From assembly GCA_036396895.1 (NCBI GenBank), contig DASWKB010000004.1, forward strand, positions 8,829-72,828: a stretch of DNA of 64,000 nucleotides, given 5' to 3'. The notes under the pieces are model-generated. The model did no database searches. It saw only the letters and a list, made by a program, of their open reading frames with translations, and had not been told where the DNA came from. Shown one piece after another: positions 1 through 64,000 of this stretch (positions within the stretch are counted from its first letter, which is position 1; each line of letters begins with the position of its first letter). The DNA comes from a bacterium. Its GTDB lineage: Bacteria > Omnitrophota > Gorgyraeia > Aquiviventales > Aquiviventaceae. The translations under genes and the position numbers were made by a program.

Positions 1-2
1 CT

Positions 3-3000
3 ATTCCGGCTGGCTCTACCATCGACGGGATCGTGGCCGGCGTGGAACGCAAAGTGAGCGGTGCCGGGACTGTCAGTGACGGCGCAGTCAGAATCGTCAA
101 AGGCGGAACGATCGGCAGCACGGACCGGGCCACCGCGACCACGTATCCGTCCTCGGACACGTACGAGGATCATGGGGGTTCGACGGACCTTTGGGGTGAG
201 ACGTGGACCGTCAGCGATATCAACGCCTCAGATTTCGGCGTAGCCTTCTCCTCAATCGCAACGACCGGAATCGATACGGTCAGTGTGGACCATATCCGCA
301 TTACCGTCCACTACACTCCCGCTACCGTCTCCGGCCGGATCTACACAGATGAAGGCAGCACGGCCCTCAACTGCTCGACTTCCCGCACGGTGGCCCTCTC
401 CGTCAACGGCGCCGCCCCCACGACCGTCGAATGTTCCAACTCTCCGGCAAACGGGTCGTATGAGTTCACCGGAGTCACGGTCAGCGAAGGACAAACCCTC
501 ACCGTATTCTTGCAAGATGAGACCGAGAACGCCACGACGGTCACTAGGGCGCCGGCGAGCGGCGGCGTCACTGGCCTCGATCTGTATCAGGACCGACTCA
601 TCGTGCGGCATGAGGACGCCGGGCCGATCACCAATGCGGACCTCGGCAAGTACGACAACGACGACGACACCGGGAGCGATCTCGGCTTCACGTCCAACCT
701 TGCCACCACGTACGACCTGTCGGTGGCCGACAACTGGAAGTTGATTGTCTGGACAGGCGACACGTTCCAGCCCGGCGGCAACGCGGGCACCAGCACGTCC
801 ACCTCTGCCGCCTCGACGGACGGCGACATTCTCATCCAATCCGGCGCCACATTCAGCATCCAGGATTTCGACTTGGATGTCGGAGGGGATTTCGTCAACG
901 CGGGCACTTTCACGGCCGGGACGTCGCAATTGACGACGTTCGATGCCGATGCGACCGGCCACATCATCGACCCCGGCAGCACCCATACCTTTGACGATGT
1001 CGAGATCGACGGCGTGAACGGCGGGTGGTCCATCGCCAATAATACCTGGACGATCGGCGATGATTTGGAGGTCCAGCGCGGCACGCTCGATAACAGCAAC
1101 GGCACCGCCAATCTCATCGTGCGGAACAACTTCGAATGCCGGACGGGGGCGTGCGGCACCGTGAACTTTACCGACTCGAACCACACGATGACAATGGGGG
1201 CGAACCCCGACTCGGCGTTTGGCACCAACCAAGCGGTGGCCACCAACTGGACATTTAACCATCTCACCTTTGAATCCGTCAGCGGCGCACGGACCATCAC
1301 GACGAACGGCACGGGCACCGGCCAGATCATCGTCAACGGCAACCTCACCCTTCAGACGAACGGCGGGACCTCCTTGATCCTCGACAACGAGACCAACGAC
1401 CGCGTCTTCGATGTTGCCGGCGACGTCACCATCGGGGCCAACACCACCTTCCAGGCCTCCTCGACCGCGGCGTTTACGGTGGGTGGAACTTGGGACACCC
1501 TGACCGGGGGCGTGTTCACGGCAGGGACGGGCACCGTGACCTTTGACTCGGATGATGCCGGCGAGGAGATTGGAAGATTCATCGACGGCGCCAATGCGTT
1601 CCACAAGGTGGTCTTTGCGGATCCGAGCGGCAATGACGCGATATGGCTGATCAGGAATCCAATGGAGGTCACCTCAACCGATGCGGATGCGATGGACCTG
1701 CGCGCGGGCACCGTCACGGTCGGCGACAGCAACGGGGATGGGCTCATCGTTCATGGAGGCATCGAGATCGCTGCGACGCCTGGAGAAACGGCGACGCTGC
1801 AGTCGCAGCAAACCATTCCGCAGGGCCAGTCCGTGACGATCGACATTAACGACAACAACGCAGGCAGTCCGCCCTCCTGTGCCAACTGCATTGTCAAGGT
1901 CGGCGCCGCCTCAGGCGCCGGCACAGGGACGCTTGACATCGGCAAGAACGCCATCCTGCGTCTGAACCCGCGCAGCGCCGCCACCGCCTCGGACACCGGC
2001 ATCGAGGTCGACGCCACCGGTTTTCTGGAGATCCAGGGCTCCCAGGACGACACGGGGACGCTGACCGCCACCGACACGCTGGCTCTGCGGGAGACGACGC
2101 TGTGCGCCGCGGTGGATTTCCGCAACCCGGATGAGAATAACGGTAAGCATGTGAGGATCACCAACACGGATTCCCTCGCGTTCGGACGCCTCTACGACAT
2201 TACGGACACCATTCTGGACGACACCAACTGCGCGACCGATACGCACGATTCCCTCGTTATTGATGACGCGAGCTATCCCACCGACGCAAACCCAGACGTC
2301 AAGGATGCGACCGCCTGCTCCGGCGACACGACCTGTACCGTCTATGTCTACGACGGCTATATAACCTCAGCCGGCGAAGGGGTCGGCCGCTACCTCCACA
2401 ATCTCACCGATGATCAGTACTACCAGATCGTCGGTGGCGCGCTCAAATCCGGGGCCGAAGAGATTCATGTCATTTCGAATGCGCCGGATGACTTCACGAC
2501 GATGGACGATGGGGACGACGTCGAGATCACTGATGGGATCCGCGCCGGCGATACGTTCGAGGTGCTCGACTACGCCCACGTGACCGCGGAGGCGGGGACG
2601 GCCTGCTCCGCAGCGATCAACGAGACCGGAGACAGCGCCGGTGAGGCGTATATCTACGCCAAAGCCGACTCGGAGGTCCTCATTCGCTATGCCGACCTCT
2701 GCAACCTTGGGCGCAACGACGCGACCAACGGCAACGCCTACGGCGTGGTGGCCAAATCGATCAACGGGAACGATACGGACGAGGGGTTGACGCTGGAGAA
2801 GTCGCGTTTCAGCACCAGCTTCCGGGGCCTCTCTGCCGATCAGATCAGCAACGCCAGCAGCGCGAACAGCCAAGGCGTCTCTGACAACCTCTTCTCTGGC
2901 ATGTCCGGGTCCGATGCCCGCGCCGTCGCCATCACCAATTCATCCAATATTCTGGTGACGGCGAACCGCGTCTTCGGCAATACCGGCGCCAACGCGGCCG

Positions 3001-4697
3001 ATATCGATCTGGCGGGGACGGACGGGAGCACCATCTCCTGGAATGTCATCGATGGTGAGGCCGATACCACCGTCTGCCTCAGGCTTGGGGATGGGACCTC
3101 GCCGTACGACTCTAACGACGACAACATCATCCTCGCCAACACCGTGACGGGGGGCACCTCCGCCGCCATCCAGGTCGAAGGCCGCAGGAATGTGCTCCGC
3201 AGCAATACCACGTTCTACAATGCCGGCAACATCCTGGTGCGGGGACACCACAACTTCCTCCACGGGAACACGACGAGGAACGGGACCGGGACCGGCGTGA
3301 GCGTCAATAACGATGGAGTGACTAGCAGCGGCTCGAACATCGTGATGTCCCATACGTCATACGCACACGCCCAGAACGGCGCAAGCAATGACGCCAACTC
3401 AAATGAGAATGTGTGGGTGGATGTACACAGTTATGCGAACGCCAGCGGTGTGAGCGGCGCGGCGGTTCCGACGACGATCATTGCCTCGACATTCGGCAGC
3501 CCGGTTGCCAACAGCAGCCAGGACTTTACCGGCGGGGCGTCCAACCGGAAGGTCTTTATGTTCGACACGGTGCTGGCCTCGGGCGCGGAAGTGTCAAGCT
3601 CGACGCCGGTCCTCTCGCGAAAGCACGACGGGACCGCCGGAAACGCGAGGCTGTGGAATGATTTCACCGTCAGCAGTAATAGCACGGAGACCCCGAATGA
3701 CGAGGGGCGATGGCAGTTCAACTACGCCGACGCGCTCTGGGCGGACTCCGTGACACCGCACGGGTTCTATGGAGCCGGCCGAGAAACCAGCCTAGGGTTC
3801 TCCTTCAATGGCTCGATGGGCGGGGATGAATCAGTGTACGCCTACCGCGTGGTGTGCAATAACGTATCCGGGTGTGTCGGCGGAGGCTCCAACGACTGGG
3901 ACGTGTACCGGTACAACTCCTCCGGTGAGACGCTGCTCACGGCGAAGGCCTCTACTGACGTCCAGTACACCGACAGCCAGAACGACGGGGGGTCGGCGCC
4001 CAATGTCCGCTTCACCGTCGATGACAGCGGCTCCCCCGACTACGTCCAGGGAGACACGTATACCTTCGTCGCCTTCAAGACGTCAGGCGACACGAGCATC
4101 CAGAAGACGCTGATGCTGATGCAAGACACCGACAGCATTACGGTCGGCTCAGGCGAGACGCTCGAGTTCAAGGGCCAGGACGGCAGCGAAACCCAGGTGA
4201 CCCGAGGGGGCGGGAGCGGGGGCTACGCCATCACCGTTCAGTCAGGCGGCGCGTTGGATGTGGATGAAGCCGCGTTCGACTATCTGGGCGGCACCGGTCA
4301 AAGCATCGGGATCGACCTGGAAAGCGGGGCGACGCTCACCGCCCTCGCCGATGCCGACTTCGACAACTTTGCGGTCGATGTGGGCAGCAGCGATTCGTAC
4401 ATCCGTATTCACAACTCGATCATCGATGCCGGCCCCCGCAGCTTGAGCGGACTCACGTTCGACAACACAACCGGCTTCGCTAACTACAACATCACGAACA
4501 CCGGCACGGACCCGGACACCTGCGGCGATACCTGGTTGATCCAATCCGCGGGAACCATTGGGGGCGCCGCCAACGGCGAGGACTACGACTCCGATACCGG
4601 CGACGGCGGCGGCTGCAACTTCGGCTTCGGCTATCTTTTCTGGGGCAACCTGCCGTCCGGCACCGACACCAGCCACACCTTCTTCCTCATAGACTGA
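3..4697 (+). CDS. Very large surface/secreted protein with right-handed parallel beta-helix (PbH1-type) repeats; 5' end runs off the window
   Basis: Frame is open from nt 3, with no stop upstream of the listed GTG at 33. At least 1554 aa, rich in T/G/N/D/S. Repeated turns such as ITNSSNILVTANRVFGNTGANAADIDLAG..ISWNVIDG..NIILANTVTGG..NVLRSNTTFYNAGNILVRGHHNFLHGNTT are typical of pectate-lyase-fold beta-helices. Confidence 0.6.
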   Translation: MPAGSTIDGIVAGVERKVSGAGTVSDGAVRIVKGGTIGSTDRATATTYPSSDTYEDHGGSTDLWGETWTVSDINASDFGVAFSSIATTGIDTVSVDHIRITVHYTPATVSGRIYTDEGSTALNCSTSRTVALSVNGAAPTTVECSNSPANGSYEFTGVTVSEGQTLTVFLQDETENATTVTRAPASGGVTGLDLYQDRLIVRHEDAGPITNADLGKYDNDDDTGSDLGFTSNLATTYDLSVADNWKLIVWTGDTFQPGGNAGTSTSTSAASTDGDILIQSGATFSIQDFDLDVGGDFVNAGTFTAGTSQLTTFDADATGHIIDPGSTHTFDDVEIDGVNGGWSIANNTWTIGDDLEVQRGTLDNSNGTANLIVRNNFECRTGACGTVNFTDSNHTMTMGANPDSAFGTNQAVATNWTFNHLTFESVSGARTITTNGTGTGQIIVNGNLTLQTNGGTSLILDNETNDRVFDVAGDVTIGANTTFQASSTAAFTVGGTWDTLTGGVFTAGTGTVTFDSDDAGEEIGRFIDGANAFHKVVFADPSGNDAIWLIRNPMEVTSTDADAMDLRAGTVTVGDSNGDGLIVHGGIEIAATPGETATLQSQQTIPQGQSVTIDINDNNAGSPPSCANCIVKVGAASGAGTGTLDIGKNAILRLNPRSAATASDTGIEVDATGFLEIQGSQDDTGTLTATDTLALRETTLCAAVDFRNPDENNGKHVRITNTDSLAFGRLYDITDTILDDTNCATDTHDSLVIDDASYPTDANPDVKDATACSGDTTCTVYVYDGYITSAGEGVGRYLHNLTDDQYYQIVGGALKSGAEEIHVISNAPDDFTTMDDGDDVEITDGIRAGDTFEVLDYAHVTAEAGTACSAAINETGDSAGEAYIYAKADSEVLIRYADLCNLGRNDATNGNAYGVVAKSINGNDTDEGLTLEKSRFSTSFRGLSADQISNASSANSQGVSDNLFSGMSGSDARAVAITNSSNILVTANRVFGNTGANAADIDLAGTDGSTISWNVIDGEADTTVCLRLGDGTSPYDSNDDNIILANTVTGGTSAAIQVEGRRNVLRSNTTFYNAGNILVRGHHNFLHGNTTRNGTGTGVSVNNDGVTSSGSNIVMSHTSYAHAQNGASNDANSNENVWVDVHSYANASGVSGAAVPTTIIASTFGSPVANSSQDFTGGASNRKVFMFDTVLASGAEVSSSTPVLSRKHDGTAGNARLWNDFTVSSNSTETPNDEGRWQFNYADALWADSVTPHGFYGAGRETSLGFSFNGSMGGDESVYAYRVVCNNVSGCVGGGSNDWDVYRYNSSGETLLTAKASTDVQYTDSQNDGGSAPNVRFTVDDSGSPDYVQGDTYTFVAFKTSGDTSIQKTLMLMQDTDSITVGSGETLEFKGQDGSETQVTRGGGSGGYAITVQSGGALDVDEAAFDYLGGTGQSIGIDLESGATLTALADADFDNFAVDVGSSDSYIRIHNSIIDAGPRSLSGLTFDNTTGFANYNITNTGTDPDTCGDTWLIQSAGTIGGAANGEDYDSDTGDGGGCNFGFGYLFWGNLPSGTDTSHTFFLID

Positions 4698-4735
4698 CTG
4701 GGGTCTGCCCCCAAGACTCGACGCCCTCTCCCCTC

Positions 4736-4781
4736 GGTATCAGATACGTATCTGATACGTATCAGATACGTATCTGATACC
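4736..4781. repeat. REP-like perfect 46-nt palindrome (11-nt word GTATCAGATAC arranged word-rc-word-rc)
   Basis: GGTATCAGATAC GTATCTGATAC GTATCAGATAC GTATCTGATACC read directly from the sequence; it equals its own reverse complement. Confidence 0.9.
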
Positions 4782-4870
4782 GATTAGGGGTTGTCAGGAA
4801 CGCCAGGATCTCGCTAGAATAGCAACGCTCCCCACCCGACGGCCTGCAGGAATCTTCAAGGAGGCCGTCC

Positions 4871-5458
4871 ATGCCGTACCCTCCCAGGGTCTGCTTTGAT
4901 GGAGCTGTCTATCATGTCACCACGCGGGGCAACAACCGCCACGCCATCTTTATTGACGAACAGGACTTTCGGCAGGCCCTACTGATTCTCCTTCGTTACA
5001 AACAACGGTTCCATTTCATCCTGCATGCCTACGCCTTGATGCCGAACCATCTGCACCTGCTGATCCAACCCTCCGCGGGCTCGACGATCTCTAAGATCAT
5101 GCAGTGCATGATGATCACGTACACCAAGCATTTTAATCGTCGCCATGAGCGGGTCGGCCACGTCATGCAGGGCCGATTCCATAGCCGCCTCATCCAAGAC
5201 GACACGTACTTGCTGGTCGCATCTCGATACATCCACCTGAATCCCGTACGGGCAGGGCTCGTGTCCACGCCCGGAGCCTACCCATGGAGCAGCTACCCTG
5301 CCTACGAGTTGCGCGCTCACAACCCCCTGGATCTCGTTGATACCGAGCTTGTGCTGGGCATCATCTCGCCACAGAGGAAGCGCCAGCGCCGGGCGTATCG
5401 GGATTTCGTTCTCGGCCCCAACGACCCGGTATCAGATACGTATCAGATACAGATCTGA
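4871..5458 (+). CDS. REP-associated tyrosine transposase (RAYT, IS200-like Y1/HUH transposase family)
   Basis: 195 aa. HUH motif in MPNHLHLLIQP. C-terminal YIHLNPVRAGLV tyrosine motif. N-terminal YHVTTRGNNRHAIF. Flanked on both sides by palindromes built from the same word. Confidence 0.8.
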   Translation: MPYPPRVCFDGAVYHVTTRGNNRHAIFIDEQDFRQALLILLRYKQRFHFILHAYALMPNHLHLLIQPSAGSTISKIMQCMMITYTKHFNRRHERVGHVMQGRFHSRLIQDDTYLLVASRYIHLNPVRAGLVSTPGAYPWSSYPAYELRAHNPLDLVDTELVLGIISPQRKRQRRAYRDFVLGPNDPVSDTYQIQI

Positions 5459-5473
5459 TACGTATCTGATACC
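5428..5473. repeat. REP-like 46-nt hairpin (same word arranged word-word-loop-rc-rc); overlaps the last ~10 codons of the RAYT ORF
   Basis: GGTATCAGATACGTATCAGAT-ACAG-ATCTGATACGTATCTGATACC gives a 21-bp perfect stem with a 4-nt loop. Confidence 0.9.
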
Positions 5474-5478
5474 GGGGG

Positions 5479-7164
5479 TTAGGATTCGAGGGAGTGGAGG
5501 GTGTGGAGGCCGCGGAGGACGGGCATCCAGCCGACGAAGACGCTGACGAGGAGGAGGGCGGTCGTGGAGAAGATGACGAGGTCGGGCAGGCGGTCCTGGA
5601 TGCCCTGCCAGGTGAGGACCATCGCGAAAACAACGGCGCTCACGTAGGCGATCATGATGACGAGCACCATCGCGCCGTCCGATGAAGAGACGACCTGGGC
5701 TGAGTTCTCCGCGCGCGGCTGGATGCGCCACCCTCCCATCCCGACGGCGAGCCCCACGATGGAAAGCGCCGTCATGCCGCCCACGCCGGCCAGCCACATG
5801 CGGATGCCCTCCGGGATGCCCAGCCGCAGCGCCGAGATGTACAGCAGCCCCTCAATGATGATGATCGAAGCCGCGCCGTAGAGGGCCAGCTTCGCCCCCA
5901 CCAGGCGGCGCACGCCGCCGGGCGCCAGGCGGTACAGCCACAGGCTGCGGCTCTCCATGCTCAGCTGCGGGAAGACGAACCGGACCGCCAGCGCCCCAAG
6001 GACCAGCAAGGTGCAGGCGAAGTTGAGCGCGGCGATCCCCACCCGCCAGGACGGGTCTCCGCTGAACGACCCGAGCCGATGGATGTTCGCGAAATACGCC
6101 CCCAGCAAGCCGAAGAAGAGCGCCGCCTGGCTCCACTGCATCGGGTCGCGCGCCAAGAGGAGCAGGTCCTTGGCGAGCGCGGCGCGAAACGCCCCCTGAC
6201 TCCACCATCGCTCCCGGAACTTTCTGAACTTGATGCCGCGGTCGCGGCCGTCCACGACCGGCTCGGCGTGCCGCCGCAGGAGCGGCATCAGCCACCCGGC
6301 GGCCACATGATCCAGCACCCGCCAGACGACCCCGGCCGTCGTCCACAGGAGCGCGGTATAGAGGATCGCTTCCCGTTCGCGGCCGTTCACGATCGCGTCG
6401 AGCGCGGTCGCCATCCAGCTGCTCGGCAGCCACATGGACATGGCGAGGCGCATGCGCGGCAGGAGCGCCTGCATCGCCAGGAACCACGCGTCCTCCTGCT
6501 GCTGCGCCTGCTGCTCCCCCAGCAGCCAGAAGAGCCCGATCCCGGCCACCAGCAGCCACACCAGGATCATCTCCTTGCGCACCACGATGCGGCTGGCGAA
6601 CCGCAGCCAGAGAAAGAGCGCCAGCGTGGACACGGCCGTCACGATCGACAAGAGCGGCAGCCCCAGCGCCAGCACCATCCACGCCGCCAGCCAGGCGGGC
6701 TTGCCGAGGACGTGCAGGTACGCCAGGCACACCGGCAGCAAGACCCCCAGCACAGCCCAGGAGCTGTACACGGAGCTCTCCATCCACTTCACGCGGCACA
6801 GGTCCCGCGCGGACACGGGCATGAGCATCCAGGCGCGGGTCTCCTGCGCCCGGACGAGCGTGGAAAAGGCGCTGGCGAGCTGGCTGATGGCCAGCATGAG
6901 CATGATCACGAACAGGAACAGATACCACAGGCGGCTGAGGAGGAAGGGGCCGAATCCGGCCTGCTCGTTCAGAAATCGGATCCCGTGATGCGCCAGCGCG
7001 TACATGCCGCCGAAGAGCCCCGTCCACATGACCAGCAGCACGGCGAGCTTGACGGGCGCGCCCCCGAGCATCCGCAGCCCGGCGAGCGCGATGCGCATCC
7101 GGACCCACCAGAACAAGCGAACCGGCCCGCCCCGCGCGGTGTCAGCAGACGGGCTAGGAGACAT
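5479..7164 (-). CDS. Multi-pass membrane protein, probable permease partner of the adjacent ABC ATPase
   Basis: 561 aa, many hydrophobic segments. Its start overlaps the stop of the upstream ABC ATPase gene by 11 nt. No specific family recognised. Confidence 0.55.
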   Translation of the reverse strand: MSPSPSADTARGGPVRLFWWVRMRIALAGLRMLGGAPVKLAVLLVMWTGLFGGMYALAHHGIRFLNEQAGFGPFLLSRLWYLFLFVIMLMLAISQLASAFSTLVRAQETRAWMLMPVSARDLCRVKWMESSVYSSWAVLGVLLPVCLAYLHVLGKPAWLAAWMVLALGLPLLSIVTAVSTLALFLWLRFASRIVVRKEMILVWLLVAGIGLFWLLGEQQAQQQEDAWFLAMQALLPRMRLAMSMWLPSSWMATALDAIVNGREREAILYTALLWTTAGVVWRVLDHVAAGWLMPLLRRHAEPVVDGRDRGIKFRKFRERWWSQGAFRAALAKDLLLLARDPMQWSQAALFFGLLGAYFANIHRLGSFSGDPSWRVGIAALNFACTLLVLGALAVRFVFPQLSMESRSLWLYRLAPGGVRRLVGAKLALYGAASIIIIEGLLYISALRLGIPEGIRMWLAGVGGMTALSIVGLAVGMGGWRIQPRAENSAQVVSSSDGAMVLVIMIAYVSAVVFAMVLTWQGIQDRLPDLVIFSTTALLLVSVFVGWMPVLRGLHTLHSLES

Positions 7165-7888
7165 CGGTGAGCCGGACGAAGATATCCTCGAGCGACCCCG
7201 CGCCGTGCGCCCGGCGCAGGCCGTCGACGGAGTCCACGGTGACGATCCGCCCGCGGCTCAGGATGATGACCCGGTCCGCGAGATCCTCGACGACGGAAAG
7301 CTGGTGGGTCGAGAGCAGGATCGCCGTCCCCGCGGCGGCGCGCTCGCGCATCACCTGCCGCATCAGCCGGAGCGTCTTCGGATCCAGCCCGAAGAACGGC
7401 TCATCCATAATCAGCGCGCGCGGCTCATGCAGGAGCGCGGTCACGATGCTGAGGCGGCTCTTCATCCCGTAGGAGAGCTCGCTCACCCGGCTGTGCAGGC
7501 GCTCGGCGAGGTCGACCATGCGCAGGAGGGCATTCCCCCGTTCGCGCAGCGTCCGGCGGTCGAGACCGTACATGCTGCCGATGAAGCTCAGCGTCTCGCT
7601 GATCGTCAGCGCCTCATAGAGGAACGGCTGGTCGGGGAGGAAGCCGAGCACGCGCTTGGCCTCCAGGGGCTCCCGCTGGACATGGTGGCCGCAGATCCAG
7701 GCGTCGCCCGCCGTCGGCGCGAGCAGCCCGACCAGCAGCTTGAGCGCCGTCGTCTTGCCAGCGCCGTTGGGGCCCACCAGCGCCACGATGCTCCCCGGCG
7801 CGGCCTCAAAGGTGCACTCGCTCAGCGCTTCCAGGCGTCCGTAGCGTTTCTTGAGCCCCTCAGCCGTGATCCCCGATCGCACGCTCAT
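7154..7888 (-). CDS. ABC transporter ATP-binding protein
   Basis: Walker A GPNGAGKTT, signature LSYGMKSRLS, Walker B LIMDEP; 244 aa. Confidence 0.85.
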   Translation of the reverse strand: MSVRSGITAEGLKKRYGRLEALSECTFEAAPGSIVALVGPNGAGKTTALKLLVGLLAPTAGDAWICGHHVQREPLEAKRVLGFLPDQPFLYEALTISETLSFIGSMYGLDRRTLRERGNALLRMVDLAERLHSRVSELSYGMKSRLSIVTALLHEPRALIMDEPFFGLDPKTLRLMRQVMRERAAAGTAILLSTHQLSVVEDLADRVIILSRGRIVTVDSVDGLRRAHGAGSLEDIFVRLTDVS

Positions 7889-9408
7889 TTCGCCTCCGTC
7901 TCGAGCACCTCAAGACTGACCCGGCCGACGAACTGCCCGAGCGCCGCCAGCTCCTGCGCCTCCGCCTCGATCAGTCCGATGTGGGTCAGGTCCGCGGGCG
8001 CCTGGCCCAGCGTCGGATCGAGCGGCACCCACCGGCCCATCCAGACTTCCGGCCAGGCGTGGTAATAGAACCGCCCGTGCTGATAGACGAGCCCCGCCAT
8101 CATCCGCGTGGCGATGCCCCGGCTGCGCGCAAGCGCCGTGTACAGCACCGTGTGCTCGTGGCAGTCGCCCGTATTGGTCGCCATCACGTCGAGCGCTGTC
8201 GGAATGCCGATCGTGTACTGCTTCTTCAGCGTCCGCCAGACGTACGCATAGAGCGCCAGCGCCTGCTCCCACGGGCCGGTCCGGTCCCCCACCGCCTCAC
8301 GCGCCAGGGCGATCACCCGCGGATCGTCCGCCTGCACGAACGGACTGGGCGCGAGATACCCGCTCGGGGGCCCCGTCTCCGGCTCGGCCGACGGCACGGG
8401 GTCCTGCCCGCTGAGCTCAAGCAGCACCCACGGGCCCTCGGGCGCCTCCCGGCCGTAGGCCGCGAGGCGCTCCGGCGGCAGACGGCGCTGCCCGGCACGC
8501 TCGACGGTGATCTGCGACTCCCGCACCCCGCGCATCAGCACCACCGCGCGCGCCACGCGGGCCGGATCTCCAAGATCCGGCGTCACCGGCACCGATGTCG
8601 CGGACAACAAATCGAGCGCCGGCGACGCCCCGGAGAGCCCCGTCATCGCCTTTTCCATGGGCTCCTGCACGAGCTCCCAGCCCAGCGGCGAGGTCTCGCG
8701 CAGCACCTCGCCGTCCTGGGTGACCCAGCTCGTCGAGGTCATGCTGCCCATCGTCGTCTCGACGATGAGCGCCGTCCGGCCATCCACCAATTCGCTGCGC
8801 GGCACGCTGAACATCACCGGTTCCGGGCGCAGCGCCAGCGGGTTGAGCACGAGGAACGTGCCCTGCTGGCCCACCGCCAACTCGTGGAACACCGCCCACG
8901 ACGACATGCCGGTGACGAACGTGCGGCCCTGCGGGTCGCGCAGCTCGCTGGCGGCCTTCCCGCTCGGCGTTTCGATGGTGAGCCGGATGACGTCCCCGTC
9001 GCGCACGCCATGCCAGGCGACGCGCTGCTCGTCCGATACGACCCCGGCCTCGAACTCCGCCAGGCGCCAGTCGGCGTCGATGAACGCCCAGGCCTGGATC
9101 GACATGCGCTGCGGCTCCCCCAGGAGGTTGAAGACGAGCTCCCCTTGATCGCGGATCGAAATGCCGGGGATCCCGTTTCGCTCATGCGGCGCGATCAGGG
9201 TGTGCGCAAAGCCGAGTTTCGCCCCCTGATAGTAGATCCCGAACCACTGTTCCCGGACGTCCATCGTCGCCCGAAGCGTGGACAAGGCGGGCGCGGATCT
9301 GAGGAGCCACGGCCCGCGCTCATGGAGCAGCACGAGGCCCACCGACGCGCCCCACGCGGCGAGCAGGAGCGCATCAAGGAGCGCCATCTTCACGAGGGCC
9401 CGTCTCAT
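7885..9408 (-). CDS. Transglutaminase-like domain protein with N-terminal membrane anchor
   Basis: C-terminal core TGDCHEHTVLYTALARSRGIATRMMAGLVY..YYHAWPEVW..WVPLDPT carries the Cys-His-Asp transglutaminase triad pattern. Hydrophobic N-terminus. Confidence 0.7.
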   Translation of the reverse strand: MRRALVKMALLDALLLAAWGASVGLVLLHERGPWLLRSAPALSTLRATMDVREQWFGIYYQGAKLGFAHTLIAPHERNGIPGISIRDQGELVFNLLGEPQRMSIQAWAFIDADWRLAEFEAGVVSDEQRVAWHGVRDGDVIRLTIETPSGKAASELRDPQGRTFVTGMSSWAVFHELAVGQQGTFLVLNPLALRPEPVMFSVPRSELVDGRTALIVETTMGSMTSTSWVTQDGEVLRETSPLGWELVQEPMEKAMTGLSGASPALDLLSATSVPVTPDLGDPARVARAVVLMRGVRESQITVERAGQRRLPPERLAAYGREAPEGPWVLLELSGQDPVPSAEPETGPPSGYLAPSPFVQADDPRVIALAREAVGDRTGPWEQALALYAYVWRTLKKQYTIGIPTALDVMATNTGDCHEHTVLYTALARSRGIATRMMAGLVYQHGRFYYHAWPEVWMGRWVPLDPTLGQAPADLTHIGLIEAEAQELAALGQFVGRVSLEVLETEAK

Positions 9409-9415
9409 CGCCGCC

Positions 9416-10363
9416 TCACCGGCTCACGAGCTTCACGCGCCTGAACACGCGCTCGACGTCACGGCGGCGGCACAGCTCCGTGCCCGGCGTCATGGCCGCA
9501 GCCGTGCCGCAGGCGACGCCGAACCGGAACGACTCGGCGACCGGGCGCCCGCGCAGCCATGCCGTCACGAATCCCGCCACCAGCGAATCCCCCGCCCCGA
9601 CGGCGGAATCGACGCGCACCCGAGGCGCCTCCGCCACGAGCACGCGCGCCGAGCCCCGCTGCGCCAGCACCGCGCCCTCGCCGCCGAGCGACAGCACCAC
9701 CATCTCCGTGCCCAAGGCGCACATCCGACGCGCCGCGTCGGCGACCTTCGCGCGGCTCGAGAGCCGCTCACCCAGCAGCGCTTCCGCCTCGTGCCGGTTC
9801 GGCTTGATCATCCAGGGCCGCGCCTGAAGGCCCAGCTCGAGCGCCCGGCCGGACGCGTCCAGCACGACGGGGATCCGCCTTCGGCGCGCCCGGCGGATGA
9901 TCGCGCGATACCAGGATGCCGGCACGCCGGGCGGCAGGCTGCCGGAGGCGACCAGGCACGCGCCGCCCGCACACAGCCGATCGAGCTCGCGCTCAACCTG
10001 CCGGCGCGCCCGCGCGGGCACCCGCGGCCCCGCCGTGTTGATTTCCGTCAGCGCGGAGGGGCGGCGGGTGCGGACTTTGTAATTATTCCTGGTCGCGCCG
10101 TCCACGTCGACGTACCGGCAGGGGACGCCCACCCGCTCCATGAGCGCGCGGAAGATCCGACCGTCCTCGCCGCCGATCACCGCCAGCGCCGCCGTCGCGC
10201 CGCCCAGCTCCCGTACCACCCGGGACACGTTGATGCCTTTCCCCCCGGGGTGCCGGATGAATCCACCCGCCCGGTTCAGCTCGCCGGTGCGCAGCGACGC
10301 AAGCGTGACCCACTCATCGAGCGAGGGGTTCATGGTGAGCGTGATGATCCGGCGGGCCGCCAT
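9416..10363 (-). CDS. pfkB: PfkB-family sugar-phosphate kinase (1-phosphofructokinase / tagatose-6-P kinase type)
   Basis: ITLTMNPSLD..., GGKGINVSRV, C-terminal VDSAVGAGDSLVAGF motif. Confidence 0.75.
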   Translation of the reverse strand: MAARRIITLTMNPSLDEWVTLASLRTGELNRAGGFIRHPGGKGINVSRVVRELGGATAALAVIGGEDGRIFRALMERVGVPCRYVDVDGATRNNYKVRTRRPSALTEINTAGPRVPARARRQVERELDRLCAGGACLVASGSLPPGVPASWYRAIIRRARRRRIPVVLDASGRALELGLQARPWMIKPNRHEAEALLGERLSSRAKVADAARRMCALGTEMVVLSLGGEGAVLAQRGSARVLVAEAPRVRVDSAVGAGDSLVAGFVTAWLRGRPVAESFRFGVACGTAAAMTPGTELCRRRDVERVFRRVKLVSR

Positions 10364-10366
10364 CGG

Positions 10367-11827
10367 CTACCGCCCGTTCGCGGCGGACAGGCGCGCCGCA
10401 AGCGCCGACGCAAGCGCCGACGCCGTGGCCCGCTCGTAGATGTCCCGGTATGCCTCCGCCGCGGCGGCCCAGGAGAGATCCTGCTGCATCGCGCCGCGCA
10501 TCAGGCCCGCCCAGACGCCGGCGTCCTCGGACGCGCCGACGGCCCGGACGAGCGCATCCACCAGCGCCCGGGGCCCCGTCCCGTCGTAGACCAGTCCGGA
10601 GGCGGTGCCGTCGGACAGCGTCGAGGGCGCAAGCTCCACCACGCCGTCGGTCGCGCCGTCCAGGCGCCGCACGATCGGGACCGCGCCGTAGCGCATCCCG
10701 TGCAGATGGCCGAAGGCGCCCGCGCGCCCGTCGGATACCGGCAGCATCGCGTCGGCCCCCGCCGCGATCCGGCGCTGGAGCGCCTCGTCGGCTTCGCGCA
10801 CGTACGCCACCCGGGCCGGCTGCGCCGCCGCGCGCGAGCGCCAGGCGTCCTCGAGCTCGTCGCCGCCGATCAGGATGAGCTGAACCGGCAGGGCCGTCAC
10901 AAGCTGCTCGAGCGCGCCCGCCAGCCACCCGGTCGCTTCGGGATCGCCGCCAAGCCCCGGCACCGCGACCACGAGCTCATGACGTTCGGCGAGCTTGAGC
11001 TCCCGCTGCAGTACCAGCTTGCAGACGGATTTTCCCGCCGGCTGCGCCGCGGAAAACGGCATCGCGAGGCCAAAGCCGCCCGATGGATTCCACGCCTCCG
11101 CGTCGAGCCCGTGGAGCACGCCGATGAGGTCCTCTCCGCGGGCGCCGAAACTCCCTTCAAGCCCGCACCCGGTTCCCGGACGCCTCAGGCGCGCCGCGTA
11201 GCTGGGCAGGGCCGCCGTGACAAGGACGGCGGTTTCCACGCCCCCCTTGAGGCAGTTGATCGCCCCGCCCATCTCGAACGGCCCTCCGGCGAATCGATCA
11301 TCCGGAAGCCCCAAGGCGCTCCAGCGCTCGCGCGCCGCCACGCCCTGCCGGGCCGCGTCGTGGACGGTGAGCACCGACGCGGGGCCGCCGGAGATCCCCC
11401 AGGCCGCCCCCGCGTGGGCACAGACCGGCGCCGTCTGCCACTCGTGGCAGTGCACCACCTCCGGCCGCCAGGAGAATCTGACCTGCAGCTGGGGCACGAG
11501 CTGGCAAAAGACGCCGATCTGGTTCAGGTCCTCCGTCTCGAGCTCGCCGGCGCCCTGCAGCTCGATGGCGTAGAGGCACGCGCCGCCGGGACCGGAGCCC
11601 GTCCACACGCGCCCCAACTGAAGACGGTCGCCCGCGCGCGCGTGCAGCATGATCCCGCTCGGGGAGAGCCCGGCGCGCGACCGGTCGATCGAGGAGGACA
11701 GCGGAAGAGCCAGGCGGACCTCGTGCCCGCAGGACGCGAGCGCGCGGACGAGCCCCGCGACGTCCCGCGCCGCGGGCCCGTCGCCGGTGAGCGGCGCGCA
11801 CGCCGTCGCGACGATCAGCACGTCCAT
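10367..11827 (-). CDS. glgA: Glycogen synthase (GT5)
   Basis: Homology starts at the internal Met MDVLIVATACAPLTGDGPAARDV (ATG at 11827, in frame). The upstream 211 aa of the listed ORF are Arg/Pro/Ser-rich read-through overlapping the next gene. Confidence 0.8.
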   Translation of the reverse strand: MDVLIVATACAPLTGDGPAARDVAGLVRALASCGHEVRLALPLSSSIDRSRAGLSPSGIMLHARAGDRLQLGRVWTGSGPGGACLYAIELQGAGELETEDLNQIGVFCQLVPQLQVRFSWRPEVVHCHEWQTAPVCAHAGAAWGISGGPASVLTVHDAARQGVAARERWSALGLPDDRFAGGPFEMGGAINCLKGGVETAVLVTAALPSYAARLRRPGTGCGLEGSFGARGEDLIGVLHGLDAEAWNPSGGFGLAMPFSAAQPAGKSVCKLVLQRELKLAERHELVVAVPGLGGDPEATGWLAGALEQLVTALPVQLILIGGDELEDAWRSRAAAQPARVAYVREADEALQRRIAAGADAMLPVSDGRAGAFGHLHGMRYGAVPIVRRLDGATDGVVELAPSTLSDGTASGLVYDGTGPRALVDALVRAVGASEDAGVWAGLMRGAMQQDLSWAAAAEAYRDIYERATASALASALAARLSAANGR

Positions 11828-11879
11828 GGGCACGATTCTGAGGGGGCGGCGCGAACGATCCGCGGCATCGTGATCGCGG

Positions 11880-13628
11880 TCAAGATCCAGGACCCGCCGG
11901 CGTGGCGGAGGCCGGCGGCCGCGCCGCCTGCTCCGAGCCAGCGTTCGCCGCGGGCGCCGAGGCCAGGCGCGCCGAAGGCGTCGACGCGCGGCGGCGACCC
12001 TCCGATGCCAAGGCCGCCTGGAACCCTCCCCCGGGCTCCGGGGGAAGGTTGGCGTACACGCGGTAGTCCACGAACGGGAACAGGTTGTCCTGCGATTCGA
12101 ATCGGGCGAGCCGGCTCTCGTCGATCTCCTGGGCTTCGAGGGCGTCGGCGAGGACATCGAACCGCTCCATGTGGTCCTGCAGACGCCCGTAGGCGTAGCT
12201 CGCGTGCGACTGCGTCTTGATGATGAATCCCCAGTCCGAGGCCTGCGCCAGCAGGAGCTCCCGCGCCATCTGGTTGAGCACGCGCAGCGACGGGCCGTGC
12301 GCGTCCGGCATGGCCGACGTGAGCCGCACCATCCGCTCCGCCATGCGGTGCAGCCGCGGCCAGATCCAATCGTTGGAGCCGTTGAGCCACATGTCGTGAT
12401 AGCCCCGGACGCCCCAGCTCGACATCGCCGGCTGCTGCATCTGGAATTCGCCGGCGCCGTCAATGACCCTGGCGGGCGTCGTCATCCTCAGGTCCCTGGC
12501 TTCCCTCTGCACGTCGCGGATGACCAGCTCCAGCCAGTCCGTGCCCTCGAACCACCAATGTCCGAACAGCTCCGCGTCGTACGGGCTCACGATGACGGGG
12601 CCGCGCCCCAGCACCTCCTTGAGGCGGAGCGCATGCGCGTCGCGCTCGCGGACGAAATTCCTGGCATGTGCCGCGGCCTGCGCGCGCGCCCGGTCGGGAT
12701 CGTAGGGCTCCTTCTGGTCCGTCGCGCCCGTGATGCGGTAGTACTTGATCCCCGTCGCCGTTCGCGAGCCGTCTCCTCCGAGGTACGGGCGCAGGTAGTC
12801 GGTGTCGAGATCGTACCCGATGTCGCGGTGGAATTCCCGGTAGTCCGGGTGGCCGGGATAGCCCTCGATCGAGCTCCAGACCTGCTTGGACGACGCGAGG
12901 TCGCGCCCGAAGACGATGACGCCGCTGGGCGTGCGCACCGGCGCGTGGACGCCGAACCGGGGGCGGGGCTCGCCGAACAGGACGCCGTGGGCATCCACGA
13001 TCACGTAGCCGACGCCTTCCTCGCGCAGGATCGCGTCCAGGCCGGGCGCGTAGCCGCACTCCGGCAGCCACAGTCCGCGCGGCCGGAATCCCATGAACTC
13101 CTCGAAGGCCTGGAGCCCGACGCGGATCTGCGCGCGGACGGCCGCCGGGTGCCGGTCCAGCAGCGGGAGGTACCCGTGGGTCGCGCACGTCGTCATCAGC
13201 TCCAGCCCGCCCTGGAGGTGCAGCGACCGGAACGCGGCGATGAGATCGCGCCGGTACACTCCCGTATACACGCGATGGGCTTCGCGCGCGCGGCCCGCGT
13301 ACATCCGCGCGAGGCGGTCGAAGGGGGGGAGCCACTTCGTCCGGACCGTCTCCTTCTCGGCGAGCTCGATCTGGCGCTCGAGGTGCCGGACATAGCGCTC
13401 CTGCAAGAGCGGATCCGCCAGCATGGCCAGCAGGGTGGGACTGAGCGAGACCGTCAGGTGGAGGGCGAGCCCGTCATCCGCGAGCCGCTGGAGGCGCTGC
13501 AGGATCGGAAGGTACGTCTCCGTGATGGCTTCGAACAGCCACCGCTCCTCCAGGAACTCCGCGTGCTCCGGGTGGCGGATGTACGGCAGATGCGCGTGCA
13601 GAATGAGGACCAGCTCGCCGCGATGCAT
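11880..13628 (-). CDS. GH57-family 1,4-alpha-glucan branching enzyme
   Basis: MHRGELVLILHAHLPYIRHPEHAEFLEERWLFEAITETYLPIL... is the typical GH57/DUF1957 N-terminus. Start chosen at the in-frame ATG 13628. Confidence 0.75.
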   Translation of the reverse strand: MHRGELVLILHAHLPYIRHPEHAEFLEERWLFEAITETYLPILQRLQRLADDGLALHLTVSLSPTLLAMLADPLLQERYVRHLERQIELAEKETVRTKWLPPFDRLARMYAGRAREAHRVYTGVYRRDLIAAFRSLHLQGGLELMTTCATHGYLPLLDRHPAAVRAQIRVGLQAFEEFMGFRPRGLWLPECGYAPGLDAILREEGVGYVIVDAHGVLFGEPRPRFGVHAPVRTPSGVIVFGRDLASSKQVWSSIEGYPGHPDYREFHRDIGYDLDTDYLRPYLGGDGSRTATGIKYYRITGATDQKEPYDPDRARAQAAAHARNFVRERDAHALRLKEVLGRGPVIVSPYDAELFGHWWFEGTDWLELVIRDVQREARDLRMTTPARVIDGAGEFQMQQPAMSSWGVRGYHDMWLNGSNDWIWPRLHRMAERMVRLTSAMPDAHGPSLRVLNQMARELLLAQASDWGFIIKTQSHASYAYGRLQDHMERFDVLADALEAQEIDESRLARFESQDNLFPFVDYRVYANLPPEPGGGFQAALASEGRRRASTPSARLASAPAANAGSEQAARPPASATPAGPGS

Positions 13629-13657
13629 CGTGTGGTTGTGGCCGTGCCGGGCCGTGC

Positions 13658-15013
13658 TCAGCGCGTCGCGCCCGCCGCGGCCTCGGCCGGGTGCCGCCGG
13701 GCTTCGCGCGGCTGTTCGTGCGCGGTCTTCCGGCTGACGATGGGGATGATCCGGCGGACGTGGCGGCCGTTCGGCGACACGGCCTCGACGGGGATGGTCT
13801 GCGTGCCGTCCGGCAGGGCGAACCGGGCCGAGAACGTGCCGTCTTTCGCCACCTGAACGGGCTGGCCCTGGATGGTCACTTTCGCTTTGGGATCGGTCGC
13901 CCCGTAGACGATGAGCTCGGTGTCCACCCGCAGCCAGAACTGGTCGCGCTGCTCCGGGGCCTGCGCGGGAGGCCAGAGCGCGGAGAACAGCCCGAAGGAT
14001 GACACCGCGCCCGAGGAGAGCCACTCCGCGCTCGAGACGCCGGCCGCCCACGGGCCTCCGGCGCCGGCCGACGTGGCCTGCTTCCCGAAGAACCGCCGCA
14101 CGTCCTCGGCTGTGGTGCCGGCCGGGAGCCCGCCGCTCACCGCGTAGATCTCCCAGTACTCCTCTTCCGAGAGCGCCCAGCGCGGATCCACGGCGTCGGA
14201 GGGGCCGATGCGGGGCGTCGAAACGGCGTTCGACCGCGCCATCGGGATGAAGCGGCCGGATCGCGTCTTGATGCCGACCTCGGCCATGAACGTCCTGCCG
14301 GGCGCGTTGGCGTGGATGTACCACGTGGTCGCCATGCTGGAAATCGGGATGTCGAAGCTGCCGCCCCCGTCGCTGATGTCGAAGACCCGCAGCAGCGACT
14401 GCACGCCTTCGATCTCCTCGGGCTTGAGCTGCCGCCGCACGTCGCGCTCGGTCTCGGCGTGGATGGTCCAGTACGCGTAGACCCACCAGGGGTCTTTCGC
14501 CATCAGGACCATCTCATCCACCGCGCTCGGCGCTTGCTCAAGCTTCGCCCGCTCCGTCACGAGCCGCCCGGCGGCGAATCTGGTCGGGTCGGCGACCGGT
14601 CGGATCCCCGGTCCCGCGGGCGGCCAAGCGATTGCCGTCGCCGTCAAGGGCTGGGCCGCCGGTGCGGCCGGCGCCTGAGCCTGCGGCGCTCTGGACGGGC
14701 CGTTCGGCCCGGTCGTCCGCGACGGACGCGCGGCGCGCCTCGCGTCGACGCCTGCGGCGCGCCTGGTGTCGCGCGACGCCGGGCGAGGCACGCGACGTGA
14801 AGACTTCGGAGGAGCCGCGTGGCGACGGGGGTTGGAGATCGCGGCGCGGACGCGGCGTGCCGCCGCGGGCGTCAGCGTCGAATCAGCGGGCTTGTTCGAA
14901 CGGGCGCGGGCGGAAGGACGAGCGGGTGTTGATACGGCTCGGCCGCGGCGCGCCGTGTGCGCCGCCGCCGACGATTTGGTGCGACGTGTCGTTGCCGAGG
15001 CACGCCGTGCCAT
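13658..15013 (-). CDS. DUF4912-type protein with basic low-complexity N-terminus
   Basis: DEMVLMAKDPWWVYAYWTIH... resembles the DUF4912 motif commonly found next to GH57/glgA genes. The N-terminal ~150 aa are R/A/P/S/T-rich. Confidence 0.5.
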   Translation of the reverse strand: MARRASATTRRTKSSAAAHTARRGRAVSTPARPSARARSNKPADSTLTPAAARRVRAAISNPRRHAAPPKSSRRVPRPASRDTRRAAGVDARRAARPSRTTGPNGPSRAPQAQAPAAPAAQPLTATAIAWPPAGPGIRPVADPTRFAAGRLVTERAKLEQAPSAVDEMVLMAKDPWWVYAYWTIHAETERDVRRQLKPEEIEGVQSLLRVFDISDGGGSFDIPISSMATTWYIHANAPGRTFMAEVGIKTRSGRFIPMARSNAVSTPRIGPSDAVDPRWALSEEEYWEIYAVSGGLPAGTTAEDVRRFFGKQATSAGAGGPWAAGVSSAEWLSSGAVSSFGLFSALWPPAQAPEQRDQFWLRVDTELIVYGATDPKAKVTIQGQPVQVAKDGTFSARFALPDGTQTIPVEAVSPNGRHVRRIIPIVSRKTAHEQPREARRHPAEAAAGATR

Positions 15014-15120
15014 GCTGGTGTTCTCCGGTGTCGGTTTCGTGCATGCTCTAGCGTGACTATTATAACGCGGTCGGTTTGTCGAGTAAATACTCTTCGGTGT
15101 AACTCTTCGGCGGGCCTAGC

Positions 15121-15200
15121 CGGTCGGAAGCCGGAAGGTGGACGCTGGATGTATCAACCGATCATTCCAGCCTCCAGCTTCCAGCTTCCAACTTCAGACC
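15121..15200. repeat. Word-built inverted repeat, GGAAGCT family
   Basis: Left arm GGTCGGAAGCCGGAAGGTGGACGCTGGATG. Right arm ATTCCAGCCTCCAGCTTCCAGCTTCCAACTTCAGACC, whose reverse complement is GGTCTGAAGTTGGAAGCTGGAAGCTGGAGGCTGGAAT. Confidence 0.8.
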
Positions 15201-15208
15201 AGGTAGTA

Positions 15209-16192
15209 TTACGGCGAAGAAGCGGCGCACCGGCGCAGGCGGTCCATGATGGCCAAGCCGAGCCCGCGCTCGGGAACAGGTTCTGCGACGATCAGGTCGA
15301 GCCCAAGAGCGTCAAGCCGCCTCAGGGCCGCGAAGAGGCCGGCGGCGGCTGTCTCCATATCTCCTTCCGGAGCAAGGAGTTCTACGCTCGCATAGCCATG
15401 CCGCGCGGGCGCTTCACGGTACCCCAGCAGGCCGACCCGGCAGGATCCGGCAGGCGGAACCTGGGAGGCGTCCAAAATCACAAGCGGAGTCTTGGTCGCA
15501 TAGTGGCGGCTGAGCTGCCCAGGCGAATCCGGGCGAACCGAGGCGGGAGTCCCCGGCGGCAGGATCCGCACCTCCCCCAGGACGTCCCGGACCGCTTCGA
15601 CGGAGATCCCGCCCGTGCGCAGGATCGCCGGCGGGTTCGTGACCAGCGTGACCACCGTGGATTCGAGCCCGACGGGGCACGGGCCGCCATCGAGAATCAG
15701 CTCCAGCTCCCCGCCCAGCTGGTCGGCCACGTGCGCGGCCGTCGTCGGGCTGACATAGCCGAACGGGTTGGCGCTCGGAGCCGCCACGGGCGTGCCGCAG
15801 GCGGCGAGCCACCTCCGGGTCGGCTCCGGCTCCGGAATTCTCACGGCGACCGTCTCGAGCCCCGCCGTCACGATATCGGGAATGGCGGGATGCTTCGGCA
15901 CGACGACGGTGAGCGGGCCAGGCCAGAACCGATCCGCCAGCTTCCGGAGCCCCTCCGGCCTTGAGGCCGCCACGCGCTCCAGGTCCCGCTCATCGGCCAG
16001 ATGCACGATCAAGGGGTCGAAGGCGGGGCGCCGCTTCACGGCGAAGATACGGGCCACCGCCTCCGCGTTGCGCGCGTCCGCGCCGAGGCCATAGACGGTC
16101 TCCGTCGGAAACGCCACCAGGCTCCCCCGGCGCAGCGCCGCCGCCGCGTCGCGCACGGCGTCCGGATCCGTCACCGGCAGGATGCGGGTCAT
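15209..16192 (-). CDS. tsaC: L-threonylcarbamoyladenylate synthase (Sua5/YwlC long form)
   Basis: Internal start MTRILPVTDPDAV...GSLVAFPTETVYGLGADA..FAVKRRP (ATG 16192, ATGA overlap with the upstream gene's stop). The longer listed ORF is an R-rich extension. Confidence 0.8.
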   Translation of the reverse strand: MTRILPVTDPDAVRDAAAALRRGSLVAFPTETVYGLGADARNAEAVARIFAVKRRPAFDPLIVHLADERDLERVAASRPEGLRKLADRFWPGPLTVVVPKHPAIPDIVTAGLETVAVRIPEPEPTRRWLAACGTPVAAPSANPFGYVSPTTAAHVADQLGGELELILDGGPCPVGLESTVVTLVTNPPAILRTGGISVEAVRDVLGEVRILPPGTPASVRPDSPGQLSRHYATKTPLVILDASQVPPAGSCRVGLLGYREAPARHGYASVELLAPEGDMETAAAGLFAALRRLDALGLDLIVAEPVPERGLGLAIMDRLRRCAASSP

Positions 16193-17121
16193 GGCTGCTT
16201 CGGCAGCCGGCGGCGCGCGATGAGGGACGCCGCCACCGAGGAGCCGATGAGCCCGGCGATGACCGACAGCGACACGCCGATCGGCACGTGCACGATGTCC
16301 GCCAGCAGCATCTTCACGCCGACGAAGACGAGCACGAGGCCGAGCCCGAACCTCAGATACGCAAGGCGGCCGATCGCGCCGGTGAGGACGAAGTACAGCG
16401 CGCGCAGGCCGAGAATGGCGAAGATGTTCGAGGTGTACACGATGAACGGATCCCGCGTCACCGCGAAGATCGCCGGGATCGAATCCACGGCGAAGACGAG
16501 GTCCGTCGTCTCGACCGCCACCAGGACCAGGAGCAGCGGGGTCGCCGCCCATCCGCCAGGCCGCCGCACGAGGAACCGCCCGGGTGAGTCCGTCGCGATC
16601 GGCAGCCACCGCCGCGCCAGGCGGATCACCGGGTTGCGCTCAGGGTCGACGTGCTGCGCCTGCTCGCGCAGCATCCGGACGCCCGTCACGATCAGGATGC
16701 CGCCGAACACGAAGATGATCCAGTGCGCGCGGGCGATGAGCGCGACCCCCGCGAAGATGAACGCCGCGCGCATCACCACCGCCCCGAGGATCCCCCAGAA
16801 GAGCACCCGGTGCTGGTCGGAGGGCGCGACGTGAAAATAGCTGAAAATCACCAGGAACACGAAGATGTTGTCGACGCTGAGGGATTTCTCGATGAGGTAC
16901 CCGGTGAGGAACTCGAGGCCCTTCGTGTGTCCGAAGTGCCAGGCCACGCCGAGATTGAAGAGGAGCGCGGACGCGATCCAGACGACCGTCCACAGGACGG
17001 CCTCGCGCATGCCGACGGCGCGGGGGCGGCGATGGACGACGCCCAGATCGACCGCGAGCATCACCGCGATGATCACGGTGAAGCCGATCCACCACGCAGG
17101 CGATCCCACGGTCTCGACCAT
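16189..17121 (-). CDS. TerC-family integral membrane protein
   Basis: LEFLTGYLIEKSLSVDNIFVFLVIF and DLVFAVDSIPAIFAVT motifs; multiple TM segments. Confidence 0.8.
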   Translation of the reverse strand: MVETVGSPAWWIGFTVIIAVMLAVDLGVVHRRPRAVGMREAVLWTVVWIASALLFNLGVAWHFGHTKGLEFLTGYLIEKSLSVDNIFVFLVIFSYFHVAPSDQHRVLFWGILGAVVMRAAFIFAGVALIARAHWIIFVFGGILIVTGVRMLREQAQHVDPERNPVIRLARRWLPIATDSPGRFLVRRPGGWAATPLLLVLVAVETTDLVFAVDSIPAIFAVTRDPFIVYTSNIFAILGLRALYFVLTGAIGRLAYLRFGLGLVLVFVGVKMLLADIVHVPIGVSLSVIAGLIGSSVAASLIARRRLPKQP

Positions 17122-17187
17122 GAGAGGGGCGGGGACCCCGCCGCGCGCGGCGGGATTCCCGATCAGGGGCGGCGGGGGCCCGCCGAC

Positions 17188-17433
17188 TCAGCCCCCGACG
17201 ACGTCTCCGACGACAGGCTCGACCTTGACGCCCTTCTTCTCGAGGAACGCGAGCGCCTGCTTGAGCTGCTCCTCCGCGCCCTCGAGCTCGAGCGTCACTT
17301 CACCCACGTGCTCGGTCACTTTCGCCCGCCGGATGTTTGGCACGACGCTGTACTCCTTGGCCATCATGTAAATGACCGGCTCCTTGATGAGGTGCTGCGG
17401 AAAGATCAACGTCACTTGCTTCGTGGACATCAC
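17188..17433 (-). CDS. Stand-alone NIL (MetN C-terminal-like) domain protein ending in Gly-Gly
   Basis: 81 aa: VTLIFPQHLIKEPVIYMMAKEYSVVPNIRRAKVTEHVGEVTLELEG..ALAFLEKKGVKVEPV, then tail VGDVVGG-stop. Lies 12 nt downstream of moeB. Confidence 0.6.
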   Translation of the reverse strand: MMSTKQVTLIFPQHLIKEPVIYMMAKEYSVVPNIRRAKVTEHVGEVTLELEGAEEQLKQALAFLEKKGVKVEPVVGDVVGG

Positions 17434-17445
17434 ACGCCTCCTGGT

Positions 17446-18267
17446 TCACCATTCGCGTTGCGAATGCTGCACACACGAGCCGCCGGCCGATGCCGGCGGC
17501 AGCGACACGATGGTCGAGTGATCGCCGCAGACCGCGCAGGCCGGGTCTCGCCTGACGGGGACCGTCCGGAACGACGAGGCCGCGCCGTCAAAGACGAGGA
17601 GCCGGTCCGCCAGCGGCGTGCCGAATCCCAGCATGAGCTTGAGCGCCTCGTGCGCCATCAGGCTGCCGATCACGCCCGCCTCCGGCCCCAGCACGCCGGC
17701 CTCCCGGCAGCTCGGGATGGCGCCCGGCTCCGGCGGCTCCGGAAACACGCACCGCAGGCACGCGCTCCGGCGCGGCAGGACCGTGAGCACCTGGCCGCGG
17801 AACTGCACCACCCCGCCATGCACCAGCGGGATGCCGCCGAGGACGCAGGCGTCGTTCACCGCGTAACGCGTGGGGAAATTATCCGAGCCGTCCAGCACCA
17901 GCTGGTAGCCCGCCAGGAGCTCCGGCGCATTTTCGGCCGTGAGGCGCGTCCGGTGCGTCCGCACCTTCACCGCGGGATTCAGCGCGCGCAGCCGCTCGGC
18001 GCCGGACTCCGTCTTCGCGCGCCCGAGGGACGCCGTCGCGTGCAGGAGCTGCCGGTGCAGGTCGCTCGCGGCCACCTCGTCGGAATCGATGAGGCCGAGC
18101 GTGCCGACGCCGCTCCCCGCGAGGTAGAGCGCCGCGGGCGAACCGAGACCGCCGGCGCCGATCAGCGCCACGGATGCGCGGCGCAGCCGTTCCTGTCCTC
18201 CGACTCCAACCTCCGGGAGGATCAGCTGCCGGCTGTAACGCGCGATCTCCTCCTTGGTCAATCCCAT
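17446..18267 (-). CDS. moeB: MoeB/ThiF-type E1-like adenylyltransferase
   Basis: RYSRQLILPEVGVGGQERLRRASVALIGAGGLGSPAALYLAGSGVG; two CxxC pairs (CLRC, CAVC). Confidence 0.85.
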   Translation of the reverse strand: MGLTKEEIARYSRQLILPEVGVGGQERLRRASVALIGAGGLGSPAALYLAGSGVGTLGLIDSDEVAASDLHRQLLHATASLGRAKTESGAERLRALNPAVKVRTHRTRLTAENAPELLAGYQLVLDGSDNFPTRYAVNDACVLGGIPLVHGGVVQFRGQVLTVLPRRSACLRCVFPEPPEPGAIPSCREAGVLGPEAGVIGSLMAHEALKLMLGFGTPLADRLLVFDGAASSFRTVPVRRDPACAVCGDHSTIVSLPPASAGGSCVQHSQREW

Positions 18268-18328
18268 GCGTCGAGCCTCGCGGCGGGTGCCAGGCGCGCG
18301 CCCGGCGGCGCGTCCCGCCGATCCGGCG

Positions 18329-18604
18329 TCAGCCGCCGGCGATCGCCGGGATGATCGAGACCTCGTCCCCGTCCTTCACGGAGGTCTGGTCCCCCTGGAG
18401 AAACCGGATGTCTTCCTCGTTCACGAACACGTTCACGAAGCGCCGGAGCTTTCCCTGCTCATCGCAGATGCGCTCCCGGACGCCGGGATGCTTCCGCTCG
18501 AGGTCCTCCAGGATTCCGGCGACGGTCGTCCCGTCGCACGCCACTTCCCCCTGCCCGTTGGTCAGCCGCTGCAACGGCGTGGGGATCCGCACGGTCACTG
18601 CCAT
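18329..18604 (-). CDS. MoaD/ThiS/CysO-family sulfur-carrier protein (C-terminal AIAGG)
   Basis: 91 aa from the in-frame ATG 18604: MAVTVRIPTPLQRLTNGQGEV...DGDEVSIIPAIAGG-stop. The listed 476-aa ORF is read-through over thrC. Confidence 0.8.
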   Translation of the reverse strand: MAVTVRIPTPLQRLTNGQGEVACDGTTVAGILEDLERKHPGVRERICDEQGKLRRFVNVFVNEEDIRFLQGDQTSVKDGDEVSIIPAIAGG

Positions 18605-18663
18605 CGACTCCTCCTTGTGTCCATCCATCGCCGGCCGCGCGACGCGCGCCGGCGCGCGCCCGG

Positions 18664-19926
18664 CTAGCCCTGAGACGGCCGGGCGGCCGCGCTCGCCAAC
18701 TGCTCGGCGAGATTCGCTTCGAACGACGCCAACGACGGGCGGATCCGCACGCCGGCGCCGACCCGGTTGACCAAGGGCTCCAGCGTCTTCAGCCCGTTGC
18801 CGGTGATGCAAATGACGATCGATTCGTCGCGGGGGATCCGGCCCTGCTCGATCAGTTTCCCGGCGGCCGCAACGGTCACCCCACCCGCCGTCTCGGTGAA
18901 CACGCCCTCGGTCTGGGCGAGGAGTTTCATCGCGTCGACGATCTCCTCGTCCGTGACGGCCTCGCCCCACCCGCCGGACTCGAGGGCCGTTTTCGTCGCG
19001 TAGTAGCCGTCGGCCGGGTTGCCGATCGCGAGGGACTTGGCGATCGTGTTGGGCTTGACGGGCTTGACGATGTCGCTGCGCTCCTGGATGGTGGTGACGA
19101 TCGGCGCGCACCCCGACGCCTGAGCGGCGTAGAACTTGGTGCGCGGCTCGCCGATCAGGCCCAGCCGGTGGAATTCCTTGAACGCCTTGCTGATCTTGGT
19201 GATGAGCGACCCGCCGGCGCAGGGCACGACGATGTGCGCGGGGGTCCGCCATCCGAACTGCTCCGCGATCTCGTAGCCGTACGTCTTGGATCCTTCCGCG
19301 TAGTACGGGCGGATGTTGATGTTGACGAACGCCCACGGGTACTTGCCGCCGATCTCGGCGCAGAGCCGGTTCACCTCGTCGTAGGTGCCTTCGACGGCGA
19401 CCAGCGTCGGCTGGTAGATCAGCGACGCCGCCACCTTGCCCGCCTCGAGGTCGGCGGGGATGAAGATGAAGCGCTTGAACCCGGCCCGCGCCGAGAGCGC
19501 GGACACGGAATTGGCGAGGTTGCCGGTCGAGGCGCACGCGACGGTATCGAAGCCGAGTTCGCGCGCCCGGCTGAGCGCGACCGACACGACCCGGTCCTTG
19601 AACGACAGCGTCGGGTGCGACACCGAGTCGTCCTTGATGTAGAGCTCGCGGACGCCGAGCGCGTCGCCCAGCCGCTCGGCGCGGAAGAAGGGCGTGAAGC
19701 CCGAATGGAACCCCGAGCTGGGCTCCCCGTCGATCGGCAGGAGCTCCCGGTAGCGCCACAACGTCGGCGGACGCGACGCGATCGCCTCACGCGTCAGCAC
19801 CCGGCGGATGCCGTCATAGTCATAATCGACTTCCACGCTGCCGAAGCAGAACTCGCAGACGAAGACGACGTCTTTCGGGTACACTCGCCCGCATTCCCGG
19901 CATCGCAGCCCGATCATATAACTCAT
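18664..19926 (-). CDS. Threonine-synthase-family PLP enzyme with N-terminal Zn-ribbon
   Basis: 420 aa. CRECG..CEFCFG ribbon. SFKDR PLP-lysine motif. Sits directly upstream of the sulfur-carrier gene. Confidence 0.75.
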   Translation of the reverse strand: MSYMIGLRCRECGRVYPKDVVFVCEFCFGSVEVDYDYDGIRRVLTREAIASRPPTLWRYRELLPIDGEPSSGFHSGFTPFFRAERLGDALGVRELYIKDDSVSHPTLSFKDRVVSVALSRARELGFDTVACASTGNLANSVSALSARAGFKRFIFIPADLEAGKVAASLIYQPTLVAVEGTYDEVNRLCAEIGGKYPWAFVNINIRPYYAEGSKTYGYEIAEQFGWRTPAHIVVPCAGGSLITKISKAFKEFHRLGLIGEPRTKFYAAQASGCAPIVTTIQERSDIVKPVKPNTIAKSLAIGNPADGYYATKTALESGGWGEAVTDEEIVDAMKLLAQTEGVFTETAGGVTVAAAGKLIEQGRIPRDESIVICITGNGLKTLEPLVNRVGAGVRIRPSLASFEANLAEQLASAAARPSQG

Positions 19927-19941
19927 CCCGTCACCGCACGC

Positions 19942-20011
19942 GTTCTCTGTGCCTCTGTGGTGTGGTGTTGGATCCTGACGTCCGATACAACGTGTTCTGT
20001 GCCTCTGTGTT
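19942..20011. repeat. CACAGAG-family words, two direct copies in CTCTGTG orientation
   Basis: GTTCTCTGTGCCTCTGTGGTGTGGTGTTGG ... GTTCTGTGCCTCTGTGTT. Related to the arms at 34901 and 45311. Confidence 0.7.
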
Positions 20012-20270
20012 AGGAGGCAGGCGCGCGCTTGCGCACGAGCAGCCGGATGCCTTCCGTCGCCGGCTCGCTCACCAGGATCTCATGCCCCTCGGCCCGCAGG
20101 CCGAACGGCAGCCGCCGGAGCACCTCCCCCTCGTCGAGATGGAGTTCCAGCACCTGACCCTCGCTCATGCCGTCGAGCTGCGTCCTGGCCTTCACGTAGC
20201 TGGAGGACGGGTCCTGCCCGCGCACGTCCAGCGTCGCGTCCACCCGCAAGCCTTGCGTGAATGCATCCAT
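20010..20270 (-). CDS. TusA-fold-like small protein lacking the conserved Cys
   Basis: 86 aa from the in-frame ATG 20270. LDVRGQDPSSSYVKARTQLDGMSEGQVLELHLDEGE aligns with the TusA D-x-R-G-x-x-C-P pattern, but with D-P-S in place of C-P. Confidence 0.45.
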   Translation of the reverse strand: MDAFTQGLRVDATLDVRGQDPSSSYVKARTQLDGMSEGQVLELHLDEGEVLRRLPFGLRAEGHEILVSEPATEGIRLLVRKRAPAS

Positions 20271-20278
20271 CCTGCGCG

Positions 20279-21223
20279 TCACCCCTCGAAATACGGCGCG
20301 ATGCTGAAATAGCGCTCGCCCGTGTCCGGCAGCACCGTCACAACCGTCTTGCCCGCTCCGAGCGCGCGCGCCACGCGCAGCGCCGCCCAGCAAGCCGCCC
20401 CCGAGGAAATCCCGACCAGCAGGCCCTCGCGCTTGGCCAGTTGCCGGGACGTCTCAAACGCGTCCTGGTCCGTCACTTGGATGATGTCGTCGATGATATC
20501 GCGGTTGAGCACCTCAGGCACGAATCCGGCTCCGATGCCCTGGATCATGTGCGGTCCGGGCGCCTTGCCGGACAGCACCGCCGACGCCGCCGGCTCCACC
20601 GCCACCACCCTGATGTTCGGCGATTTCTTCTTGAGGACCTCGCCCACCCCGGTGATCGTGCCGCCGGTGCCGACCCCCGCGACGAACGCGTCGATGTCGC
20701 CCTCGGCGCCCTTCAGGATCTCCTGCGCGGTCGTGCGGCGGTGGACCTCCGGGTTCGCCGGGTTCATGAACTGCTGCGGCATGTACGCGCCCGGCGTGTC
20801 CCGGAGGATCTGCTCGGCGCGCTTGACCGCGCCCATCATGCCCTCCGCCGCCGGCGTCAGCACCACCTCGGCGCCGTAGCTCTTCAGGATCTGAATCCGT
20901 TCGACGCTCATGGAATCCGGCATCGTCAGGACGACGCGGTAGCCCTTGGCGGCGCCGATCATCGCGAGACCGATTCCGGTGTTGCCGCTGGTGGGTTCGA
21001 TGATCGTCGCTCCGGCCGCCAGCAGGCCGCGGGTTTCCGCGTCCTCCACCATCGCGAGGCAGATGCGGTCCTTGACGCTGCCGCCCGGATTGGCGGACTC
21101 CAGCTTCGCGAGAATCGCGGCCATGCCCGGCTCCGGCAGGCGGCTCAGCCGCACGAGCGGAGTCTGCCCGATGAGCTCGGGCACCCGCGCCGCCACCCGC
21201 GCCCGCGCCGAGTTCGCCGTCAT
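20279..21223 (-). CDS. cysM: Cysteine synthase family PLP enzyme (CysM/CysK type)
   Basis: [25 protein letters not shown]-lysine motif, [19 protein letters not shown]. Confidence 0.85.
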
Positions 21224-21459
21224 GCCCGCCGGCCGCGCATCAGGCGCAGCGCGTCCCCGTTGTCCGACACCACGTTATGTCCGCATTCCCGCGCCCACAC
21301 TCCCAGATCCGTCCGGACGTCCGGCGCGTTGTACCGGATGTCCAACTCTCCGCCTGGCGGCAAGCCGCGCATGGCTCTGGCCACGACCCGAAGCGCCTGG
21401 GCGCAGAGCATGTCCTGCACGTCCACGGTCAGCGTCTGCTGAATCATGCCATTATACAC
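21220..21459 (-). CDS. TusA/SirA-family sulfurtransferase-like protein
   Basis: 79 aa; [39 protein letters not shown]. Overlaps the cysM start by 4 nt. Confidence 0.6.
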
Positions 21460-21490
21460 CAGTCTTCCTCAGCGACCAGCAACCAGCAAC

Positions 21491-21574
21491 CAGAAGTTCT
21501 ACCGAGAAGCTGGAGGCTGGATTTCGCCGATTTCCTTGTTCCAGCTTCCAGCCTCTAGCTTCCAGCATCCGACC
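21491..21574. repeat. Word-built inverted repeat, GGAAGCT family
   Basis: Left CAGAAGTTCTACCGAGAAGCTGGAGGCTGGAT. Right TTCCAGCTTCCAGCCTCTAGCTTCCAGCATCCGACC. Preceded by a CAGCAAC tandem at 21471-21493. Confidence 0.75.
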
Positions 21575-21633
21575 TGAGATCTGGTTCCATGCTAGGCGTG
21601 ACGCGGCATCGGTTCCATGCGGGCGCGCCGCGG

Positions 21634-22035
21634 TCAACCCGACACGACGAGCGGTTCCTCGGTGATGCGGCCGTCTTCGATCCGGTAGCTCGCCACCCGC
21701 GGCTCGGACACGGTCTTGAGCGACACCAGCACGTACGACGCCTCCGAATAGACCGCGAGACTTGCATCCACCGGAGACGGATACGCGTCCGACGCCGTGT
21801 GCGAATGGTAAATGGCCACCATGTCCTGGCCGGCCGCCCTCAGCCGCCTCATGACCCGAAGCTGCTCCTTCGGGTCCATCGCGTAGCTGATGGGGCTGGC
21901 GTCGAGGTTCGTCATCGTGTAGACCTGCGCCGCCCGGCCGCTTCGCCCTCCGAGGATCCCGCAGGCCTCCTTCGGATACTCGGCGCGGCAGTGCGCGACC
22001 ATCTCGTCCCTCACCGCCTTCGAGAGTTCTAACAT
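21634..22035 (-). CDS. JAMM/MPN+ metalloprotease (Mec/CysO-hydrolase type)
   Basis: EACGILGG and HSHTASDAYPSPVD, matching the JAMM motif H-x-H-x7-S-x2-D. Confidence 0.85.
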   Translation of the reverse strand: MLELSKAVRDEMVAHCRAEYPKEACGILGGRSGRAAQVYTMTNLDASPISYAMDPKEQLRVMRRLRAAGQDMVAIYHSHTASDAYPSPVDASLAVYSEASYVLVSLKTVSEPRVASYRIEDGRITEEPLVVSG

Positions 22036-22050
22036 CGCGTCGTGACTGGT

Positions 22051-22140
22051 GCCAAATTCGGAATGGGGAATTCGGAATTCGGAATCTTCAGTAGTTGACC
22101 CGGTGATTCCGCATTCCCAATTCCGAATTCCGCATTTGGC
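22051..22140. repeat. Word-built inverted repeat, GGAAT-heptad family
   Basis: GCCAAATTCGGAATGGGGAATTCGGAATTCGGAATC - loop - GATTCCGCATTCCCAATTCCGAATTCCGCATTTGGC. 31/36 arm positions are complementary. Confidence 0.85.
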
Positions 22141-22150
22141 ATCGTCGTGC

Positions 22151-22906
22151 TCATGAAGCGAGTCCCCAGCGCACGCGCACGAGGCGGTCGAGCCGCTTGA
22201 ACACGAACCCGTCCACCGCCATCCCGATCCCCGCGATCAAGAGCATGATGGCCAACAGTTGATCCACCTGCTGGCCGCGCGCGGCGACGTTCAACAGCTC
22301 TCCCAGCCCGCTGACGGAGATGATGAGCTCCCCGGCCATCAGCGCGCGCCAGCCGAACGCCCAGGCCAGACGAAGCCCGTCGAGGATTTTCGGCGTCGCG
22401 GCCGGAATCACCACATGCCAGAAGAAGGCGGTCCCCGAGGCGCCCAGCGTCCTGGCCGCGCGCACGATCTGCGGCGGCACGTCCTTGATCCCGGAATCGG
22501 TGCTGACCATGACGACCCCCGTCGCGCCGAGGAGGATCGTGAACACGACCGCCTGCTCCGTCAGCCCGAACCACAGGACGGACAACGGGACCCAGGCCGC
22601 GCCGGGAATGGCGTGGATCGCCACCGCCACGCTCCCCATCAGCTCATCGAGCAGCCGGAACCGGCCCAGGAGCATGCCGGCGCTCACTCCGATGGCCACC
22701 ACGAACAGATACCCGATGATCATCCGGCGCAGGCTGCCCCCGAGCGCCTGACGGAACGCCGCGTCGCCGAGGTTCTCCATGAGCACGCGGCCCACGACAA
22801 ACGGGCCCGGCCAGGCCGGGAAGAGCCTCGCCGTGGCTTCCCACAGCGCGGCCAGGACCGCCAGCGCCGCAAGCTTCCTGACGATGGACCGCGCCACCGG
22901 GCTCAT
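22151..22906 (-). CDS. ABC transporter permease, NitT/TauT (nitrate/sulfonate/bicarbonate) family
   Basis: 251 aa, 6 TM-like segments; binding-protein-dependent permease pattern next to an SsuB/TauB-like ATPase. Confidence 0.7.
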   Translation of the reverse strand: MSPVARSIVRKLAALAVLAALWEATARLFPAWPGPFVVGRVLMENLGDAAFRQALGGSLRRMIIGYLFVVAIGVSAGMLLGRFRLLDELMGSVAVAIHAIPGAAWVPLSVLWFGLTEQAVVFTILLGATGVVMVSTDSGIKDVPPQIVRAARTLGASGTAFFWHVVIPAATPKILDGLRLAWAFGWRALMAGELIISVSGLGELLNVAARGQQVDQLLAIMLLIAGIGMAVDGFVFKRLDRLVRVRWGLAS

Positions 22907-22911
22907 CCGCG

Positions 22912-23751
<840 letters not shown>

Positions 23752-23777
23752 GGGGGTGCTGGCCTCCGGCGCCGACG

Positions 23778-24956
23778 CTACGCCGCGGCCTGCTGCCGCA
23801 TGGCGTCGATCAGCACCTCGGCGACCTCCCGACGGGAAATCTCAGGCGGCGGGGGCGTCCCGGCCTGCAGCAGCTCCCGCACCTTGGTCCCGCTCAGCGT
23901 CACGTGCCGCTCCGCCGGGTGCGGGCAGGTCTTGGAGGAGACCATGCCCTCGCAGACGGTGCAGTACGCCGTGTGCTCGAAGCAGAGCGGCGTGATCCCG
24001 ATGTCCCCCGGCGGAAAGTCGTCGAAGATCCGCTGCGCGTCATACGTGCCGTAGAATTTCCCCACCCCGGCGTGGTCGCGGCCCACGATGAAGTGCGTGC
24101 AGCCGTAGTTCTTCCTGATCAGGGCATGGAACACCGCCTCCTTCGGGCCGGCGTAGCGCATCGAGGCGGGATTGACGGCCAGGACGACCCGGTCCGCGGG
24201 ATAGTAGCCGGCCAGCAGCACCTCATAGCTGCGCATCCGGACCGCCGCGGGCACATCGTCCCCCTTCGTCTCGCCGATGATCGGATGGAGCAGGAGCCCG
24301 TCGCAGATTTCAAGCGCGCACTTCTGGATATACTCGTGCGCGCGGTGAATGGGGTTGCGGGTCTGGAACGCGACGACGCGCCGCCAGCCGCGCTCCTGAA
24401 AGATGCGCCGGGTGTCCGCGGGATCGAGCCGGGCGGCCTGAAAGGTCGTCTGCGCCGGCCGGTTCACCACGCTGATCGTCCCGCCGAGTGATACCTCGCC
24501 CGCGCTCATCAATCGCGCGACCCCGGGATGCGACGCGTCCGTCGTGCCGAACACCGCCTGCGCTTCCCGGGCTTTATCCGGCGTATACAGGTCTTCCAGA
24601 TGCAGCACCGCCACGATCTCGCCGCCTGCGCGCAGCGCGACCTCCCGCGCTCCGCGGAGGCGATCGCCCTCGTCCCGGTTCACCGCCAGCGTCACCGGAA
24701 TCGTCCAGACGAGCCCGCCGGCCAGCCGGCCCTTGGCGAGGACGGATTCGTAATCGCGCTTGGCCAGGAAGCCGGTCAGCGGACTGAATCCGCCGATGGC
24801 GATCATCTCGACATCGGACAGCGCCCAGCCGTCCAGCTCAACAGCCGGCGCCTTCGAGGCCTTCGCCAAGAGAAACTCCCGATCCTTGCCCGTCACAATC
24901 CGGTTGATCAAGGTGCCACCGTGGGGCTCTATCATCGGATCCTCATGTTTGTCCAT
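23778..24956 (-). CDS. sat: Sulfate adenylyltransferase (ATP sulfurylase)
   Basis: IEPHGGTLINR, VAFQTRNPIHRAHE, GCTHFIVGRDHAG motifs. Confidence 0.9.
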   Translation of the reverse strand: MDKHEDPMIEPHGGTLINRIVTGKDREFLLAKASKAPAVELDGWALSDVEMIAIGGFSPLTGFLAKRDYESVLAKGRLAGGLVWTIPVTLAVNRDEGDRLRGAREVALRAGGEIVAVLHLEDLYTPDKAREAQAVFGTTDASHPGVARLMSAGEVSLGGTISVVNRPAQTTFQAARLDPADTRRIFQERGWRRVVAFQTRNPIHRAHEYIQKCALEICDGLLLHPIIGETKGDDVPAAVRMRSYEVLLAGYYPADRVVLAVNPASMRYAGPKEAVFHALIRKNYGCTHFIVGRDHAGVGKFYGTYDAQRIFDDFPPGDIGITPLCFEHTAYCTVCEGMVSSKTCPHPAERHVTLSGTKVRELLQAGTPPPPEISRREVAEVLIDAMRQQAAA

Positions 24957-25094
24957 CCTAGGCTGTCATCGCCGGTCCAAAGCCGGAAATCAGCAGTTCG
25001 CAAATGGAGCTGTGAGCTACGATGCCATACATGATAAGATTTGTCAATATAAATGGCCAATTATAAGGCTCATATACTACTGAGTGGATAATGA

Positions 25095-26477
25095 TTACTT
25101 GACAGATTTACGGAGGCGGGAAAGCCAGGCCTTGATGGTCCGTTCGTAGCCAAGGTCAGTCGGCTCGTAGTACCCGAGCGACGCGCCGGAAGGCACGTAG
25201 TCCTGCTTCACGTAGTGCTGAGCGCCCTCGTGCGCGTACTGGTAGCCGACCCCGCGCCCGAGCTGCTCTGCGCCTCGGAAGCTCGACCCTTTCAGATGGT
25301 CGGGCACCTCGAGCGTCCGGCCGGCTTTCACGTCTTTCAGCGCCCGCTCGATGCCAAGGTACGCCGCGTTCGATTTCGGCGCGCAGGCCACATAGACCGT
25401 CGCCTGCGCCAGCGGAATGCGGCACTCGGGCAGCCCGACGAATTCCGACGCGTGCAGCGCCGCCACCGCAAGCGCGAGCGCCTGCGGATCGGCGTTGCCG
25501 ACGTCCTCCGAGGCGCAGATGACGAGGCGGCGCGCGATGAACCGCGGGTCCTCGCCCGCGTAGATCATCTTGGCCAGCCAGTAGAGCGACGCGTCGGGAT
25601 CCGAGCCGCGCATGGACTTGATGTACGCCGAGATCGTATCGTGGTGCGCGTCGCCTTCCTGGTCATACACGACGGCCTTCTTCTGGATGGACTCCTCCGC
25701 GGCCTCGCGGCTGAGCACGACGGTGTCCGAGGCGTCGGGCGGGGTCGTCAGCACCGCAACCTCGAGCGCCTGCAGCGCGCGCCTGGCGTCGCCGTCGCAA
25801 ACGTCGGCCAGGTGCCGCAGCGCGTCGTCGTGCGCGTCGACGGCCCGCGCGCCGAGGCCGCGCTCGCGATCGGCGAGCGCCCGCGTGAGCAGCGTCATCA
25901 CGTCCTCCGCGGACAGCGGCTTGAACTCGCACACCAGCGACCGGGACAGGAGGGCCGAGGCGATCGTGAAGAACGGATTGGCGGTCGTCGCGCCGATCAG
26001 GATCGGATTGCCCTGCTCCACATCGGGCATCAGCACGTCCTGCTGCGCCCGGTTGAAGCGGTGGATTTCATCGAGAAACAGAATCGTCCGCCGCCCGTCA
26101 AGGCGCGCGCGGTCCTTGGCGCGCGTGATGGCGTCCCGGACCTCGCCCACGCCGGCGGCCGTCGCATTCAGCGGCTCCCAGTGCGCCTTCGTCCGGCCGG
26201 CGATCACGTGTGCGAGCGCGGTCTTGCCCGTCCCGGGCGGGCCGTAGAGCACGAGCGACGTCAGGCGGTCCGCTTCAATCGCGCGGCGCAGCAGCTTCCC
26301 CGGCCCGAGCAGGTGCGCCTGGCCCGCGAACTCCTCGAGCGTTCTGGGGCGCATCCGGGCCGCCAGCGGCTGCGCGGCGGCGGGGCCGGTTGCGGACGGC
26401 GCGGGGAACAGCGTGGGCTCCTGCATGGGTCCTCCGGATGAGAAAAACGCCCCGCGACTGCCGTGGGCGCCCGTCAT
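25095..26477 (-). CDS. rarA: Replication-associated recombination protein A (AAA+ ATPase)
   Basis: LAARMRPRTLEEFAGQ.HLLG, LYGPPGTGKTALA, FLDEIHRFN, and the MgsA C-terminal domain. The true start may be the internal MQEPT at 26426. Confidence 0.85.
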   Translation of the reverse strand: MTGAHGSRGAFFSSGGPMQEPTLFPAPSATGPAAAQPLAARMRPRTLEEFAGQAHLLGPGKLLRRAIEADRLTSLVLYGPPGTGKTALAHVIAGRTKAHWEPLNATAAGVGEVRDAITRAKDRARLDGRRTILFLDEIHRFNRAQQDVLMPDVEQGNPILIGATTANPFFTIASALLSRSLVCEFKPLSAEDVMTLLTRALADRERGLGARAVDAHDDALRHLADVCDGDARRALQALEVAVLTTPPDASDTVVLSREAAEESIQKKAVVYDQEGDAHHDTISAYIKSMRGSDPDASLYWLAKMIYAGEDPRFIARRLVICASEDVGNADPQALALAVAALHASEFVGLPECRIPLAQATVYVACAPKSNAAYLGIERALKDVKAGRTLEVPDHLKGSSFRGAEQLGRGVGYQYAHEGAQHYVKQDYVPSGASLGYYEPTDLGYERTIKAWLSRLRKSVK

Positions 26478-26702
26478 TGATGAACCCTTCCCTCATCAGG
26501 TGGGTATCCTCTCCAATCGGGTGAGTGCGTCCCGTGCGTGCTTGGGCATGCACGTCCGAGCGGAAGCCGGATTCCCGGTCACATCGTGTTGGCTCAAAAT
26601 GACAGCGCCTCACGCACAGCGCAGGGCATACGTAGCGTACCACCGGGCGTTGTCGTTGGCAAGGGGGGTCAGGGGGGATTCAGGCCGACCAGCAACCATG
26701 AC

Positions 26703-26727
26703 GGGGCGGGGGGCGGGGGGCGGGGGG
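26703..26727 (+). other. G-quadruplex-type motif, four G-runs separated by single C
   Basis: GGGGCGGGGGGCGGGGGGCGGGGGG read directly from the sequence. Confidence 0.5.
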
Positions 26728-26741
26728 CAATTTAACGTTCT

Positions 26742-26778
26742 GGTCGGAAGCTGGAAGCTAGAGGCTGGAAGCTGGAAT
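26742..26778. repeat. Single arm of the GGAAGCT family (forward orientation)
   Basis: GGTCGGAAGCTGGAAGCTAGAGGCTGGAAGCTGGAAT. Nearly identical to the reverse complement of the arm at 21539-21574. Confidence 0.8.
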
Positions 26779-26919
26779 TAGTAGGAGCGGACCATGATCC
26801 TGAATGTCTGTTCCAACGGTGACTGGCACTTTACTGGTGTCCGTTCAATGAACCATGATGGTGGTCCTCAGGGGATCGAATGAGAAAGTTGAATTCGTAT
26901 CCCGCACGAACCCGAGCGG

Positions 26920-27183
26920 CTAATCAATCCCCGGCCCGTGGAGATACGCGTGCGTCAGGCAGTGGCTCGTCCCACCGTACTGGTATTGGAGCACAATGTC
27001 TTCCTGGTCGTAGACGTACCGGGTGATCGCGCCGTTGACGTCTTTCTCGATCCGCCTCCCCAGGCCGTCGTAGCGGTAGCTGGCAAACGTTCCGTCAGGG
27101 ATATCAATCCTCGTGAGCTGGTTCTCGACGTCGTAGGTGTACGCCGTTGCGCCGGGGCATGGGGCGGGGGGCGCGTCATGCAA
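26920..27183 (-). pseudogene. Orphan RHS/YD-repeat protein fragment
   Basis: 87-aa ORF YTYDVENQLTRIDIPDGTFASYRYDGLGRRIEKDVNGAITRYVYDQEDIVLQY..YLHGPGID-stop. These are YD repeats, with no N-terminal domain, no core end and no toxin tip. Confidence 0.7.
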
Positions 27184-27193
27184 TGGTTGAATT

Positions 27194-27291
27194 GGTAGAG
27201 GATAGAAGGTGGACGGTGGAGGGTAGAAGGTAGAATTGCCACTTTGTACTTTCTATCTTCTATCTTCTACCTTCTACCTTCTATCATCTAT
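27194..27291. repeat. Word-built inverted repeat, GAAGGT family
   Basis: GGTAGAGGATAGAAGGTGGACGGTGGAGGGTAGAAGGTAGAA - loop - CTTTCTATCTTCTATCTTCTACCTTCTACCTTCTATCATCTAT. Confidence 0.8.
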
Positions 27292-27317
27292 ACGATTGCA
27301 TGGTCATTCCCGCCTCG

Positions 27318-27342
27318 TTCCAGCCTCCAGCTTCCAACCAGC
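27318..27342. repeat. Single arm of the GGAAGCT family (reverse orientation)
   Basis: GTTCCAGCCTCCAGCTTCCAACCAGC, inverted relative to the arm at 26742. Confidence 0.65.
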
Positions 27343-27365
27343 GCGCTGGTGTTCTCAGGATGAGC

Positions 27366-29350
27366 TCAACGAAGCTGGGTCCCCAGGCGGCCGGCGAGGC
27401 TCGCCGTCACGCGCCGGTGCAGCTCATCCGCCTCGGCGGCGGTGAGCGTGCGCGACGGATCGCGGTATTCCAGACTGAACGTGAGGCTGTACGTGCCCGG
27501 CGCGAGCTGCGGCCCGACGTAGCGGTCGATCAGCTCGACGCGGGACGCCAGCGGCCCCGCGGCTTCGCGGATCGCGCCGTCCACCTCGGCATACGTCACG
27601 CGCTCCGGCACGCACAGCGACAGGTCCCGCTTCACGGGCGGAAACGCCGGAGGCGGCTGCGCGTCCGACGGAGACCGGCCGGTCAGCTCGAGCGCCGCCG
27701 CGTCAAGTTCCGCAAGCCACAGATCCGAATCGATCCCGATCCTCGCGGCGACCGCCGCGTGCAGCAGCCCGGCCGCGCCGACGGCCACCCCGTCCGCCAG
27801 GAGGCGTAGGCCGTGGCCCGGCTCCGCCCAGGCGAGGGTGTCGTCGCGCTCGACGCCCAGGCGCGCCCCGCGCCCGGCCTGACGCACGAGCGCCTCGATG
27901 AGTCCTTTCAGTCTCGGCAGGTCCGCCGGCAACCGGTGCCGCCATCCGCCCGCCCATTCGCCCGCGAGCGCGATGGCGAATGCCGAACGCTCCGGGCGCG
28001 GCCCGGGCGCGAACACCTCTCCCAGCTCGAAGAGCCTGACGCCCGCAGCCCCCCGCGAGAGGTTCTCGCGCACCGCCTTCGCCAGCCCGATCAGCAGCGA
28101 CGGGCGCAGAAACGCCACATCCTGGCTCAGCGGATTGCTGAGCTTGACCGCGCCGTCTTCGCCCCGCCCCCAGACCGCGAGGTCCTCGCCCGAGACGAGC
28201 GCCCAGGTGATGGCTTCCATCAGACCGAGTCCCGCGGCGGCGTCGCGCAGCGCATCCGCCGGGTCGGGCCCGGGTGGGACCTCGCCCGCCACGGGAGCGG
28301 ACGGCACGCTGGCCGGCAGCGCGTCATACCCGGTGAGCCGGGCGACTTCCTCGTACAAGTCGACCGGCGAGCGCAGATCCGGTCGAAACGACGGCACCGT
28401 CACCCGCATCGCCCCCGCGCCTTCCAGCGCCGCCACCCGGCAGGACGCCCGCACCAGGGTCGTCCGGATGTCCCCCGCGGGGATCGTCGCGCCCAGCCAC
28501 CGGTTCAGGCGCCGGGCGTCCATCGCGATCACCGTCCGCCCGGACGTTCGGCGCCCCGCGTCGATCGCGGCGCGCCCGCGCCCTCCGGCGAACTCCGCGA
28601 TCAGCGCCGCCGCGCGCTCCGACGCGGCCTCGACGCCTTCCGGGTCGACGCCGCGCTCGAAGCGGTACGACGATTCGCTCCCCAGTCCTATCGCCCGCGA
28701 CGTCCGCCGGATCAGCGCCGGGTCGAACTGCGCGCTTTCAAGCAGGACCGCACGGGTCGTCTCCGCCACTTCGCTGCCGGCGCCACCCATGATGCCCGCC
28801 ACCGCGACCGCGCGCTCGGCGTCCGCGATCACCAGCGTCTCGCGGCCGAGGCGCCGCTCGACGCCGTCGAGCGTGGTGATCGGCTCATCCGCCTTCGCCC
28901 TGCGCACCTCGATCAGGCCGCCCGCCAGGCGCGAGAAATCGAACGCGTGCAGCGGCTGTCCGAGCTCGAAGAGCACGTAGTTGGTGATGTCCACGATGTT
29001 GTTGATCGGACGGGCGCCGCAGGCGATGAGCCGGCGCTGCATCCACGCGGGCGAGGGGCGAATGACGACGGGCCCAGCCCCCTCGAGGCCACCCCGCCGC
29101 GCGCGGGGCGGCCCCTCGGGGGCTGGCCCCTTAGAGCCGTACCGGTGACGGCGGCGACTTCGCGCGCGAGGCCGAGGATCGAGAGACAGTCGGCGCGGTT
29201 CGGCGTGACCTCCACCTCGAAGACGGGCCCGCCGTCTGAGTCCGCGATGTCCTCGACGAGCAGTCCGGCCATCGTGAGCCGCTCGGCCAGCGCCTCCGGC
29301 CTCATCCGGATCGCCACGAACTCCTTGAGCCATTCGAGGGGAACCTTCAT
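27366..29350 (-). CDS. pheT: Phenylalanine--tRNA ligase beta subunit, reading frame broken near 29070-29131
   Basis: The N-terminus MKVPLEWLKEF...EVEVTPNRADCLSILGLAREVAAVTGTAL is in the frame of ORF 28913..29362. From VVIRPSPAWMQRRLIACGARPINNIVDITNYV onward it lies in the frame of ORF 27366..29447. No OB-fold tRNA-binding domain after the B1 segment. Confidence 0.75.
29071..29130. repeat. GC-rich imperfect palindrome inside pheT at the frame junction
   Basis: GGCCCAGCCCCCTCGAGGCCACCCCGCCGC | GCGCGGGGCGGCCCCTCGGGGGCTGGCCCC. The 62 nt between the last and first recognisable PheT residues is not a multiple of 3. Confidence 0.7.
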
Positions 29351-29367
29351 CAGGCAGAACAACCCAT

Positions 29368-29445
29368 GCCAAATGCGGAATGCGGAATGCGGAATGCGGA
29401 ATTACCCGCCATTCCGAATTCCCAATTCCGAATTCCCAATTTGGC
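29368..29445. repeat. Word-built inverted repeat, GGAAT-heptad family, between pheS and pheT
   Basis: GCCAAAT(GCGGAAT)x4 - TACCCGCC - ATTCCGAATTCCCAATTCCGAATTCCCAATTTGGC. 29/35 arm positions are complementary. Confidence 0.9.
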
Positions 29446-29459
29446 ACGATACGTCTTGG

Positions 29460-30494
29460 TTACCATTGTTCGAGGAATCGGATGTCGTTCTCGAAGAGGA
29501 GGCGGATGTCCTTGACGCCGCGCATGAGCATGGCGATGCGCTCCACGCCCATGCCGAAGGCGAATCCCTGCACGCGCGCCGGGTCGTGTCCACAGGCCCT
29601 GAGCACATTCGGATGCACCATGCCGCACCCCATGATCTCGATCCATCGCTTCTTCGCGAACGACGTCTGCGCCCCCGCCGTCAGCGAAGAGGCGATATCC
29701 ACCTCGGCCGAGGGCTCCGTGAACGGAAAATAGTGCGGGCGGAAGCGCGTCTTCGTGCCGGGCCCGAACAACGACTTCAGGAAGCGGTCGAGCACCCCCT
29801 TGAGGTCGGCGAAATTCGTCCGGTCATCGACCATCAGCCCCTCGACCTGATGGAACATGAAGCTGTGCCCGGGATCGAGCGCATCGCGGCGGTAGACCTT
29901 GCCCGGAACCACGATGCGCAGCGGCGGGCGGCGCCGCTCCATCACCCGGATCTGCACCGGCGAGGTGTGGCTGCGCAGGAGCAGGCGGCCCCGCTTGGGA
30001 TCCGGCGACGGCAGGTCGACGAAGAACGTGTCGAACGACTCGCGCGAAGGGTGGTCGGGCGGGATGTTCAGGCCGTCGAAATTGTAGTACTCAAACTCCA
30101 TCTCCGGACCCGTCGCCGCCTCGAAGCCCATCGCCGCGAACACGGCGAGAATGCGACGGGCCGTGATCGTGACCGGGTGGAGGCGGCCGGAGGCGACGGG
30201 GTCGCCCGGCAGCGTCACGTCAGGCGCGGGGCGGCGGCGGGTCTCTGCGAGCGCGCCTCGCCGAGCCGCCAGCTGCGATTCGAGGCCGGCCTTGAGGGCG
30301 TTCACCCGGCGCCCGATCGCTCCGCGCTGCTCCGCGGGGAACTCCGGGATGCGCTTCAGCGCATCCTGCAGACGGCTCTTGCGGCCCAGGTACGCCACGC
30401 GCAGCCGCTCGAGATCGTCCAGCGACGCCGCCTGAGCGATGCTCGCAACGGCCTCGTCCGCCAGCCGGTTGAGCTCACCGATGAGATCCGTCAT
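29460..30494 (-). CDS. pheS: Phenylalanine--tRNA ligase alpha subunit
   Basis: 344 aa. Class II motifs HPxxxxxD (PPDHPSRESFDTFF), LRSHTSPVQIR, FRPHYFPFTEPSAEVD, GCGMVHPNV, AFGMGVERIAML. Confidence 0.95.
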   Translation of the reverse strand: MTDLIGELNRLADEAVASIAQAASLDDLERLRVAYLGRKSRLQDALKRIPEFPAEQRGAIGRRVNALKAGLESQLAARRGALAETRRRPAPDVTLPGDPVASGRLHPVTITARRILAVFAAMGFEAATGPEMEFEYYNFDGLNIPPDHPSRESFDTFFVDLPSPDPKRGRLLLRSHTSPVQIRVMERRRPPLRIVVPGKVYRRDALDPGHSFMFHQVEGLMVDDRTNFADLKGVLDRFLKSLFGPGTKTRFRPHYFPFTEPSAEVDIASSLTAGAQTSFAKKRWIEIMGCGMVHPNVLRACGHDPARVQGFAFGMGVERIAMLMRGVKDIRLLFENDIRFLEQW

Positions 30495-30518
30495 GTCGCG
30501 CGCCGGGACCCGGCGGCC

Positions 30519-30866
30519 TCAGACGGTGGCTTGGGCGACGAGCTCGTCGAACGCTTGGGGGTCGTTGACGGCAAGTTCCGACAGCTGCTGGCGGTTGAGC
30601 TTCACGTTCGCCTCCCGGAAGGCCGCTATCAGGCGGCTGTACGTCAGCCCGCGCGAACGGGCCGCCGCGTTCAACCGGATGACCCAGATGTTCCGGAATT
30701 CGCGCTTCTTCACCTTGCGGTCCCGCGTCCGGTAGGCCATCGCCCGGATCACGGTCTCTTTCACCTTCCGTAGCTGCACCCGCCGCGCCCCGCGATACCC
30801 TTTGGCGCGCTTCAGCAGGCGCTTGCGCCTGCGGTGCGAGGCCACCTGCCATCTCACCTTCGCCAT
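30519..30866 (-). CDS. rplT: 50S ribosomal protein L20
   Basis: HRRRKRLLKRAKGYRGARR...FRNIWVIRLNAAAR. Confidence 0.95.
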   Translation of the reverse strand: MAKVRWQVASHRRRKRLLKRAKGYRGARRVQLRKVKETVIRAMAYRTRDRKVKKREFRNIWVIRLNAAARSRGLTYSRLIAAFREANVKLNRQQLSELAVNDPQAFDELVAQATV

Positions 30867-30934
30867 GACCTGTCTCCTCTTGTTCGACCCGTCATCGGTG
30901 CGTCATGTCCGCTCCGGCATGCCGGAGCGGACAT

Positions 30935-31132
30935 TTACGCGTAGGGCATGAGCCGGCGCAGCTGCTTGGCCTCGGGGGCCGGGATCAGCCGCCTGCGCCG
31001 GTGGTGCCGCTTGTATTTGCCTCGCTTGTTGGTCAACAGGTGCCGCCGCCCTGGCGGGAACGCCCGAACCTTACCCGTGCCGCTGACCTTGAACCGCCGC
31101 TTCACGCCTTTCACCGTCTTGATTTTCGGCAT
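30935..31132 (-). CDS. rpmI: 50S ribosomal protein L35
   Basis: MPKIKTVKGVKRRFKVSGTGKV...HLLTNK. Confidence 0.9.
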   Translation of the reverse strand: MPKIKTVKGVKRRFKVSGTGKVRAFPPGRRHLLTNKRGKYKRHHRRRRLIPAPEAKQLRRLMPYA

Positions 31133-31743
31133 TATGTCCTCGCTTGCGTGGTGGCCTCGCCGCCCGCGCCGGATGCGCCCTGGCGTTTGGCGCCGCCCTG
31201 CTTGCGCGCGGACTCCTTCGCGATCCGGCGGATGCCGTCGCGGTCCGGCGCCAGGATCATGGTCATCATGCGGCCTTCCATCGACGGCGTGCGCTCGATT
31301 TTCGCGATCGCTCTCAGGTCGTCGACCAGGCGGTCGAGGATGCGCACGCCGAGCTCCGTGTGCGCCATCTCGCGCCCGCGGTACACCATGGTCACTTTCG
31401 CCTGATCGCCCCGCATCAGAAACCGCTGGAGCATCCCCAGCTTGACGTCGTAGTCGTGCCGCTCGATGTGCGGCTTGAACTTCACTTCCTTGAGCTTGGT
31501 GGTGCGATGCTTTTTCTTGGCTTCGCGCTCCCGCCGCTGCTCGTCGTACTTGAACTTGTTGAAGTCCATGAGCCGGCAGACGGGGGGCGTGGCTTGCGGA
31601 GCGACTTCGACCAGATCCAGCCCCTGCTCGCGCGCCATGCGGAGCGCGTCGCTCGATGAGATAATACCCAGTTGGCTGCCGTCCGCCGCGATCGCCCGCA
31701 CCTGTGGAGCCCGGATCCGATCGTTGATTCGAAGCTGTCTCAC
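31132..31743 (-). CDS. infC: Translation initiation factor IF-3 (GTG start)
   Basis: RINDRIRAPQVRAIAADGSQLGIISSSDALRMAREQGLDLVEVAPQATPPVCRLMDFNKFKY. Confidence 0.9.
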   Translation of the reverse strand: MRQLRINDRIRAPQVRAIAADGSQLGIISSSDALRMAREQGLDLVEVAPQATPPVCRLMDFNKFKYDEQRREREAKKKHRTTKLKEVKFKPHIERHDYDVKLGMLQRFLMRGDQAKVTMVYRGREMAHTELGVRILDRLVDDLRAIAKIERTPSMEGRMMTMILAPDRDGIRRIAKESARKQGGAKRQGASGAGGEATTQART

Positions 31744-31799
31744 CGCTCCTCTCCCTCCTTTGCTCCGCTGCGCTTCGCCTCGAACAAAAAAGCCAATCT

Positions 31800-31857
31800 G
31801 ATTACACGGATTTTCGAACGGATTACACGGATTAAGCCTTCATCAATCCGTGTGATC
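31800..31857. repeat. GATTACACGGATT word: two direct copies plus one inverted copy
   Basis: GATTACACGGATT at 31800 and 31821. AATCCGTGTGATC at 31845-31857, overlapping the last codons and stop of thrS. Confidence 0.75.
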
Positions 31858-33618
31858 AACCTCGTGTTTGTCCTCGATAACGCGGGAGGCCAGGTCCGCC
31901 GCCGCCATCGCCCCGAGATCGCCCTCCCGTCGATGGCGGACCGCGACCGTGCCCGCCTCGGCTTCCCGCTTCCCGACCACCGCCATATACGGCACCTGCT
32001 GGAGCTGAGCGTCGCGGATCTTCGCCTGCATCCGTTCGTTGCGTTCATCGACCGACGCCCGCAGGCCGCGCGCCCGCAGTGCCTCGGCGATTGCGCGCGC
32101 GTAGCCGTGGACCGCCTCGCTCACCGGGATCACCGCCACCTGCACCGGAGCCAGCCACGCCGGCAGCGCGCCGGCGTAGTGCTCAAGCAGCACTCCGAAA
32201 AACCGCTCGACCGAGCCCCACAGCGCCCGGTGCACCATCAGCGGGCGCTGCGGCTTGCCCTCCTCGTCAATATACTCCAGGTTGAAGCGCGCCGGCAGAT
32301 TGAAGTCGAACTGTACCGTGGTCAGCTGCCAGGCCCGCCCGATCGCGTCGATGAGCTTGACGTCGATCTTCGGGCCGTAGAACGCCGCCTCGCCTTTCAT
32401 GAGCGTATAGGGGACCTTGAGGCGCTCAAGCGTGCTCGTCAGGGCGTCGGTGGCGCGGCGCCAGTCCTCCGGGTTGCCGGCGTAGTGCGCCGCCTCGCCC
32501 TCGTCCCAATCGGACAGCTCCACGACGTAGTCGTCGAACCCGAACGCCCGGAGCGTCTCCCAGGCGAAGCGGATGCATCCCTCCACCTCCGCCTCGATGT
32601 GGTCCGGACGGCAGAAAATGTGCGCGTCATCCTGGGTGAAGCCGCGCACCCGCATGAGCCCGTGAAGGACGCCCGAGCGCTCGTAGCGGTACACGGTGCC
32701 AAGCTCCGCCAGCCGGACGGGCAGCTCCCGGTAGCTGCGCAGGCGCGACTTGTAGATCAGGATGTGGCCCGGGCAGTTCATCGGCTTGAGCTGATACTGA
32801 GCCGTCTCGACCTCGATCGGCGCGAACATGTTGTCCCGGTAAAAGCTCGTATGCCCGCTGGTCTGCCACAGCTCCTCCCGCATGATGTGCGGCGTGTAGA
32901 CAAGGTCGTAGCCCCGCGCCAGGAGCTCGCGGCGGAGCCAGTCCTCCATGAGCGTGCGCACCAGCGCGCCCTTCGGATGCCAGAAGATGAGTCCGGGGCC
33001 GGCCGCCTCTTCGATGCTGAAGAGCTCAAGCGCGGTCCCCAGCTTGCGATGATCGCGGCGCTTCGCCTCCTCCAGCCGGTGGAGATGCCGATCGAGGTCC
33101 TCCTGAGTCAGGAACGCCGTCCCGTAGACGCGCTGCAGCTGGGGCCGGCGCTCGTCTCCGCGCCAGTACGCGCCCGCCAAGCTCAACAGCTTGAACGCCC
33201 GCACCTGGCCCGTCGAGGCCACATGCGGGCCCTCGCAGAGATCGACGAACTCGCCGTCGGTGTACAACGACACGCTCGCGTCCGGGATCCCCTCGATAAT
33301 CTCGAGCTTGTAGCGCTCGTTCCGCTCGCGGAAGAACGCCAGCGCCTCGTCCTTGCTCATGGAGGAGCGCACGAAGGGGTGGTCCTCCTCGACGATCTTG
33401 CGCATTTCGGCCTCAATGGCGCCGAGCGACTCCTCCGTCAGCGCCGCCGGCAGCTCGAGGTCGTAGTAGAACCCGTCCTCAATCGGCGGGCCGATCGCCA
33501 GCTTCGACTCCGGATGCAGCCGGCGGACCGCCTGCGCCATGATGTGCGCCGCGCTGTGCCTGAGCGCGTAGAGCGGATCCGTCTGCTTCCTGAGTTCTTT
33601 CTGGCCTGTGTGACCCAT
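31843..33618 (-). CDS. thrS: Threonine--tRNA ligase, short form without N-terminal TGS domain
   Basis: Starts close to the editing-domain motif LRHSAAHIMAQA, with CEGPHV further on. Class II core RVRGFTQDDAHIF, GRAWQLTTVQFDF. Start set at ATG 33618 because the listed start 33654 lies inside a repeat arm. Confidence 0.9.
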   Translation of the reverse strand: MGHTGQKELRKQTDPLYALRHSAAHIMAQAVRRLHPESKLAIGPPIEDGFYYDLELPAALTEESLGAIEAEMRKIVEEDHPFVRSSMSKDEALAFFRERNERYKLEIIEGIPDASVSLYTDGEFVDLCEGPHVASTGQVRAFKLLSLAGAYWRGDERRPQLQRVYGTAFLTQEDLDRHLHRLEEAKRRDHRKLGTALELFSIEEAAGPGLIFWHPKGALVRTLMEDWLRRELLARGYDLVYTPHIMREELWQTSGHTSFYRDNMFAPIEVETAQYQLKPMNCPGHILIYKSRLRSYRELPVRLAELGTVYRYERSGVLHGLMRVRGFTQDDAHIFCRPDHIEAEVEGCIRFAWETLRAFGFDDYVVELSDWDEGEAAHYAGNPEDWRRATDALTSTLERLKVPYTLMKGEAAFYGPKIDVKLIDAIGRAWQLTTVQFDFNLPARFNLEYIDEEGKPQRPLMVHRALWGSVERFFGVLLEHYAGALPAWLAPVQVAVIPVSEAVHGYARAIAEALRARGLRASVDERNERMQAKIRDAQLQQVPYMAVVGKREAEAGTVAVRHRREGDLGAMAAADLASRVIEDKHEVDHTD

Positions 33619-33638
33619 TATCGCCCGCTGTGCCGCGT

Positions 33639-33795
33639 CATGCGTAACGCGCAACGCGTAACGTGCGTCCGCATTCGAGCGCCTCGAGTTCCGGGACCAA
33701 CAGCCACCGCCGAGTGCGGCTCGACGGCGCGCGCTATTCGGAGCATGTCGCTGTCCATGTCAATCGCCACGTTGCGCGTTTCACGTTACGCGACG
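33639..33795. repeat. CGTAACG-word inverted arms separated by ~100 nt, upstream of thrS
   Basis: Left CATGCGTAACGCGCAACGCGTAACGTGCG (33639-33667). Right GCCACGTTGCGCGTTTCACGTTACGCGACG (33766-33795). Confidence 0.6.
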
Positions 33796-33816
33796 CCGTC
33801 TTTCGTAGATACGAGC

Positions 33817-33893
33817 TGGTGGGCGTAAGAGGACTCGAACCTCTGACCTCTTCCATGTCAAGGAAGCGCTCTAACCAACTGAGCTATACGCCC
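33817..33893 (-). tRNA. tRNA-Val (anticodon GAC), CCA encoded
   Basis: Manual cloverleaf: GGGCGTA/TACGCCC acceptor, GCTC..GAGC D-arm, CTTCC-TTGACAT-GGAAG anticodon arm, AGAGG-TTCGAGT-CCTCT T-arm, ACCA. Confidence 0.9.
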
Positions 33894-33910
33894 CTACTCA
33901 GATATCCCAT

Positions 33911-33998
33911 GCCAAATGGAGAATGCCGAATTCGGAATGCGGAATATTCGTGTTGGAGTTCAATTCCGCATTCCGAACTCCGAATTCCGCATTGGAAA
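33911..33998. repeat. Word-built inverted repeat, GGAAT-heptad family, between tRNA-Val and tRNA-Leu
   Basis: GCCAAATGGAGAATGCCGAATTCGGAATGCGGAAT - loop - ATTCCGCATTCCGAACTCCGAATTCCGCATTGGAAAT. Confidence 0.85.
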
Positions 33999-34082
33999 TG
34001 CCGGGGGTGGGAGTCGAACCCACACGCCCTTGCGGGCACAAGATCTTAAGTCTCGCGCGTCTCCCAGTTCCGCCACCCCGGC
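33999..34082 (-). tRNA. tRNA-Leu (anticodon TAA), long variable arm, no encoded CCA
   Basis: GCCGGGG/CCCCGGC acceptor, CGAGA-CTTAAGA-TCTTG anticodon arm, variable arm TGCCCGCAAGGGCGT, GTGGG-TTCGACT-CCCAC T-arm. Confidence 0.9.
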
Positions 34083-34091
34083 GATGCGTAT

Positions 34092-34164
34092 CCTGTGTAA
34101 TGTGTGATGTGTAATGGCTGGCCGAACTTGCATTACACATTACACATTGAACATTACACAACAG
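34092..34164. repeat. Word-built inverted repeat, TGTAATG family, between tRNA-Leu and tRNA-Cys
   Basis: CCTGTGTAATGTGTGATGTGTAATGG - loop - CATTACACATTACACATTGAACATTACACAACAG. Confidence 0.85.
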
Positions 34165-34239
34165 TGGAGGCGGCGACCGGAATCGAACCGGTGTGTAGAG
34201 GTTTTGCAGACCTCCGCCTTCCCACTTGGCTACGCCGCC
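34165..34239 (-). tRNA. tRNA-Cys (anticodon GCA), CCA encoded
   Basis: GGCGGCG/CGCCGCC acceptor, GAGGT-CTGCAAA-ACCTC anticodon arm, ACCGG-TTCGATT-CCGGT T-arm, TCCA. Confidence 0.9.
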
Positions 34240-34255
34240 GATGGTGTCGCATCCG

Positions 34256-34900
34256 TCACGGGTGCCGGAGACGCCAGAGCGCCTCGATGCGGCCGAACAG
34301 CCGCCGGGCCGCTTCGGGTTTTCCGATCCTCCCCAGCGGCTCGGCCGCGCAGCCGCGCTCAAGCAGCCAGGCGCGGATCGGCCGGCGGCCGAACGGCGCC
34401 CCGGTCGGTTCGCTGCGCTGGGCCAGCACGAGATCGAGACGCTTCTCCCGGAGTTTCCGCCCGGCCCGCGCGGGCACCGACCGGCTCTCGATCGCGAAAC
34501 CCGCGCGCACCTGACCGGGCCGGACCGGCAGTCCCGCGATCACGTCCGGCGTCGGCGCAAGGCACAGCGTCAGCCGGCCCGCGCGCCGGAGTTTGCCCGC
34601 CGTTCGCCGCACCGGGCGAAAATCCGCCACCGCGGCCGCCATTACGATCGCGTCCGCGCGCGGCGCTTCGCGGCGCAACGCGCGCGCCAAGTCCGCGGCG
34701 CGCTCGATCGACACGCGCCGCACGCCCGCCGGCAGCGGCTCCGATACGGGTCCGCTCACGACGGTCACCCGGTGGCCGCGCCGCCGCGCCTCGCGCGCGA
34801 GCGCCGCGCCCATGTATCCGGTCGAATAGTTCGACAGATACCGGACGGCGTCGATCGGCTCGCGGGTCGGGCCCGAGGCGATCAGCACCTTCATCTTCAT
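34256..34900 (-). CDS. coaB: Phosphopantothenate--cysteine ligase (CoaB) as a separate gene
   Basis: MKMKVLIASGPTREPIDAVRYLSNYSTGYMG...AAAVADFRP. Start at the in-frame ATG 34900; upstream residues of the listed ORF are a translated repeat. Confidence 0.8.
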   Translation of the reverse strand: MKMKVLIASGPTREPIDAVRYLSNYSTGYMGAALAREARRRGHRVTVVSGPVSEPLPAGVRRVSIERAADLARALRREAPRADAIVMAAAVADFRPVRRTAGKLRRAGRLTLCLAPTPDVIAGLPVRPGQVRAGFAIESRSVPARAGRKLREKRLDLVLAQRSEPTGAPFGRRPIRAWLLERGCAAEPLGRIGKPEAARRLFGRIEALWRLRHP

Positions 34901-35017
34901 CACAGAGATCACAGAGCGCGGACGACACCACAGAGACCACAGTGACCCACGACGCACCAGCGGTCACAGAAGACGTGCTCCATGCCTCTGTGAAGGCGCT
35001 GTGACATCTCTGGTGTG
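34901..35017. repeat. Word-built inverted repeat, CACAGAG family, between coaC and coaB
   Basis: CACAGAGATCACAGAGCGCGGACGACACCACAGAGACCACAGTGAC ... GCCTCTGTGAAGGCGCTGTGACATCTCTGGTGTG. Confidence 0.8.
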
Positions 35018-35042
35018 CAGCTGATTGTTCCGCCGCGCTCTC

Positions 35043-35696
35043 TCAGCGGCGCTTCGCTTTGGCCCTGGCTTTCGGCCTCGGCTTCGCCTTGGGTTTGGCC
35101 CGCGCGGGCTCGCGCCGGACGGGCCCAAGCAGGGTCCCGGCCGCCGCGGGGGCCGCCGGCGGCACCAGCTGCTTGATCACCCGGAGCAGCTCATCCATCT
35201 CGGCCAGATGGCCGATCGCCTCGTACCCGCACGCGAGCTTGCCCACGTCCGGGCCGACGATCTTCACCCCGAGCCGCTTCAGCGTGGTGACGTTCCGCTG
35301 GACCGTGGGGTGCTGCCACATGTGCACGTTCATCGCGGGCGCCATGACGATCTTCGCCCGGGTCGCCAGCAGGAGACACGACAGCAAATCATCGGCGAGG
35401 CCGTTGGCGAACTTGCCGATGATGTTCGCCGTCGCCGGAGCCACCACCACCACTTTGGCGTGGTCCGCCAAGGAGGTATGCAGGACCCGCCCGTCATCGC
35501 TGTCGAACAAGTCGGTGTGCACGCGCCGTTCGGTCAGCGTCTGGAGCGTCGCCGGCGCGATGAACCGGGTCGCCCGCTGGGTCATCACGCACGTCACCGC
35601 GTAGCCGGTCTCGCGCAGATGGCGGACGATGTCTCCCGACTTATACGCGCCGATCGAGCCCGTCACTCCCAGGATGATCTCCGGTGCGTTGATCAT
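35043..35696 (-). CDS. coaC: Phosphopantothenoylcysteine decarboxylase (CoaC flavoprotein) with K/A/P-rich C-terminal tail
   Basis: IILGVTGSIGAYKSGDIVRHL, VVVAPATANIIGKFANGLADDLL, PAMNVHMW. Tail ARAKPKAKPRPKARAKAKRR. Confidence 0.85.
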   Translation of the reverse strand: MINAPEIILGVTGSIGAYKSGDIVRHLRETGYAVTCVMTQRATRFIAPATLQTLTERRVHTDLFDSDDGRVLHTSLADHAKVVVVAPATANIIGKFANGLADDLLSCLLLATRAKIVMAPAMNVHMWQHPTVQRNVTTLKRLGVKIVGPDVGKLACGYEAIGHLAEMDELLRVIKQLVPPAAPAAAGTLLGPVRREPARAKPKAKPRPKARAKAKRR

Positions 35697-35956
35697 GCTG
35701 CCTGCGCCCTTTTCTTCTCGTCTTTCTTCCCCGCCCGGCCCTTCTTCCCGGCGCCCTCCTCAAGCTCCGGGGCCTCATACACCACCTTATCATCGAGAAT
35801 TTCATCCAGCGCCACGGACGTTACTTTTTGCTTGGACGATTCGATCAGCTTGGGCGCGCCGCTCGCCAGCTCTTTCGCCCGCCGCGCCGCTAAGAGCACC
35901 AGCTTATACACCCCGCCGCAGCGCCTGCGCAGATCTTCGATCGGTACTTGCGACAT
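35693..35956 (-). CDS. rpoZ: DNA-directed RNA polymerase omega subunit
   Basis: YKLVLLAARRAKEL motif, 87 aa, located next to gmk. Confidence 0.8.
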   Translation of the reverse strand: MSQVPIEDLRRRCGGVYKLVLLAARRAKELASGAPKLIESSKQKVTSVALDEILDDKVVYEAPELEEGAGKKGRAGKKDEKKRAQAA

Positions 35957-35980
35957 GCTGCCCCCTCTGCTCCCGCGGCC

Positions 35981-36562
35981 TCACCGCGCCCCGGGACGCC
36001 GTTGCGCCCGGATCACCGCCCGCAGGCGGCCCGCGGCTTCGCCGATCCGGTCGTTCACGATGAAATACTCATACGCGTTGATGGACGCGAGTTCCCGACG
36101 GGCGACGGCCATCCGCCGCCGGATCGTCGCCGACGTTTCGGTGCGCCGCGACACGAGACGACGCCTGAGCTCCGCCATGGACGGCGGCAGCAGGAACACC
36201 AGCGTCGCGCGCGCGCCGAACGCCCGGCGAATCTTCTTCGCGCCTTGCACGTCGATGCTCAACACGACGTCGCGTCCCCGGGCCAGGGCCGCCGCGACCG
36301 GCCGGCGCGGCGTGCCGTACCACGCGCCGTGCACCCGCGCCCATTCCAGCAGCCGGCCGGCCCGCTTGAGGCGCTCGAACGCCGCGGGCGACACGAACTG
36401 GTACTCCCGGCCGGCCCGCTCGCCCGACCGCGGCGCGCGCGTCGTCACCGACACCGAGCGGACCAGCCCTGGAGACGTCCGCCCGAGCTCACGCACGACC
36501 GTCGTCTTGCCGCCCCCGGAAGGGCTTGAGATCACGTACAGCCGTCCCGCGCGCCGTCTCAT
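35981..36562 (-). CDS. gmk: Guanylate kinase
   Basis: [31 protein letters not shown]. Confidence 0.9.
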
Positions 36563-36813
36563 CCGTGGCGCAAGTCCTGCAGCCGCTGCGCGACCGTCTC
36601 CGGCTGCAGACTGGACAGGATGACGTGGTCCGAATCCGTGATGATGACCGTCCGTGTCCGCCGTCCATTCGTCGCGTCGATGAGCTTGTGCTGCCGACCG
36701 GCCGCTTCCCGCAGCCGCCGGATCGGCGACGGGTCAGCCGACACCACCGCCACGATATGCGCGACCGCCACCGCGTTGTCGAATCCGATATTCAGCAGCG
36801 CACCCGAGCTCAT
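36559..36813 (-). CDS. remA: DUF370 / RemA-family regulator
   Basis: LLNIGFDN...[35 protein letters not shown] closely matches the RemA pattern. Confidence 0.85.
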
Positions 36814-36819
36814 GCGCGG

Positions 36820-37686
36820 CTACTCGAGATTCTGCGCTTGCTCGCGGATCCGTTCGATGGCGCCCTTGATGTCGACGACGTCCTTCGACGCTTCGGGGTC
36901 GTCCACCTTCGCGCCCAGCGTGTTCGTCTCCCGCGTCAGCTCCTGCGCGATGAAGTCCAGCTGGCGCCCGACGAGCCGCCCCTGCGCGAGCGTCTGCCTG
37001 AGGTGCGCCAGGTGGCTCTCCAGCCGCACCATTTCTTCGTTGATGTCCGTTTCGCGCACGAGCGCGGCCACTTCCTGCAGCTGCGGCACGGTGCGCGAGC
37101 CCTTTGCGCCCAGCAGCTCCCGGATCCGCGCGGCGAGCTGCGCCCGCTGCGCCCGCAGCGCCCGCGGCGCGCGCCGCTTGACCGCGCGCAGCGCCCGTTC
37201 GATCACCGCCACCTGCCGGCGCAGATCCGTCGCCAGCCGCGCGCCCTCGCGCCGGCGCGTGCGCACCAGCTCCGCCAGCGCGTCCTTCGCCGCCTGTTGC
37301 ATCGGCCCCCAAAGATCGTCGGTCGTCACCCGCTCCTCGGGCAACGACACCGCGCTCGGCAGTCTGAGCAGATGATCCAGCGTGACCGGCCCTTTGAGGC
37401 CCAGCTTGGTTCTGAGCTCGAGCAGCGCCTGGTGGTACTCCGCCAGCAGGCGCTCGTCGAGCTTGACGTGCCGCCCTCCGCGTCCGTCCTGCTGGACGGT
37501 CACGCTCACTTCCACGCGCCCGCGCGCAAGGCGCTCGCGGATCAGCTCCGCCAGCCGCCCCTGCGCGGCCGCCAGGCCGGCGGGCATCCGGTAGTCGATC
37601 TCCAGATACCGGTGATTGATGCTGCGCAGCTCGACGTGCACGTCGCGGCCTCCGGCGCGAGCCGCGCCGCGGCCGTAGCCCGTCAT
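36820..37686 (-). CDS. yicC: YicC-family stress-induced protein
   Basis: In-frame start MTGYGRG at 37686; ELRSINHRYLEI; C-terminal EMVRLESHL..RETNTLGAK..IKGAIERIREQAQNLE. Confidence 0.85.
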   Translation of the reverse strand: MTGYGRGAARAGGRDVHVELRSINHRYLEIDYRMPAGLAAAQGRLAELIRERLARGRVEVSVTVQQDGRGGRHVKLDERLLAEYHQALLELRTKLGLKGPVTLDHLLRLPSAVSLPEERVTTDDLWGPMQQAAKDALAELVRTRRREGARLATDLRRQVAVIERALRAVKRRAPRALRAQRAQLAARIRELLGAKGSRTVPQLQEVAALVRETDINEEMVRLESHLAHLRQTLAQGRLVGRQLDFIAQELTRETNTLGAKVDDPEASKDVVDIKGAIERIREQAQNLE

Positions 37687-37715
37687 GCTCTGCACCGGAC
37701 TGCGCGCGCCCGGCA

Positions 37716-38198
37716 TCAGGCCTCCCGGGTCTGGAGCGCCGCCTTCGGCGCGGCCAGCAGCTCGTCGGCGGCGAACCAGAGCGCGATCTCGCGCTCGGCC
37801 TCTTCGGGCGTCGCCGAGGCGTGGATCACGTTCTCCATGATCCCTGCCTCCGTCATCCGCCCGAGCGACCCGCGGATCGATTGGGGGTCGGCCTTCTCGG
37901 GATGCGTCGCGCCCGTCACCTGCCGCACCCGCTCCACGGCCCCCGGCCCCCACAACACCAGCGCCAGCACGTAGCGGACGCCGTGGATTTCCCCGCTCAG
38001 GTGCCGGATCAGGTCCTCAAAGAACGGCTTCGTCTTCAGGTGCTGATAGTGCTCTTCGGCGAGCTCCCGGCTCACGCGCACCGTCTTCGCCCCCAAGATC
38101 TCCAGCCGCAGCGGCTCGAGTTTCGACAGCGCCGCGCCCACTTGGCCGCGCTGAATGGCATCGGGCTTGAAAATCACCAGAGTCGATTCGTTCGCCAT
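37716..38198 (-). CDS. ndk: Nucleoside diphosphate kinase
   Basis: TLVIFKPDAIQRG, PFFEDL, NVIHAS active-site His, EREIALWF. Start at the internal ATG 38198. Confidence 0.8.
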   Translation of the reverse strand: MANESTLVIFKPDAIQRGQVGAALSKLEPLRLEILGAKTVRVSRELAEEHYQHLKTKPFFEDLIRHLSGEIHGVRYVLALVLWGPGAVERVRQVTGATHPEKADPQSIRGSLGRMTEAGIMENVIHASATPEEAEREIALWFAADELLAAPKAALQTREA

Positions 38199-39058
38199 CA
38201 GACGGTCCCGCACAAACGCTCGATGAGGCGGTTGAGATCCTCCGTCGAATAATACTCGATCACGATCTTCCCTCGCGAGCCGCGGCTCAGGACGCCGACT
38301 TTCGTGCCCAGCGCCTGACGCAGCTGCGCTTCGAGCGCCGCGGCATCGGTGTTCGGCTCCTTCCGCGCGCGCCCTGCGCCCGAAGACGCTGCGTGCTCAA
38401 GCTGACGCACCGACCATCCGCGCGCCACCGTCTGCGCGCACAACGCCTCCTGACGGTTCGGGAGCTCGATGCCCGCCAGCACCTTCGCGTGGCCGAGAGC
38501 AATGGTCCCCTCCGCCAGCGCGCTCTGGACGCGCTCCGGTAGACGCAACACGCGAAGCAGATTCGCCACGGTCGCCCGGTCCTTCCCGACGGCGTCCGCC
38601 ACATTCTCCTGTGTGTACCCGAACTCGTCAAGCAATCTTGCGTAACCCTTGGCTTCCTCGATCGGATTCAGGTCTTCCCGCTGGATGTTTTCGATCAGAG
38701 AATATTCTAGGGCCTCGCGGTTAGAGAGCTCCCGGACTAGAGCCGGGATGGTCCGCATGCCGAGCGCCTTCGCCGCCTGCCACCGGCGCTCCCCGGCCAC
38801 GAGCTCAAAGCCTCCGGACGGAATTGGACGGACGATGACCGGCTCTATAACCCCTTGCCGGCGAATGGATTCCTTCAGCTCATCGAGCTTTGAAGTGCCG
38901 ATCATCCGGCGCGGTTGATATTGTCCTTCTCGGATCTCATCCGGGGCAATCATCCTCAACCCTTCCAGATGCGACGCCGCCTTTGACTCATCGACCTCCC
39001 GCGCTTCCTGCGTTGGCCCGATCAAATCCGCAAGTCCACGTCCAAGTCGCTTTGTCAT
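38198..39058 (-). CDS. parB: Chromosome partitioning protein ParB
   Basis: RLGRGLADLI, GVIEPVIVRP...FELVAGERRWQAAK, HTH TQENVADAVGKDRATVANLLRVLRL. ATGA overlap with the parA stop. Confidence 0.9.
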   Translation of the reverse strand: MTKRLGRGLADLIGPTQEAREVDESKAASHLEGLRMIAPDEIREGQYQPRRMIGTSKLDELKESIRRQGVIEPVIVRPIPSGGFELVAGERRWQAAKALGMRTIPALVRELSNREALEYSLIENIQREDLNPIEEAKGYARLLDEFGYTQENVADAVGKDRATVANLLRVLRLPERVQSALAEGTIALGHAKVLAGIELPNRQEALCAQTVARGWSVRQLEHAASSGAGRARKEPNTDAAALEAQLRQALGTKVGVLSRGSRGKIVIEYYSTEDLNRLIERLCGTV

Positions 39059-39852
39059 GTTCCCACCGCCTGTTGCTCCGACCGCACACCAATGCCGCAA
39101 CGCATCATAACCTCTTGTGCAAGAAGCTGATACGATATTGCACCAGGCGAGTTCGGATCGTACAGGCAGATGGGCTTGCCGAAGCTCGGGGCCTCGGCGA
39201 GCCGGATATTTCTTGGTATCGCCGTCTCGAACACCGCCTCTTTGAAATAGCTGCGAACTTCCTCGGCGACTTCCCTGTTGAGTCTCGACCGGAAGTCAGT
39301 CATCGTCAAGACAATTCCGCCAAGTTGCAATGCCGGATTCAGATTCTTTTTGACGAGTTCGATCGCTCGCATGAGCGAGTTTAAACCCTCAAGAGCCAAG
39401 TACTCGCACTGTACTGGAACAATGGCTTTTTCAGCCGCGACCATGGCATTGACTGTGATCAGTCCCAGAGACGGTGGACAATCGAAAATCACACATTCAT
39501 ATTCCTGTCTGACCGCATCGCACGCCCGCCTGATGACGAATTCTCGTCCTGACAGTGTCGCAAGATACGGCTCGGCTCCTGCCAACTCAATGCTTGACGG
39601 CACAAGATCAAGCCGGTCGACGGGAGTTTGAATGACGGCTTCGCGCAATGGAACATCGTTGATGATCGCCTGATACACGTCCCTGGCGAGATTGCGAGGC
39701 GCCCCGCAGGAGGTCGAGGCGTTCCCCTGCGCATCAAGATCTACCAGGAGGGTCTTGCGACCGGAGAGAGCGATGTACGATGCAATATTCACGGCGGTGG
39801 TCGACTTTCCAACACCGCCCTTCTGATTGCACACGGCAAGAACTGAGCCCAT
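39055..39852 (-). CDS. parA: Chromosome partitioning ATPase ParA/Soj
   Basis: VLAVCNQKGGVGKSTTAVNIA deviant Walker A; LLVDLDAQGNAS. Start at ATG 39852; the listed start lies inside the parS palindrome. Confidence 0.9.
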   Translation of the reverse strand: MGSVLAVCNQKGGVGKSTTAVNIASYIALSGRKTLLVDLDAQGNASTSCGAPRNLARDVYQAIINDVPLREAVIQTPVDRLDLVPSSIELAGAEPYLATLSGREFVIRRACDAVRQEYECVIFDCPPSLGLITVNAMVAAEKAIVPVQCEYLALEGLNSLMRAIELVKKNLNPALQLGGIVLTMTDFRSRLNREVAEEVRSYFKEAVFETAIPRNIRLAEAPSFGKPICLYDPNSPGAISYQLLAQEVMMRCGIGVRSEQQAVGT

Positions 39853-39862
39853 AGTTCTCCAA

Positions 39863-39878
39863 TGTTCCACGTGGAACA
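39863..39878. promoter_or_regulatory. parS: parS site (perfect 16-bp palindrome)
   Basis: TGTTCCACGTGGAACA, versus the known parS consensus tGTTNCACGTGAAACa. Lies 10 nt upstream of parA. Confidence 0.8.
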
Positions 39879-39959
39879 ATTGCGCAACTGCTTCGCCTGC
39901 ATTCTATACTGATAATCATAAATTGCAACTGAAATCCGGCAACGCAACCAGCAAACAGA

Positions 39960-39979
39960 TTATGCACACCTGTGGATAA
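39960..39979. promoter_or_regulatory. Two convergent DnaA boxes
   Basis: TTATGCACA (39960-39968) and TGTGGATAA, the reverse complement of TTATCCACA (39971-39979). An AT-rich stretch at 39901-39935 lies just upstream. Confidence 0.6.
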
Positions 39980-39986
39980 CCTGTGA

Positions 39987-41522
39987 TTACTTTGCGACCC
40001 TATATATAGCAATTGAGAGCAGGCTGTTCACGACCCAATAGAGCATGAGGGAAGACGGCAGATTGTAACACATGACAAGGAACATCGCCGGCATCAGAGG
40101 TCCAGACATAAGTTTTGCTCCAGGAGCATTGGATTGAACCTTGGAGGCCCCTTGCGACATTTTCGTCTGTAGATACATTCCGAAACCCATGATAATGGGA
40201 AGAATATTGAAATCGCCACCAAACCACGGAATGGTAAATGGCAGTGAAAACAGTTTGTCCGGTAGCGAGAGATCCTTTATCCACAGGAATCCCGCACCAC
40301 GCAGAGCGATGTAATGCGGAATCGCTCTGAAGAATGCGATGATGACAGGGAACTGAACGAGCATGGGAAGGCAGCCGCCAAGAGGGCTCACCTTATGCTC
40401 CTTGTATAGTGCAAATACTTCCCGCTGAGCACGTTGTGGATCTGACTTGTATTTTTCCATTATGGCCTGTTGCCGCGGCTGCAGCTCTTGAAGCTTACGG
40501 ATTGACCTAAAACCCATCAGGCTGAACGGAGCCATGATGATCGTTACAAGGCACGCAAAGAGTATGATTGAGACGCCGTAATTGCCAGTGATGCCTGCAG
40601 CCCACCCAAGGAAGCTCAGCATCATAAGTCCGATCTTCCCAAGGATGCCTACTGGGATTGCCTCATCAAATCCGGCATTAGTCATGTAGAAATAATCTCT
40701 TGGACCGAAATACAATGAGAGCTCATTTGAGGATTCAATGGTCGATTTAGTGGCGATGAGATTGGATGGAGATGCAAGAATCACGCTTTGAGCAAAACCA
40801 GCTGATGGTTTGAGGGACTGGCAAAAATAAGTCTCAGCTAGAGTTAGGAATAATGTTCCACGTGGAACATTTTTGATCTTCTTCTGGACTCCGAATGACT
40901 TATGCGAGCGCTTTCCGTCCTCCTGATCAGCGACCACAGCGATCGCCTCAAGTCGCGAGAATCGATCGCCATCGCCACCTCGCTCCATTTGCCAGACCTG
41001 AAAAGCCGTGAAAGGCTGCCCAGCTGCTCCAGTGAGCCGCACGTGCACCACGGGTCGCTTTTGATCAATATCAAACGCAAGCTGGAAGTGCGTTGACCCT
41101 CTTGACCGACCTGAAAGAAGAATTTGGCCTGGGCCTCTGTTATCCAGTTGCCACTCAATACCTTCATTTCCCACGTGGAATTGTACAAGCGGAATGTCGC
41201 CACCGAAATCGACTCGTGCTGTATCCCCATCAACACTGAAGTCTTTCAATACGACTCGGCGGATTGATCCAGACGTAACACCAATGCTCACAGCTAGTTG
41301 CTGGGATTCAATAATGGCAGTTTTCTCTTCAGGGGCAGGGGAGAGCACCGCATTAGCATCAACGTCGGCAAGCGGCGCTGCAACAGGCGTTGACGCGTCT
41401 GTTTGAGATGGATCGGTCGCATGTTTGACAGGAATCCGATCCACCGATTTTGTGAACACAGGCATATAGAGCGAAAGAAAAATTGCAGAGATGACCGCCG
41501 CAAGAATGATTCGTCGCTCCAT
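39987..41522 (-). CDS. yidC: Membrane protein insertase YidC
   Basis: NYGVSIILFACLVTIIMAPFS, LQELQPRQQAIMEKYKSDPQRAQREVFALYKEHKVSPLGGCLPMLVQFPV. Confidence 0.9.
   Translation of the reverse strand: MERRIILAAVISAIFLSLYMPVFTKSVDRIPVKHATDPSQTDASTPVAAPLADVDANAVLSPAPEEKTAIIESQQLAVSIGVTSGSIRRVVLKDFSVDGDTARVDFGGDIPLVQFHVGNEGIEWQLDNRGPGQILLSGRSRGSTHFQLAFDIDQKRPVVHVRLTGAAGQPFTAFQVWQMERGGDGDRFSRLEAIAVVADQEDGKRSHKSFGVQKKIKNVPRGTLFLTLAETYFCQSLKPSAGFAQSVILASPSNLIATKSTIESSNELSLYFGPRDYFYMTNAGFDEAIPVGILGKIGLMMLSFLGWAAGITGNYGVSIILFACLVTIIMAPFSLMGFRSIRKLQELQPRQQAIMEKYKSDPQRAQREVFALYKEHKVSPLGGCLPMLVQFPVIIAFFRAIPHYIALRGAGFLWIKDLSLPDKLFSLPFTIPWFGGDFNILPIIMGFGMYLQTKMSQGASKVQSNAPGAKLMSGPLMPAMFLVMCYNLPSSLMLYWVVNSLLSIAIYRVAK
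40854..40869. promoter_or_regulatory. parS: Second parS site, inside the yidC coding sequence
   Basis: Identical TGTTCCACGTGGAACA. Confidence 0.75.
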
Positions 41523-41529
41523 CAGAGCC

Positions 41530-41763
41530 TCATTTCACCGGATCGTATCCGCACTCGCCAAACGGCCGGCATCGAACCAGGCGTCTCAGCGTCATCCATG
41601 ATCCACGCAGCGCCCCATGCTGTCTGAGCGCTTCCGTCGCATATTCCGAGCAGCTAGGGACGAACCTGCACTCGCATAACATCATGGCAGGACGAATGTT
41701 ACGATAAGCCTTGACTGCGGTGATCAATGCGGTACTCGGGAAATTAGCCCAGCTCGAGTGCAT
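41530..41763 (-). CDS. yidD: Membrane protein insertion efficiency factor YidD
   Basis: CRFVPSCSEYATEALRQHG...RLVRCRPFGECGYDPV. Start uncertain (41763 or 41802). Confidence 0.85.
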   Translation of the reverse strand: MHSSWANFPSTALITAVKAYRNIRPAMMLCECRFVPSCSEYATEALRQHGALRGSWMTLRRLVRCRPFGECGYDPVK

Positions 41764-42071
41764 AATGTCACGACCTCCTCCTGGAACTCCGACGGCGGGC
41801 ACGTCTCCGCCGGCGGCCGGATCAGGATGACGATATCGTTTCCTGGAAGGAACCGCCTGTTGGAATCGAACAGGGCTGTGCGCAACACACGCTTCAACCT
41901 GTTGCGCGACACGGCTCGGCGAATGCCGCGGTGAGTTCGTAACCCGATTCGCGCGTCAAGCCGGTCCGTCCCGACGAACCCGACGGATGCCGCACGTCCG
42001 TGCACCCATGATCCGCACCGGGACACCTCGCGAAATGCCTTGGTCCGCTTCAACGGCACCGTCGGGGACAT
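41724..42071 (-). CDS. rnpA: Ribonuclease P protein component
   Basis: RAVSRNRLKRVLRTAL motif; position between rpmH and yidD. Confidence 0.8.
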   Translation of the reverse strand: MSPTVPLKRTKAFREVSRCGSWVHGRAASVGFVGTDRLDARIGLRTHRGIRRAVSRNRLKRVLRTALFDSNRRFLPGNDIVILIRPPAETCPPSEFQEEVVTLCTRAGLISRVPH

Positions 42072-42116
42072 GCGGCTCCGGCATGCGAATGGCGCGGTGA
42101 GATTCCGCGCGGGACG

Positions 42117-42257
42117 TCACTCGGGTATGAGCTGCCAGCGGCCCTTGCGACGGCGCCGCTGGAGGGTCTTCCGGCCGCCGGATGTCGCCATCCGTCTCAG
42201 GAAGCCATGCGTTCTGGCGCGCTTGAGGTTGGATTTGTTCTTCAGGTGTTTTTTCAT
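42117..42257 (-). CDS. rpmH: 50S ribosomal protein L34 (not in the ORF track, 46 aa)
   Basis: Manual translation: [46 protein letters not shown]-stop. Confidence 0.9.
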
Positions 42258-42307
42258 GTTGCGCGCATTATACGGACTCGGATGCGCGCAACGCAAGGAG
42301 AAACAGC

Positions 42308-42336
42308 TTGAGCGCGGTTAACGCACTCGCTATAAT
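42308..42336 (+). promoter_or_regulatory. Candidate sigma70-type promoter for dnaA
   Basis: TTGAGC - 17 nt - TATAAT, 42 nt upstream of the dnaA ATG. Confidence 0.5.
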
Positions 42337-42377
42337 AGTCGGGCTTCCAAGGGACACCGCCACACGGCTGCCGGTGC

Positions 42378-43769
42378 ATGGCCTGTGGAAAACGTGTGAA
42401 GGCTGTGGAAAACCCTCCTTTTGATTGGTCTCAGACCCAGTCGGAGTTACGGGAACGGCTTGGTTCCGACGTTGTGGACCGCTGGCTCGAGCCGCTGAGG
42501 ATCTCCAGCGTCTCGGACGAGCAGGTCGTGCTCGAGGCCCCCAACCAGTTTTTCCGCGATTGGGTCGCGTCGCATTACCTGGAAACGCTCAGGCAGTACT
42601 CCGGAAGCCGCGCCGTGCAGGTTGTGGTCGCCACAGCGTCCACCTCCTCCGTCCCCGCCGCGGCGGCCCTACGCCCTCCTCCGGAAGAGTCGGGGCCTCC
42701 GGGGCCCGGGCCCGACGCGTCTTCGTCCAGGTCGTGGGACGGGGGATTGAACAGGAAGTTTACGCTCGAGCGCTTTGTCGTCGGACCCAGCAACCGGTTT
42801 GCGCACGCCGCATCGCTGGCCGTCGCGGAATCGCCCGCGCGAGCCTACAACCCGCTGTTCATCTATGGGGGCGTGGGCATGGGCAAGACCCATCTCATGC
42901 AGGCGATCGGCCACGCGATCCTTCAGCGCTGGCCGGACCGCCGGGTCGTCTATCTCTCCAGCGAGCAGTTCGCGAACGAGCTGATTCTTGCGATCCAGGT
43001 CCGGCAGACGCCCCGGTTCCGCGAACGCTACCGCACCGTTGACGTGCTCCTGGTGGACGACATCCATTTTATCGCCGGCAAGGAGGCGACCCAGGAAGAG
43101 TTTTTCCACACCTTCAACACGCTGTACGACGCGCACAAACAAATCATCATGTCCAGCGACCGCTCTCCGAAGGATATCCCCGGCCTCGAAGACCGGCTGG
43201 TGTCCCGGTTCGAATGGGGGCTCGTGACGGACATCCAGCCGCCGGATCTGGAGACGCGCACCGCCATCGTCCGCAAAAAAGCGGAGGAATCGAACGTGGA
43301 GGTCCCGGACGCGGTCACCGCGTTCATCGCGGAGCAGATCTCATCGAACATCCGGGAACTCGAGGGCGCGCTGATCCGCGTCATCGCCTACTGCGACTTT
43401 TTCAACAAGCCGCGGACGGTCGAGACCGCGCAGGAAGTGCTCAAAGACATGGTGCGGGAGGTGAGCTCGCGCGTCACGATCGACATGGTGCAGGAGCGGG
43501 TGGCGGAATACTTCCGCGTGGAGTTGCGCGAGATCCGCGGGATCAAGCGCCAGCGGTCGATCTTATTCCCTCGGCAAATCGCCATGTACCTGAGCCGCCG
43601 GCTGACGGACGCGTCGCTGCCGGAGATCGGTCGCGCCTTCGGCGGACGTGATCACACCACCGTCTTACATGCGGTTGACAAGATCGAGCGGGAAATTACA
43701 CAGGATCCGCACAAGCGCGCGGCGGTGGACCGCCTGCAAGAGCTCGTCGTGGAAGCATCCCGGCGCTGA
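42378..43769 (+). CDS. dnaA: Chromosomal replication initiator DnaA
   Basis: [58 protein letters not shown]-terminal [18 protein letters not shown]. The start could be a few codons downstream. Confidence 0.95.
42384..42412. promoter_or_regulatory. Two direct DnaA-box-like sites overlapping the dnaA start
   Basis: TGTGGAAAA, the reverse complement of TTTTCCACA, at 42384-42392 and 42404-42412. Confidence 0.5.
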
Positions 43770-43920
43770 ATCATTGTCGCGGTCCGCACAGAGTGCACAA
43801 GCCCGGCGAGTACCACGGCGGCTAATTGTTTCTTAAGAATAAAAACTAACCGTATTAAGGGGTGTGGAATGTGGGGAAACGGTGGAGAACGCCCGTGAGC
43901 CCGTCGGGAGGCGAGTGAGC

Positions 43921-45024
43921 ATGCGCATCAGTCTTCCGCAGCCGCAGCTGCTTCGGCATTTACAGATGGTGGAGCACGCCGTGAACGATCGGAGCACGCT
44001 GCCGATCCTGTCGAATGTCTTGGTGCAGGTGGAGGGGAACGAGGTGGTGCTGACCGCGACGGATCTCGATGTGGGGATCCAGTGCCGGTTCCCGCTCGGC
44101 CAGGCGGCGGCACCGGGTGCGGTGGCGCTCCCGGCAAGGAAGCTGACGACCATTATCCGGGAACTGCCTGAGGAGGTGGTTCAGCTCGAAGCGAAGAAGA
44201 ACCACACGGCCACGGTGAATTGCGGCCGGAGTAACTTCAGGATCCCGGGTCTTCCTCCGGAAGATTTTCCTGTGTTGCCTGTCGCCGAGTCCGGGGCGTG
44301 GTGCGCGATTTCCCAGGGGACCCTGAAGGCGCTCCTGGACCGGACGATGTACGCGATGTCGCTTGAAGAGACGCGGTTTATCCTGAACGGGACGCTGTGC
44401 ATCGCTGAGAAGGACACGCTGAAACTTGTGGCGACAGACGGCCGGAGGCTGGCGATCGCGAGCGGGGCACTGGTGAAAGCGGCGCCGGAGCCGTTTCAAG
44501 TCGTCGTGCCGGCGAAAGCGGTCAAGGAGCTCTCCCGGTTATTGGACCGGGCGGAGCCCGGAGAGGTGGAACTCGCGCCGTTGAAGGACAACCAGTTCAT
44601 GTTCAAATTCGGCGGGGCCACGCTGATGACCCGGCTGATCGACGGGCAGTTCCCGCAGTACGATAAAGTCGTGCCGCCGGCCACCAAGCAGGCATTCAGT
44701 TGCCGGCGGGAACTCCTGGCGAACGCGGTCCGGCGCGCAAGCCTCATGACCACGGCCACCTCGCAAGCGGTCGTCTTCGAGCTCTCGGAGAACCTGCTGG
44801 TCGTCTCGAAGGAGTCTCCGGAGGTCGGCAGCGCCCGCGAGGAAATCCAGGTATCCTACGGCGGCGAGGCGATGACGGTCGCGTTCAACCCCGAGTTCTG
44901 GCTCGACGTGCTCAAGGTGCTGGACGGCGACGAGGTGAAGATCGAAGTCGGCGGCGCGGACCGTCCGGCGGTGATCCGGGAGCCGGAGTTCACGTACATC
45001 GTGCTGCCGATGCGCATCAGCTGA
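43921..45024 (+). CDS. dnaN: DNA polymerase III beta sliding clamp
   Basis: In-frame ATG 43921 preceded by GGGAGG. MRISLPQPQLL..VEHAVNDRSTLPILSNVLV; C-terminal PAVIREPEFTYIVLPMRI. Confidence 0.9.
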   Translation: MRISLPQPQLLRHLQMVEHAVNDRSTLPILSNVLVQVEGNEVVLTATDLDVGIQCRFPLGQAAAPGAVALPARKLTTIIRELPEEVVQLEAKKNHTATVNCGRSNFRIPGLPPEDFPVLPVAESGAWCAISQGTLKALLDRTMYAMSLEETRFILNGTLCIAEKDTLKLVATDGRRLAIASGALVKAAPEPFQVVVPAKAVKELSRLLDRAEPGEVELAPLKDNQFMFKFGGATLMTRLIDGQFPQYDKVVPPATKQAFSCRRELLANAVRRASLMTTATSQAVVFELSENLLVVSKESPEVGSAREEIQVSYGGEAMTVAFNPEFWLDVLKVLDGDEVKIEVGGADRPAVIREPEFTYIVLPMRIS

Positions 45025-45026
45025 CG

Positions 45027-45311
45027 ATGGCTGAGCGGATCGGCGCGGTCATCAGGGAATTGATCGGCCAGGCGCAGGCCGCCCAGGCGCCGCTCTTTGC
45101 GATTCAGCGGCAGTGGCGGGAGCTGGTGGGCCCGGCGCTGGCGGCGCACTCGAAGCCCGTGCGCCTTGCGCGGGGCCGGCTGACGGTTCATGTGCACCAG
45201 CCCGGGGACGCCTTCGCGTTCAACTACCGGAGGCGGGACATCCTCGAGGCGCTCAGGCGCGAACCCGCCTGGCAGGTCAGCGAGCTCGTGATCCGGCCCG
45301 GTTCCCTATGA
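45027..45311 (+). CDS. DUF721-type small protein (occupies the slot between dnaN and gyrB; no recF here)
   Basis: 94 aa from the in-frame ATG 45027: W.ELVGPALAAHSKPVRLARGRLTVHV..AFAFNYRRRDILEAL. Confidence 0.6.
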   Translation: MAERIGAVIRELIGQAQAAQAPLFAIQRQWRELVGPALAAHSKPVRLARGRLTVHVHQPGDAFAFNYRRRDILEALRREPAWQVSELVIRPGSL

Positions 45312-45400
45312 CACAGAGGCACAGAGAGCCGAGCACACCACAGAGGACACAGAAACGAACGTCGGGACGCCTCTGTATGGATGCTGTGACCTCTGTGGCG
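45311..45400. repeat. Word-built inverted repeat, CACAGAG family
   Basis: ACACAGAGGCACAGAGAGCCGAGCACACCACAGAGGACACAGAA - loop - GCCTCTGTATGGATGCTGTGACCTCTGTGGCG. Confidence 0.8.
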
Positions 45401-45600
45401 CGGAAGCGCCATGGGGTATTTGGTTGATAGGCAGCGGGCGCTCCGCACGGGAGACATCGTCGCCGTGCTGAGCGTGCGCTGGCGCCGGATCCGCAGCCGC
45501 GTCATCCTCAAGGACAACAGTTTGTATCAGACGCTGACCCGTCCCGGCGTGCTCGCCGGGAGGGCGGACCCATCCGGCGTGTGGATGCCGGGACGAGTGA

Positions 45601-48054
<2,454 letters not shown>

Positions 48055-48067
48055 GGGCCAACCGCAC

Positions 48068-50704
48068 ATGTATACGATGGGGGAGCGGGTCATCCCGCGC
48101 GAGATCGAGGAGGAGATCAAGGACTCCTACCTCTCCTATGCGATGAGCGTCATCATCGGGCGCGCGCTGCCCGACGTCCGGGACGGCCTGAAGCCGGTCC
48201 ACCGGAGGATTCTCTACGCGATGCAGGACCTGGGCCTCTCGCCCGGGAAGCCGTACAAGAAGAGCGCGAGAATCGTCGGAGAAGTCCTCGGGAAGTACCA
48301 CCCGCACGGCGATGTCGCGGTGTACGACGCGCAGGTGCGCATGGTGCAGGACTTCAGCCTGCGCTACCCGCTCATCGACGGGCAGGGGAACTTCGGTTCG
48401 ATCGACGGCGACGCCGCGGCGGCGATGCGGTATACGGAAGCCCGCTTGGCGGCGATCGCCCAGGAGCTCCTGGCCGACATCGAGAAGGAGACCGTTGATT
48501 TCGGTCCGAACTTCGACGGATCGCTCATCGAGCCGAAGGTCCTGCCGTCACGGCTGCCGAACCTGCTGGTGAACGGGTCCAGCGGCATCGCCGTCGGGAT
48601 GGCGACCAACATCCCGCCGCATAACCTGGCGGAGATCGTCGACGCGGTCTGCGCGGTGATCGACGACCCGTCGATCGAGCTGCCCAAGCTGATGCGGCAC
48701 GTGCAGGGTCCGGACTTCCCGACGGGCGCGATCATTTGCGGCAAGGACGGGATCAAGGACGCCTACGCGACGGGCCGGGGCTCCCTGCGCGTGCGCGCGC
48801 GCGTGCAGTTGGAGCAGCTCAAGGGCAACCGGCAGGCGGTGGTCATCACGGAACTGCCGTATCAGGTGAACAAGGCGAACCTCCTGGAGACGATCGCCAA
48901 GCTTGTGAACGAGAAGACCGTGGAAGGGATCTCGGATTTGCGCGACGAATCCGACAAGGACGGGCTGCGGGTCGTCATCGAGCTCAAGCGGGACACCAAC
49001 GACCAGATCGTGCTGAACCAGCTCTACAAGCACACGCAGATGGAGACGACGTTCGGCATCATCATGCTGGCGCTCGCCGATGGGCGTCCGCGGGTGCTGG
49101 GGCTCAAGCCGATGCTCCAGTGCTTTATCGAGCACCGCAAGGACGTCGTGATTCGCCGCACGCGCCATGACCTGGCGAAGGCGGAGGACCGCGCCCACGT
49201 CCTGGAGGGGCTGAAGAAGGCCCTGAAGCACCTGGACGCGGTCATCAAGACAATCCGGCAGTCGAAGACGCCCGCCATCGCGAAGGAGGCGCTGGTGAAG
49301 CGCTTCAACTTCACCGAGCGGCAGGCCCAGGCGATCCTGGAAATGCAGCTGCAGCGCCTCACGGCGCTGGAGCGGGAGAAGCTGGAGGCCGAGTACCTCG
49401 AGCTCATCAAGAAGATCGAGTATTACCAGTCGCTCCTGAAGAGCGAGCAGAAAGTGCTCGGCGTGATCAAGGCGGAGCAGCAGGAGCTCAAGGAGCGCTT
49501 CGGCGATGCGCGCCGCACCGAGATCCTCGGGGAGGTGAAGGACTTCAAGATCGAGGACCTGATCGCGGAAGAGGACGTCGTCATCACGATCAGCCACTCG
49601 GGCTACATCAAGCGGCTGCCGGTGTCGGCGTACCGGCGGCAGCGGCGCGGCGGGGTCGGGGTGACCGCGATGGACACGAAGGACGAGGATTTCGTCGAGC
49701 ACCTCTTCGTCGCCTCCACGCACGAGACGCTCATCTTCTTCACCGACAAGGGGCGGGCGTACTGGCTCAAGGTGCACGAGGTCCCGCAGGCCAGCCGCTA
49801 CGCGCGCGGCACGGCGATCGTGAACCTCCTGGCGCTCACCGGAGGCGAGCGGCTCTCGACCTTCATCGCGGTGAAGCGCTTCGAGGAAAAGCGATTCCTC
49901 GTGATGGCGACCGCCTCGGGTATGGTGAAGAAAACCGCGCTGGAAGCCTACAGCAATCCCCGCAAGGCCGGCATCATCGCGATCACCGTCGAATCCGGCG
50001 ATGAGCTGATCGAGGTGATCGTCACCGATGGGGAGCGGGAGCTCCTCCTGCTGACGCGCCAGGGCAAGGCGATCCGGTTCCCGGAGGCCCAGGTGCGGGA
50101 GACCGGCCGCTCGGCCCGCGGGGTGCGCGGGGTGCGCCTCGAGAAGAACGACGGCGTGATCGCGATGGCCGTCGTCCAGCCGAAGGCGGACCTCGTGACG
50201 GTGACAGCGCTCGGGTTCGGCAAGCGGACGCCGCTGGAAGCGCACCGGGTGCAGAGCCGGGGCGGGAAGGGCATCATCAGCATCAGGGTCACGGAGAAGA
50301 ACGGCGAGGTCGTCGGCGCCAAGACGGTGACGGACCGGGATGAAGTCATGCTCATTTCGCAGGAAGGCATGATGGTCCGCTGCCCGGTCAAGGACGTGCG
50401 CGAAACCGGACGCGCGGCGCAGGGCGTGCGGCTCATCAGCATCAAGGGGAAGGACCGCGTCGCGTCCGTGGCGGCCGTCGTCCCAAAGGAAAAGGAAGAA
50501 GCGGACATCGAGGAGCTCCCCGGAGGCGAAGAGGCGGCGGCAAAGACGGAATCGCCGGGAGCCCAGGCCGGGGAGGCGGAACCCTCCGGAGCGGAACCCG
50601 CCGCGACTCCGGAGCCCAACGCCGCGCGGAAAGCGCCGGCCAAGAAACCGCCCGCGCCGCGCCGCGCCAAAGCCGCAGCCGCGCCGAAGCGCAAACGGCG
50701 CTAA
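48068..50704 (+). CDS. gyrA: DNA gyrase subunit A with acidic-then-basic low-complexity C-terminal tail
   Basis: [49 protein letters not shown]; beta-pinwheel repeats. Tail ...[24 protein letters not shown]. Confidence 0.95.
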
Positions 50705-50720
50705 CTGCTTAACCGGGACC

Positions 50721-50819
50721 GGTCTGAAGCTGGAAACTGGAGGATGGAAGCTAGAACTCGCGGTGGAGAATTGAGCGAGCTCTTTCGAGCTTCTAGCGTC
50801 CAGCCTCCAGCTTCCGACC
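50721..50819. repeat. Word-built inverted repeat, GGAAGCT family, downstream of gyrA
   Basis: GGTCTGAAGCTGGAAACTGGAGGATGGAAGCTAGAAC - loop - TTCGAGCTTCTAGCGTCCAGCCTCCAGCTTCCGACC. Confidence 0.85.
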
Positions 50820-50839
50820 ATGGATTTTCACGGATTCGT

Positions 50840-50900
50840 GTCCCCATCGTCTAATGGTCAGGACACCCCGCCTTCGGCGGGGCGGTGGGGGTTCGATTCC
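50840..50900 (+). pseudogene. Truncated tRNA-Glu-derived element (no 3' T-stem or acceptor strand; anticodon arm replaced by a 7-bp stem with a TTCG loop)
   Basis: GTCCCCATCGTCTAATGGTCAGGACA and CGGTGGGGGTTCGATTCC are identical to the intact tRNA-Glu at 51170. The middle reads CCCCGCC-TTCG-GGCGGGG. It ends at TTCGATTCC, directly abutting the ATG at 50901. Confidence 0.75.
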
Positions 50901-51161
50901 ATGGTGCATACCGTCTATATTCTTAAGAGCTTGCGTACAGGCCGCCGGTACATTGGAGTGACTCAGGATCTCCAACGTCGTCTTGCAGACCACAATCGCG
51001 GGAAAAACAAGTCTGTGCGCGGTCGTGGACCTTACGAAGTTATCTGGACTGAGGAATGCGCAACCCGAGATGAAGCCGTACAGCGCGAGAAGCAGCTCAA
51101 GCGACAAAAGGGCGGAGAAGGGTTAGGGCGGCTTCTTGCCGCGAACGCGCGAGGCGAATAA
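50901..51161 (+). CDS. Small GIY-YIG (URI-domain) nuclease family protein
   Basis: MVHTVYILKSLRTGRRYIGVTQDLQRRLADHNRG...RGPYEVIWTEECATRDEAVQREKQLKRQK. The pattern is GIY/YIG, R, E. The listed ORF from 50820 reads through the tRNA-like element. Confidence 0.8.
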   Translation: MVHTVYILKSLRTGRRYIGVTQDLQRRLADHNRGKNKSVRGRGPYEVIWTEECATRDEAVQREKQLKRQKGGEGLGRLLAANARGE

Positions 51162-51169
51162 CAATTCGT

Positions 51170-51241
51170 GTCCCCATCGTCTAATGGTCAGGACAAGAGC
51201 CTTTCGAGCTCTCGGTGGGGGTTCGATTCCCCCTGGGGACA
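51170..51241 (+). tRNA. tRNA-Glu (anticodon TTC), no encoded CCA
   Basis: GTCCCCA/TGGGGAC acceptor, AGAGC-CTTTCGA-GCTCT anticodon arm, GGGGG-TTCGATT-CCCCC T-arm. Confidence 0.9.
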
Positions 51242-51273
51242 CGGGACTCTTCGGCACGAAGTCAGAAGTCGCC

Positions 51274-51307
51274 GGGAAGCTGGAGGATGGACGCTAGAAG
51301 CTGGAAT
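51274..51307. repeat. Single arm of the GGAAGCT family (forward orientation)
   Basis: GGGAAGCTGGAGGATGGACGCTAGAAGCTGGAAT. Near-complement of the arm at 50784-50819. Confidence 0.8.
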
Positions 51308-51364
51308 TATCGAACGGTGGAGGCGACTCCCGGTTTCCGGCTTCTCGCCCGCTCTTAACCGCTG

Positions 51365-52438
51365 ATGAGGTCAACGGGAGACTACTGGCTCGCACGCGGA
51401 CGGGTGATCGCACCGAACGGCGTCCTCGAGGGCGCCGTTCGCGTCTCGGGTGGGGCGATCTCGATGGTGGCGTCCCGGCCCCCGCGGCGATCCAGGGCGA
51501 TCGACGTCGGCGGGAGGCTGATCGCTCCCGGGTTCATCGACCTGCATGTCTGGGGCGACCCCGAGCGGCTCGCGCGGGAGCTGCCCGCGCAAGGCACGAC
51601 GGCGTTTCTCATCGGGATCGGGCCGGAGCCTCCGAAGGTGTTCAGGGCGCGTCGGAGGGTCACGGGGCCGCCGTCAGGCGCGCGGTGCCTCGGCGCGCAC
51701 TGCGAAGGCCCGTTTCTCTCGCCGGCGCGGCCCGGCACGCTGCCGGCGCGGTGGATGCGGAGGCCGGCCGGCGCCGACCTGAACGCGATGGCGCGCCTGG
51801 GGGCCAGGATCGTGACGCTCGCGCCCGAACGGCCGGGCGCGCTCGAGGCGATCCGCTGGCTCCGGCGCCGGCGCATCGTGGTGTCGCTCGGGCACAGCGA
51901 CGCGGACGCGGAGACGGCCGAGCGCGCGGCCGCGGCCGGCGCGCGGGCGGTGACGCACGTCTTTAACGGCATGCGGCCGTTTCACCACCGCGCGCCCGGG
52001 CTCATCGATGCGGCGCTCGCGGACCCGCGGCTGACGGCGATGGTGATCGCGGACGGCCATCACGTCAGCGCGAGCGCGCTCGCGCTCCTCCTGCGGCAGA
52101 AGGGGTGGCGCGGGACCGCTCTGGTGACGGATTCGGTCCGGGCCGTTCAGCAGGCGTGGCGGCTCACGTTCAACGGCGGCGTCTACCGGGACGCCCGCGG
52201 CGTCCTCGCGGGCAGCGCGTTGGCCATGATGCGCGCTGTCCGGAACGCCGTGGAGCTCGGCGGCGCGTCCGTCGAGGACGCGGTGCGGATGGCCGCGGAG
52301 ACGCCGGCGCGGCTCTTGGGCGAGACCCGGCGCGGCGCGATCGCGCCGGGCCGGCGGGCGGACCTGGTCGTCCTGGACGAGCGCCTGCGGGTGTGCCTCA
52401 CCATCATCGGCGGCGAGGCGGTGTACGGCGGCGTCTGA
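51365..52438 (+). CDS. nagA: N-acetylglucosamine-6-phosphate deacetylase-like amidohydrolase
   Basis: APGFIDLHVWG, GAHCEGPFLS, VTLAPE, SLGHSDA, THVFNGM, DGHH; located next to glmS. Confidence 0.7.
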   Translation: MRSTGDYWLARGRVIAPNGVLEGAVRVSGGAISMVASRPPRRSRAIDVGGRLIAPGFIDLHVWGDPERLARELPAQGTTAFLIGIGPEPPKVFRARRRVTGPPSGARCLGAHCEGPFLSPARPGTLPARWMRRPAGADLNAMARLGARIVTLAPERPGALEAIRWLRRRRIVVSLGHSDADAETAERAAAAGARAVTHVFNGMRPFHHRAPGLIDAALADPRLTAMVIADGHHVSASALALLLRQKGWRGTALVTDSVRAVQQAWRLTFNGGVYRDARGVLAGSALAMMRAVRNAVELGGASVEDAVRMAAETPARLLGETRRGAIAPGRRADLVVLDERLRVCLTIIGGEAVYGGV

Positions 52439-52468
52439 CGGCGCCGTCCGGAAGGAGCCACGAACATC

Positions 52469-54310
52469 ATGTGCGGCATCGTCGGATATGTGGGGTTCCG
52501 GGAGAGCGTGGAGACGATCCTCGAAGCGCTCGCCCGGCTCGAGTACCGGGGGTATGACTCGGCGGGCATCGCCGTTGTGGACGGCGGCAAGCTCGCCATC
52601 CGCCGCAAGGCGGGGAAGCTGCAGAGCCTGATCGAGGACCTGCGCCGGCGGCCCATCCGCGGCTCGGTCGGCATCGGGCATACGCGCTGGGCCACGCACG
52701 GGGAGCCCTCGGAAGCCAACGCGCACCCGCACGCGGACACCCACGGCCGCCTCGCCGTGGTCCATAACGGCATCATCGAGAATTACGCGCCGCTCAAGGA
52801 GCGGCTCCTCGGCCGCGGCCACGTGTTCCGCTCCAAGACGGACACGGAGGTCATCGTCCACCTCGTCGCCGAGTACGCGAAGCGGATGGGCGTCGCCCGG
52901 GCGTTCCGTCGGGCGCTGCGAGACCTGCAGGGCTCCTACGCGGCGTGTCTCGTGAGCGCCGATGAGCCCGGACGGATTTTCGGCGCCCGCCACGGCAGCC
53001 CGCTCATCGTGGGCATCGGCGCCAAGGAAGCGTTCTTCGCCAGCGACGTGCCGGCCATCCTCGGCTGGACGAAGCGGGTGGTCTATCTCAACGACGGCGA
53101 CGTGGTGGAGCTCACCGCCTCCGGGCTCACGGTGACCGACCTGGCGGGACGCCGGGTCGCGCGCCGTCCGGCGCGGGTGACGTGGGACATCGGCTCGGCC
53201 CGCAAGGAGGGCTTCGCACACTACATGCTGAAGGAGATCCACGAGCAGCCGGCCGCCGTCGAGCAGACGCTCGCCAACCGGCTCGACGCCGCGAAGGGCC
53301 GCCTCCAGTTCGACGCCCGCACGCGGCGGTTTCTCGCCGGGCTGCATGCGCAGGAGAAGCTCATCATCATCGCCTGCGGCACCGCCTATCACGCGGGCCT
53401 GGTCGGGGAGTACATGCTGGAGGAGTTCGCGGGGATTCCGGTGGACGTGGACCTGGCTAGCGAGTTCCGCTACCGCGGGCCCATGCTGGACCGGCGCACG
53501 ACGGTGATCGCCATCACGCAGTCCGGGGAGACCGCCGACACGCTCGCGGGCGTGCGTCTCGCGAAAGAGCGCGGGGCCAAGGTACTCGCCGTCTGCAACG
53601 TCATGGGATCGTCCATCGCCCGCGAGGCGGACGCGGTCCTGTACACGCACGCGGGGCCGGAGATCGCCGTCGCCTCGACCAAGGCGTACACGGCCCAGCT
53701 CACGGCGCTCACGCTCTTGACGCTCGCGCTGGCGAAGCGGCGCGGGCGGTTCTCGCGCGCCCGCTGGCGGCAGCTGCTCGGCGGTCTCGCGGCGCTGCCG
53801 GGGCTGATCGAGCGGACGCTCAAGCGGACCGAGGCGGACGCGCGCACCGCGGCGGCGAAGTACGCCGGATGCCGGAACTTCTACTACCTGGGCCGGCGGT
53901 ACAACTACCCGAGCGCGCTCGAGGGAGCGCTGAAACTCAAGGAGATCTGCCCGCTCATCCACGCCGAGGGCTACGCGTCCGGGGAGATGAAGCACGGCCC
54001 CATCTCGCTCATCCGCATGGGCTGGCCCGTCGTCGTCCTGGCGCCCCAGTCCCCGGTGTACGAGAAGGTGGTGTCGAATATCGAAGAGGTCCGGGCGCGG
54101 CGGGGGGAATGTATCGTCGTCGCGTCCGAAGGGGACGCGCAGATCCGCCGCTGCGCCGACAGTCTGATGACGATCCCGAAGACCGAGGAGCTCTTCTCGC
54201 CGATTCTCGCGGCGGTGCCGCTGCAGCTGTTCGCCTATTACGTCGCCTGCGAGAACAAGTGCGACGTGGATCAGCCGCCCAACCTGGCCAAGAGCGTCAC
54301 CGTGGAGTAG
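52469..54310 (+). CDS. glmS: Glutamine--fructose-6-phosphate aminotransferase
   Basis: MCGIVGYVG, RLEYRGYDSAGIAV, HTRWATHG, two SIS domains, C-terminal DQPPNLAKSVTVE. Confidence 0.95.
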   Translation: MCGIVGYVGFRESVETILEALARLEYRGYDSAGIAVVDGGKLAIRRKAGKLQSLIEDLRRRPIRGSVGIGHTRWATHGEPSEANAHPHADTHGRLAVVHNGIIENYAPLKERLLGRGHVFRSKTDTEVIVHLVAEYAKRMGVARAFRRALRDLQGSYAACLVSADEPGRIFGARHGSPLIVGIGAKEAFFASDVPAILGWTKRVVYLNDGDVVELTASGLTVTDLAGRRVARRPARVTWDIGSARKEGFAHYMLKEIHEQPAAVEQTLANRLDAAKGRLQFDARTRRFLAGLHAQEKLIIIACGTAYHAGLVGEYMLEEFAGIPVDVDLASEFRYRGPMLDRRTTVIAITQSGETADTLAGVRLAKERGAKVLAVCNVMGSSIAREADAVLYTHAGPEIAVASTKAYTAQLTALTLLTLALAKRRGRFSRARWRQLLGGLAALPGLIERTLKRTEADARTAAAKYAGCRNFYYLGRRYNYPSALEGALKLKEICPLIHAEGYASGEMKHGPISLIRMGWPVVVLAPQSPVYEKVVSNIEEVRARRGECIVVASEGDAQIRRCADSLMTIPKTEELFSPILAAVPLQLFAYYVACENKCDVDQPPNLAKSVTVE

Positions 54311-54317
54311 CACCCGG

Positions 54318-54412
54318 CGAGAAGGTGGAAGGTGGAAGATGGACGATGGAACGCGGGACGACACATGCAGGCGCCGCCACCACCTTCTACCATCTACACG
54401 CTCCCTTCTCGG
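54318..54412. repeat. Word-built inverted repeat, GAAGGT family
   Basis: CGAGAAGGTGGAAGGTGGAAGATGGACGATGGAAC - loop - GCCACCACCTTCTACCATCTACACGCTCCCTTCTCGG. Confidence 0.75.
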
Positions 54413-54421
54413 ATGTGACGG

Positions 54422-55111
54422 ATGACGGGCACGCTGGCGGTGGTCTCGACGCCGATCGGCAACCTTTCGGACATGACGTTCCGCGGGGTCGAGACGCTCA
54501 AAGCCGCCTCGCGGATCGCCTGCGAGGACACGCGGCAGACGGCGAAGCTGCTCGCCCGCTACGGCATCCGCGCGCGCACCGTCAGTCTCCATGAGCACAA
54601 CGAGCGGGCCCGGGCGCCCGAGCTGCTGGAGGCCCTGGAGGGCGGGGACACCGTGGCGCTCGTGTCCGACGGGGGGACCCCGCTCATCAGCGACCCCGGG
54701 TGGCGGCTGGTCCGTGGCGCGATCGAGCGAGGGATCGCGGTGACGTGGATCCCGGGGCCCTCGGCGCTGATCGGCGCGCTCGTCCTCTCCGGCTTGCCGA
54801 CGGACCGGTTCACGTTCGAAGGGTTCTTGCCGGTGAAACCCGGCGCGCGCCGCCGGCGCCTGGAGACACTCGCCCGGGAGGGACGGACGGTGGTTCTGTT
54901 TGAGTCTCCGCACCGGCTGTGCCGGCTGCTGGGCGAACTGCGGGAGGCGGCGGGAGATGTGCAGGCGGCCTGCGCCAGAGAGCTCAGCAAGCAGTTCGAG
55001 GAGGTGCGCCGCGGCCCGGTCAGCGAGCTCGAGGCGCATTTTGCCCGCGTCACACCCCGCGGCGAATTCGTTGTCGTCGCCTCCATGCCAAACAAATCGG
55101 GGACGCTCTAG
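54422..55111 (+). CDS. rsmI: 16S rRNA (cytidine1402-2'-O)-methyltransferase
   Basis: GTLAVVSTPIGNLSDMT.R..ETL.....IACEDTR.T..LL, SDGGTPLISDPG. Confidence 0.85.
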   Translation: MTGTLAVVSTPIGNLSDMTFRGVETLKAASRIACEDTRQTAKLLARYGIRARTVSLHEHNERARAPELLEALEGGDTVALVSDGGTPLISDPGWRLVRGAIERGIAVTWIPGPSALIGALVLSGLPTDRFTFEGFLPVKPGARRRRLETLAREGRTVVLFESPHRLCRLLGELREAAGDVQAACARELSKQFEEVRRGPVSELEAHFARVTPRGEFVVVASMPNKSGTL

Positions 55112-55242
55112 ATAACATGATGAATGGTTCAAGGGGCGCATGATCAGGCATCACGGGCGGCTGATTGGACGCAAGCGAGGAAGGCCGAGGGGGAATTTAT
55201 TCACAACTATCACGGCAAGAAAGGGATACCTAGAGCGTCCCC

Positions 55243-56082
55243 ATGAATAGGGTGCATGAGACGGCGGTAATCGGGAAGGGCGTGTCGCTCGGAGACGGCA
55301 ATGACATCGGGCCGGGCTGTATGCTCGAAGACGGGGTGGTCCTGGGCTCAGGGAACCGTCTGTGGATGAACGTCTATATCGGCCCCGGGACCACGATGGG
55401 GGACGAGAACCAGGTGCATATGGGAGCCGTGGTCGGCCATCAGCCCCAGGACCTGGCCTACACCGGAGCGGATACCTTCACCCGCATCGGCCACCGGAAC
55501 ACGATCCGGGAATACGTCACGATCCACCGGGGGACCAAGGACGGCACCGCGACCGAGATCGGCGATGACAATTTCTTCATGGCGAACGCCCACATCGCCC
55601 ACAACTGCCGGATCGGCTCGAAGGTCATCCTGGTCAACCTGGCCAGCCTGACCGGCCATTGCGTCATCGGGGACCAGGCGTTCATCTCCGGCATCGTCGG
55701 CCTGCATCAGTTCACCCGGATCGGCCGCCTGGCCATGATCAGCGCCCTCTCGGCCGTCAACAAAGACGTGCCCCCGTTCATGCTGTGCGGGGGGCGGCCG
55801 GCGGTGGTCCAGGGCGTGAACGTCGTCGGACTTCGCCGGGCCGGATTCCCGCTACCGGTCCGGGAAGAGATCAGGAGAGCCCATAGGATCCTCTATCGGG
55901 AGGGGAGCAGCATCGGCACCGCGGTCGAGGAGCTGGAAAATTCGCTGCAGAGTCCCGAATCCAGGGAAATCCTCGAGTTTGTCAAGTCGTCCACGCGAGG
56001 AATTTGCGGCGGGATCGGCTCCGATCCATCCGAGTCTGAGGATTCCATCCTGCCTCGTCGGCGCCACGCCAGCGCTGAGTAA
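55243..56082 (+). CDS. lpxA: Acyl-ACP--UDP-N-acetylglucosamine O-acyltransferase
   Basis: Hexapeptide repeats throughout; IGHRNTIREYVTIHRGT, AHIAHNC.IG, GLHQF.RIG, GLRR.GF. Confidence 0.85.
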   Translation: MNRVHETAVIGKGVSLGDGNDIGPGCMLEDGVVLGSGNRLWMNVYIGPGTTMGDENQVHMGAVVGHQPQDLAYTGADTFTRIGHRNTIREYVTIHRGTKDGTATEIGDDNFFMANAHIAHNCRIGSKVILVNLASLTGHCVIGDQAFISGIVGLHQFTRIGRLAMISALSAVNKDVPPFMLCGGRPAVVQGVNVVGLRRAGFPLPVREEIRRAHRILYREGSSIGTAVEELENSLQSPESREILEFVKSSTRGICGGIGSDPSESEDSILPRRRHASAE

Positions 56083-56195
56083 GCTTCTTTTCCTCTATAT
56101 CTTGAGGTTTTTGCTCCCAGGCCTCACAAACCACTACGGAGTGGCATAACGATTTCCCGGCACACTGCACTTTTCATAAATAGATAAGAAAGATG

Positions 56196-56223
56196 TTGAC
56201 AATCATTTTACTTTAGCTAAAAT
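56196..56223 (+). promoter_or_regulatory. Near-consensus sigma70-type promoter in an AT-rich gap
   Basis: TTGACA - 16 nt - TAAAAT, about 65 nt upstream of ATG 56290. Confidence 0.55.
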
Positions 56224-56289
56224 AGCTGGGCTGTTTAACGAGCAGGCTTGGAACCAACATGCAACTCGGCTGTGGGAGGCCTGGTAGGC

Positions 56290-57909
56290 ATGGAAGGCAG
56301 GTTCCGTTCCGGACGTATTGTGTCCATTTGCGCGCTTGCGGCTGGCATGTTTCTTTTGCCTGTGAAGCAAGCGCTTCCTCAGGACCATGACAACCAGGCA
56401 CTGCATCCAGTCCGAAGCGTCAACGCTTCGGACATTTTCATTTCCCCTGAGCTCGGGCATGTCGAAGCCGTGCATCAGCCACCCGGAGGGGGCTCAGGAC
56501 AGCTGATTGTGTATTTCCAGGAGCCCCATGCCATCTACGAGGCCCAGCAGAGCCTCGCCACGATGCTGAAGACCCTGGTGAGTGAGCATGGACTCAGGCT
56601 CATCCTCATGGAGGGGGGCGAGGGGCATCTCGGGCTGGCCGAAATGCGCCGGTTCGGCTCCAAAGAAATCCGCTACCAGGTGGCCGGGAAATATCTGAAA
56701 CTCGGTGTGATCAGCGCTCCGGAATACCTTGATATCATCCTGGACGCGCCGCTGTCGCTCTGGGGGGTGGAGGACGAGGCGATCTACAACGAGCAGGCGA
56801 AGGTCTTTCTCGCCGCGGATGAGATCCGAGCTCGAATCGCGCCCACGCTGTCCGATGCGAAGCGGGCCGCTTGGGCGCTGGCGGAGCGGGTGTTCCCGGC
56901 TCCGCTGATCGAGCTTGAACGCGCGGCTGCCGCATTCGATCAAGAATCGATCGCGCTTGAGACATATGCCGGGCTTCTCGAGCGGCTTGCGGGCGACGCT
57001 GGGGTTGGGATGGCGAGGTACCCGCAGGTGCAGGGCCTCATTGCCTTGGCCGCGGGAAGCGAGGCATTCGACGCGCGGGCGGTTCGAACCGACCAGGAGC
57101 GGATCTGGAGCGCGTTGCGCCTCCGCGCCGGCGCCGAGGCGATCAGCGAGCTGTCCGCGCTGGCCTCGAACGACAGCCAGGGCTTCTTCCTCGCGCTGGC
57201 CGAGCGCGCGCAGTCGGCGGGCATCGCCCTGGCGGCGTACCCGGCATTCGAGTCGTATGCCGAGCTGCTTCAGGCTGAAGCCCGGATGGATTCGCGGCGC
57301 TTGTACGCCGAGCTGGACGAGCTCGCCGGGGCGCTCCGGACCGCGCTCGCTTCGACGCCGGAGGCCAGGCACCTGAGCCGCACGATGCGCAGGCTGGAAC
57401 TCGTGGACCGGCTCTCTCGGCAGCAGCTGTCGCCCTCGGAGTTCACGCGATATGCCGATGAGGATGCCCGCGCCGGCATCGCGGGCTGGATGACCTCGCT
57501 GAGCGCCGCGTGGCCGGATCCGGCGGATCAGGCGCGCATGGCGCGGGCGCTCGCGGAGCTCCCGGACGCGTGCCGCGCATTCGAGCGCTTTTACGAGCTG
57601 GCCGCGCGCCGCGACCGGCTCCTCGCCGAACGAACGCTCGCCAAGCTCGCCGAGACCGGCGCGCCGATCGCGGCGCTGGTGACGGGCGGCTATCACACGA
57701 ACCGCATCGTCGCGCGCCTCGCGGAAGGCGGGATGACGGTCATCGTCGTCACGCCGGACGCCGGGGACGCGCAGGACAGCGACCGGCTCTATCGGGCATT
57801 GGTGCACTACAAGCACGGACGCGGGACCCTGAATGACGTCAAGGCCGCGGCGCTCCTGCGCACGGCGGCCGTCACGCAGGAACACGAACCCGGCGGGCTC
57901 AAGCCATGA
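56290..57909 (+). CDS. Hypothetical protein with N-terminal hydrophobic anchor/signal; no family recognised with confidence
   Basis: 539 aa from ATG 56290 (GGGAGG upstream); the listed TTG start is at 56248. IVSICALAAGMFLLP hydrophobic segment. A/L/E/R-rich helical middle. Stop overlaps an in-frame ATG of the downstream giant ORF (ATGA at 57906-57909). Confidence 0.6.
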   Translation: MEGRFRSGRIVSICALAAGMFLLPVKQALPQDHDNQALHPVRSVNASDIFISPELGHVEAVHQPPGGGSGQLIVYFQEPHAIYEAQQSLATMLKTLVSEHGLRLILMEGGEGHLGLAEMRRFGSKEIRYQVAGKYLKLGVISAPEYLDIILDAPLSLWGVEDEAIYNEQAKVFLAADEIRARIAPTLSDAKRAAWALAERVFPAPLIELERAAAAFDQESIALETYAGLLERLAGDAGVGMARYPQVQGLIALAAGSEAFDARAVRTDQERIWSALRLRAGAEAISELSALASNDSQGFFLALAERAQSAGIALAAYPAFESYAELLQAEARMDSRRLYAELDELAGALRTALASTPEARHLSRTMRRLELVDRLSRQQLSPSEFTRYADEDARAGIAGWMTSLSAAWPDPADQARMARALAELPDACRAFERFYELAARRDRLLAERTLAKLAETGAPIAALVTGGYHTNRIVARLAEGGMTVIVVTPDAGDAQDSDRLYRALVHYKHGRGTLNDVKAAALLRTAAVTQEHEPGGLKP

Positions 57910-57932
57910 GCCACGCTCAAGGAGGCTCACTG

Positions 57933-60900
57933 ATGCGACGAATCGCCACCCGCTGGAATCGGCCCGTCTCGTGGATGCTCGCGTGGGTGTTCTGGCTGGG
58001 CCAGGCCGCGCCGGCTGCCGCCCTGGAAGGGTATTTCCAGCAGGGCGCGGCCCGCGCCACACGAGGCGCCGGCGAGGTCATGTCGGAGATCGCCCAGGGG
58101 TGGCGGGAGCGCCTGCCGCAGCTCGAAGCCGCCGCGCTCGTAGGCGCGGCGCGGCTCAGGACCGCGCCGGTCACGACGACGTTTTCCATTTCGCTCGCGC
58201 GCCTGATGCCGCCGGAATCCCAAGACGCCCTCCGGCCTAAGCTCGGCGAGGCGATGGCCAAGCTCCTCGATGCGGGCGCGATCAGCGGATTCCGCATCGA
58301 GCCGCAGGCGGAGCGGATCGCGTTCGAAATCACCAGTTCGGGGGCGCTCAGCCCGGTGGACTGGCGGCGGATCATCGATGGGTTGAGCGCGGCGGTCTCC
58401 GCGCACACGGGCGAATCCGTGGCGAGGCCGGACCTGCCGCTGGATGGCACGCAGGGCAAGACGTTCGTCGCCACGCGGCCCGGCGTCGTGATCAGCAACG
58501 ACTTGCGTGCCGGGATCGACCAAGAGGGCGGCAGCAAGATCGCGGTGGCATTTGAGCTGGGCCGGGCGCTTCGCATCGGCGGGAACGTGCAGGAACTGAC
58601 CTCGCAGACGGGCGATTTGGACCTCCAGGCGCGATCACACGCCGCCTTCGAATTGCTTCGGCGCGCCGCTAGGAGCGCGCACGCCAAGCGGGTCAACGGG
58701 GACGCCAGGCAGGTCAGGCAAGCCGAGGCCATTCGCGAGGGCGGGTGGCTGAGGACCGTTCGGCCCATTGGGACCCGCGTCGTGCTCTCCTATTTGGATG
58801 ACGACCCGGCTATCCTGCGTGATGCGGACGGCGCGTGGGCGCTCATCGGTCTCTCAGGCCGCTTTCGCGGGATCGCACCGGTGCCGGAAGGGCCGGAAGG
58901 CTCGCACTATTTCAAGCTGGCGCTGGTTGAGTGGGCTGTCAGGGCCTACGGGAGCGAAGACGCGGCGCTGCCGTTCCTGAGCGCGCTCATCACGAAGGAA
59001 GCCGAACAGCTCTACCTGCCGACCGCCTGGGTGCAAGAGCAGTACGCGGGACTGGAGCTCCCGGATCCCGTCATCCTGGAGAGCTACATCGAACCGACTT
59101 CGGAGGATCTCGCGCTGCTCAACGAAGGATTTCAGCGGATTGACGGGGCGTACCGAGCGGCTAAGGAGCGAGCGGCTGAGCGCGCCGAGCGGCTCGACCC
59201 CGCGCGCAATGAGGGGCTGCGCTTGTCGAAAGCGCTGGAGGCGGAATACGGCCCCGAGCTCTTCGGCGAGAAGACCGTCGTCGGCGACGACGGCGAGGCC
59301 AGACGGATCAACGTCGAAGACACGCTCGAAGCGTTCACCGAGGATCTGGCCGGTGAGATGGCACAGGCAAAGATGGCGAGCGTGAGGGAGCTGGACGCCC
59401 TGGCCCGCGGGGAAACCGGCCTCAAGCCGAATCTCGAGCGCGAATATCGCGACGTGGACGGCCACGTCATGACCCACCGGAGGATGTTCCTGGGGCTGGT
59501 CGACAATCTCTTCGGGCGCAAGACCAAGGACCGCTGGCGACTGAATGAGGAAACGCCGATCCCGGAGGAGCTGCATCCGCTCAAGCGTCCCGGCCTGGAA
59601 GGCACCGGGCCGTGGGCGAACCTCGGCATGGCGTTCCGCGCGCTCAATGCGAAGACCGCATCCTGGATGCCGGATGCCGAGGATGCCAAGCCGAGGGACG
59701 CGAAATCCGGCGACTTGCTCGGCCCGTACGAGATGGTGCGCAACATCAAGCACATCCTGTCCGGCGAATGGGACGATAAGGAATTCGTCCACCCCGACAC
59801 GGGGAAGCGCTACAAGATCGAGACGCTTAGGAAGGAATGGGCCACGATTTTCCTCCGCGTGCCCGGCCTGCACCTCCGCGAGGACCATGTCTATTACAAC
59901 GGGCGCCGCGTGCCGGGAATGCTCGTCTTCTTTCTCCTGCACGCGCTCAACAACTACCACGAAGACCGCCACATCCAGTTCTATGTGCCGAAAATCGACA
60001 CCCACGCGGAAGCCCTCGTCGTCGGGAAGACTCTCGACCGGCTCGAGAAGACGATGGGCCTCGCGCGCGGCACGATCAAGATCAAGATCCTCAATGAGCG
60101 GGGCATGTTCGTCATGAACCAGATCCCGATCATGCACACGCTCCGCCACTGGCTCATCGGGACCAACGTGGGGCGGTGGGACTACCTGAACAGCATCATC
60201 GAACTGCTGTGGCATAAGAGCAAGCAGGTGGTCTCCGATCCGCACCGGATCACGATGCTGTATCCGAACATGGTGCCGTATCCCCGCCGCAACACGTTCC
60301 TCATGCTCATGGCGAGCCTCAATGACGCGCTCCTGCCGGAGCACGGCGCGGCGATCGGCGGGATGTTCGCGAAAATGAAGCTGACCATCTACCCGAGCGA
60401 TTCACCGGAGGAGCAGGCGCGCAAACGCCGCATCAACCAGCGCGCCTTGCGGGGCGCCTGGCAGGACAAGCTGCAGGAACGGCTGGCCGGGTTGTTCGAA
60501 ATCGTGGATCCCGATACGGGCGACCGCCGGCGGTACGACGTGCTCCGGCAGAGCTGGGTGGCCACGCCGGACGCGGAGTACGTCCTGGCGGGCGAGTATC
60601 CGCTCAAGGGAACGCTGGAAGAGGTCGAACGGCTCATCAACGATGGCGTCGAAGTCTCCTACACGGACCCCGATGACGGCCGGACCTACACGATCTGGCT
60701 CGGCCGGCCGCGGACGGAGCGCGAGGGGGATCTCTCGGACGAGGAGCGGGAGGAGTGGGCCGAATACGACCGCATGATCGCCGCATTCGAAGCCCAAGGC
60801 CTCCTCCGCCTCGAGGGCGGCAGGTACGTTCCCAGCCATTACGTCGTGTCGGCGGAGGACCTGACGCCGGAGGCGTTCTTCTCCGAGGAACGGATCCAGG

Positions 60901-63900
60901 AGCTGTTCGGGTTTCCGGATCGCCCGGTGGTCACGGAAGAGGGGATCATGCGCGGCATCCGGATGGCGTCGGAGTACCTCTTCCAGCTCATGCAGGGCAA
61001 TTTCGCGGCGGCGCTGGAGGATCTGGACGGCACGCGGTTCATGAACGACCTGGCCACCTACGAGATCTTCTGGCACTGGCTCTGGACGCTCGCTCAACGA
61101 GGCGACGTCCAGCTGACGGACGAGCAGGGGAACCCCACAGGCGAGTTCGTCACGCAAGACTACCTGCGCGAGATGCTCCGCCGGCGCTGGGCGGACGTGG
61201 TCGAGTACTACGAAGGGGAGTTCCAGCGGAACTACGGCGCGCGCGGATTCGCGCCGCTGGCGGATGCCGATGTGGAGGCGCGATGGCAACACGTGCTCGG
61301 CTTCTTCGAGTCGCTGCGCGCCGACGGCGTGTCCACCCGCTTCGACATCAACTACGCCCCGCTCACGATGCGCATGCTCGAGCGGCAGCTGTTCAACCCC
61401 GCGTACGTGCAATACGGTTCCCGGCTCATCATGGAGGCCTCGGAGGTCAGCGATGAGGAGCGCGAGGCGGTCTTCGACGCCGTCCTGGGCCGCGAGCCCG
61501 GCGCGGCGCCAGACCGGGGGGAGCTCGTGGCGCGAGTCAAAGCGGCATCGGTGAAAGCGGCCGCCGGCAATGACGCCGAGCTGCGGCTCGCCGTCAAGGC
61601 GCTGGAGGCGCACGATTACGTCTACAACATCTATGCGGAGGGGCTGAGCCAGCCGGTGACGCAGGAGCGGCTGGCCTTCAACAAGCTCAACGAAATCGGG
61701 CTCTCCGTCGAAGCTATGGCGGAGGAAGCCGAGACGGTGGATCAGTTGGTCGCGCTGGTGGGAGAGGATGACGAGCAAGGTCGAGAGATCCGCCCGACGC
61801 GGATGATCTCCCTCCTGGACCGTGCCCGGCACCACCTCGAAGACGTGCGGGACTGGTTCCGCCAGCCGAGGTTCGCGCGGCTGGAGCGGATGCGCAGCCG
61901 GCGATGGCAGGCCTCAGACGTCGTGACCGTGCAGGGGATCGAGCGGCTCCTGGCCGAACATGGGATCACGGAGCAGCACCCCCTGCACAACCTCCTGGCC
62001 CAGAAGCTGTACAACGCGAAGAAATTCGCGCAGCAGAGCCGCGATTTCATCGCGACGGGAGGCGCGATGGACGGCCAGTCCGCGGCACGGCTGGCGGAAG
62101 CGGGGCACGTGGCATACTACTTCAGCGGCTGGCAGGCGTCGCACCATTGGGGTAAGCCGGATCTGGCCAAGTACCCCTTCGATCAGGCGGCCAAGAAGAT
62201 CGCCGAGATCAACAAGTATCTGGCGAACCAGCACCGCAACCAGCGCGTGCTGTTCCTCGACATGTGGAACGAACTCGAAGCCTTGTTCGACGAGATGTAC
62301 GTGGACATCGCGAACACGCCGAGCGCGCGCGAGCGCGCGCGCAAGCAGGAGGCGTGGACGGCGCGGTTTCGCGCGGCCGCCGTCGAGCATGATCAGCACG
62401 GCAAGAAGGCCCGCATGTTCCTCGATGCCGTGCGCGAGGATCCCGACACGTTCATCGGTGGTTTGTTTGACGAGATCGTGTCTCAGGCGTTCACCGAGCT
62501 GCCGGCCACGGGCGTGGCGGCGGACCGGACGCTCAAGCGCCAGGCTTACAAAGCCGCGGCGTATGCCGGCCTGCAGGCGTTCATGGTCGACTACCTCATT
62601 CCGGGGTTCGTCGACGGCGACACCGGCCATGAGTCGTTGTCGGAGATGGTCAGGCTGTTCGTGGAAGCCGGCGCGGGCGCGATTCACCTTGAAGACCAGG
62701 CGCACGGGCTCAAGAAGTGCGGCCACATGGCGGGCAAAGTGCTGGTCTCGGTGAAAAAGCATGTCGAGCGCCTGCTGGAGGCGCGTTACGCGGCGGACAA
62801 GCTCGGCTCGAAGCTCATGATCGTGGCCAGGACGGACGCGCAGGCGGCCAAATTGCTGGAAAGCAACGAAGATCCCCGCGATCACTTCTTCATCCGGGGC
62901 GCCACAAACCGCGCTGTGCCGTCGCTCGCCCGGGTGATTCGGTACAGTCTGCGCGAGGTCGACGCCTACGGCGGCACGCCGGAGAGTCTCGTGAATGACC
63001 TCCAGGCCAATGGGTATGGCGACATGGCCCAGACCATCCGCGCCATCTGGGCGGCGCGGGGGGAAGGCGTAGGCGGTGCATTGCTTGGGCACACGGATCT
63101 GGTGTACTTTACCGAGAGCCGTCCTGGGCTGATGCGGGAAGGACAGCGTGCGGGCGACGTGGGACAGCTGTGGGATCGCGAGATGCAGGTGCGGATCCGC
63201 AGCGGAGAGATCCCCACGTTGCGGCTCGACACCTTGCTGCGGGTGGGCGATCCCGTCGACGGTGAGCTCTTGACGGTCGAGCAGATCATCGCCCGGCAGC
63301 CGAAGCGACCGGAAGAGGTCGTGGAGCTTTCCCACCGGCTGACCGATCAGTGGGCGACACATGCCCAGCTGATCACCTTTGCGCAAGCGGTGCGGGAGGC
63401 GATCGGCGCGGCGGCCTCCCCCTATCAGGGCGAGGCGATGGATCCGGAGGATCCGAAATTCGTCTACGGCAATCCGCTCGGCACGCTGGTCGCCCGCACG
63501 GAGGACGGCGGGGCGGATGTGCCCGCGTGGCTGGCGGCGGATCTGCCATCCTATCAGGCTGCCGGCTTGAAGGGAGTCTATCGTGGCCCTCTGGTTGTCA
63601 ACGGCCGCGCGCTGAATGGCGTGGCGTATGTCGACATGAGCGACGAGGAACTCGATGCGGTCGCGGCGCGCTGGGCGGCGCTCACCGATCCGCTGTACGG
63701 ACCCCAGGTCCCCAGTGCCGGCTATATGAAGCGGCTGGCGGCCTCGGAGTTCGGCATCGAGTTCCACTGGGACATGGACCAGGCCAGGACGTATGAAGGC
63801 TACTATCAGTTGGATTCCGCGTCGAAATACCGGGACCCCGCATCGGGGATCGAGGTCAAGCTGGGCGTCATCAATGCCGCGGTCCGACTTCGGGAGTTTG

Positions 63901-64000
63901 CCGGTGTGGCCGACACGGGGTGGATGGAGCAGGGCACGCCCGATGTCCCGGAAGCGGAGGCGCTGCTCTACTTCGTCAAATCGGATCCCAAGGGACGCGG
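57933..64000 (+). CDS. Giant multidomain protein: unknown N-terminal ~500 aa + malate-synthase-like domain + isocitrate-lyase-like domain; 3' end beyond the window
   Basis: Manual translation from ATG 57933 (AAGGAGG 7 nt upstream) has no in-frame stop through nt 64000 (2,022 codons). MS hallmarks: FYVPKIDTHAEA, GTIKIKILNE, NVGRWDYLNS, FMNDLATYEI. ICL hallmarks: RRWQASDVVTVQG, YYFSGWQAS, DGDTGH, IHLEDQAHGLKKCGHMAGKVLVS, IVARTDA. Confidence 0.8.
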   Translation, partial: MRRIATRWNRPVSWMLAWVFWLGQAAPAAALEGYFQQGAARATRGAGEVMSEIAQGWRERLPQLEAAALVGAARLRTAPVTTTFSISLARLMPPESQDALRPKLGEAMAKLLDAGAISGFRIEPQAERIAFEITSSGALSPVDWRRIIDGLSAAVSAHTGESVARPDLPLDGTQGKTFVATRPGVVISNDLRAGIDQEGGSKIAVAFELGRALRIGGNVQELTSQTGDLDLQARSHAAFELLRRAARSAHAKRVNGDARQVRQAEAIREGGWLRTVRPIGTRVVLSYLDDDPAILRDADGAWALIGLSGRFRGIAPVPEGPEGSHYFKLALVEWAVRAYGSEDAALPFLSALITKEAEQLYLPTAWVQEQYAGLELPDPVILESYIEPTSEDLALLNEGFQRIDGAYRAAKERAAERAERLDPARNEGLRLSKALEAEYGPELFGEKTVVGDDGEARRINVEDTLEAFTEDLAGEMAQAKMASVRELDALARGETGLKPNLEREYRDVDGHVMTHRRMFLGLVDNLFGRKTKDRWRLNEETPIPEELHPLKRPGLEGTGPWANLGMAFRALNAKTASWMPDAEDAKPRDAKSGDLLGPYEMVRNIKHILSGEWDDKEFVHPDTGKRYKIETLRKEWATIFLRVPGLHLREDHVYYNGRRVPGMLVFFLLHALNNYHEDRHIQFYVPKIDTHAEALVVGKTLDRLEKTMGLARGTIKIKILNERGMFVMNQIPIMHTLRHWLIGTNVGRWDYLNSIIELLWHKSKQVVSDPHRITMLYPNMVPYPRRNTFLMLMASLNDALLPEHGAAIGGMFAKMKLTIYPSDSPEEQARKRRINQRALRGAWQDKLQERLAGLFEIVDPDTGDRRRYDVLRQSWVATPDAEYVLAGEYPLKGTLEEVERLINDGVEVSYTDPDDGRTYTIWLGRPRTEREGDLSDEEREEWAEYDRMIAAFEAQGLLRLEGGRYVPSHYVVSAEDLTPEAFFSEERIQELFGFPDRPVVTEEGIMRGIRMASEYLFQLMQGNFAAALEDLDGTRFMNDLATYEIFWHWLWTLAQRGDVQLTDEQGNPTGEFVTQDYLREMLRRRWADVVEYYEGEFQRNYGARGFAPLADADVEARWQHVLGFFESLRADGVSTRFDINYAPLTMRMLERQLFNPAYVQYGSRLIMEASEVSDEEREAVFDAVLGREPGAAPDRGELVARVKAASVKAAAGNDAELRLAVKALEAHDYVYNIYAEGLSQPVTQERLAFNKLNEIGLSVEAMAEEAETVDQLVALVGEDDEQGREIRPTRMISLLDRARHHLEDVRDWFRQPRFARLERMRSRRWQASDVVTVQGIERLLAEHGITEQHPLHNLLAQKLYNAKKFAQQSRDFIATGGAMDGQSAARLAEAGHVAYYFSGWQASHHWGKPDLAKYPFDQAAKKIAEINKYLANQHRNQRVLFLDMWNELEALFDEMYVDIANTPSARERARKQEAWTARFRAAAVEHDQHGKKARMFLDAVREDPDTFIGGLFDEIVSQAFTELPATGVAADRTLKRQAYKAAAYAGLQAFMVDYLIPGFVDGDTGHESLSEMVRLFVEAGAGAIHLEDQAHGLKKCGHMAGKVLVSVKKHVERLLEARYAADKLGSKLMIVARTDAQAAKLLESNEDPRDHFFIRGATNRAVPSLARVIRYSLREVDAYGGTPESLVNDLQANGYGDMAQTIRAIWAARGEGVGGALLGHTDLVYFTESRPGLMREGQRAGDVGQLWDREMQVRIRSGEIPTLRLDTLLRVGDPVDGELLTVEQIIARQPKRPEEVVELSHRLTDQWATHAQLITFAQAVREAIGAAASPYQGEAMDPEDPKFVYGNPLGTLVARTEDGGADVPAWLAADLPSYQAAGLKGVYRGPLVVNGRALNGVAYVDMSDEELDAVAARWAALTDPLYGPQVPSAGYMKRLAASEFGIEFHWDMDQARTYEGYYQLDSASKYRDPASGIEVKLGVINAAVRLREFAGVADTGWMEQGTPDVPEAEALLYFVKSDPKGR

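What the first reader, a model, noticed from the sequence alone, without database searches (positions are those of the whole stretch)
15121..54412. At least seven unrelated families of word-built inverted repeats fill the intergenic gaps, including inside normally tight operons
Seventeen loci (listed as repeat features) share an architecture but not a sequence.

- **Architecture:** each 25-45-nt arm is a run of 3-5 tandem, slightly degenerate 6-7-nt words. The partner arm is the same run reverse-complemented after a 10-20-nt loop.
- **GGAAT heptads with two variable leading nt:** 22051, 29368, 33911. All arms begin GCCAAAT.
- **GGAAGCT/GGAGGCT:** 15121, 21491, 26742/27318, 50721, 51274. Arms begin GGTCKGAAG and end GCTGGAAT.
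- **Other words:** GAAGGTR (27194, 54318); CACAGAG (19942, 34901, 45311); TGTAATG (34092); CGTAACG (33639/33766); GATTACACGGATT (31800).
- **Mismatch pattern:** in 29368-29445 the arms agree at 29/35 positions and all six mismatches fall on the two variable heptad positions. In 22051-22140 the figure is 31/36 with the same rule. The predicted stems are therefore 5-bp GGAAT/ATTCC helices interrupted by regular 1-2-nt internal loops.
- **Context:** the elements are AT-richer than the ~68% GC background and have no U-tracts. They lie between co-directional genes, including pheS|pheT, coaC|coaB and tRNA|tRNA. They also generate spurious ORFs such as PNSEFRIPNSEF.

A single REP family or simple intrinsic terminators do not explain this diversity and periodicity.
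Basis: seen in the sequence. Interest (0 to 1): 0.75.

Follow-up and report, generated by a model that had tools for sequence, protein, structure and literature searches.

The report
Hairpin repeats built from seven-base words
Most gaps between genes in this uncultured bacterium are filled by long DNA hairpins whose arms are tandem seven-base words, a repeat type reported once in Xanthomonas but here with many word families, and in other phyla even sitting in frame inside genes.

Summary
Period-7 tandem arrays number 18 in the window against 0.7 expected, and no other period that is not a multiple of 3 is enriched. Sixteen of 23 intergenic gaps of at least 50 nt between 15 and 55 kb carry an element. 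About 10 of the 17 loci are real hairpins; 19942, 34901, 51274 and 54318 are not.

The elements are not the repeats tied to the window's RAYT gene, which has its own 11-nt-word palindromes. They are not canonical terminators and match no Rfam family. They form a lineage-specific set of dispersed, nested palindromes made of heptanucleotide repeats.

The nearest described case is the convergent GGGAATC heptamer pairs of Xanthomonas. Relatives keep the architecture with other words, including in the same pheS|pheT gap.

New points:
- The G-rich arm is almost always 5′ (33 of 35 in independent sets).
- Folding is equally good on both strands.
- In soil Gemmatimonadota the same hairpins lie in frame inside genes, and whole words have been replaced in both arms with pairing kept.

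The best reading is self-propagating quasi-palindromic repeat DNA shaped by slippage and arm-to-arm correction. Any RNA role is unproven.

The parts
15121..15200 (.). GGAAGCT/GGAGGCT-word hairpin between the Sua5 stop and the next gene
   Evidence: RNA fold -57.2 kcal/mol, z -8.1. Pattern hits.
19942..20010 (.). Two direct copies of TTCTCTGTGCCTCTGTG. This is a half element, not a hairpin.
   Evidence: Sequence. Fold z +1.07.
21470..21575 (.). CAGCAAC heptad block (21470-21493) followed by a GGAAGCT-word hairpin (21498-21575), between JAB and TusA
   Evidence: Arrays. Fold z -3.3. The same block order occurs in Ga0214471 copies.
22050..22141 (.). GGAAT-heptad hairpin with TGCCAAAT/ATTTGGCA ends, between the permease stop and the JAB start
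   Evidence: Inverted repeat I3 is 86% complementary. Fold z -7.3. Arms agree at 31/36 positions.
26703..26778 (.). (GGGGCGG)3.7 block followed by the 5' arm of a GGAAGCT-family element (26742-26778). Its partner arm lies at 27303-27340.
   Evidence: TRF. Sequence. Pattern hits at 26746-26776 and 27319-27335.
27154..27340 (.). G-rich heptads (27154-27176), the GAAGGTR-word hairpin (27177-27302) and the 3' arm of the GGAAGCT element (27303-27340). Together these form a nested mosaic downstream of pheT.
   Evidence: Inverted repeats I1/I2. Fold z -6.9; the + strand folds better, at -71.5 kcal/mol. Sequence.
29367..29446 (.). GGAAT-heptad hairpin filling the pheS|pheT gap. It lies 13 nt after the pheS stop and 16 nt before the pheT ATG at 29350.
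   Evidence: Sequence. Inverted repeat I5. Fold z -6.3. Arms agree at 29/35 positions. The left arm is a perfect 7-nt array and the right arm a perfect 14-nt array.
31800..31860 (.). GATTACACGGATT-word hairpin overlapping the thrS stop, upstream of infC
   Evidence: Sequence. Fold z -2.3. The same word forms a hairpin in L225.
33634..33792 (.). CGTAACG-word arms (33634-33663 and 33768-33792) around a 104-nt spacer, between tRNA-Val and the thrS start
   Evidence: Inverted repeats I14/I23. Arrays.
33908..34000 (.). GGAAT-heptad hairpin between tRNA-Val and tRNA-Leu
   Evidence: Inverted repeat I4. Fold z -4.8. tRNA genes.
34092..34160 (.). TGTAATG-word hairpin between tRNA-Leu and tRNA-Cys
   Evidence: Inverted repeats I21/I22. 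Fold z -3.6.
34899..35030 (.). CACAGAG nonamer-word region in the coaC|coaB gap. CACAGAG copies come first and CTCTGTG copies later, but it is not a convincing hairpin.
   Evidence: TRF period 9. Fold z 0.06.
45311..45400 (.). CACAGAG-word imperfect inverted repeat downstream of dnaN
   Evidence: Sequence. Fold z -2.3.
50721..50819 (.). GGAAGCT-word hairpin 16 nt after the gyrA stop and 18 nt before a truncated tRNA-Glu
   Evidence: Inverted repeat I6. Fold z -5.1. Sequence.
51274..51310 (.). GGAAGCT-family 5' arm only (half element), after tRNA-Glu
   Evidence: Pattern hits. Fold z -1.2.
54318..54412 (.). GAAGGTG-word array with a degenerate partner arm, filling the gap between glmS and the methylase gene
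   Evidence: Array. Fold z -1.35 on the sense strand and -45.6 kcal/mol on the antisense strand.

Best explanation
**What they are.** The loci are copies of a lineage-specific set of non-coding, dispersed quasi-palindromes. Each arm is a tandem array of one 7-nt word (9-nt in two families). They belong to the same class as the convergent heptamer pairs of Xanthomonas. In this genome there are at least seven words, and they are often nested into mosaics.

**How they most likely work.**
1. *Shown:* whole elements are copied to new sites. Paralogous copies share terminal variant words, loops and flanks.
2. *Shown as a pattern, mechanism inferred:* each arm gains and loses words by replication slippage. 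This gives perfect 7-nt or 14-nt arrays and copies that differ in word number.
3. *Shown as a pattern, mechanism inferred:* the two arms are kept complementary at five of every seven positions. Whole words can be replaced in both arms. The most economical cause is intramolecular template switching on the hairpin during replication (quasi-palindrome correction), possibly with selection for pairing added.
4. *Inferred:* because the stem folds back on itself, an insertion leaves the flanking stop codon and start codon about 10-16 nt from the stem base. It is therefore tolerated between cistrons, between tRNA genes, and, for words free of stop codons, in frame inside genes.

Once transcribed, each element gives a hairpin of -40 to -57 kcal/mol in either direction of transcription. 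Any host role, such as protecting 3' ends, acting as a processing site or pausing RNA polymerase, would be secondary and is unproven.
For: **Period 7 and hairpins.** Enrichment is specific to period 7. The hairpins fold far better than shuffles.

**Dispersal.**
- All three GGAAT copies in the window carry TGCCAAAT/ATTTGGCA-type ends.
- More than 112 metagenome contigs carry that exact end.
- Fifteen Ga0214471 loci (114 kb) carry the window's words: GGAAT, GGAAGCT, GAAGGTR, CGTAACG, CATTACA, GGGGCGN, AACCAGC and GATTACACG.
- Their paralogous copies share the loop CACCTGCGGTTTGA and the flanks but differ in heptad number. Some have outer arms of AACCAGC words.

**Slippage.** The left arm at 29372-29402 is a 100% perfect 7-nt array. 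The right arm is a 100% perfect 14-nt array.

**Arm correction or selection.**
- Of 120 ComF orthologues from Gemmatimonadota, 84 keep a 30-aa in-frame insert, in four complementary word types.
- DNA of all four types folds at -60 to -81 kcal/mol.
- Nine base pairs show changes on both sides, against 1.4 in shuffles (0 of 500 shuffles reach this).
- A second in-frame copy is 6-8 times more conserved than its flanking coding sequence.

**Both strands behave alike.** The sense strand folds no better than the antisense strand: 10 against 19, p = 0.09.

**Recurrence in relatives.** Different words occupy the same pheS|pheT gap in L129, L140 and L146. Hairpins lie in frame in the pheT linker of L123, L124 and L126.

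**Gap filling.** 16 of 23 gaps carry an element.

**Precedent.** Xanthomonas heptamer pairs (PMC4692102). Heptanucleotides are the commonest long simple repeats, attributed to polymerase slippage (PMC4679880). Template switching at quasi-palindromes is documented in E. coli (PMC7202029).
Against: - No transposition mechanism was found. There are no target-site duplications, no conserved GTAG/CGTC tag and no associated transposase.
- No relative is close enough to show a filled site against an empty site. The next PheS is only 70% identical.
- If arm-to-arm correction were efficient, the two variable positions should also become complementary. They stay mismatched.
- One in-frame copy evolves more slowly than its host gene. 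Word arms stay conserved while loops diverge. Both look like purifying selection on the nucleotide sequence, which a purely selfish or neutral model does not predict.
- The strong rule that the G-rich arm is 5' is not explained by slippage plus template switching.
Confidence: 0.55

Rival explanations
1. They are REP/REPIN elements mobilised by a RAYT (Y1/HUH) transposase.
For: They are high-copy, imperfect palindromes, mostly between genes and arranged in mosaics like BIMEs. The window encodes a Y1_Tnp protein. Genomes can hold several pairs of RAYT genes and REP families (own knowledge; PMC3116915 listed).
Against: That RAYT gene is flanked by a different palindrome, GGTATCAGATACGTATCTGATACC, on both sides. 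This arrangement normally marks the cognate repeat. No heptad family has a conserved GTAG or CGTC tag. No RAYT homologue occurs in about 3 Mb of loci that carry heptad hairpins. The arms are 30-45 nt and repetitive, unlike the 20-40-bp REP units.
Confidence: 0.1
2. They are host-selected RNA stem-loops. They would act as bidirectional terminators or pause sites without a U-tract, or as intercistronic processing and stabilising hairpins of the RNase III or REP-stabiliser type. The pyrimidine-rich 3' arm would give a weak RNA:DNA hybrid that stands in for a U-tract.
For: - The hairpins are very stable.
- They begin 0-16 nt after stop codons or tRNA 3' ends and end 9-18 nt before the next start or tRNA.
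- Canonical terminators are not enriched in this region.
- The rule of a G-rich 5' arm and a pyrimidine-rich 3' arm holds for transcription from either strand.
- Positions recur across lineages with different words.
- Pairing is kept through compensatory changes.
- The Xanthomonas repeats lie close to upstream gene ends and are transcribed.
Against: - G·U pairs give no advantage to the sense strand.
- Elements lie between pheS and pheT and between tRNA genes, where strong termination would be harmful.
- The same hairpins persist in frame inside coding regions, where translating ribosomes would unwind them.
- Conserved words rather than free covariation are not what pure selection on structure predicts.
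- There are no RNA data.
Confidence: 0.25
3. They are arrays of binding sites for a protein, or for a non-B DNA structure such as a G-quadruplex, that reads a 7-nt register. Examples would be one cold-shock-type OB fold per heptamer, or G4 formation as proposed for GGGAATC.
For: Five of seven positions are conserved and two are free in every word. Arms are conserved while loops diverge. Heptamer binding by cold-shock proteins and G4 formation have been proposed for other heptamer repeats. (GGGGCGG)n blocks are present.
Against: At least seven different words in one genome would need many binding factors. Most words have no G-runs (TGTAATG, CGTAACG, GATTACACG). The words are paired in a stem, which hides single-strand binding sites. 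Words are replaced wholesale between orthologues.
Confidence: 0.07
4. They are assembly artefacts of a short-read metagenome assembly.
For: The window comes from a MEGAHIT-type contig (k141 name). Repeats can be mis-assembled.
Against: The elements are internal to a contig of at least 60 kb. The same families occur in independent samples and assemblies. Orthologous copies are conserved across samples and kept in frame inside genes.
Confidence: 0.01

Closest known systems
Xanthomonas GGGAATC heptameric repeats (Rehm et al. 2015, PMC4692102)
   Same: The unit is 7 nt and the word is almost the same (GGGAATC against GGAATNN). Copies are mostly intergenic and lie between co-directional genes. There are 70-75 pairs in convergent orientation that can form stem-loops, that is, with the G-rich arm 5'. 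Positions are conserved between species while length and sequence vary.
   Different: Xanthomonas has one word per genome, read as a G-quadruplex former. The window has at least seven words, most without G-runs. It also has nested mosaics, conserved terminal variant words and, in other phyla, in-frame copies in genes with compensatory replacement of whole words. The host here is a different phylum (Omnitrophota-like).
REP / BIME / REPIN elements of Proteobacteria
   Same: Short imperfect palindromes in high copy number between genes. They have species-specific sequences and mosaic arrangements, and sit inside operons. The E. coli REP consensus also has the G-rich arm 5' (own knowledge).
   Different: There is no heptad substructure in REPs. 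REPs carry GTAG/CGTC tags and pair with a RAYT gene (PMC3733652, PMC2817692, listed). Neither feature is met here.
Rickettsia palindromic elements (RPE)
   Same: Palindromic repeats that also insert in frame into protein-coding genes and are translated (own knowledge; MITE review PMC10969869 listed). This matches the ComF, ~800-aa protein and pheT cases.
   Different: RPEs are 100-150 bp, are not built from tandem words and are restricted to Rickettsia. No compensatory replacement of whole words has been described for them.
Cyanobacterial STRR heptamers and Beggiatoaceae TAACTGA repeats (PMC4679880)
   Same: Tandem heptanucleotides that are abundant in intergenic regions, often just upstream of start codons, shared across distant phyla and of unknown function.
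   Different: Those are almost always direct arrays. Only one inverted set was found among 170 in the 'Maribeggiatoa' genome. The window's arrays are mostly inverted pairs.
Intrinsic (Rho-independent) terminators
   Same: A stable stem-loop shortly after a stop codon.
   Different: The window's stems are 30-45 nt with regular internal loops. They are AT-richer than the genome, lack a U-tract, and lie inside operons and between tRNA genes.

Membership tests
REP/REPIN-RAYT system | The cognate RAYT (Y1 transposase) gene is flanked by copies of the same repeat | tested here: not met
   The Y1_Tnp gene at 4871-5458 is flanked at 4734-4783 and 5425-5476 by GTATCAGATAC-word palindromes, not by heptad hairpins. 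No RAYT homologue occurs in any fetched locus.
REP/REPIN-RAYT system | A conserved GTAG or CGTC tetranucleotide at one end of the palindrome | tested here: not met
   Tags near the ends are inconsistent within families. In the GGAAT family, one copy has CGTC outside the element and two have none.
REP/REPIN-RAYT system | A short imperfect palindrome, in high copy number, lying between genes | tested here: met
   The window has 18 arrays in 64 kb and the related contigs 64 arrays in 114 kb. All are intergenic once spurious ORF extensions are discounted.
MITE | Terminal inverted repeats with target-site duplications and a related autonomous IS element | tested here: not met
   Flanks of the GGAAT and GGAAGCT copies show no direct duplication. 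No parent IS element was found. The inverted repeat spans the whole element rather than only its ends.
Intrinsic terminator | A GC-rich stem of 5-12 bp followed by a U-tract | tested here: not met
   No T-run follows any stem. Terminator-like sites are fewer than in shuffles.
Heptanucleotide long simple repeats in convergent pairs (Xanthomonas GGGAATC type) | Tandem 7-nt units, intergenic, with two arrays on opposite strands in convergent orientation | tested here: met
   compared with the description read.
Heptanucleotide long simple repeats in convergent pairs (Xanthomonas GGGAATC type) | G-runs able to form G-quadruplexes | tested here: not met
   Only the GGGGCGG blocks have runs of at least three G. 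GGAAT, GGAAGCT and GAAGGTG have GG only. TGTAATG, CGTAACG and GATTACACG have none.
Any curated RNA family (Rfam 15) | A match at the family's gathering score | tested here: not met
   Only 6S RNA and four tRNAs matched in the window.
Rickettsia palindromic elements | In-frame insertion of the palindrome into protein-coding genes | tested here: met
   This holds for relatives, not for the window's heptad copies. Examples are the pheT linker of L123, L124 and L126 and the ComF-like and ~800-aa proteins of Gemmatimonadota. There is no sequence relationship to RPEs, so this is an analogy only.

The most novel reading that the evidence does not exclude
Heptad-built hairpins would be a cross-phylum class of elements, found in an Omnitrophota-like lineage, Planctomycetota, Gemmatimonadota, Xanthomonas and some viral contigs. 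Their arm complementarity, five-of-seven word conservation and strict polarity (G-rich arm 5', C-rich arm 3') would be actively maintained, even inside open reading frames. That would point either to a dedicated but unknown mechanism or to a conserved function. Candidate mechanisms are a hairpin-specific mobilising or correcting enzyme, or a replication process with a 7-nt step. A candidate function is a transcription or processing signal that works in both directions and must not expose a C-rich arm first.
Probability: 0.3. Interest if true: 0.8.

Novelty: new variant of a known kind. Interest (0 to 1): 0.6.

Why it matters
- Heptanucleotides are the commonest long simple repeats in prokaryotes, yet neither their origin nor their role is known.
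- This window, together with the related loci, gives a tractable system. It offers many word families in one genome, orthologous sites that hold different words, in-frame copies whose peptide sequence reports the DNA word, a clear polarity rule, and compensatory replacement of whole arms.
- These features allow direct tests of whether such repeats are driven by replication errors (slippage plus template switching) or selected as signals.
- Practically, the elements create false ORF extensions, for example the 693-aa 'pheT' ORF. They insert peptides into essential proteins. They may also break assemblies, so annotators of uncultured genomes need to recognise them.

Tried and rejected
- **RAYT link.** Rejected.
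- **Rfam families.** None match the elements.
- **Canonical terminators.** Not enriched.
- **Filled against empty sites in close relatives.** Not possible. The other contig holding this pheS is identical to the window. The next PheS is 70% identical.
- **RNA-specific selection through G·U pairs.** The sense strand has no advantage.
- **Depletion from convergent gene gaps.** A first count gave 0 of 16. It came from crude gene calls, and real convergent gaps do hold such hairpins. The idea was dropped.
- **Genome-wide co-variation of words within one Gemmatimonadota genome.** There were too few elements per locus to test.
- **Target-site duplications.** None seen.
- **Literature search by word strings.** Only unrelated primer matches came back. 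No paper on Omnitrophota or Gemmatimonadota repeats was found.
- **G-quadruplex as a general explanation.** Rejected because most words lack G-runs.

Full report
**Source and setting.** The window is a metagenome contig. An ENA contig carries the same pheS and is 100% identical over 21 kb. The PheS protein is HEX9779663.1, labelled 'MAG TPA [bacterium]', on a 118.5-kb contig. The best genome matches to PheS are Candidatus Omnitrophota MAGs at 66-68% identity. The next protein in 5.8 billion is 70% identical. The lineage is therefore isolated and probably Omnitrophota-like. The window spans the replication origin region, with parB and parA, a 2.5-kb low-GC gap, then dnaA, dnaN, gyrB and gyrA. 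Cumulative GC skew reaches its minimum there. Genes run away from the origin on both sides.

**Checking the observation.** Tandem arrays of period 7 number 18 against 0.7 in dinucleotide shuffles. Periods 4, 5, 8, 10 and 13 are at background, and periods 6, 9 and 12 reflect coding. The GGAAT-heptad and GGAAGCT patterns give 10 and 25 hits against 0 and 0.36 expected. All 11 mismatches lie on the two variable positions of the heptad, with a chance probability of about 1e-6. The elements are 52% GC in a 66% GC region and are not followed by T-runs. The true pheT start is the ATG at 29350 (MKVPLEWLKEF). The 693-aa ORF that runs through the element is an artefact of a repeat that contains no stop codons. 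Sixteen of 23 gaps of at least 50 nt between 15 and 55 kb hold an element. The element usually makes up most of the gap: 80 of 109 nt, 92 of 115, 91 of 105 and 95 of 111. Without the elements these junctions would be as tight as their neighbours.

**Which loci are real hairpins.** Six loci fold with z-scores of -4.8 to -8.1. Four fold with z of -2.3 to -3.6. Four do not fold convincingly. These are 19942 (direct repeats only), 34901, 51274 (one arm only) and 54318. Two families, CACAGAG and GATTACACG, have a 9-nt period.

**What the elements are not.**
- *Not RAYT-associated repeats.* The window's Y1_Tnp (RAYT-like) gene at 4871-5458 is bracketed by its own palindromes. These are made of the 11-nt word GTATCAGATAC, at 4734-4783 and 5425-5476. 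That is the usual mark of a RAYT gene's cognate repeat. The heptad families have no consistent GTAG or CGTC tag. No RAYT homologue occurs in about 3 Mb of fetched loci that carry heptad hairpins.
- *Not a known RNA family.* Rfam finds only 6S RNA and tRNAs.
- *Not canonical terminators.* Terminator-like sites with a T-run are fewer than in shuffles.
- *Not assembly artefacts.* The same families occur in independent samples.

**Families are dispersed and mosaic.**
- All three GGAAT copies in the window start and end with the variant word GCCAAAT.
- Fifteen stretches from one metagenome (Ga0214471, 114 kb) do not overlap the window. They carry its words: GGAAT, GGAAGCT/GGAGGCT, GAAGGTR, CGTAACG, CATTACA, GGGGCGN, AACCAGC and GATTACACG, in 64 arrays. 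Apart from isolated single matches elsewhere, this combination was seen only there and in three further contigs, not in the 80 loci from other genomes.
- Paralogous copies share the loop (CACCTGCGGTTTGA) and unique flanking segments but differ in the number of heptads. Some are the tip of palindromes about 230 nt long, whose outer arms are AACCAGC words.
- The window's region 26703-27340 is such a mosaic. It contains a (GGGGCGG)n block, then a GGAAGCT arm. About 525 nt follow, holding an Rhs-repeat gene fragment, G-rich heptads and a GAAGGTR hairpin. The partner GGAAGCT arm closes it.
- Whole elements are therefore copied to new sites, and the arms then change by units of seven. Slippage is also visible at 29368: the left arm is a perfect 7-nt array and the right arm a perfect 14-nt array.

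**Relatives keep the architecture but not the words.** Omnitrophota and Planctomycetia MAGs fetched through PheS carry period-7 arrays far more often than the Clostridia or Gammaproteobacteria loci in the same set. Their words are different: ATTGTCG, TCGAGGC, AGGGGNA, AGACCNN, TAGCGNA, GTTAATG and AGCTTTC. The pheS|pheT gap holds a heptad hairpin in L129, L140 and L146 as well as in the window. In L146 the same word fills four successive gaps of the infC-rpmI-rplT-pheS-pheT operon. In L123, L124 and L126 heptad arrays or hairpins lie in frame inside pheT. They sit in the linker between the N-terminal domain and the B3_4 domain.

**In-frame copies and compensatory word replacement.** Two groups of soil contigs (GC about 0.7) retrieved by the GGAAT pattern carry the hairpin inside genes. 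One gene is a ComF-like phosphoribosyltransferase, with the insert between NVAGAF and LVLVDDV. The other encodes a protein of about 800 aa. One ComF cluster member is annotated Gemmatimonadota (PYO64300.1).
- Among 120 ComF orthologues of 78-100% identity, 84 keep a 30-aa insert. It occurs in four types:
  - AMRNAKCGMRN...SAFRIPHSAL
  - ETRNAEGGTRN...SAFRVPSSAF
  - QVRNGECGVRS...SALRIPHSAL
  - ELRIGDCGLRI...SAIRNPKSAM
- The DNA behind these is GGAAT/ATTCC, GGAAC/GTTCC, GGAGT/ACTCC and GGATT/AATCC respectively. All four fold at -60 to -81 kcal/mol over the same 129 nt.
- On nine aligned sequences, nine pairs change on both sides against 1.4 in shuffles (0 of 500), and 95% of cells pair against 26-50% when the partner is slid.
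- In the other gene the hairpin is 6-8 times more conserved than the flanking coding sequence, 0.023 against 0.13-0.19 pairwise difference. Within ComF type A the arms are conserved while the loop diverges.
- Shorter variants of 19-26 aa that lack an arm also exist, so decay does occur.

**Two general rules.**
1. *Polarity.* The arm 5' of the loop is purine- and G-rich in 6 of 6 window pairs, 19 of 19 Ga0214471 pairs and 8 of 10 pairs in relatives with unrelated words. That totals 33 of 35, p = 4e-8. The figures are 62 of 63 and 26 of 30 in the sets selected by pattern. Because an inverted repeat reads the same on both strands, this rule holds for transcription or replication in either direction. 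'Convergent' GGGAATC pairs in Xanthomonas follow the same rule.
2. *Strand symmetry.* Folding is not better on the sense strand: 10 against 19, p = 0.09. G·U pairs therefore give no sign of selection on the mRNA strand specifically.

**Interpretation.** The elements combine traits of three known things:
- long heptanucleotide simple repeats, the commonest class in prokaryotes and attributed to polymerase slippage (PMC4679880);
- the convergent heptamer pairs of Xanthomonas (PMC4692102);
- interspersed palindromes of the REP/BIME or Rickettsia RPE kind.

I consider them most likely self-propagating quasi-palindromic repeat DNA. Copies spread by an unknown route. The arms turn over by slippage. 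Complementarity is restored by template switching on the hairpin, a process documented for quasi-palindromes in E. coli (PMC7202029). The fold-back shape makes insertions tolerable between cistrons, between tRNA genes and, for stop-free words, within genes.

This model does not explain three things: the persistent mismatches at the two variable positions, the slower-than-host evolution of one in-frame copy, and the polarity rule. These keep open a selected role. One possibility is a hairpin signal that works in both directions of transcription. Another, which is my speculation, is a need to avoid exposing a C-rich, Rho-attracting arm before its partner is made. No RNA data were available to test this.

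**Novelty.** I found no description of these elements in Omnitrophota, Planctomycetota or Gemmatimonadota, nor of the word strings themselves. The Xanthomonas paper is a clear precedent for a single-word version. The points that appear new within the literature I could search are:
- the multi-word mosaic repertoire;
- the polarity rule across unrelated words;
- the recurrence at orthologous gaps with different words;
- the in-frame copies with compensatory whole-word replacement.

Noticed in passing
window 4734-5476: A RAYT-like Y1_Tnp gene (4871-5458, +) lies in a lower-GC stretch. It is bracketed by two perfect palindromes built from four tandem copies of the 11-nt word GTATCAGATAC. No other copy of this palindrome occurs in the window.
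   Followed up: partly
window 29070-29130 (within pheT, - strand): A GC-rich 28-nt-arm inverted repeat sits in the pheT linker, where relatives carry in-frame heptad hairpins. In the window the N-terminal domain (frame of the ATG at 29350) and the B3_4 domain (frame of ORF 27366-29447) are in different frames. About 19 residues that include the conserved CxRYIGR motif are missing. A similar palindrome (GGGCCAGCCCCTGAGGG...CCTGAAGGGGGCTGGGCC) occurs in L294. This could be a real lesion or an assembly error.
   Followed up: partly
window 50838-51242: A second tRNA-Glu-like gene (50838-50905) is cut off in its T-arm by an ORF (50901-51162, MVHTVYILKS...) that looks like a small GIY-YIG nuclease (not checked against Pfam). 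An intact tRNA-Glu (51170-51242) with the same 5' half follows directly.
   Followed up: no
window 26920-27183 (-): An 87-aa ORF with one RHS repeat (Pfam E = 1.8e-9), apparently a gene fragment, lies between the two arms of a GGAAGCT-family element. Its ATG sits in the stem base of the GAAGGTR hairpin.
   Followed up: partly
window 26445-26630 (-): A 6S RNA gene (Rfam 86.9 bits) lies directly downstream of the mosaic repeat region and upstream of mgsA.
   Followed up: no
window 39853-42377: A 2.5-kb region of 49-56% GC lies between parA and dnaA at the minimum of cumulative GC skew. It has several promoter-like sites, only small ORFs and no heptad element. It is presumably oriC.
   Followed up: no
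window 33-4697 (+): A 1554-aa ORF in the lower-GC (about 0.62) left end of the window has no Pfam match.
   Followed up: no
L123 12412-12500; L124 12221-12330; L126 3035-3067: In Omnitrophota MAGs, heptad arrays and hairpins are translated in frame as the linker of PheT. Examples are RENGKWKMENRK, encoded by (GAAAATG)4.7, and RGSRLEVRGKG...HEPRAS.
   Followed up: yes
L202, L206, L228, L250, L271, L290, L291, L314-L316 (ComF-like gene); L203, L212, L237, L292 and others (~800-aa protein gene): Soil Gemmatimonadota carry GGAAT-type heptad hairpins in frame inside two unrelated genes. In ComF the word has been replaced in both arms at least three times while the 30-aa length is kept.
   Followed up: yes
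viral contigs L011, L028, L041, L044, L046 and others: Many IMG/VR contigs carry direct (GGAATCA)n arrays next to a conserved GCCGGGCTCG...GGCCTAGGAC segment. Others mix GGAATGC arrays with CACAGAG words (L012). Only 57 of 288 arrays there have an inverted partner.
   Followed up: partly
L146 9109-11212: The same word (TAGCGTA/CTATACG) fills four successive gaps of the infC-rpmI-rplT-pheS-pheT operon of one Omnitrophota MAG. The same word also occurs in the pheS|pheT gap of L129, a MAG labelled Planctomycetia.
   Followed up: partly

Follow-up and report, generated by a model that had tools for sequence, protein, structure and literature searches.

A stand-alone NIL-domain protein encoded beside an E1-like enzyme is probably a methionine-family sensor or accessory subunit of a homocysteine pathway and not a second sulfur carrier

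[quoted passage not shown] The sequence-only reading of this DNA had proposed that the product could be either a second substrate or carrier of the neighbouring E1, or a sulfur or methionine sensor. Which of these roles does the protein have? Our analysis indicates that it is probably a methionine-family ligand sensor or an accessory subunit of a homocysteine pathway, and not a second carrier, because across bacteria its gene is found together with those of a homocysteine enzyme resembling threonine synthase and of that enzyme's ubiquitin-like sulfur carrier. The features of the locus are:

17188..17430, minus strand: NIL-domain gene, 80 aa from ATG, stop codon TGA at 17188-17190
17191..17217, minus strand: tail of the NIL protein, P72-V-V-G-D-V-V-G-G80, in which P-V-x-G-D-V-V is conserved and the last two residues are variable
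17323..17337, minus strand: N32-I-R-R-A36, the "NIL" motif on strand beta2, by profile alignment to MetN
17437..17442, minus strand: Shine-Dalgarno sequence AGGAGG, 6 nt 5' of the NIL ATG, read from the sequence
17446..18267, minus strand: ThiF/MoeB-type E1-like adenylyltransferase, 273 aa, without rhodanese domain (Pfam ThiF, E=4.6e-78)
18329..18604, minus strand: ThiS/MoaD-type beta-grasp sulfur carrier (MetO/CysO-like), ending IIPAIAGG (Pfam ThiS, E=1.3e-18)
18664..19926, minus strand: ThrC-like PLP enzyme, candidate MetM (Pfam PALP, E=3.5e-68; TIGR00260 thrC, 283 bits)
20010..20267, minus strand: TusA-like protein (Pfam TusA, E=9.8e-9)
20279..21223, minus strand: CysK/CysM-type cysteine synthase (TIGR01139, 454.6 bits against a cutoff of 351)
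21220..21459, minus strand: second small TusA-like protein (Pfam TusA, E=3.4e-7)
21634..22035, minus strand: JAB/JAMM metalloprotease, Mec/desampylase-like (Pfam Prok-JAB, E=6.9e-24)
22151-22906, minus strand: ABC permease (ORF; Pfam)
22912-23751, minus strand: ABC ATPase (ORF; Pfam)
about 23778-24935, minus strand: ATP sulfurylase (ORF; Pfam)

The Pfam calls for 22151..24935 were obtained from the identical public contig L008 and mapped onto the window coordinates.

The minus-strand ORF 17188..17433 and its translation, which ends ...KGVKVEPVVGDVVGG before the stop codon when read from the sequence, are as first described. The ATG at 17428-17430 is the likely start of the gene, giving 80 amino acids, and the in-frame GTG at 17433 is an alternative start which would give 81. 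The gap of 15 nt between the MoeB stop codon (TGA, 17446-17448) and this ATG contains the AGGAGG sequence. The same 80-aa protein is present in public gene calls (P0001). A protein search of the database found 860 homologues; the best 120 of these 860 were 79-90% identical to the query and nearly all were 79-80 aa long, the row at 100% identity being the window's own protein, P0001. These 860 homologues, and the relatives present in more than 447 species-representative genomes, show that the gene is genuine and not a chance ORF.

The NIL-domain features noticed in the translation were confirmed by Pfam (PF09383, 61.4 bits against a cutoff of 24, E=7.7e-17), with a match above the gathering threshold between residues 7-72 of the 81-aa form and positions 3-72 of the 73 in the profile. 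The AlphaFold2 model had a mean pLDDT of 92 and a beta-alpha-beta-beta-alpha-beta order, with strands at residues 2-11, 30-38, 42-51 and 69-72 and helices at 19-27 and 53-65. When this model was searched with Foldseek, the top 11 matches were all MetN C2/NIL domains, the best being 3tuz (3tuz_H; TM 0.83, rmsd 0.9 A), a crystal form of MetNI soaked with selenomethionine. Since the model matches the MetN C2 domain, the predicted fold is ferredoxin-like and not beta-grasp; neither Pfam nor NCBIfam gave a match of the protein to a ThiS or ubiquitin family.

Profile alignment with the MetN chains 3dhx, 3dhw and 3tui places N32 on N295 of Escherichia coli MetN and A36 on A299. Among 30 diverse homologues I33, R34, R35 and A36 were invariant and N32 was nearly so. 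In MetN, N295 contacts the bound L-Met, the N295A change makes L-Met binding undetectable, and A299 is part of the C2 dimer strand, whose register shifts upon methionine binding (PMC6233128). By analogy with MetN, the stand-alone protein would bind a ligand of the methionine family. The motif is NIRRA in the subfamily of the window protein and NIISA in MetN, and the additional arginines could indicate a different, anionic ligand. The proposal of a sulfur or methionine sensor, made beside the carrier idea, is thus not contradicted and, judged from the fold and the conserved methionine-contacting asparagine, it is the one we favour. Cysteine is absent from the window protein and occurs in only 28 of the 296 homologues that are 70-90 aa long.

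The carrier idea had been built on a flexible C-terminal tail ending in Gly-Gly. For this protein such a tail is supported, as residues 73-80 have no secondary structure in the AlphaFold2 model and residues 77-80 have pLDDT values below 50. Among the 30 diverse homologues D76 was invariant and V73, G75 and V78 were at least 90% conserved, the conserved motif being P-V-x-G-D-V-V-(E), and the NIL protein stops 0-2 residues beyond it. The final two residues vary among homologues (VS, SS, SG, GG, EG, IE and VE). The usual endings are ...GDVVS, ...GDVVSS, ...GDIVE and ...GDIVEG, so that both the identity of the last residue and its distance from the motif vary. A Gly-Gly terminus was found in 9 of the 120 closest homologues (the best 120 of 860), all of them in one Omnitrophota sub-clade, in none of 118 diverse homologues, in 1 of 80 species-representative genomes and at the end of none of 119 ThiS-NIL fusion proteins. 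It was also rare among 150 diverse cluster representatives, whose commonest endings were EG, ES and IE. From these comparisons, the Gly-Gly ending in this genome is best taken as neutral variation of the last two residues. The tail motif also occurs in NIL-ferredoxin proteins, as P-L-E-R-D-V-V just before the Fe-S domain, so that the conserved tail may serve the NIL domain itself rather than docking onto MetM.

The E1-like MoeB and the canonical carrier that had been recognised upstream were both verified. The best NCBIfam matches of the former were MoeB, MoeZ and the SAMP-activating E1, and the carrier, which ends AIAGG, matched SAMP1 with 61.4 bits against a cutoff of 60. The ThrC-like enzyme carries an N-terminal Cys4 zinc-ribbon, with a NinF-like ribbon match in Pfam. 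Desampylase was the best NCBIfam match of the JAB protein (E=9.1e-26), its 90 bits being below the model cutoff of 130. The translation of the TusA-like gene at 20010..20267 contains no cysteine. The operon thus holds together a ThrC-like PLP enzyme, an adjoining ThiS-type carrier, an E1 and a JAB protease. As summarised from Hasebe et al. (2024) in GapMind (2026), and as described in an mSystems paper, the MetM/MetO pathway converts O-phosphohomoserine to homocysteine via a protein thiocarboxylate; the four proteins given in GapMind are MetM, MetO, MoeZ and Mec, with NIL not listed. MetM is routinely mis-annotated as threonine synthase (GapMind 2026).

By homology the window locus matches this pathway, and the product of 18664..19926 is a candidate MetM, a thiocarboxylate-dependent homocysteine synthase. 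With the steps taken from the literature, MoeB would adenylate the Gly-Gly end of the beta-grasp carrier, the carrier would be converted to the thiocarboxylate, MetM would combine it with O-phosphohomoserine into a carrier-homocysteine adduct, and the JAB protease would free homocysteine; CysK/CysM would have the equivalent role for cysteine. A SAM riboswitch has been reported for Streptomyces metM, whereas an Rfam scan of the window operon and of 10 NIL-bearing loci found neither a SAM riboswitch nor any other Rfam element.

The neighbourhood of the gene was compared in 80 loci kept from the more than 447 genomes, which were found with a 30-sequence alignment and mostly represent the window's own subfamily; the contexts of the "GW" subfamily rest on five separate locus look-ups. 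The adjacency to an E1 gene, on which the carrier idea also depended, is not a general trait: the gene immediately upstream of NIL was ThiS in 48 of 59 species-representative genomes, ThiF in 9 and the ThrC-like enzyme in 2. Of the same 59 genomes, 56 had ThiS, 51 the ThrC-like (MetM-type) enzyme and 34 ThiF at a distance of no more than 4 kb from NIL. The conserved link of NIL is to ThiS and the MetM-like enzyme and not to the E1. MetM-NIL-ThiS cassettes lacking an adjacent E1 occur on the unrelated contigs L014, L015 and L016, a MetM-ThiS-NIL cassette is found in Rokubacteria (L013) and a MetM-NIL cassette in Chloroflexi (L009); the latter, together with L065 and L094, has no ThiS gene nearby. 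In other phyla the MetM-like ThrC is always paired with ThiS, NIL or both.

The Nitrospirota cassette adjoins genes for aspartate kinase, homoserine dehydrogenase and a phosphoglycerate-mutase-like protein, the last of which we take to be homoserine kinase, and also a second ThrC paralogue of shorter length. In Thermodesulfovibrionia a second and shorter ThrC paralogue of about 37% identity lies beside MetM-ThiS-NIL, which implies a functional divergence of the two. Altogether, the association of NIL with MetM and MetO extends over many phyla, among them Omnitrophota, Nitrospirota, Planctomycetota, Chloroflexota, Rokubacteria and Thermodesulfobacteriota. The literature search found no description of NIL (PF09383) linked to ThiF, sulfur carriers or thiocarboxylate. 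Synteny indicates a functional linkage without giving the direction of effect, and a regulatory, an adaptor or a chaperone role would each fit.

NIL is also fused to the carrier. At least 119 clusters of fusion proteins have the order ThiS-(P-A-I-A-G-G)-basic linker-NIL, and fusions of a short ThiS with NIL and of JAB with NIL were also found. The fusions stand in contexts such as MetM-ThiI-TusA-[ThiS~NIL]-JAB and MetM-[ThiS~NIL], and in L097 the JAB gene directly follows the fusion. AlphaFold2 modelled a natural ThiS-NIL fusion as two well-folded domains with a disordered tail; the pTM was 0.54, so no confident interface between ThiS and NIL is predicted. Single instances of a ThrC fragment with NIL (P0176) and of a ThiF fragment with NIL (P0190), with domains confirmed, were given little weight because they are possibly gene-calling artefacts across overlapping genes.

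With about even confidence, we propose that the stand-alone NIL protein is an ACT-like, small-ligand-binding protein of ferredoxin fold and a dedicated accessory of the thiocarboxylate route to homocysteine. NIL has precedents in two other methionine systems, the trans-inhibition of MetN and the MA1822 subunit of the DUF39 pathway. The protein would dimerise in the manner of the MetN C2 domain and would bind methionine or a relative (homocysteine, SAM or O-phosphohomoserine) at the Asn32/Ala36 strand. Its tail, disordered when alone, would then contact MetM or the carrier and in this way would slow or coordinate the formation of homocysteine where the pathways branch at O-phosphohomoserine. 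In the lineages with fusions, the NIL domain behind the carrier Gly-Gly would have to be cleaved before carrier activation, presumably by JAB, and this cleavage would be a built-in control point.

A serious but rather unlikely alternative is that NIL has no regulatory function and acts as an adaptor or chaperone, or removably caps the carrier at its Gly-Gly terminus. As an adaptor or chaperone, NIL would take up the carrier, either free or as the homocysteine adduct with its methionine-like C-terminal residue, and pass it between MetM and JAB. The evidence from synteny and fusions is identical to that for a sensor: the fusions make NIL 1:1 with the carrier, the JAB gene follows directly in L097 and a JAB-NIL fusion exists; moreover, disorder of the conserved tail when on its own is what one would expect of a docking peptide. 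However, no defined packing of ThiS on NIL was predicted in the fusion, there are MetM-NIL cassettes with no ThiS nearby, and the conservation of the MetN ligand-contact Asn and of the dimer strand favours small-molecule sensing.

A more specific version of the preferred sensor reading, which we hold as doubtful, makes NIL a methionine-responsive gate on the ubiquitin-like carrier. In many bacteria the carrier would arise as a ThiS-GlyGly~NIL pro-protein, which JAB would have to process before activation by the E1, and in genomes such as that of the window NIL would act in trans, its conserved, intrinsically disordered P-V-x-G-D-V-V-E tail occupying the carrier-tail channel of MetM, the E1 or JAB when the end product is bound.

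It is improbable that NIL, as a ferredoxin-less counterpart of MA1822, works with a DUF39/COG1900 aspartate-semialdehyde sulfurtransferase from another part of the genome and has an incidental place in this operon. Some homologues are labelled "L-aspartate semialdehyde sulfurtransferase ferredoxin" by JGI, and NIL-ferredoxin proteins are among the nearest relatives and have the tail motif in common. But the NIL protein has neither an Fe-S domain nor cysteines, NIL is its sole Pfam match and its conserved neighbours are the MetM-like and ThiS genes. No DUF39 gene was present within 10 kb of NIL here or in 12 locus look-ups.

The reading that the neighbouring E1 has NIL as a further substrate, one without the beta-grasp fold and with a Gly-Gly end that would be adenylated and thiocarboxylated for sulfur transfer, is now very hard to sustain. 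E1-like enzymes can adenylate C-termini of non-beta-grasp molecules, as MccB does on the MccA peptide, and here the protein ends in Gly-Gly on a predicted flexible tail and its gene, with its own Shine-Dalgarno sequence, starts 15 nt after that of the E1. Nevertheless, the reading is refuted at the family level, as neither of the two traits on which the sequence-only reading had staked it is conserved, namely the Gly-Gly terminus (in any of the four homologue sets) and the E1 adjacency. The unfixed terminal residue, the ferredoxin-like fold, the general absence of cysteine and the canonical Gly-Gly carrier that accompanies NIL in 56 of 59 genomes also speak against it. Finally, it is extremely unlikely that NIL represents a regulatory domain split off from the ABC transporter of this operon: the JGI label "ABC-type methionine transport system ATPase subunit", the ABC ATPase and permease genes upstream on the same strand and the MetN C2 domains as closest solved structures would agree with it, but six genes lie between NIL and the ABC genes, these are absent from most other NIL contexts (L011, L013-L016, L097) and the only NCBIfam match to MetN, in the NIL region alone, reached 15 bits against a cutoff of 500.

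The conversion of O-phosphohomoserine to homocysteine by way of a thiocarboxylate is a recent discovery, from 2024. Beside the four proteins with which it is modelled, our survey shows a fifth, small one that accompanies MetM and MetO in many phyla and that, in many genomes, follows the carrier Gly-Gly directly in a single fusion protein. If NIL senses methionine, this would explain how flux is controlled at the O-phosphohomoserine branch point with no SAM riboswitch at the locus. It would also make NIL a general methionine-sensing module, common to an importer and two unrelated homocysteine synthases, and would provide a bacterial case in which a ubiquitin-like carrier is synthesised as a precursor with a sensor domain attached. 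Were the gate version true, it would represent regulated maturation or pseudo-substrate control of a bacterial ubiquitin-like protein, and NIL would be the missing fifth MetM/MetO component. Annotations wrongly call the products of the NIL genes "methionine ABC transporter ATPase", "ferredoxin" or "FeS-binding protein"; these errors, together with the mis-annotation of MetM, distort metabolic reconstructions of uncultured lineages.

Compared with known systems, the window protein resembles the carriers ThiS, MoaD, CysO and Urm1, in this one genome, in its C-terminal Gly-Gly, flexible tail and adjoining E1, and differs from them in its fold and in the variable end of its family. With the C2 domain of E. 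coli MetNI (PDB 3DHW, 3TUZ, 3DHX) it shares the Pfam family, the fold and the pair N295/A299, kept as N32/A36, and the MetN C-terminus ...VKVEVLGYV resembles ...VKVEPVVGDVVGG of the window protein. In contrast, the window protein is a stand-alone chain of 80 aa with no ABC ATPase attached, its tail is longer and strongly conserved (G-D-V-V-E), and its gene partners are MetM and ThiS instead of a transporter.

The NIL-ferredoxin subunit MA1822/DvMF_0262 belongs to the DUF39 pathway from aspartate-semialdehyde to homocysteine, so that here too a NIL domain is part of a homocysteine-forming system, and the NIL-ferredoxin proteins P0232 and P0249 have the tail motif after the last strand, as in the window protein. 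Proteins of the MA1822 type have two 4Fe-4S motifs after NIL (P0232 is NIL plus Fer4), whereas the window protein has no 4Fe-4S motif, no Cys and no DUF39 neighbour, and its associated enzyme is a PLP-dependent ThrC paralogue, which would use a protein thiocarboxylate.

All four component types of the MetM/MetO/Mec/MoeZ pathway are present in the window operon, plus CysK/M; the CysO/CysM/Mec/MoeZ cysteine pathway of Mycobacterium tuberculosis is likewise among the systems closest to the locus. MoeZ has a rhodanese domain which the window E1 lacks, and the four published MetM/MetO proteins do not include NIL.

Ubiquitin is made in part as precursor fusions with ribosomal proteins, and carriers with C-terminal extensions that are trimmed by JAMM proteases are known (HcyS/HcyD, QbsE/QbsD). 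The ThiS-GG-linker-NIL proteins resemble these, with a folded domain directly after the Gly-Gly and a JAB gene beside, their cleavage being putative, whereas the window encodes NIL apart from the carrier, which as translated terminates in Gly-Gly.

The NIL ORF extends over 17188..17433 on the minus strand and its product ends in ...KGVKVEPVVGDVVGG before the stop codon. The ATG at 17428-17430 is the more likely start codon and yields a protein of 80 aa; an AGGAGG sequence is found 6 nt 5' of it, inside the 15-nt spacer that follows the TGA of the E1 gene, and public gene calls use the same form for the identical sequence (P0001). The product matched the NIL family of Pfam with 61.4 bits (cutoff 24, E=7.7e-17). 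The gene is clearly real, since 860 homologues were found, together with 656 cluster representatives in a full-library search (E up to 0.001) and relatives in at least 447 species-representative genomes. The best 120 homologues listed were 79–90% identical to the query and nearly all of 79–80 aa, the 100% match being the window's own protein. Sources label the family inconsistently and for the most part wrongly, with names that include "ABC-type methionine transport system ATPase subunit", "ferredoxin", "FeS-binding protein" and "L-aspartate semialdehyde sulfurtransferase ferredoxin". The NIL ORF, the E1 and the carrier described in the sequence-only reading were all confirmed.

Features of the window
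17446-18267, minus: ThiF/MoeB E1, 273 aa
18329-18604, minus: ThiS/MoaD-type carrier, C-terminal AIAGG
20010-20267, minus: TusA-family protein without any cysteine, between CysK and the ThrC-like gene
about 9300-14500, minus: glycogen-type cluster, 3' of the sulfur operon
26445-26630, minus: 6S (SsrS) RNA gene, full-length Rfam match (86.9 bits, gathering score 46.4)
33820-33893, 33999-34082 and 34168-34239, minus: three tRNA genes (Rfam), clustered at 33820-34239
51170-51241, plus: single tRNA gene (Rfam)

The same-strand set consists of ATP sulfurylase, ABC ATPase, ABC permease, JAB protease, TusA-like protein, CysK/M, TusA-like protein without Cys, ThrC-like PLP enzyme carrying a zinc ribbon at its N-terminus, ThiS, ThiF and NIL. 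In the cysteine-free protein DPSSSY replaces the C-P-x-P motif of TusA, so that persulfide cannot be carried, and it may be a degenerate, non-catalytic subunit; the Nitrospirota TusA located 5' of ThiF (L048, 5625-5924) keeps the Cys-Pro motif. The glycogen-type cluster (DUF4912, GH57 branching enzyme, glycogen synthase-like GT5 and PfkB kinase) is kept throughout the Omnitrophota relatives (downstream regions of L001, L002 and L005), and the gene content between it and NIL varies: the window has TerC and Sua5/TsaC there, others a Na/Ca exchanger.

The AlphaFold2 model of the NIL protein, built on a 42-sequence alignment, presented a mean pLDDT of 92 and a ferredoxin-like beta-alpha-beta-beta-alpha-beta fold, residues 73–80 having no secondary structure and 77–80 a pLDDT below 50. 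The top 11 Foldseek matches in the PDB were all MetN C2/NIL domains, the best being 3TUZ, the selenomethionine-soaked crystal form of MetNI (TM 0.83, rmsd 0.9 A). A profile search of PDB sequences agreed with this and aligned N-I-R-R-A to N295-I-I-S-A299 of E. coli MetN. Methionine bound to MetN hydrogen-bonds N295 across the C2 dimer, the N295A change lowers L-methionine binding to undetectable, and A299 is on the strand that shifts register upon binding (PMC6233128). In 30 diverse NIL homologues I33, R34, R35 and A36 were invariant and N32 nearly so. The model, the structure matches and the conserved N32/A36 region therefore identify the predicted product as a genuine NIL domain in which the known ligand-contact position is preserved, and not as a beta-grasp protein. 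The family has NIRRA where MetN has NIISA, and from the alignment these arginines could serve an anionic ligand such as O-phosphohomoserine.

Homologues of the window operon were placed by tblastn in 80 loci from species-representative genomes of Omnitrophota, Nitrospirota/Thermodesulfovibrionia, Planctomycetia, Margulisiibacteriota, WOR-1, Dehalococcoidales, Chloroflexota, Elusimicrobia and Deferribacteres, and neighbours were counted in the 59 whose upstream sequence reached 3 kb or more. ThiS was directly 5' of NIL in 48/59 loci and the ThrC-like enzyme in two; within 4 kb of NIL, ThiS appeared in 56, a close ThrC-like homologue in 51, JAB in 27 and CysK in 11. The E1 adjacency on which the sequence-only reading relied is partly conserved (ThiF within 4 kb in 34/59), but it is not the primary link (directly 5' in 9/59), and that ThiF and NIL adjoin in the window merely reflects the order of genes in Omnitrophota, ThrC-like-ThiS-ThiF-NIL. 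An overlap of 19 nt between these two genes in other Omnitrophota (L001 and L002, 8001-8019) points to translational coupling; the window has a gap of 15 nt holding a Shine-Dalgarno sequence.

Look-ups of distant members revealed ThrC-like-NIL-ThiS cassettes without adjacent E1 on three unrelated contigs, and the order ThrC-like-ThiS-NIL in a Rokubacteria genome. Chloroflexi showed CysK-CysE-MetB/Z-like-ThrC-like-NIL-NifS-like with ThiS absent nearby. There (L009, 7247-10754), MetM-NIL is followed by a cysteine-desulfurase-like class-V aminotransferase, an AIR-synthase-family protein, MOSC and FdhD, and sulfur may reach the same enzyme by another route. About 2 kb 3' of a MetM-NIL-ThiS cassette (L015, 9419-13752) there are an Rrf2 regulator, CysK, a ThiS-ThiF fusion, ThiS, a second PALP enzyme and JAB; two thiocarboxylate systems thus lie side by side, NIL being only with the MetM one.

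Thermodesulfovibrionales presented TusA-ThiF-JAB-ThrC-like-ThiS-NIL, then a shorter second ThrC paralogue, a phosphoglycerate-mutase-family gene and aspartate kinase. This MetM-ThiS-NIL arrangement and what directly follows it (L011, 3919-7431; L048, 8447-11025; 14/59 loci in Thermodesulfovibrionia), with a second ThrC sharing about 37% identity with the MetM-like enzyme, have the appearance of an operon centred on the O-phosphohomoserine branch point. A Nitrospirota subset had homoserine dehydrogenase-TusA-ThiF-JAB-ThiS-NIL followed by the mutase-family gene and aspartate kinase. The cofactor-independent mutase-family gene is likely an alternative homoserine kinase; homoserine dehydrogenase, this candidate kinase, aspartate kinase and a separate ThrC fit that same branch point in Nitrospirota.

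Fused genes are the most direct evidence of the linkage of NIL. At least 119 clusters of ThiS-NIL fusions of 171–189 aa were found, from sources named as Thermodesulfobacteriota/Deltaproteobacteria and Limnocylindrales, in which a full MoaD/CysO-type ThiS ending in P-A-I-A-G-G is joined by a basic linker of 4–9 residues to a full NIL ending in ...P-I-E-K-D-V-I-E. Their gene contexts were of two kinds, ThrC-like-ThiI-TusA-[ThiS~NIL]-JAB and ThrC-like-[ThiS~NIL]. A second type, a short ThiS ending in Y-M-A-G-G plus NIL, points to an independent fusion event. JAB-NIL, NIL-ferredoxin and tandem NIL-NIL architectures were also identified; the tandem proteins (about 150–180 aa; P0121, P0128, P0148, P0271 and similar) carry the P-I-E-G-D-I-V-E tail only on the second NIL and could reproduce the presumed NIL dimer in covalent form. 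In the AlphaFold2 model of one fusion both domains were folded (pLDDT 91), with a pTM of only 0.54, a less confident linker, a disordered NIL tail and no predicted cis interface between ThiS and NIL; the domains resemble beads on a string, the Gly-Gly junction being exposed.

A role of NIL as sensor or regulator of this system has, from sequence and models, roughly an even chance. It is favoured because NIL occurs in two other methionine systems, the trans-inhibition of MetN (PMC6233128) and the DUF39 homocysteine pathway (subunit MA1822/DvMF_0262), and because Rfam showed a SAM riboswitch neither in the window nor in 10 loci bearing NIL, while Streptomyces metM is reported with one. The methionine or sulfur sensor that the sequence-only reading kept as a fallback survives. 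NIL would dimerise like MetN C2 and bind methionine or a related metabolite, and its tail would modulate or organise MetM/MetO; in fusions, NIL would have to come off, presumably via JAB, before activation of the carrier Gly-Gly. The linkage and fusion with MetM/MetO are tight and phylogenetically broad, and a non-regulatory adaptor or cap, to which they could also belong, is possible though rather unlikely beside the conserved MetN contact position. The tail motif is common to NIL-ferredoxin proteins too, so it may serve the NIL domain itself and not contact with MetM; that NIL is a DUF39 partner is nevertheless improbable.

The proposal that NIL is a carrier and second E1 substrate was refuted by the criteria that the sequence-only reading itself had set, its Gly-Gly end not being conserved and the E1 adjacency only partly so, and is now very improbable. 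GG ended only 9/120 of the closest homologues, all nine among the Omnitrophota-type sequences nearest the window, the others ending mostly in ...VVGDVVS (51), SS (26) or SG (15). It ended 0/118 diverse homologues from the profile search (70 ended in EG and most others in VE or IE), 1/80 GTDB species representatives and 0/119 ThiS-NIL fusions. The tail before the end is conserved, with consensus P-V-x-G-D-V-V-E-(G/S), D76 invariant and V73, G75 and V78 at least 90% conserved in 30 diverse homologues, and the stop codon falls 13–14 residues past the conserved Gly67 in 269/296 members. The tail thus appears as a conserved motif, predicted to be disordered alone, at whose end one or two positions vary between small or acidic residues, a freedom that an adenylated carrier C-terminus would not tolerate. 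A persulfide carrier is ruled out because the family has no conserved cysteine. A detached ABC regulatory domain, as the MetN likeness might suggest, is equally hard to credit.

The NIL regulatory domain and thiocarboxylate amino-acid pathways were already known, and full-text searches found no literature linking NIL to ThiS, ThiF or thiocarboxylate systems. The co-located CysK/M suggests, by analogy, a CysO/CysM route to cysteine. In a recently described pathway, as summarised by GapMind 2026, MetM, a threonine-synthase homologue "often misannotated" as threonine synthase, converts O-phosphohomoserine and the thiocarboxylate of the sulfur carrier MetO into homocysteine, Mec matures MetO and MoeZ loads sulfur onto the carrier. 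The window locus likewise combines a PLP enzyme of the ThrC type with a ThiS-type carrier, an E1 and a JAB protease, and by architecture and synteny its ThrC-like enzyme matches MetM as a candidate. NIL is absent from the components given there. A small NIL protein thus accompanies the MetM/MetO homocysteine cassette widely, in an association not described before, and is sometimes fused behind the carrier Gly-Gly; this new association is of moderate relevance for sulfur amino-acid biosynthesis and for the prokaryotic relatives of ubiquitin.
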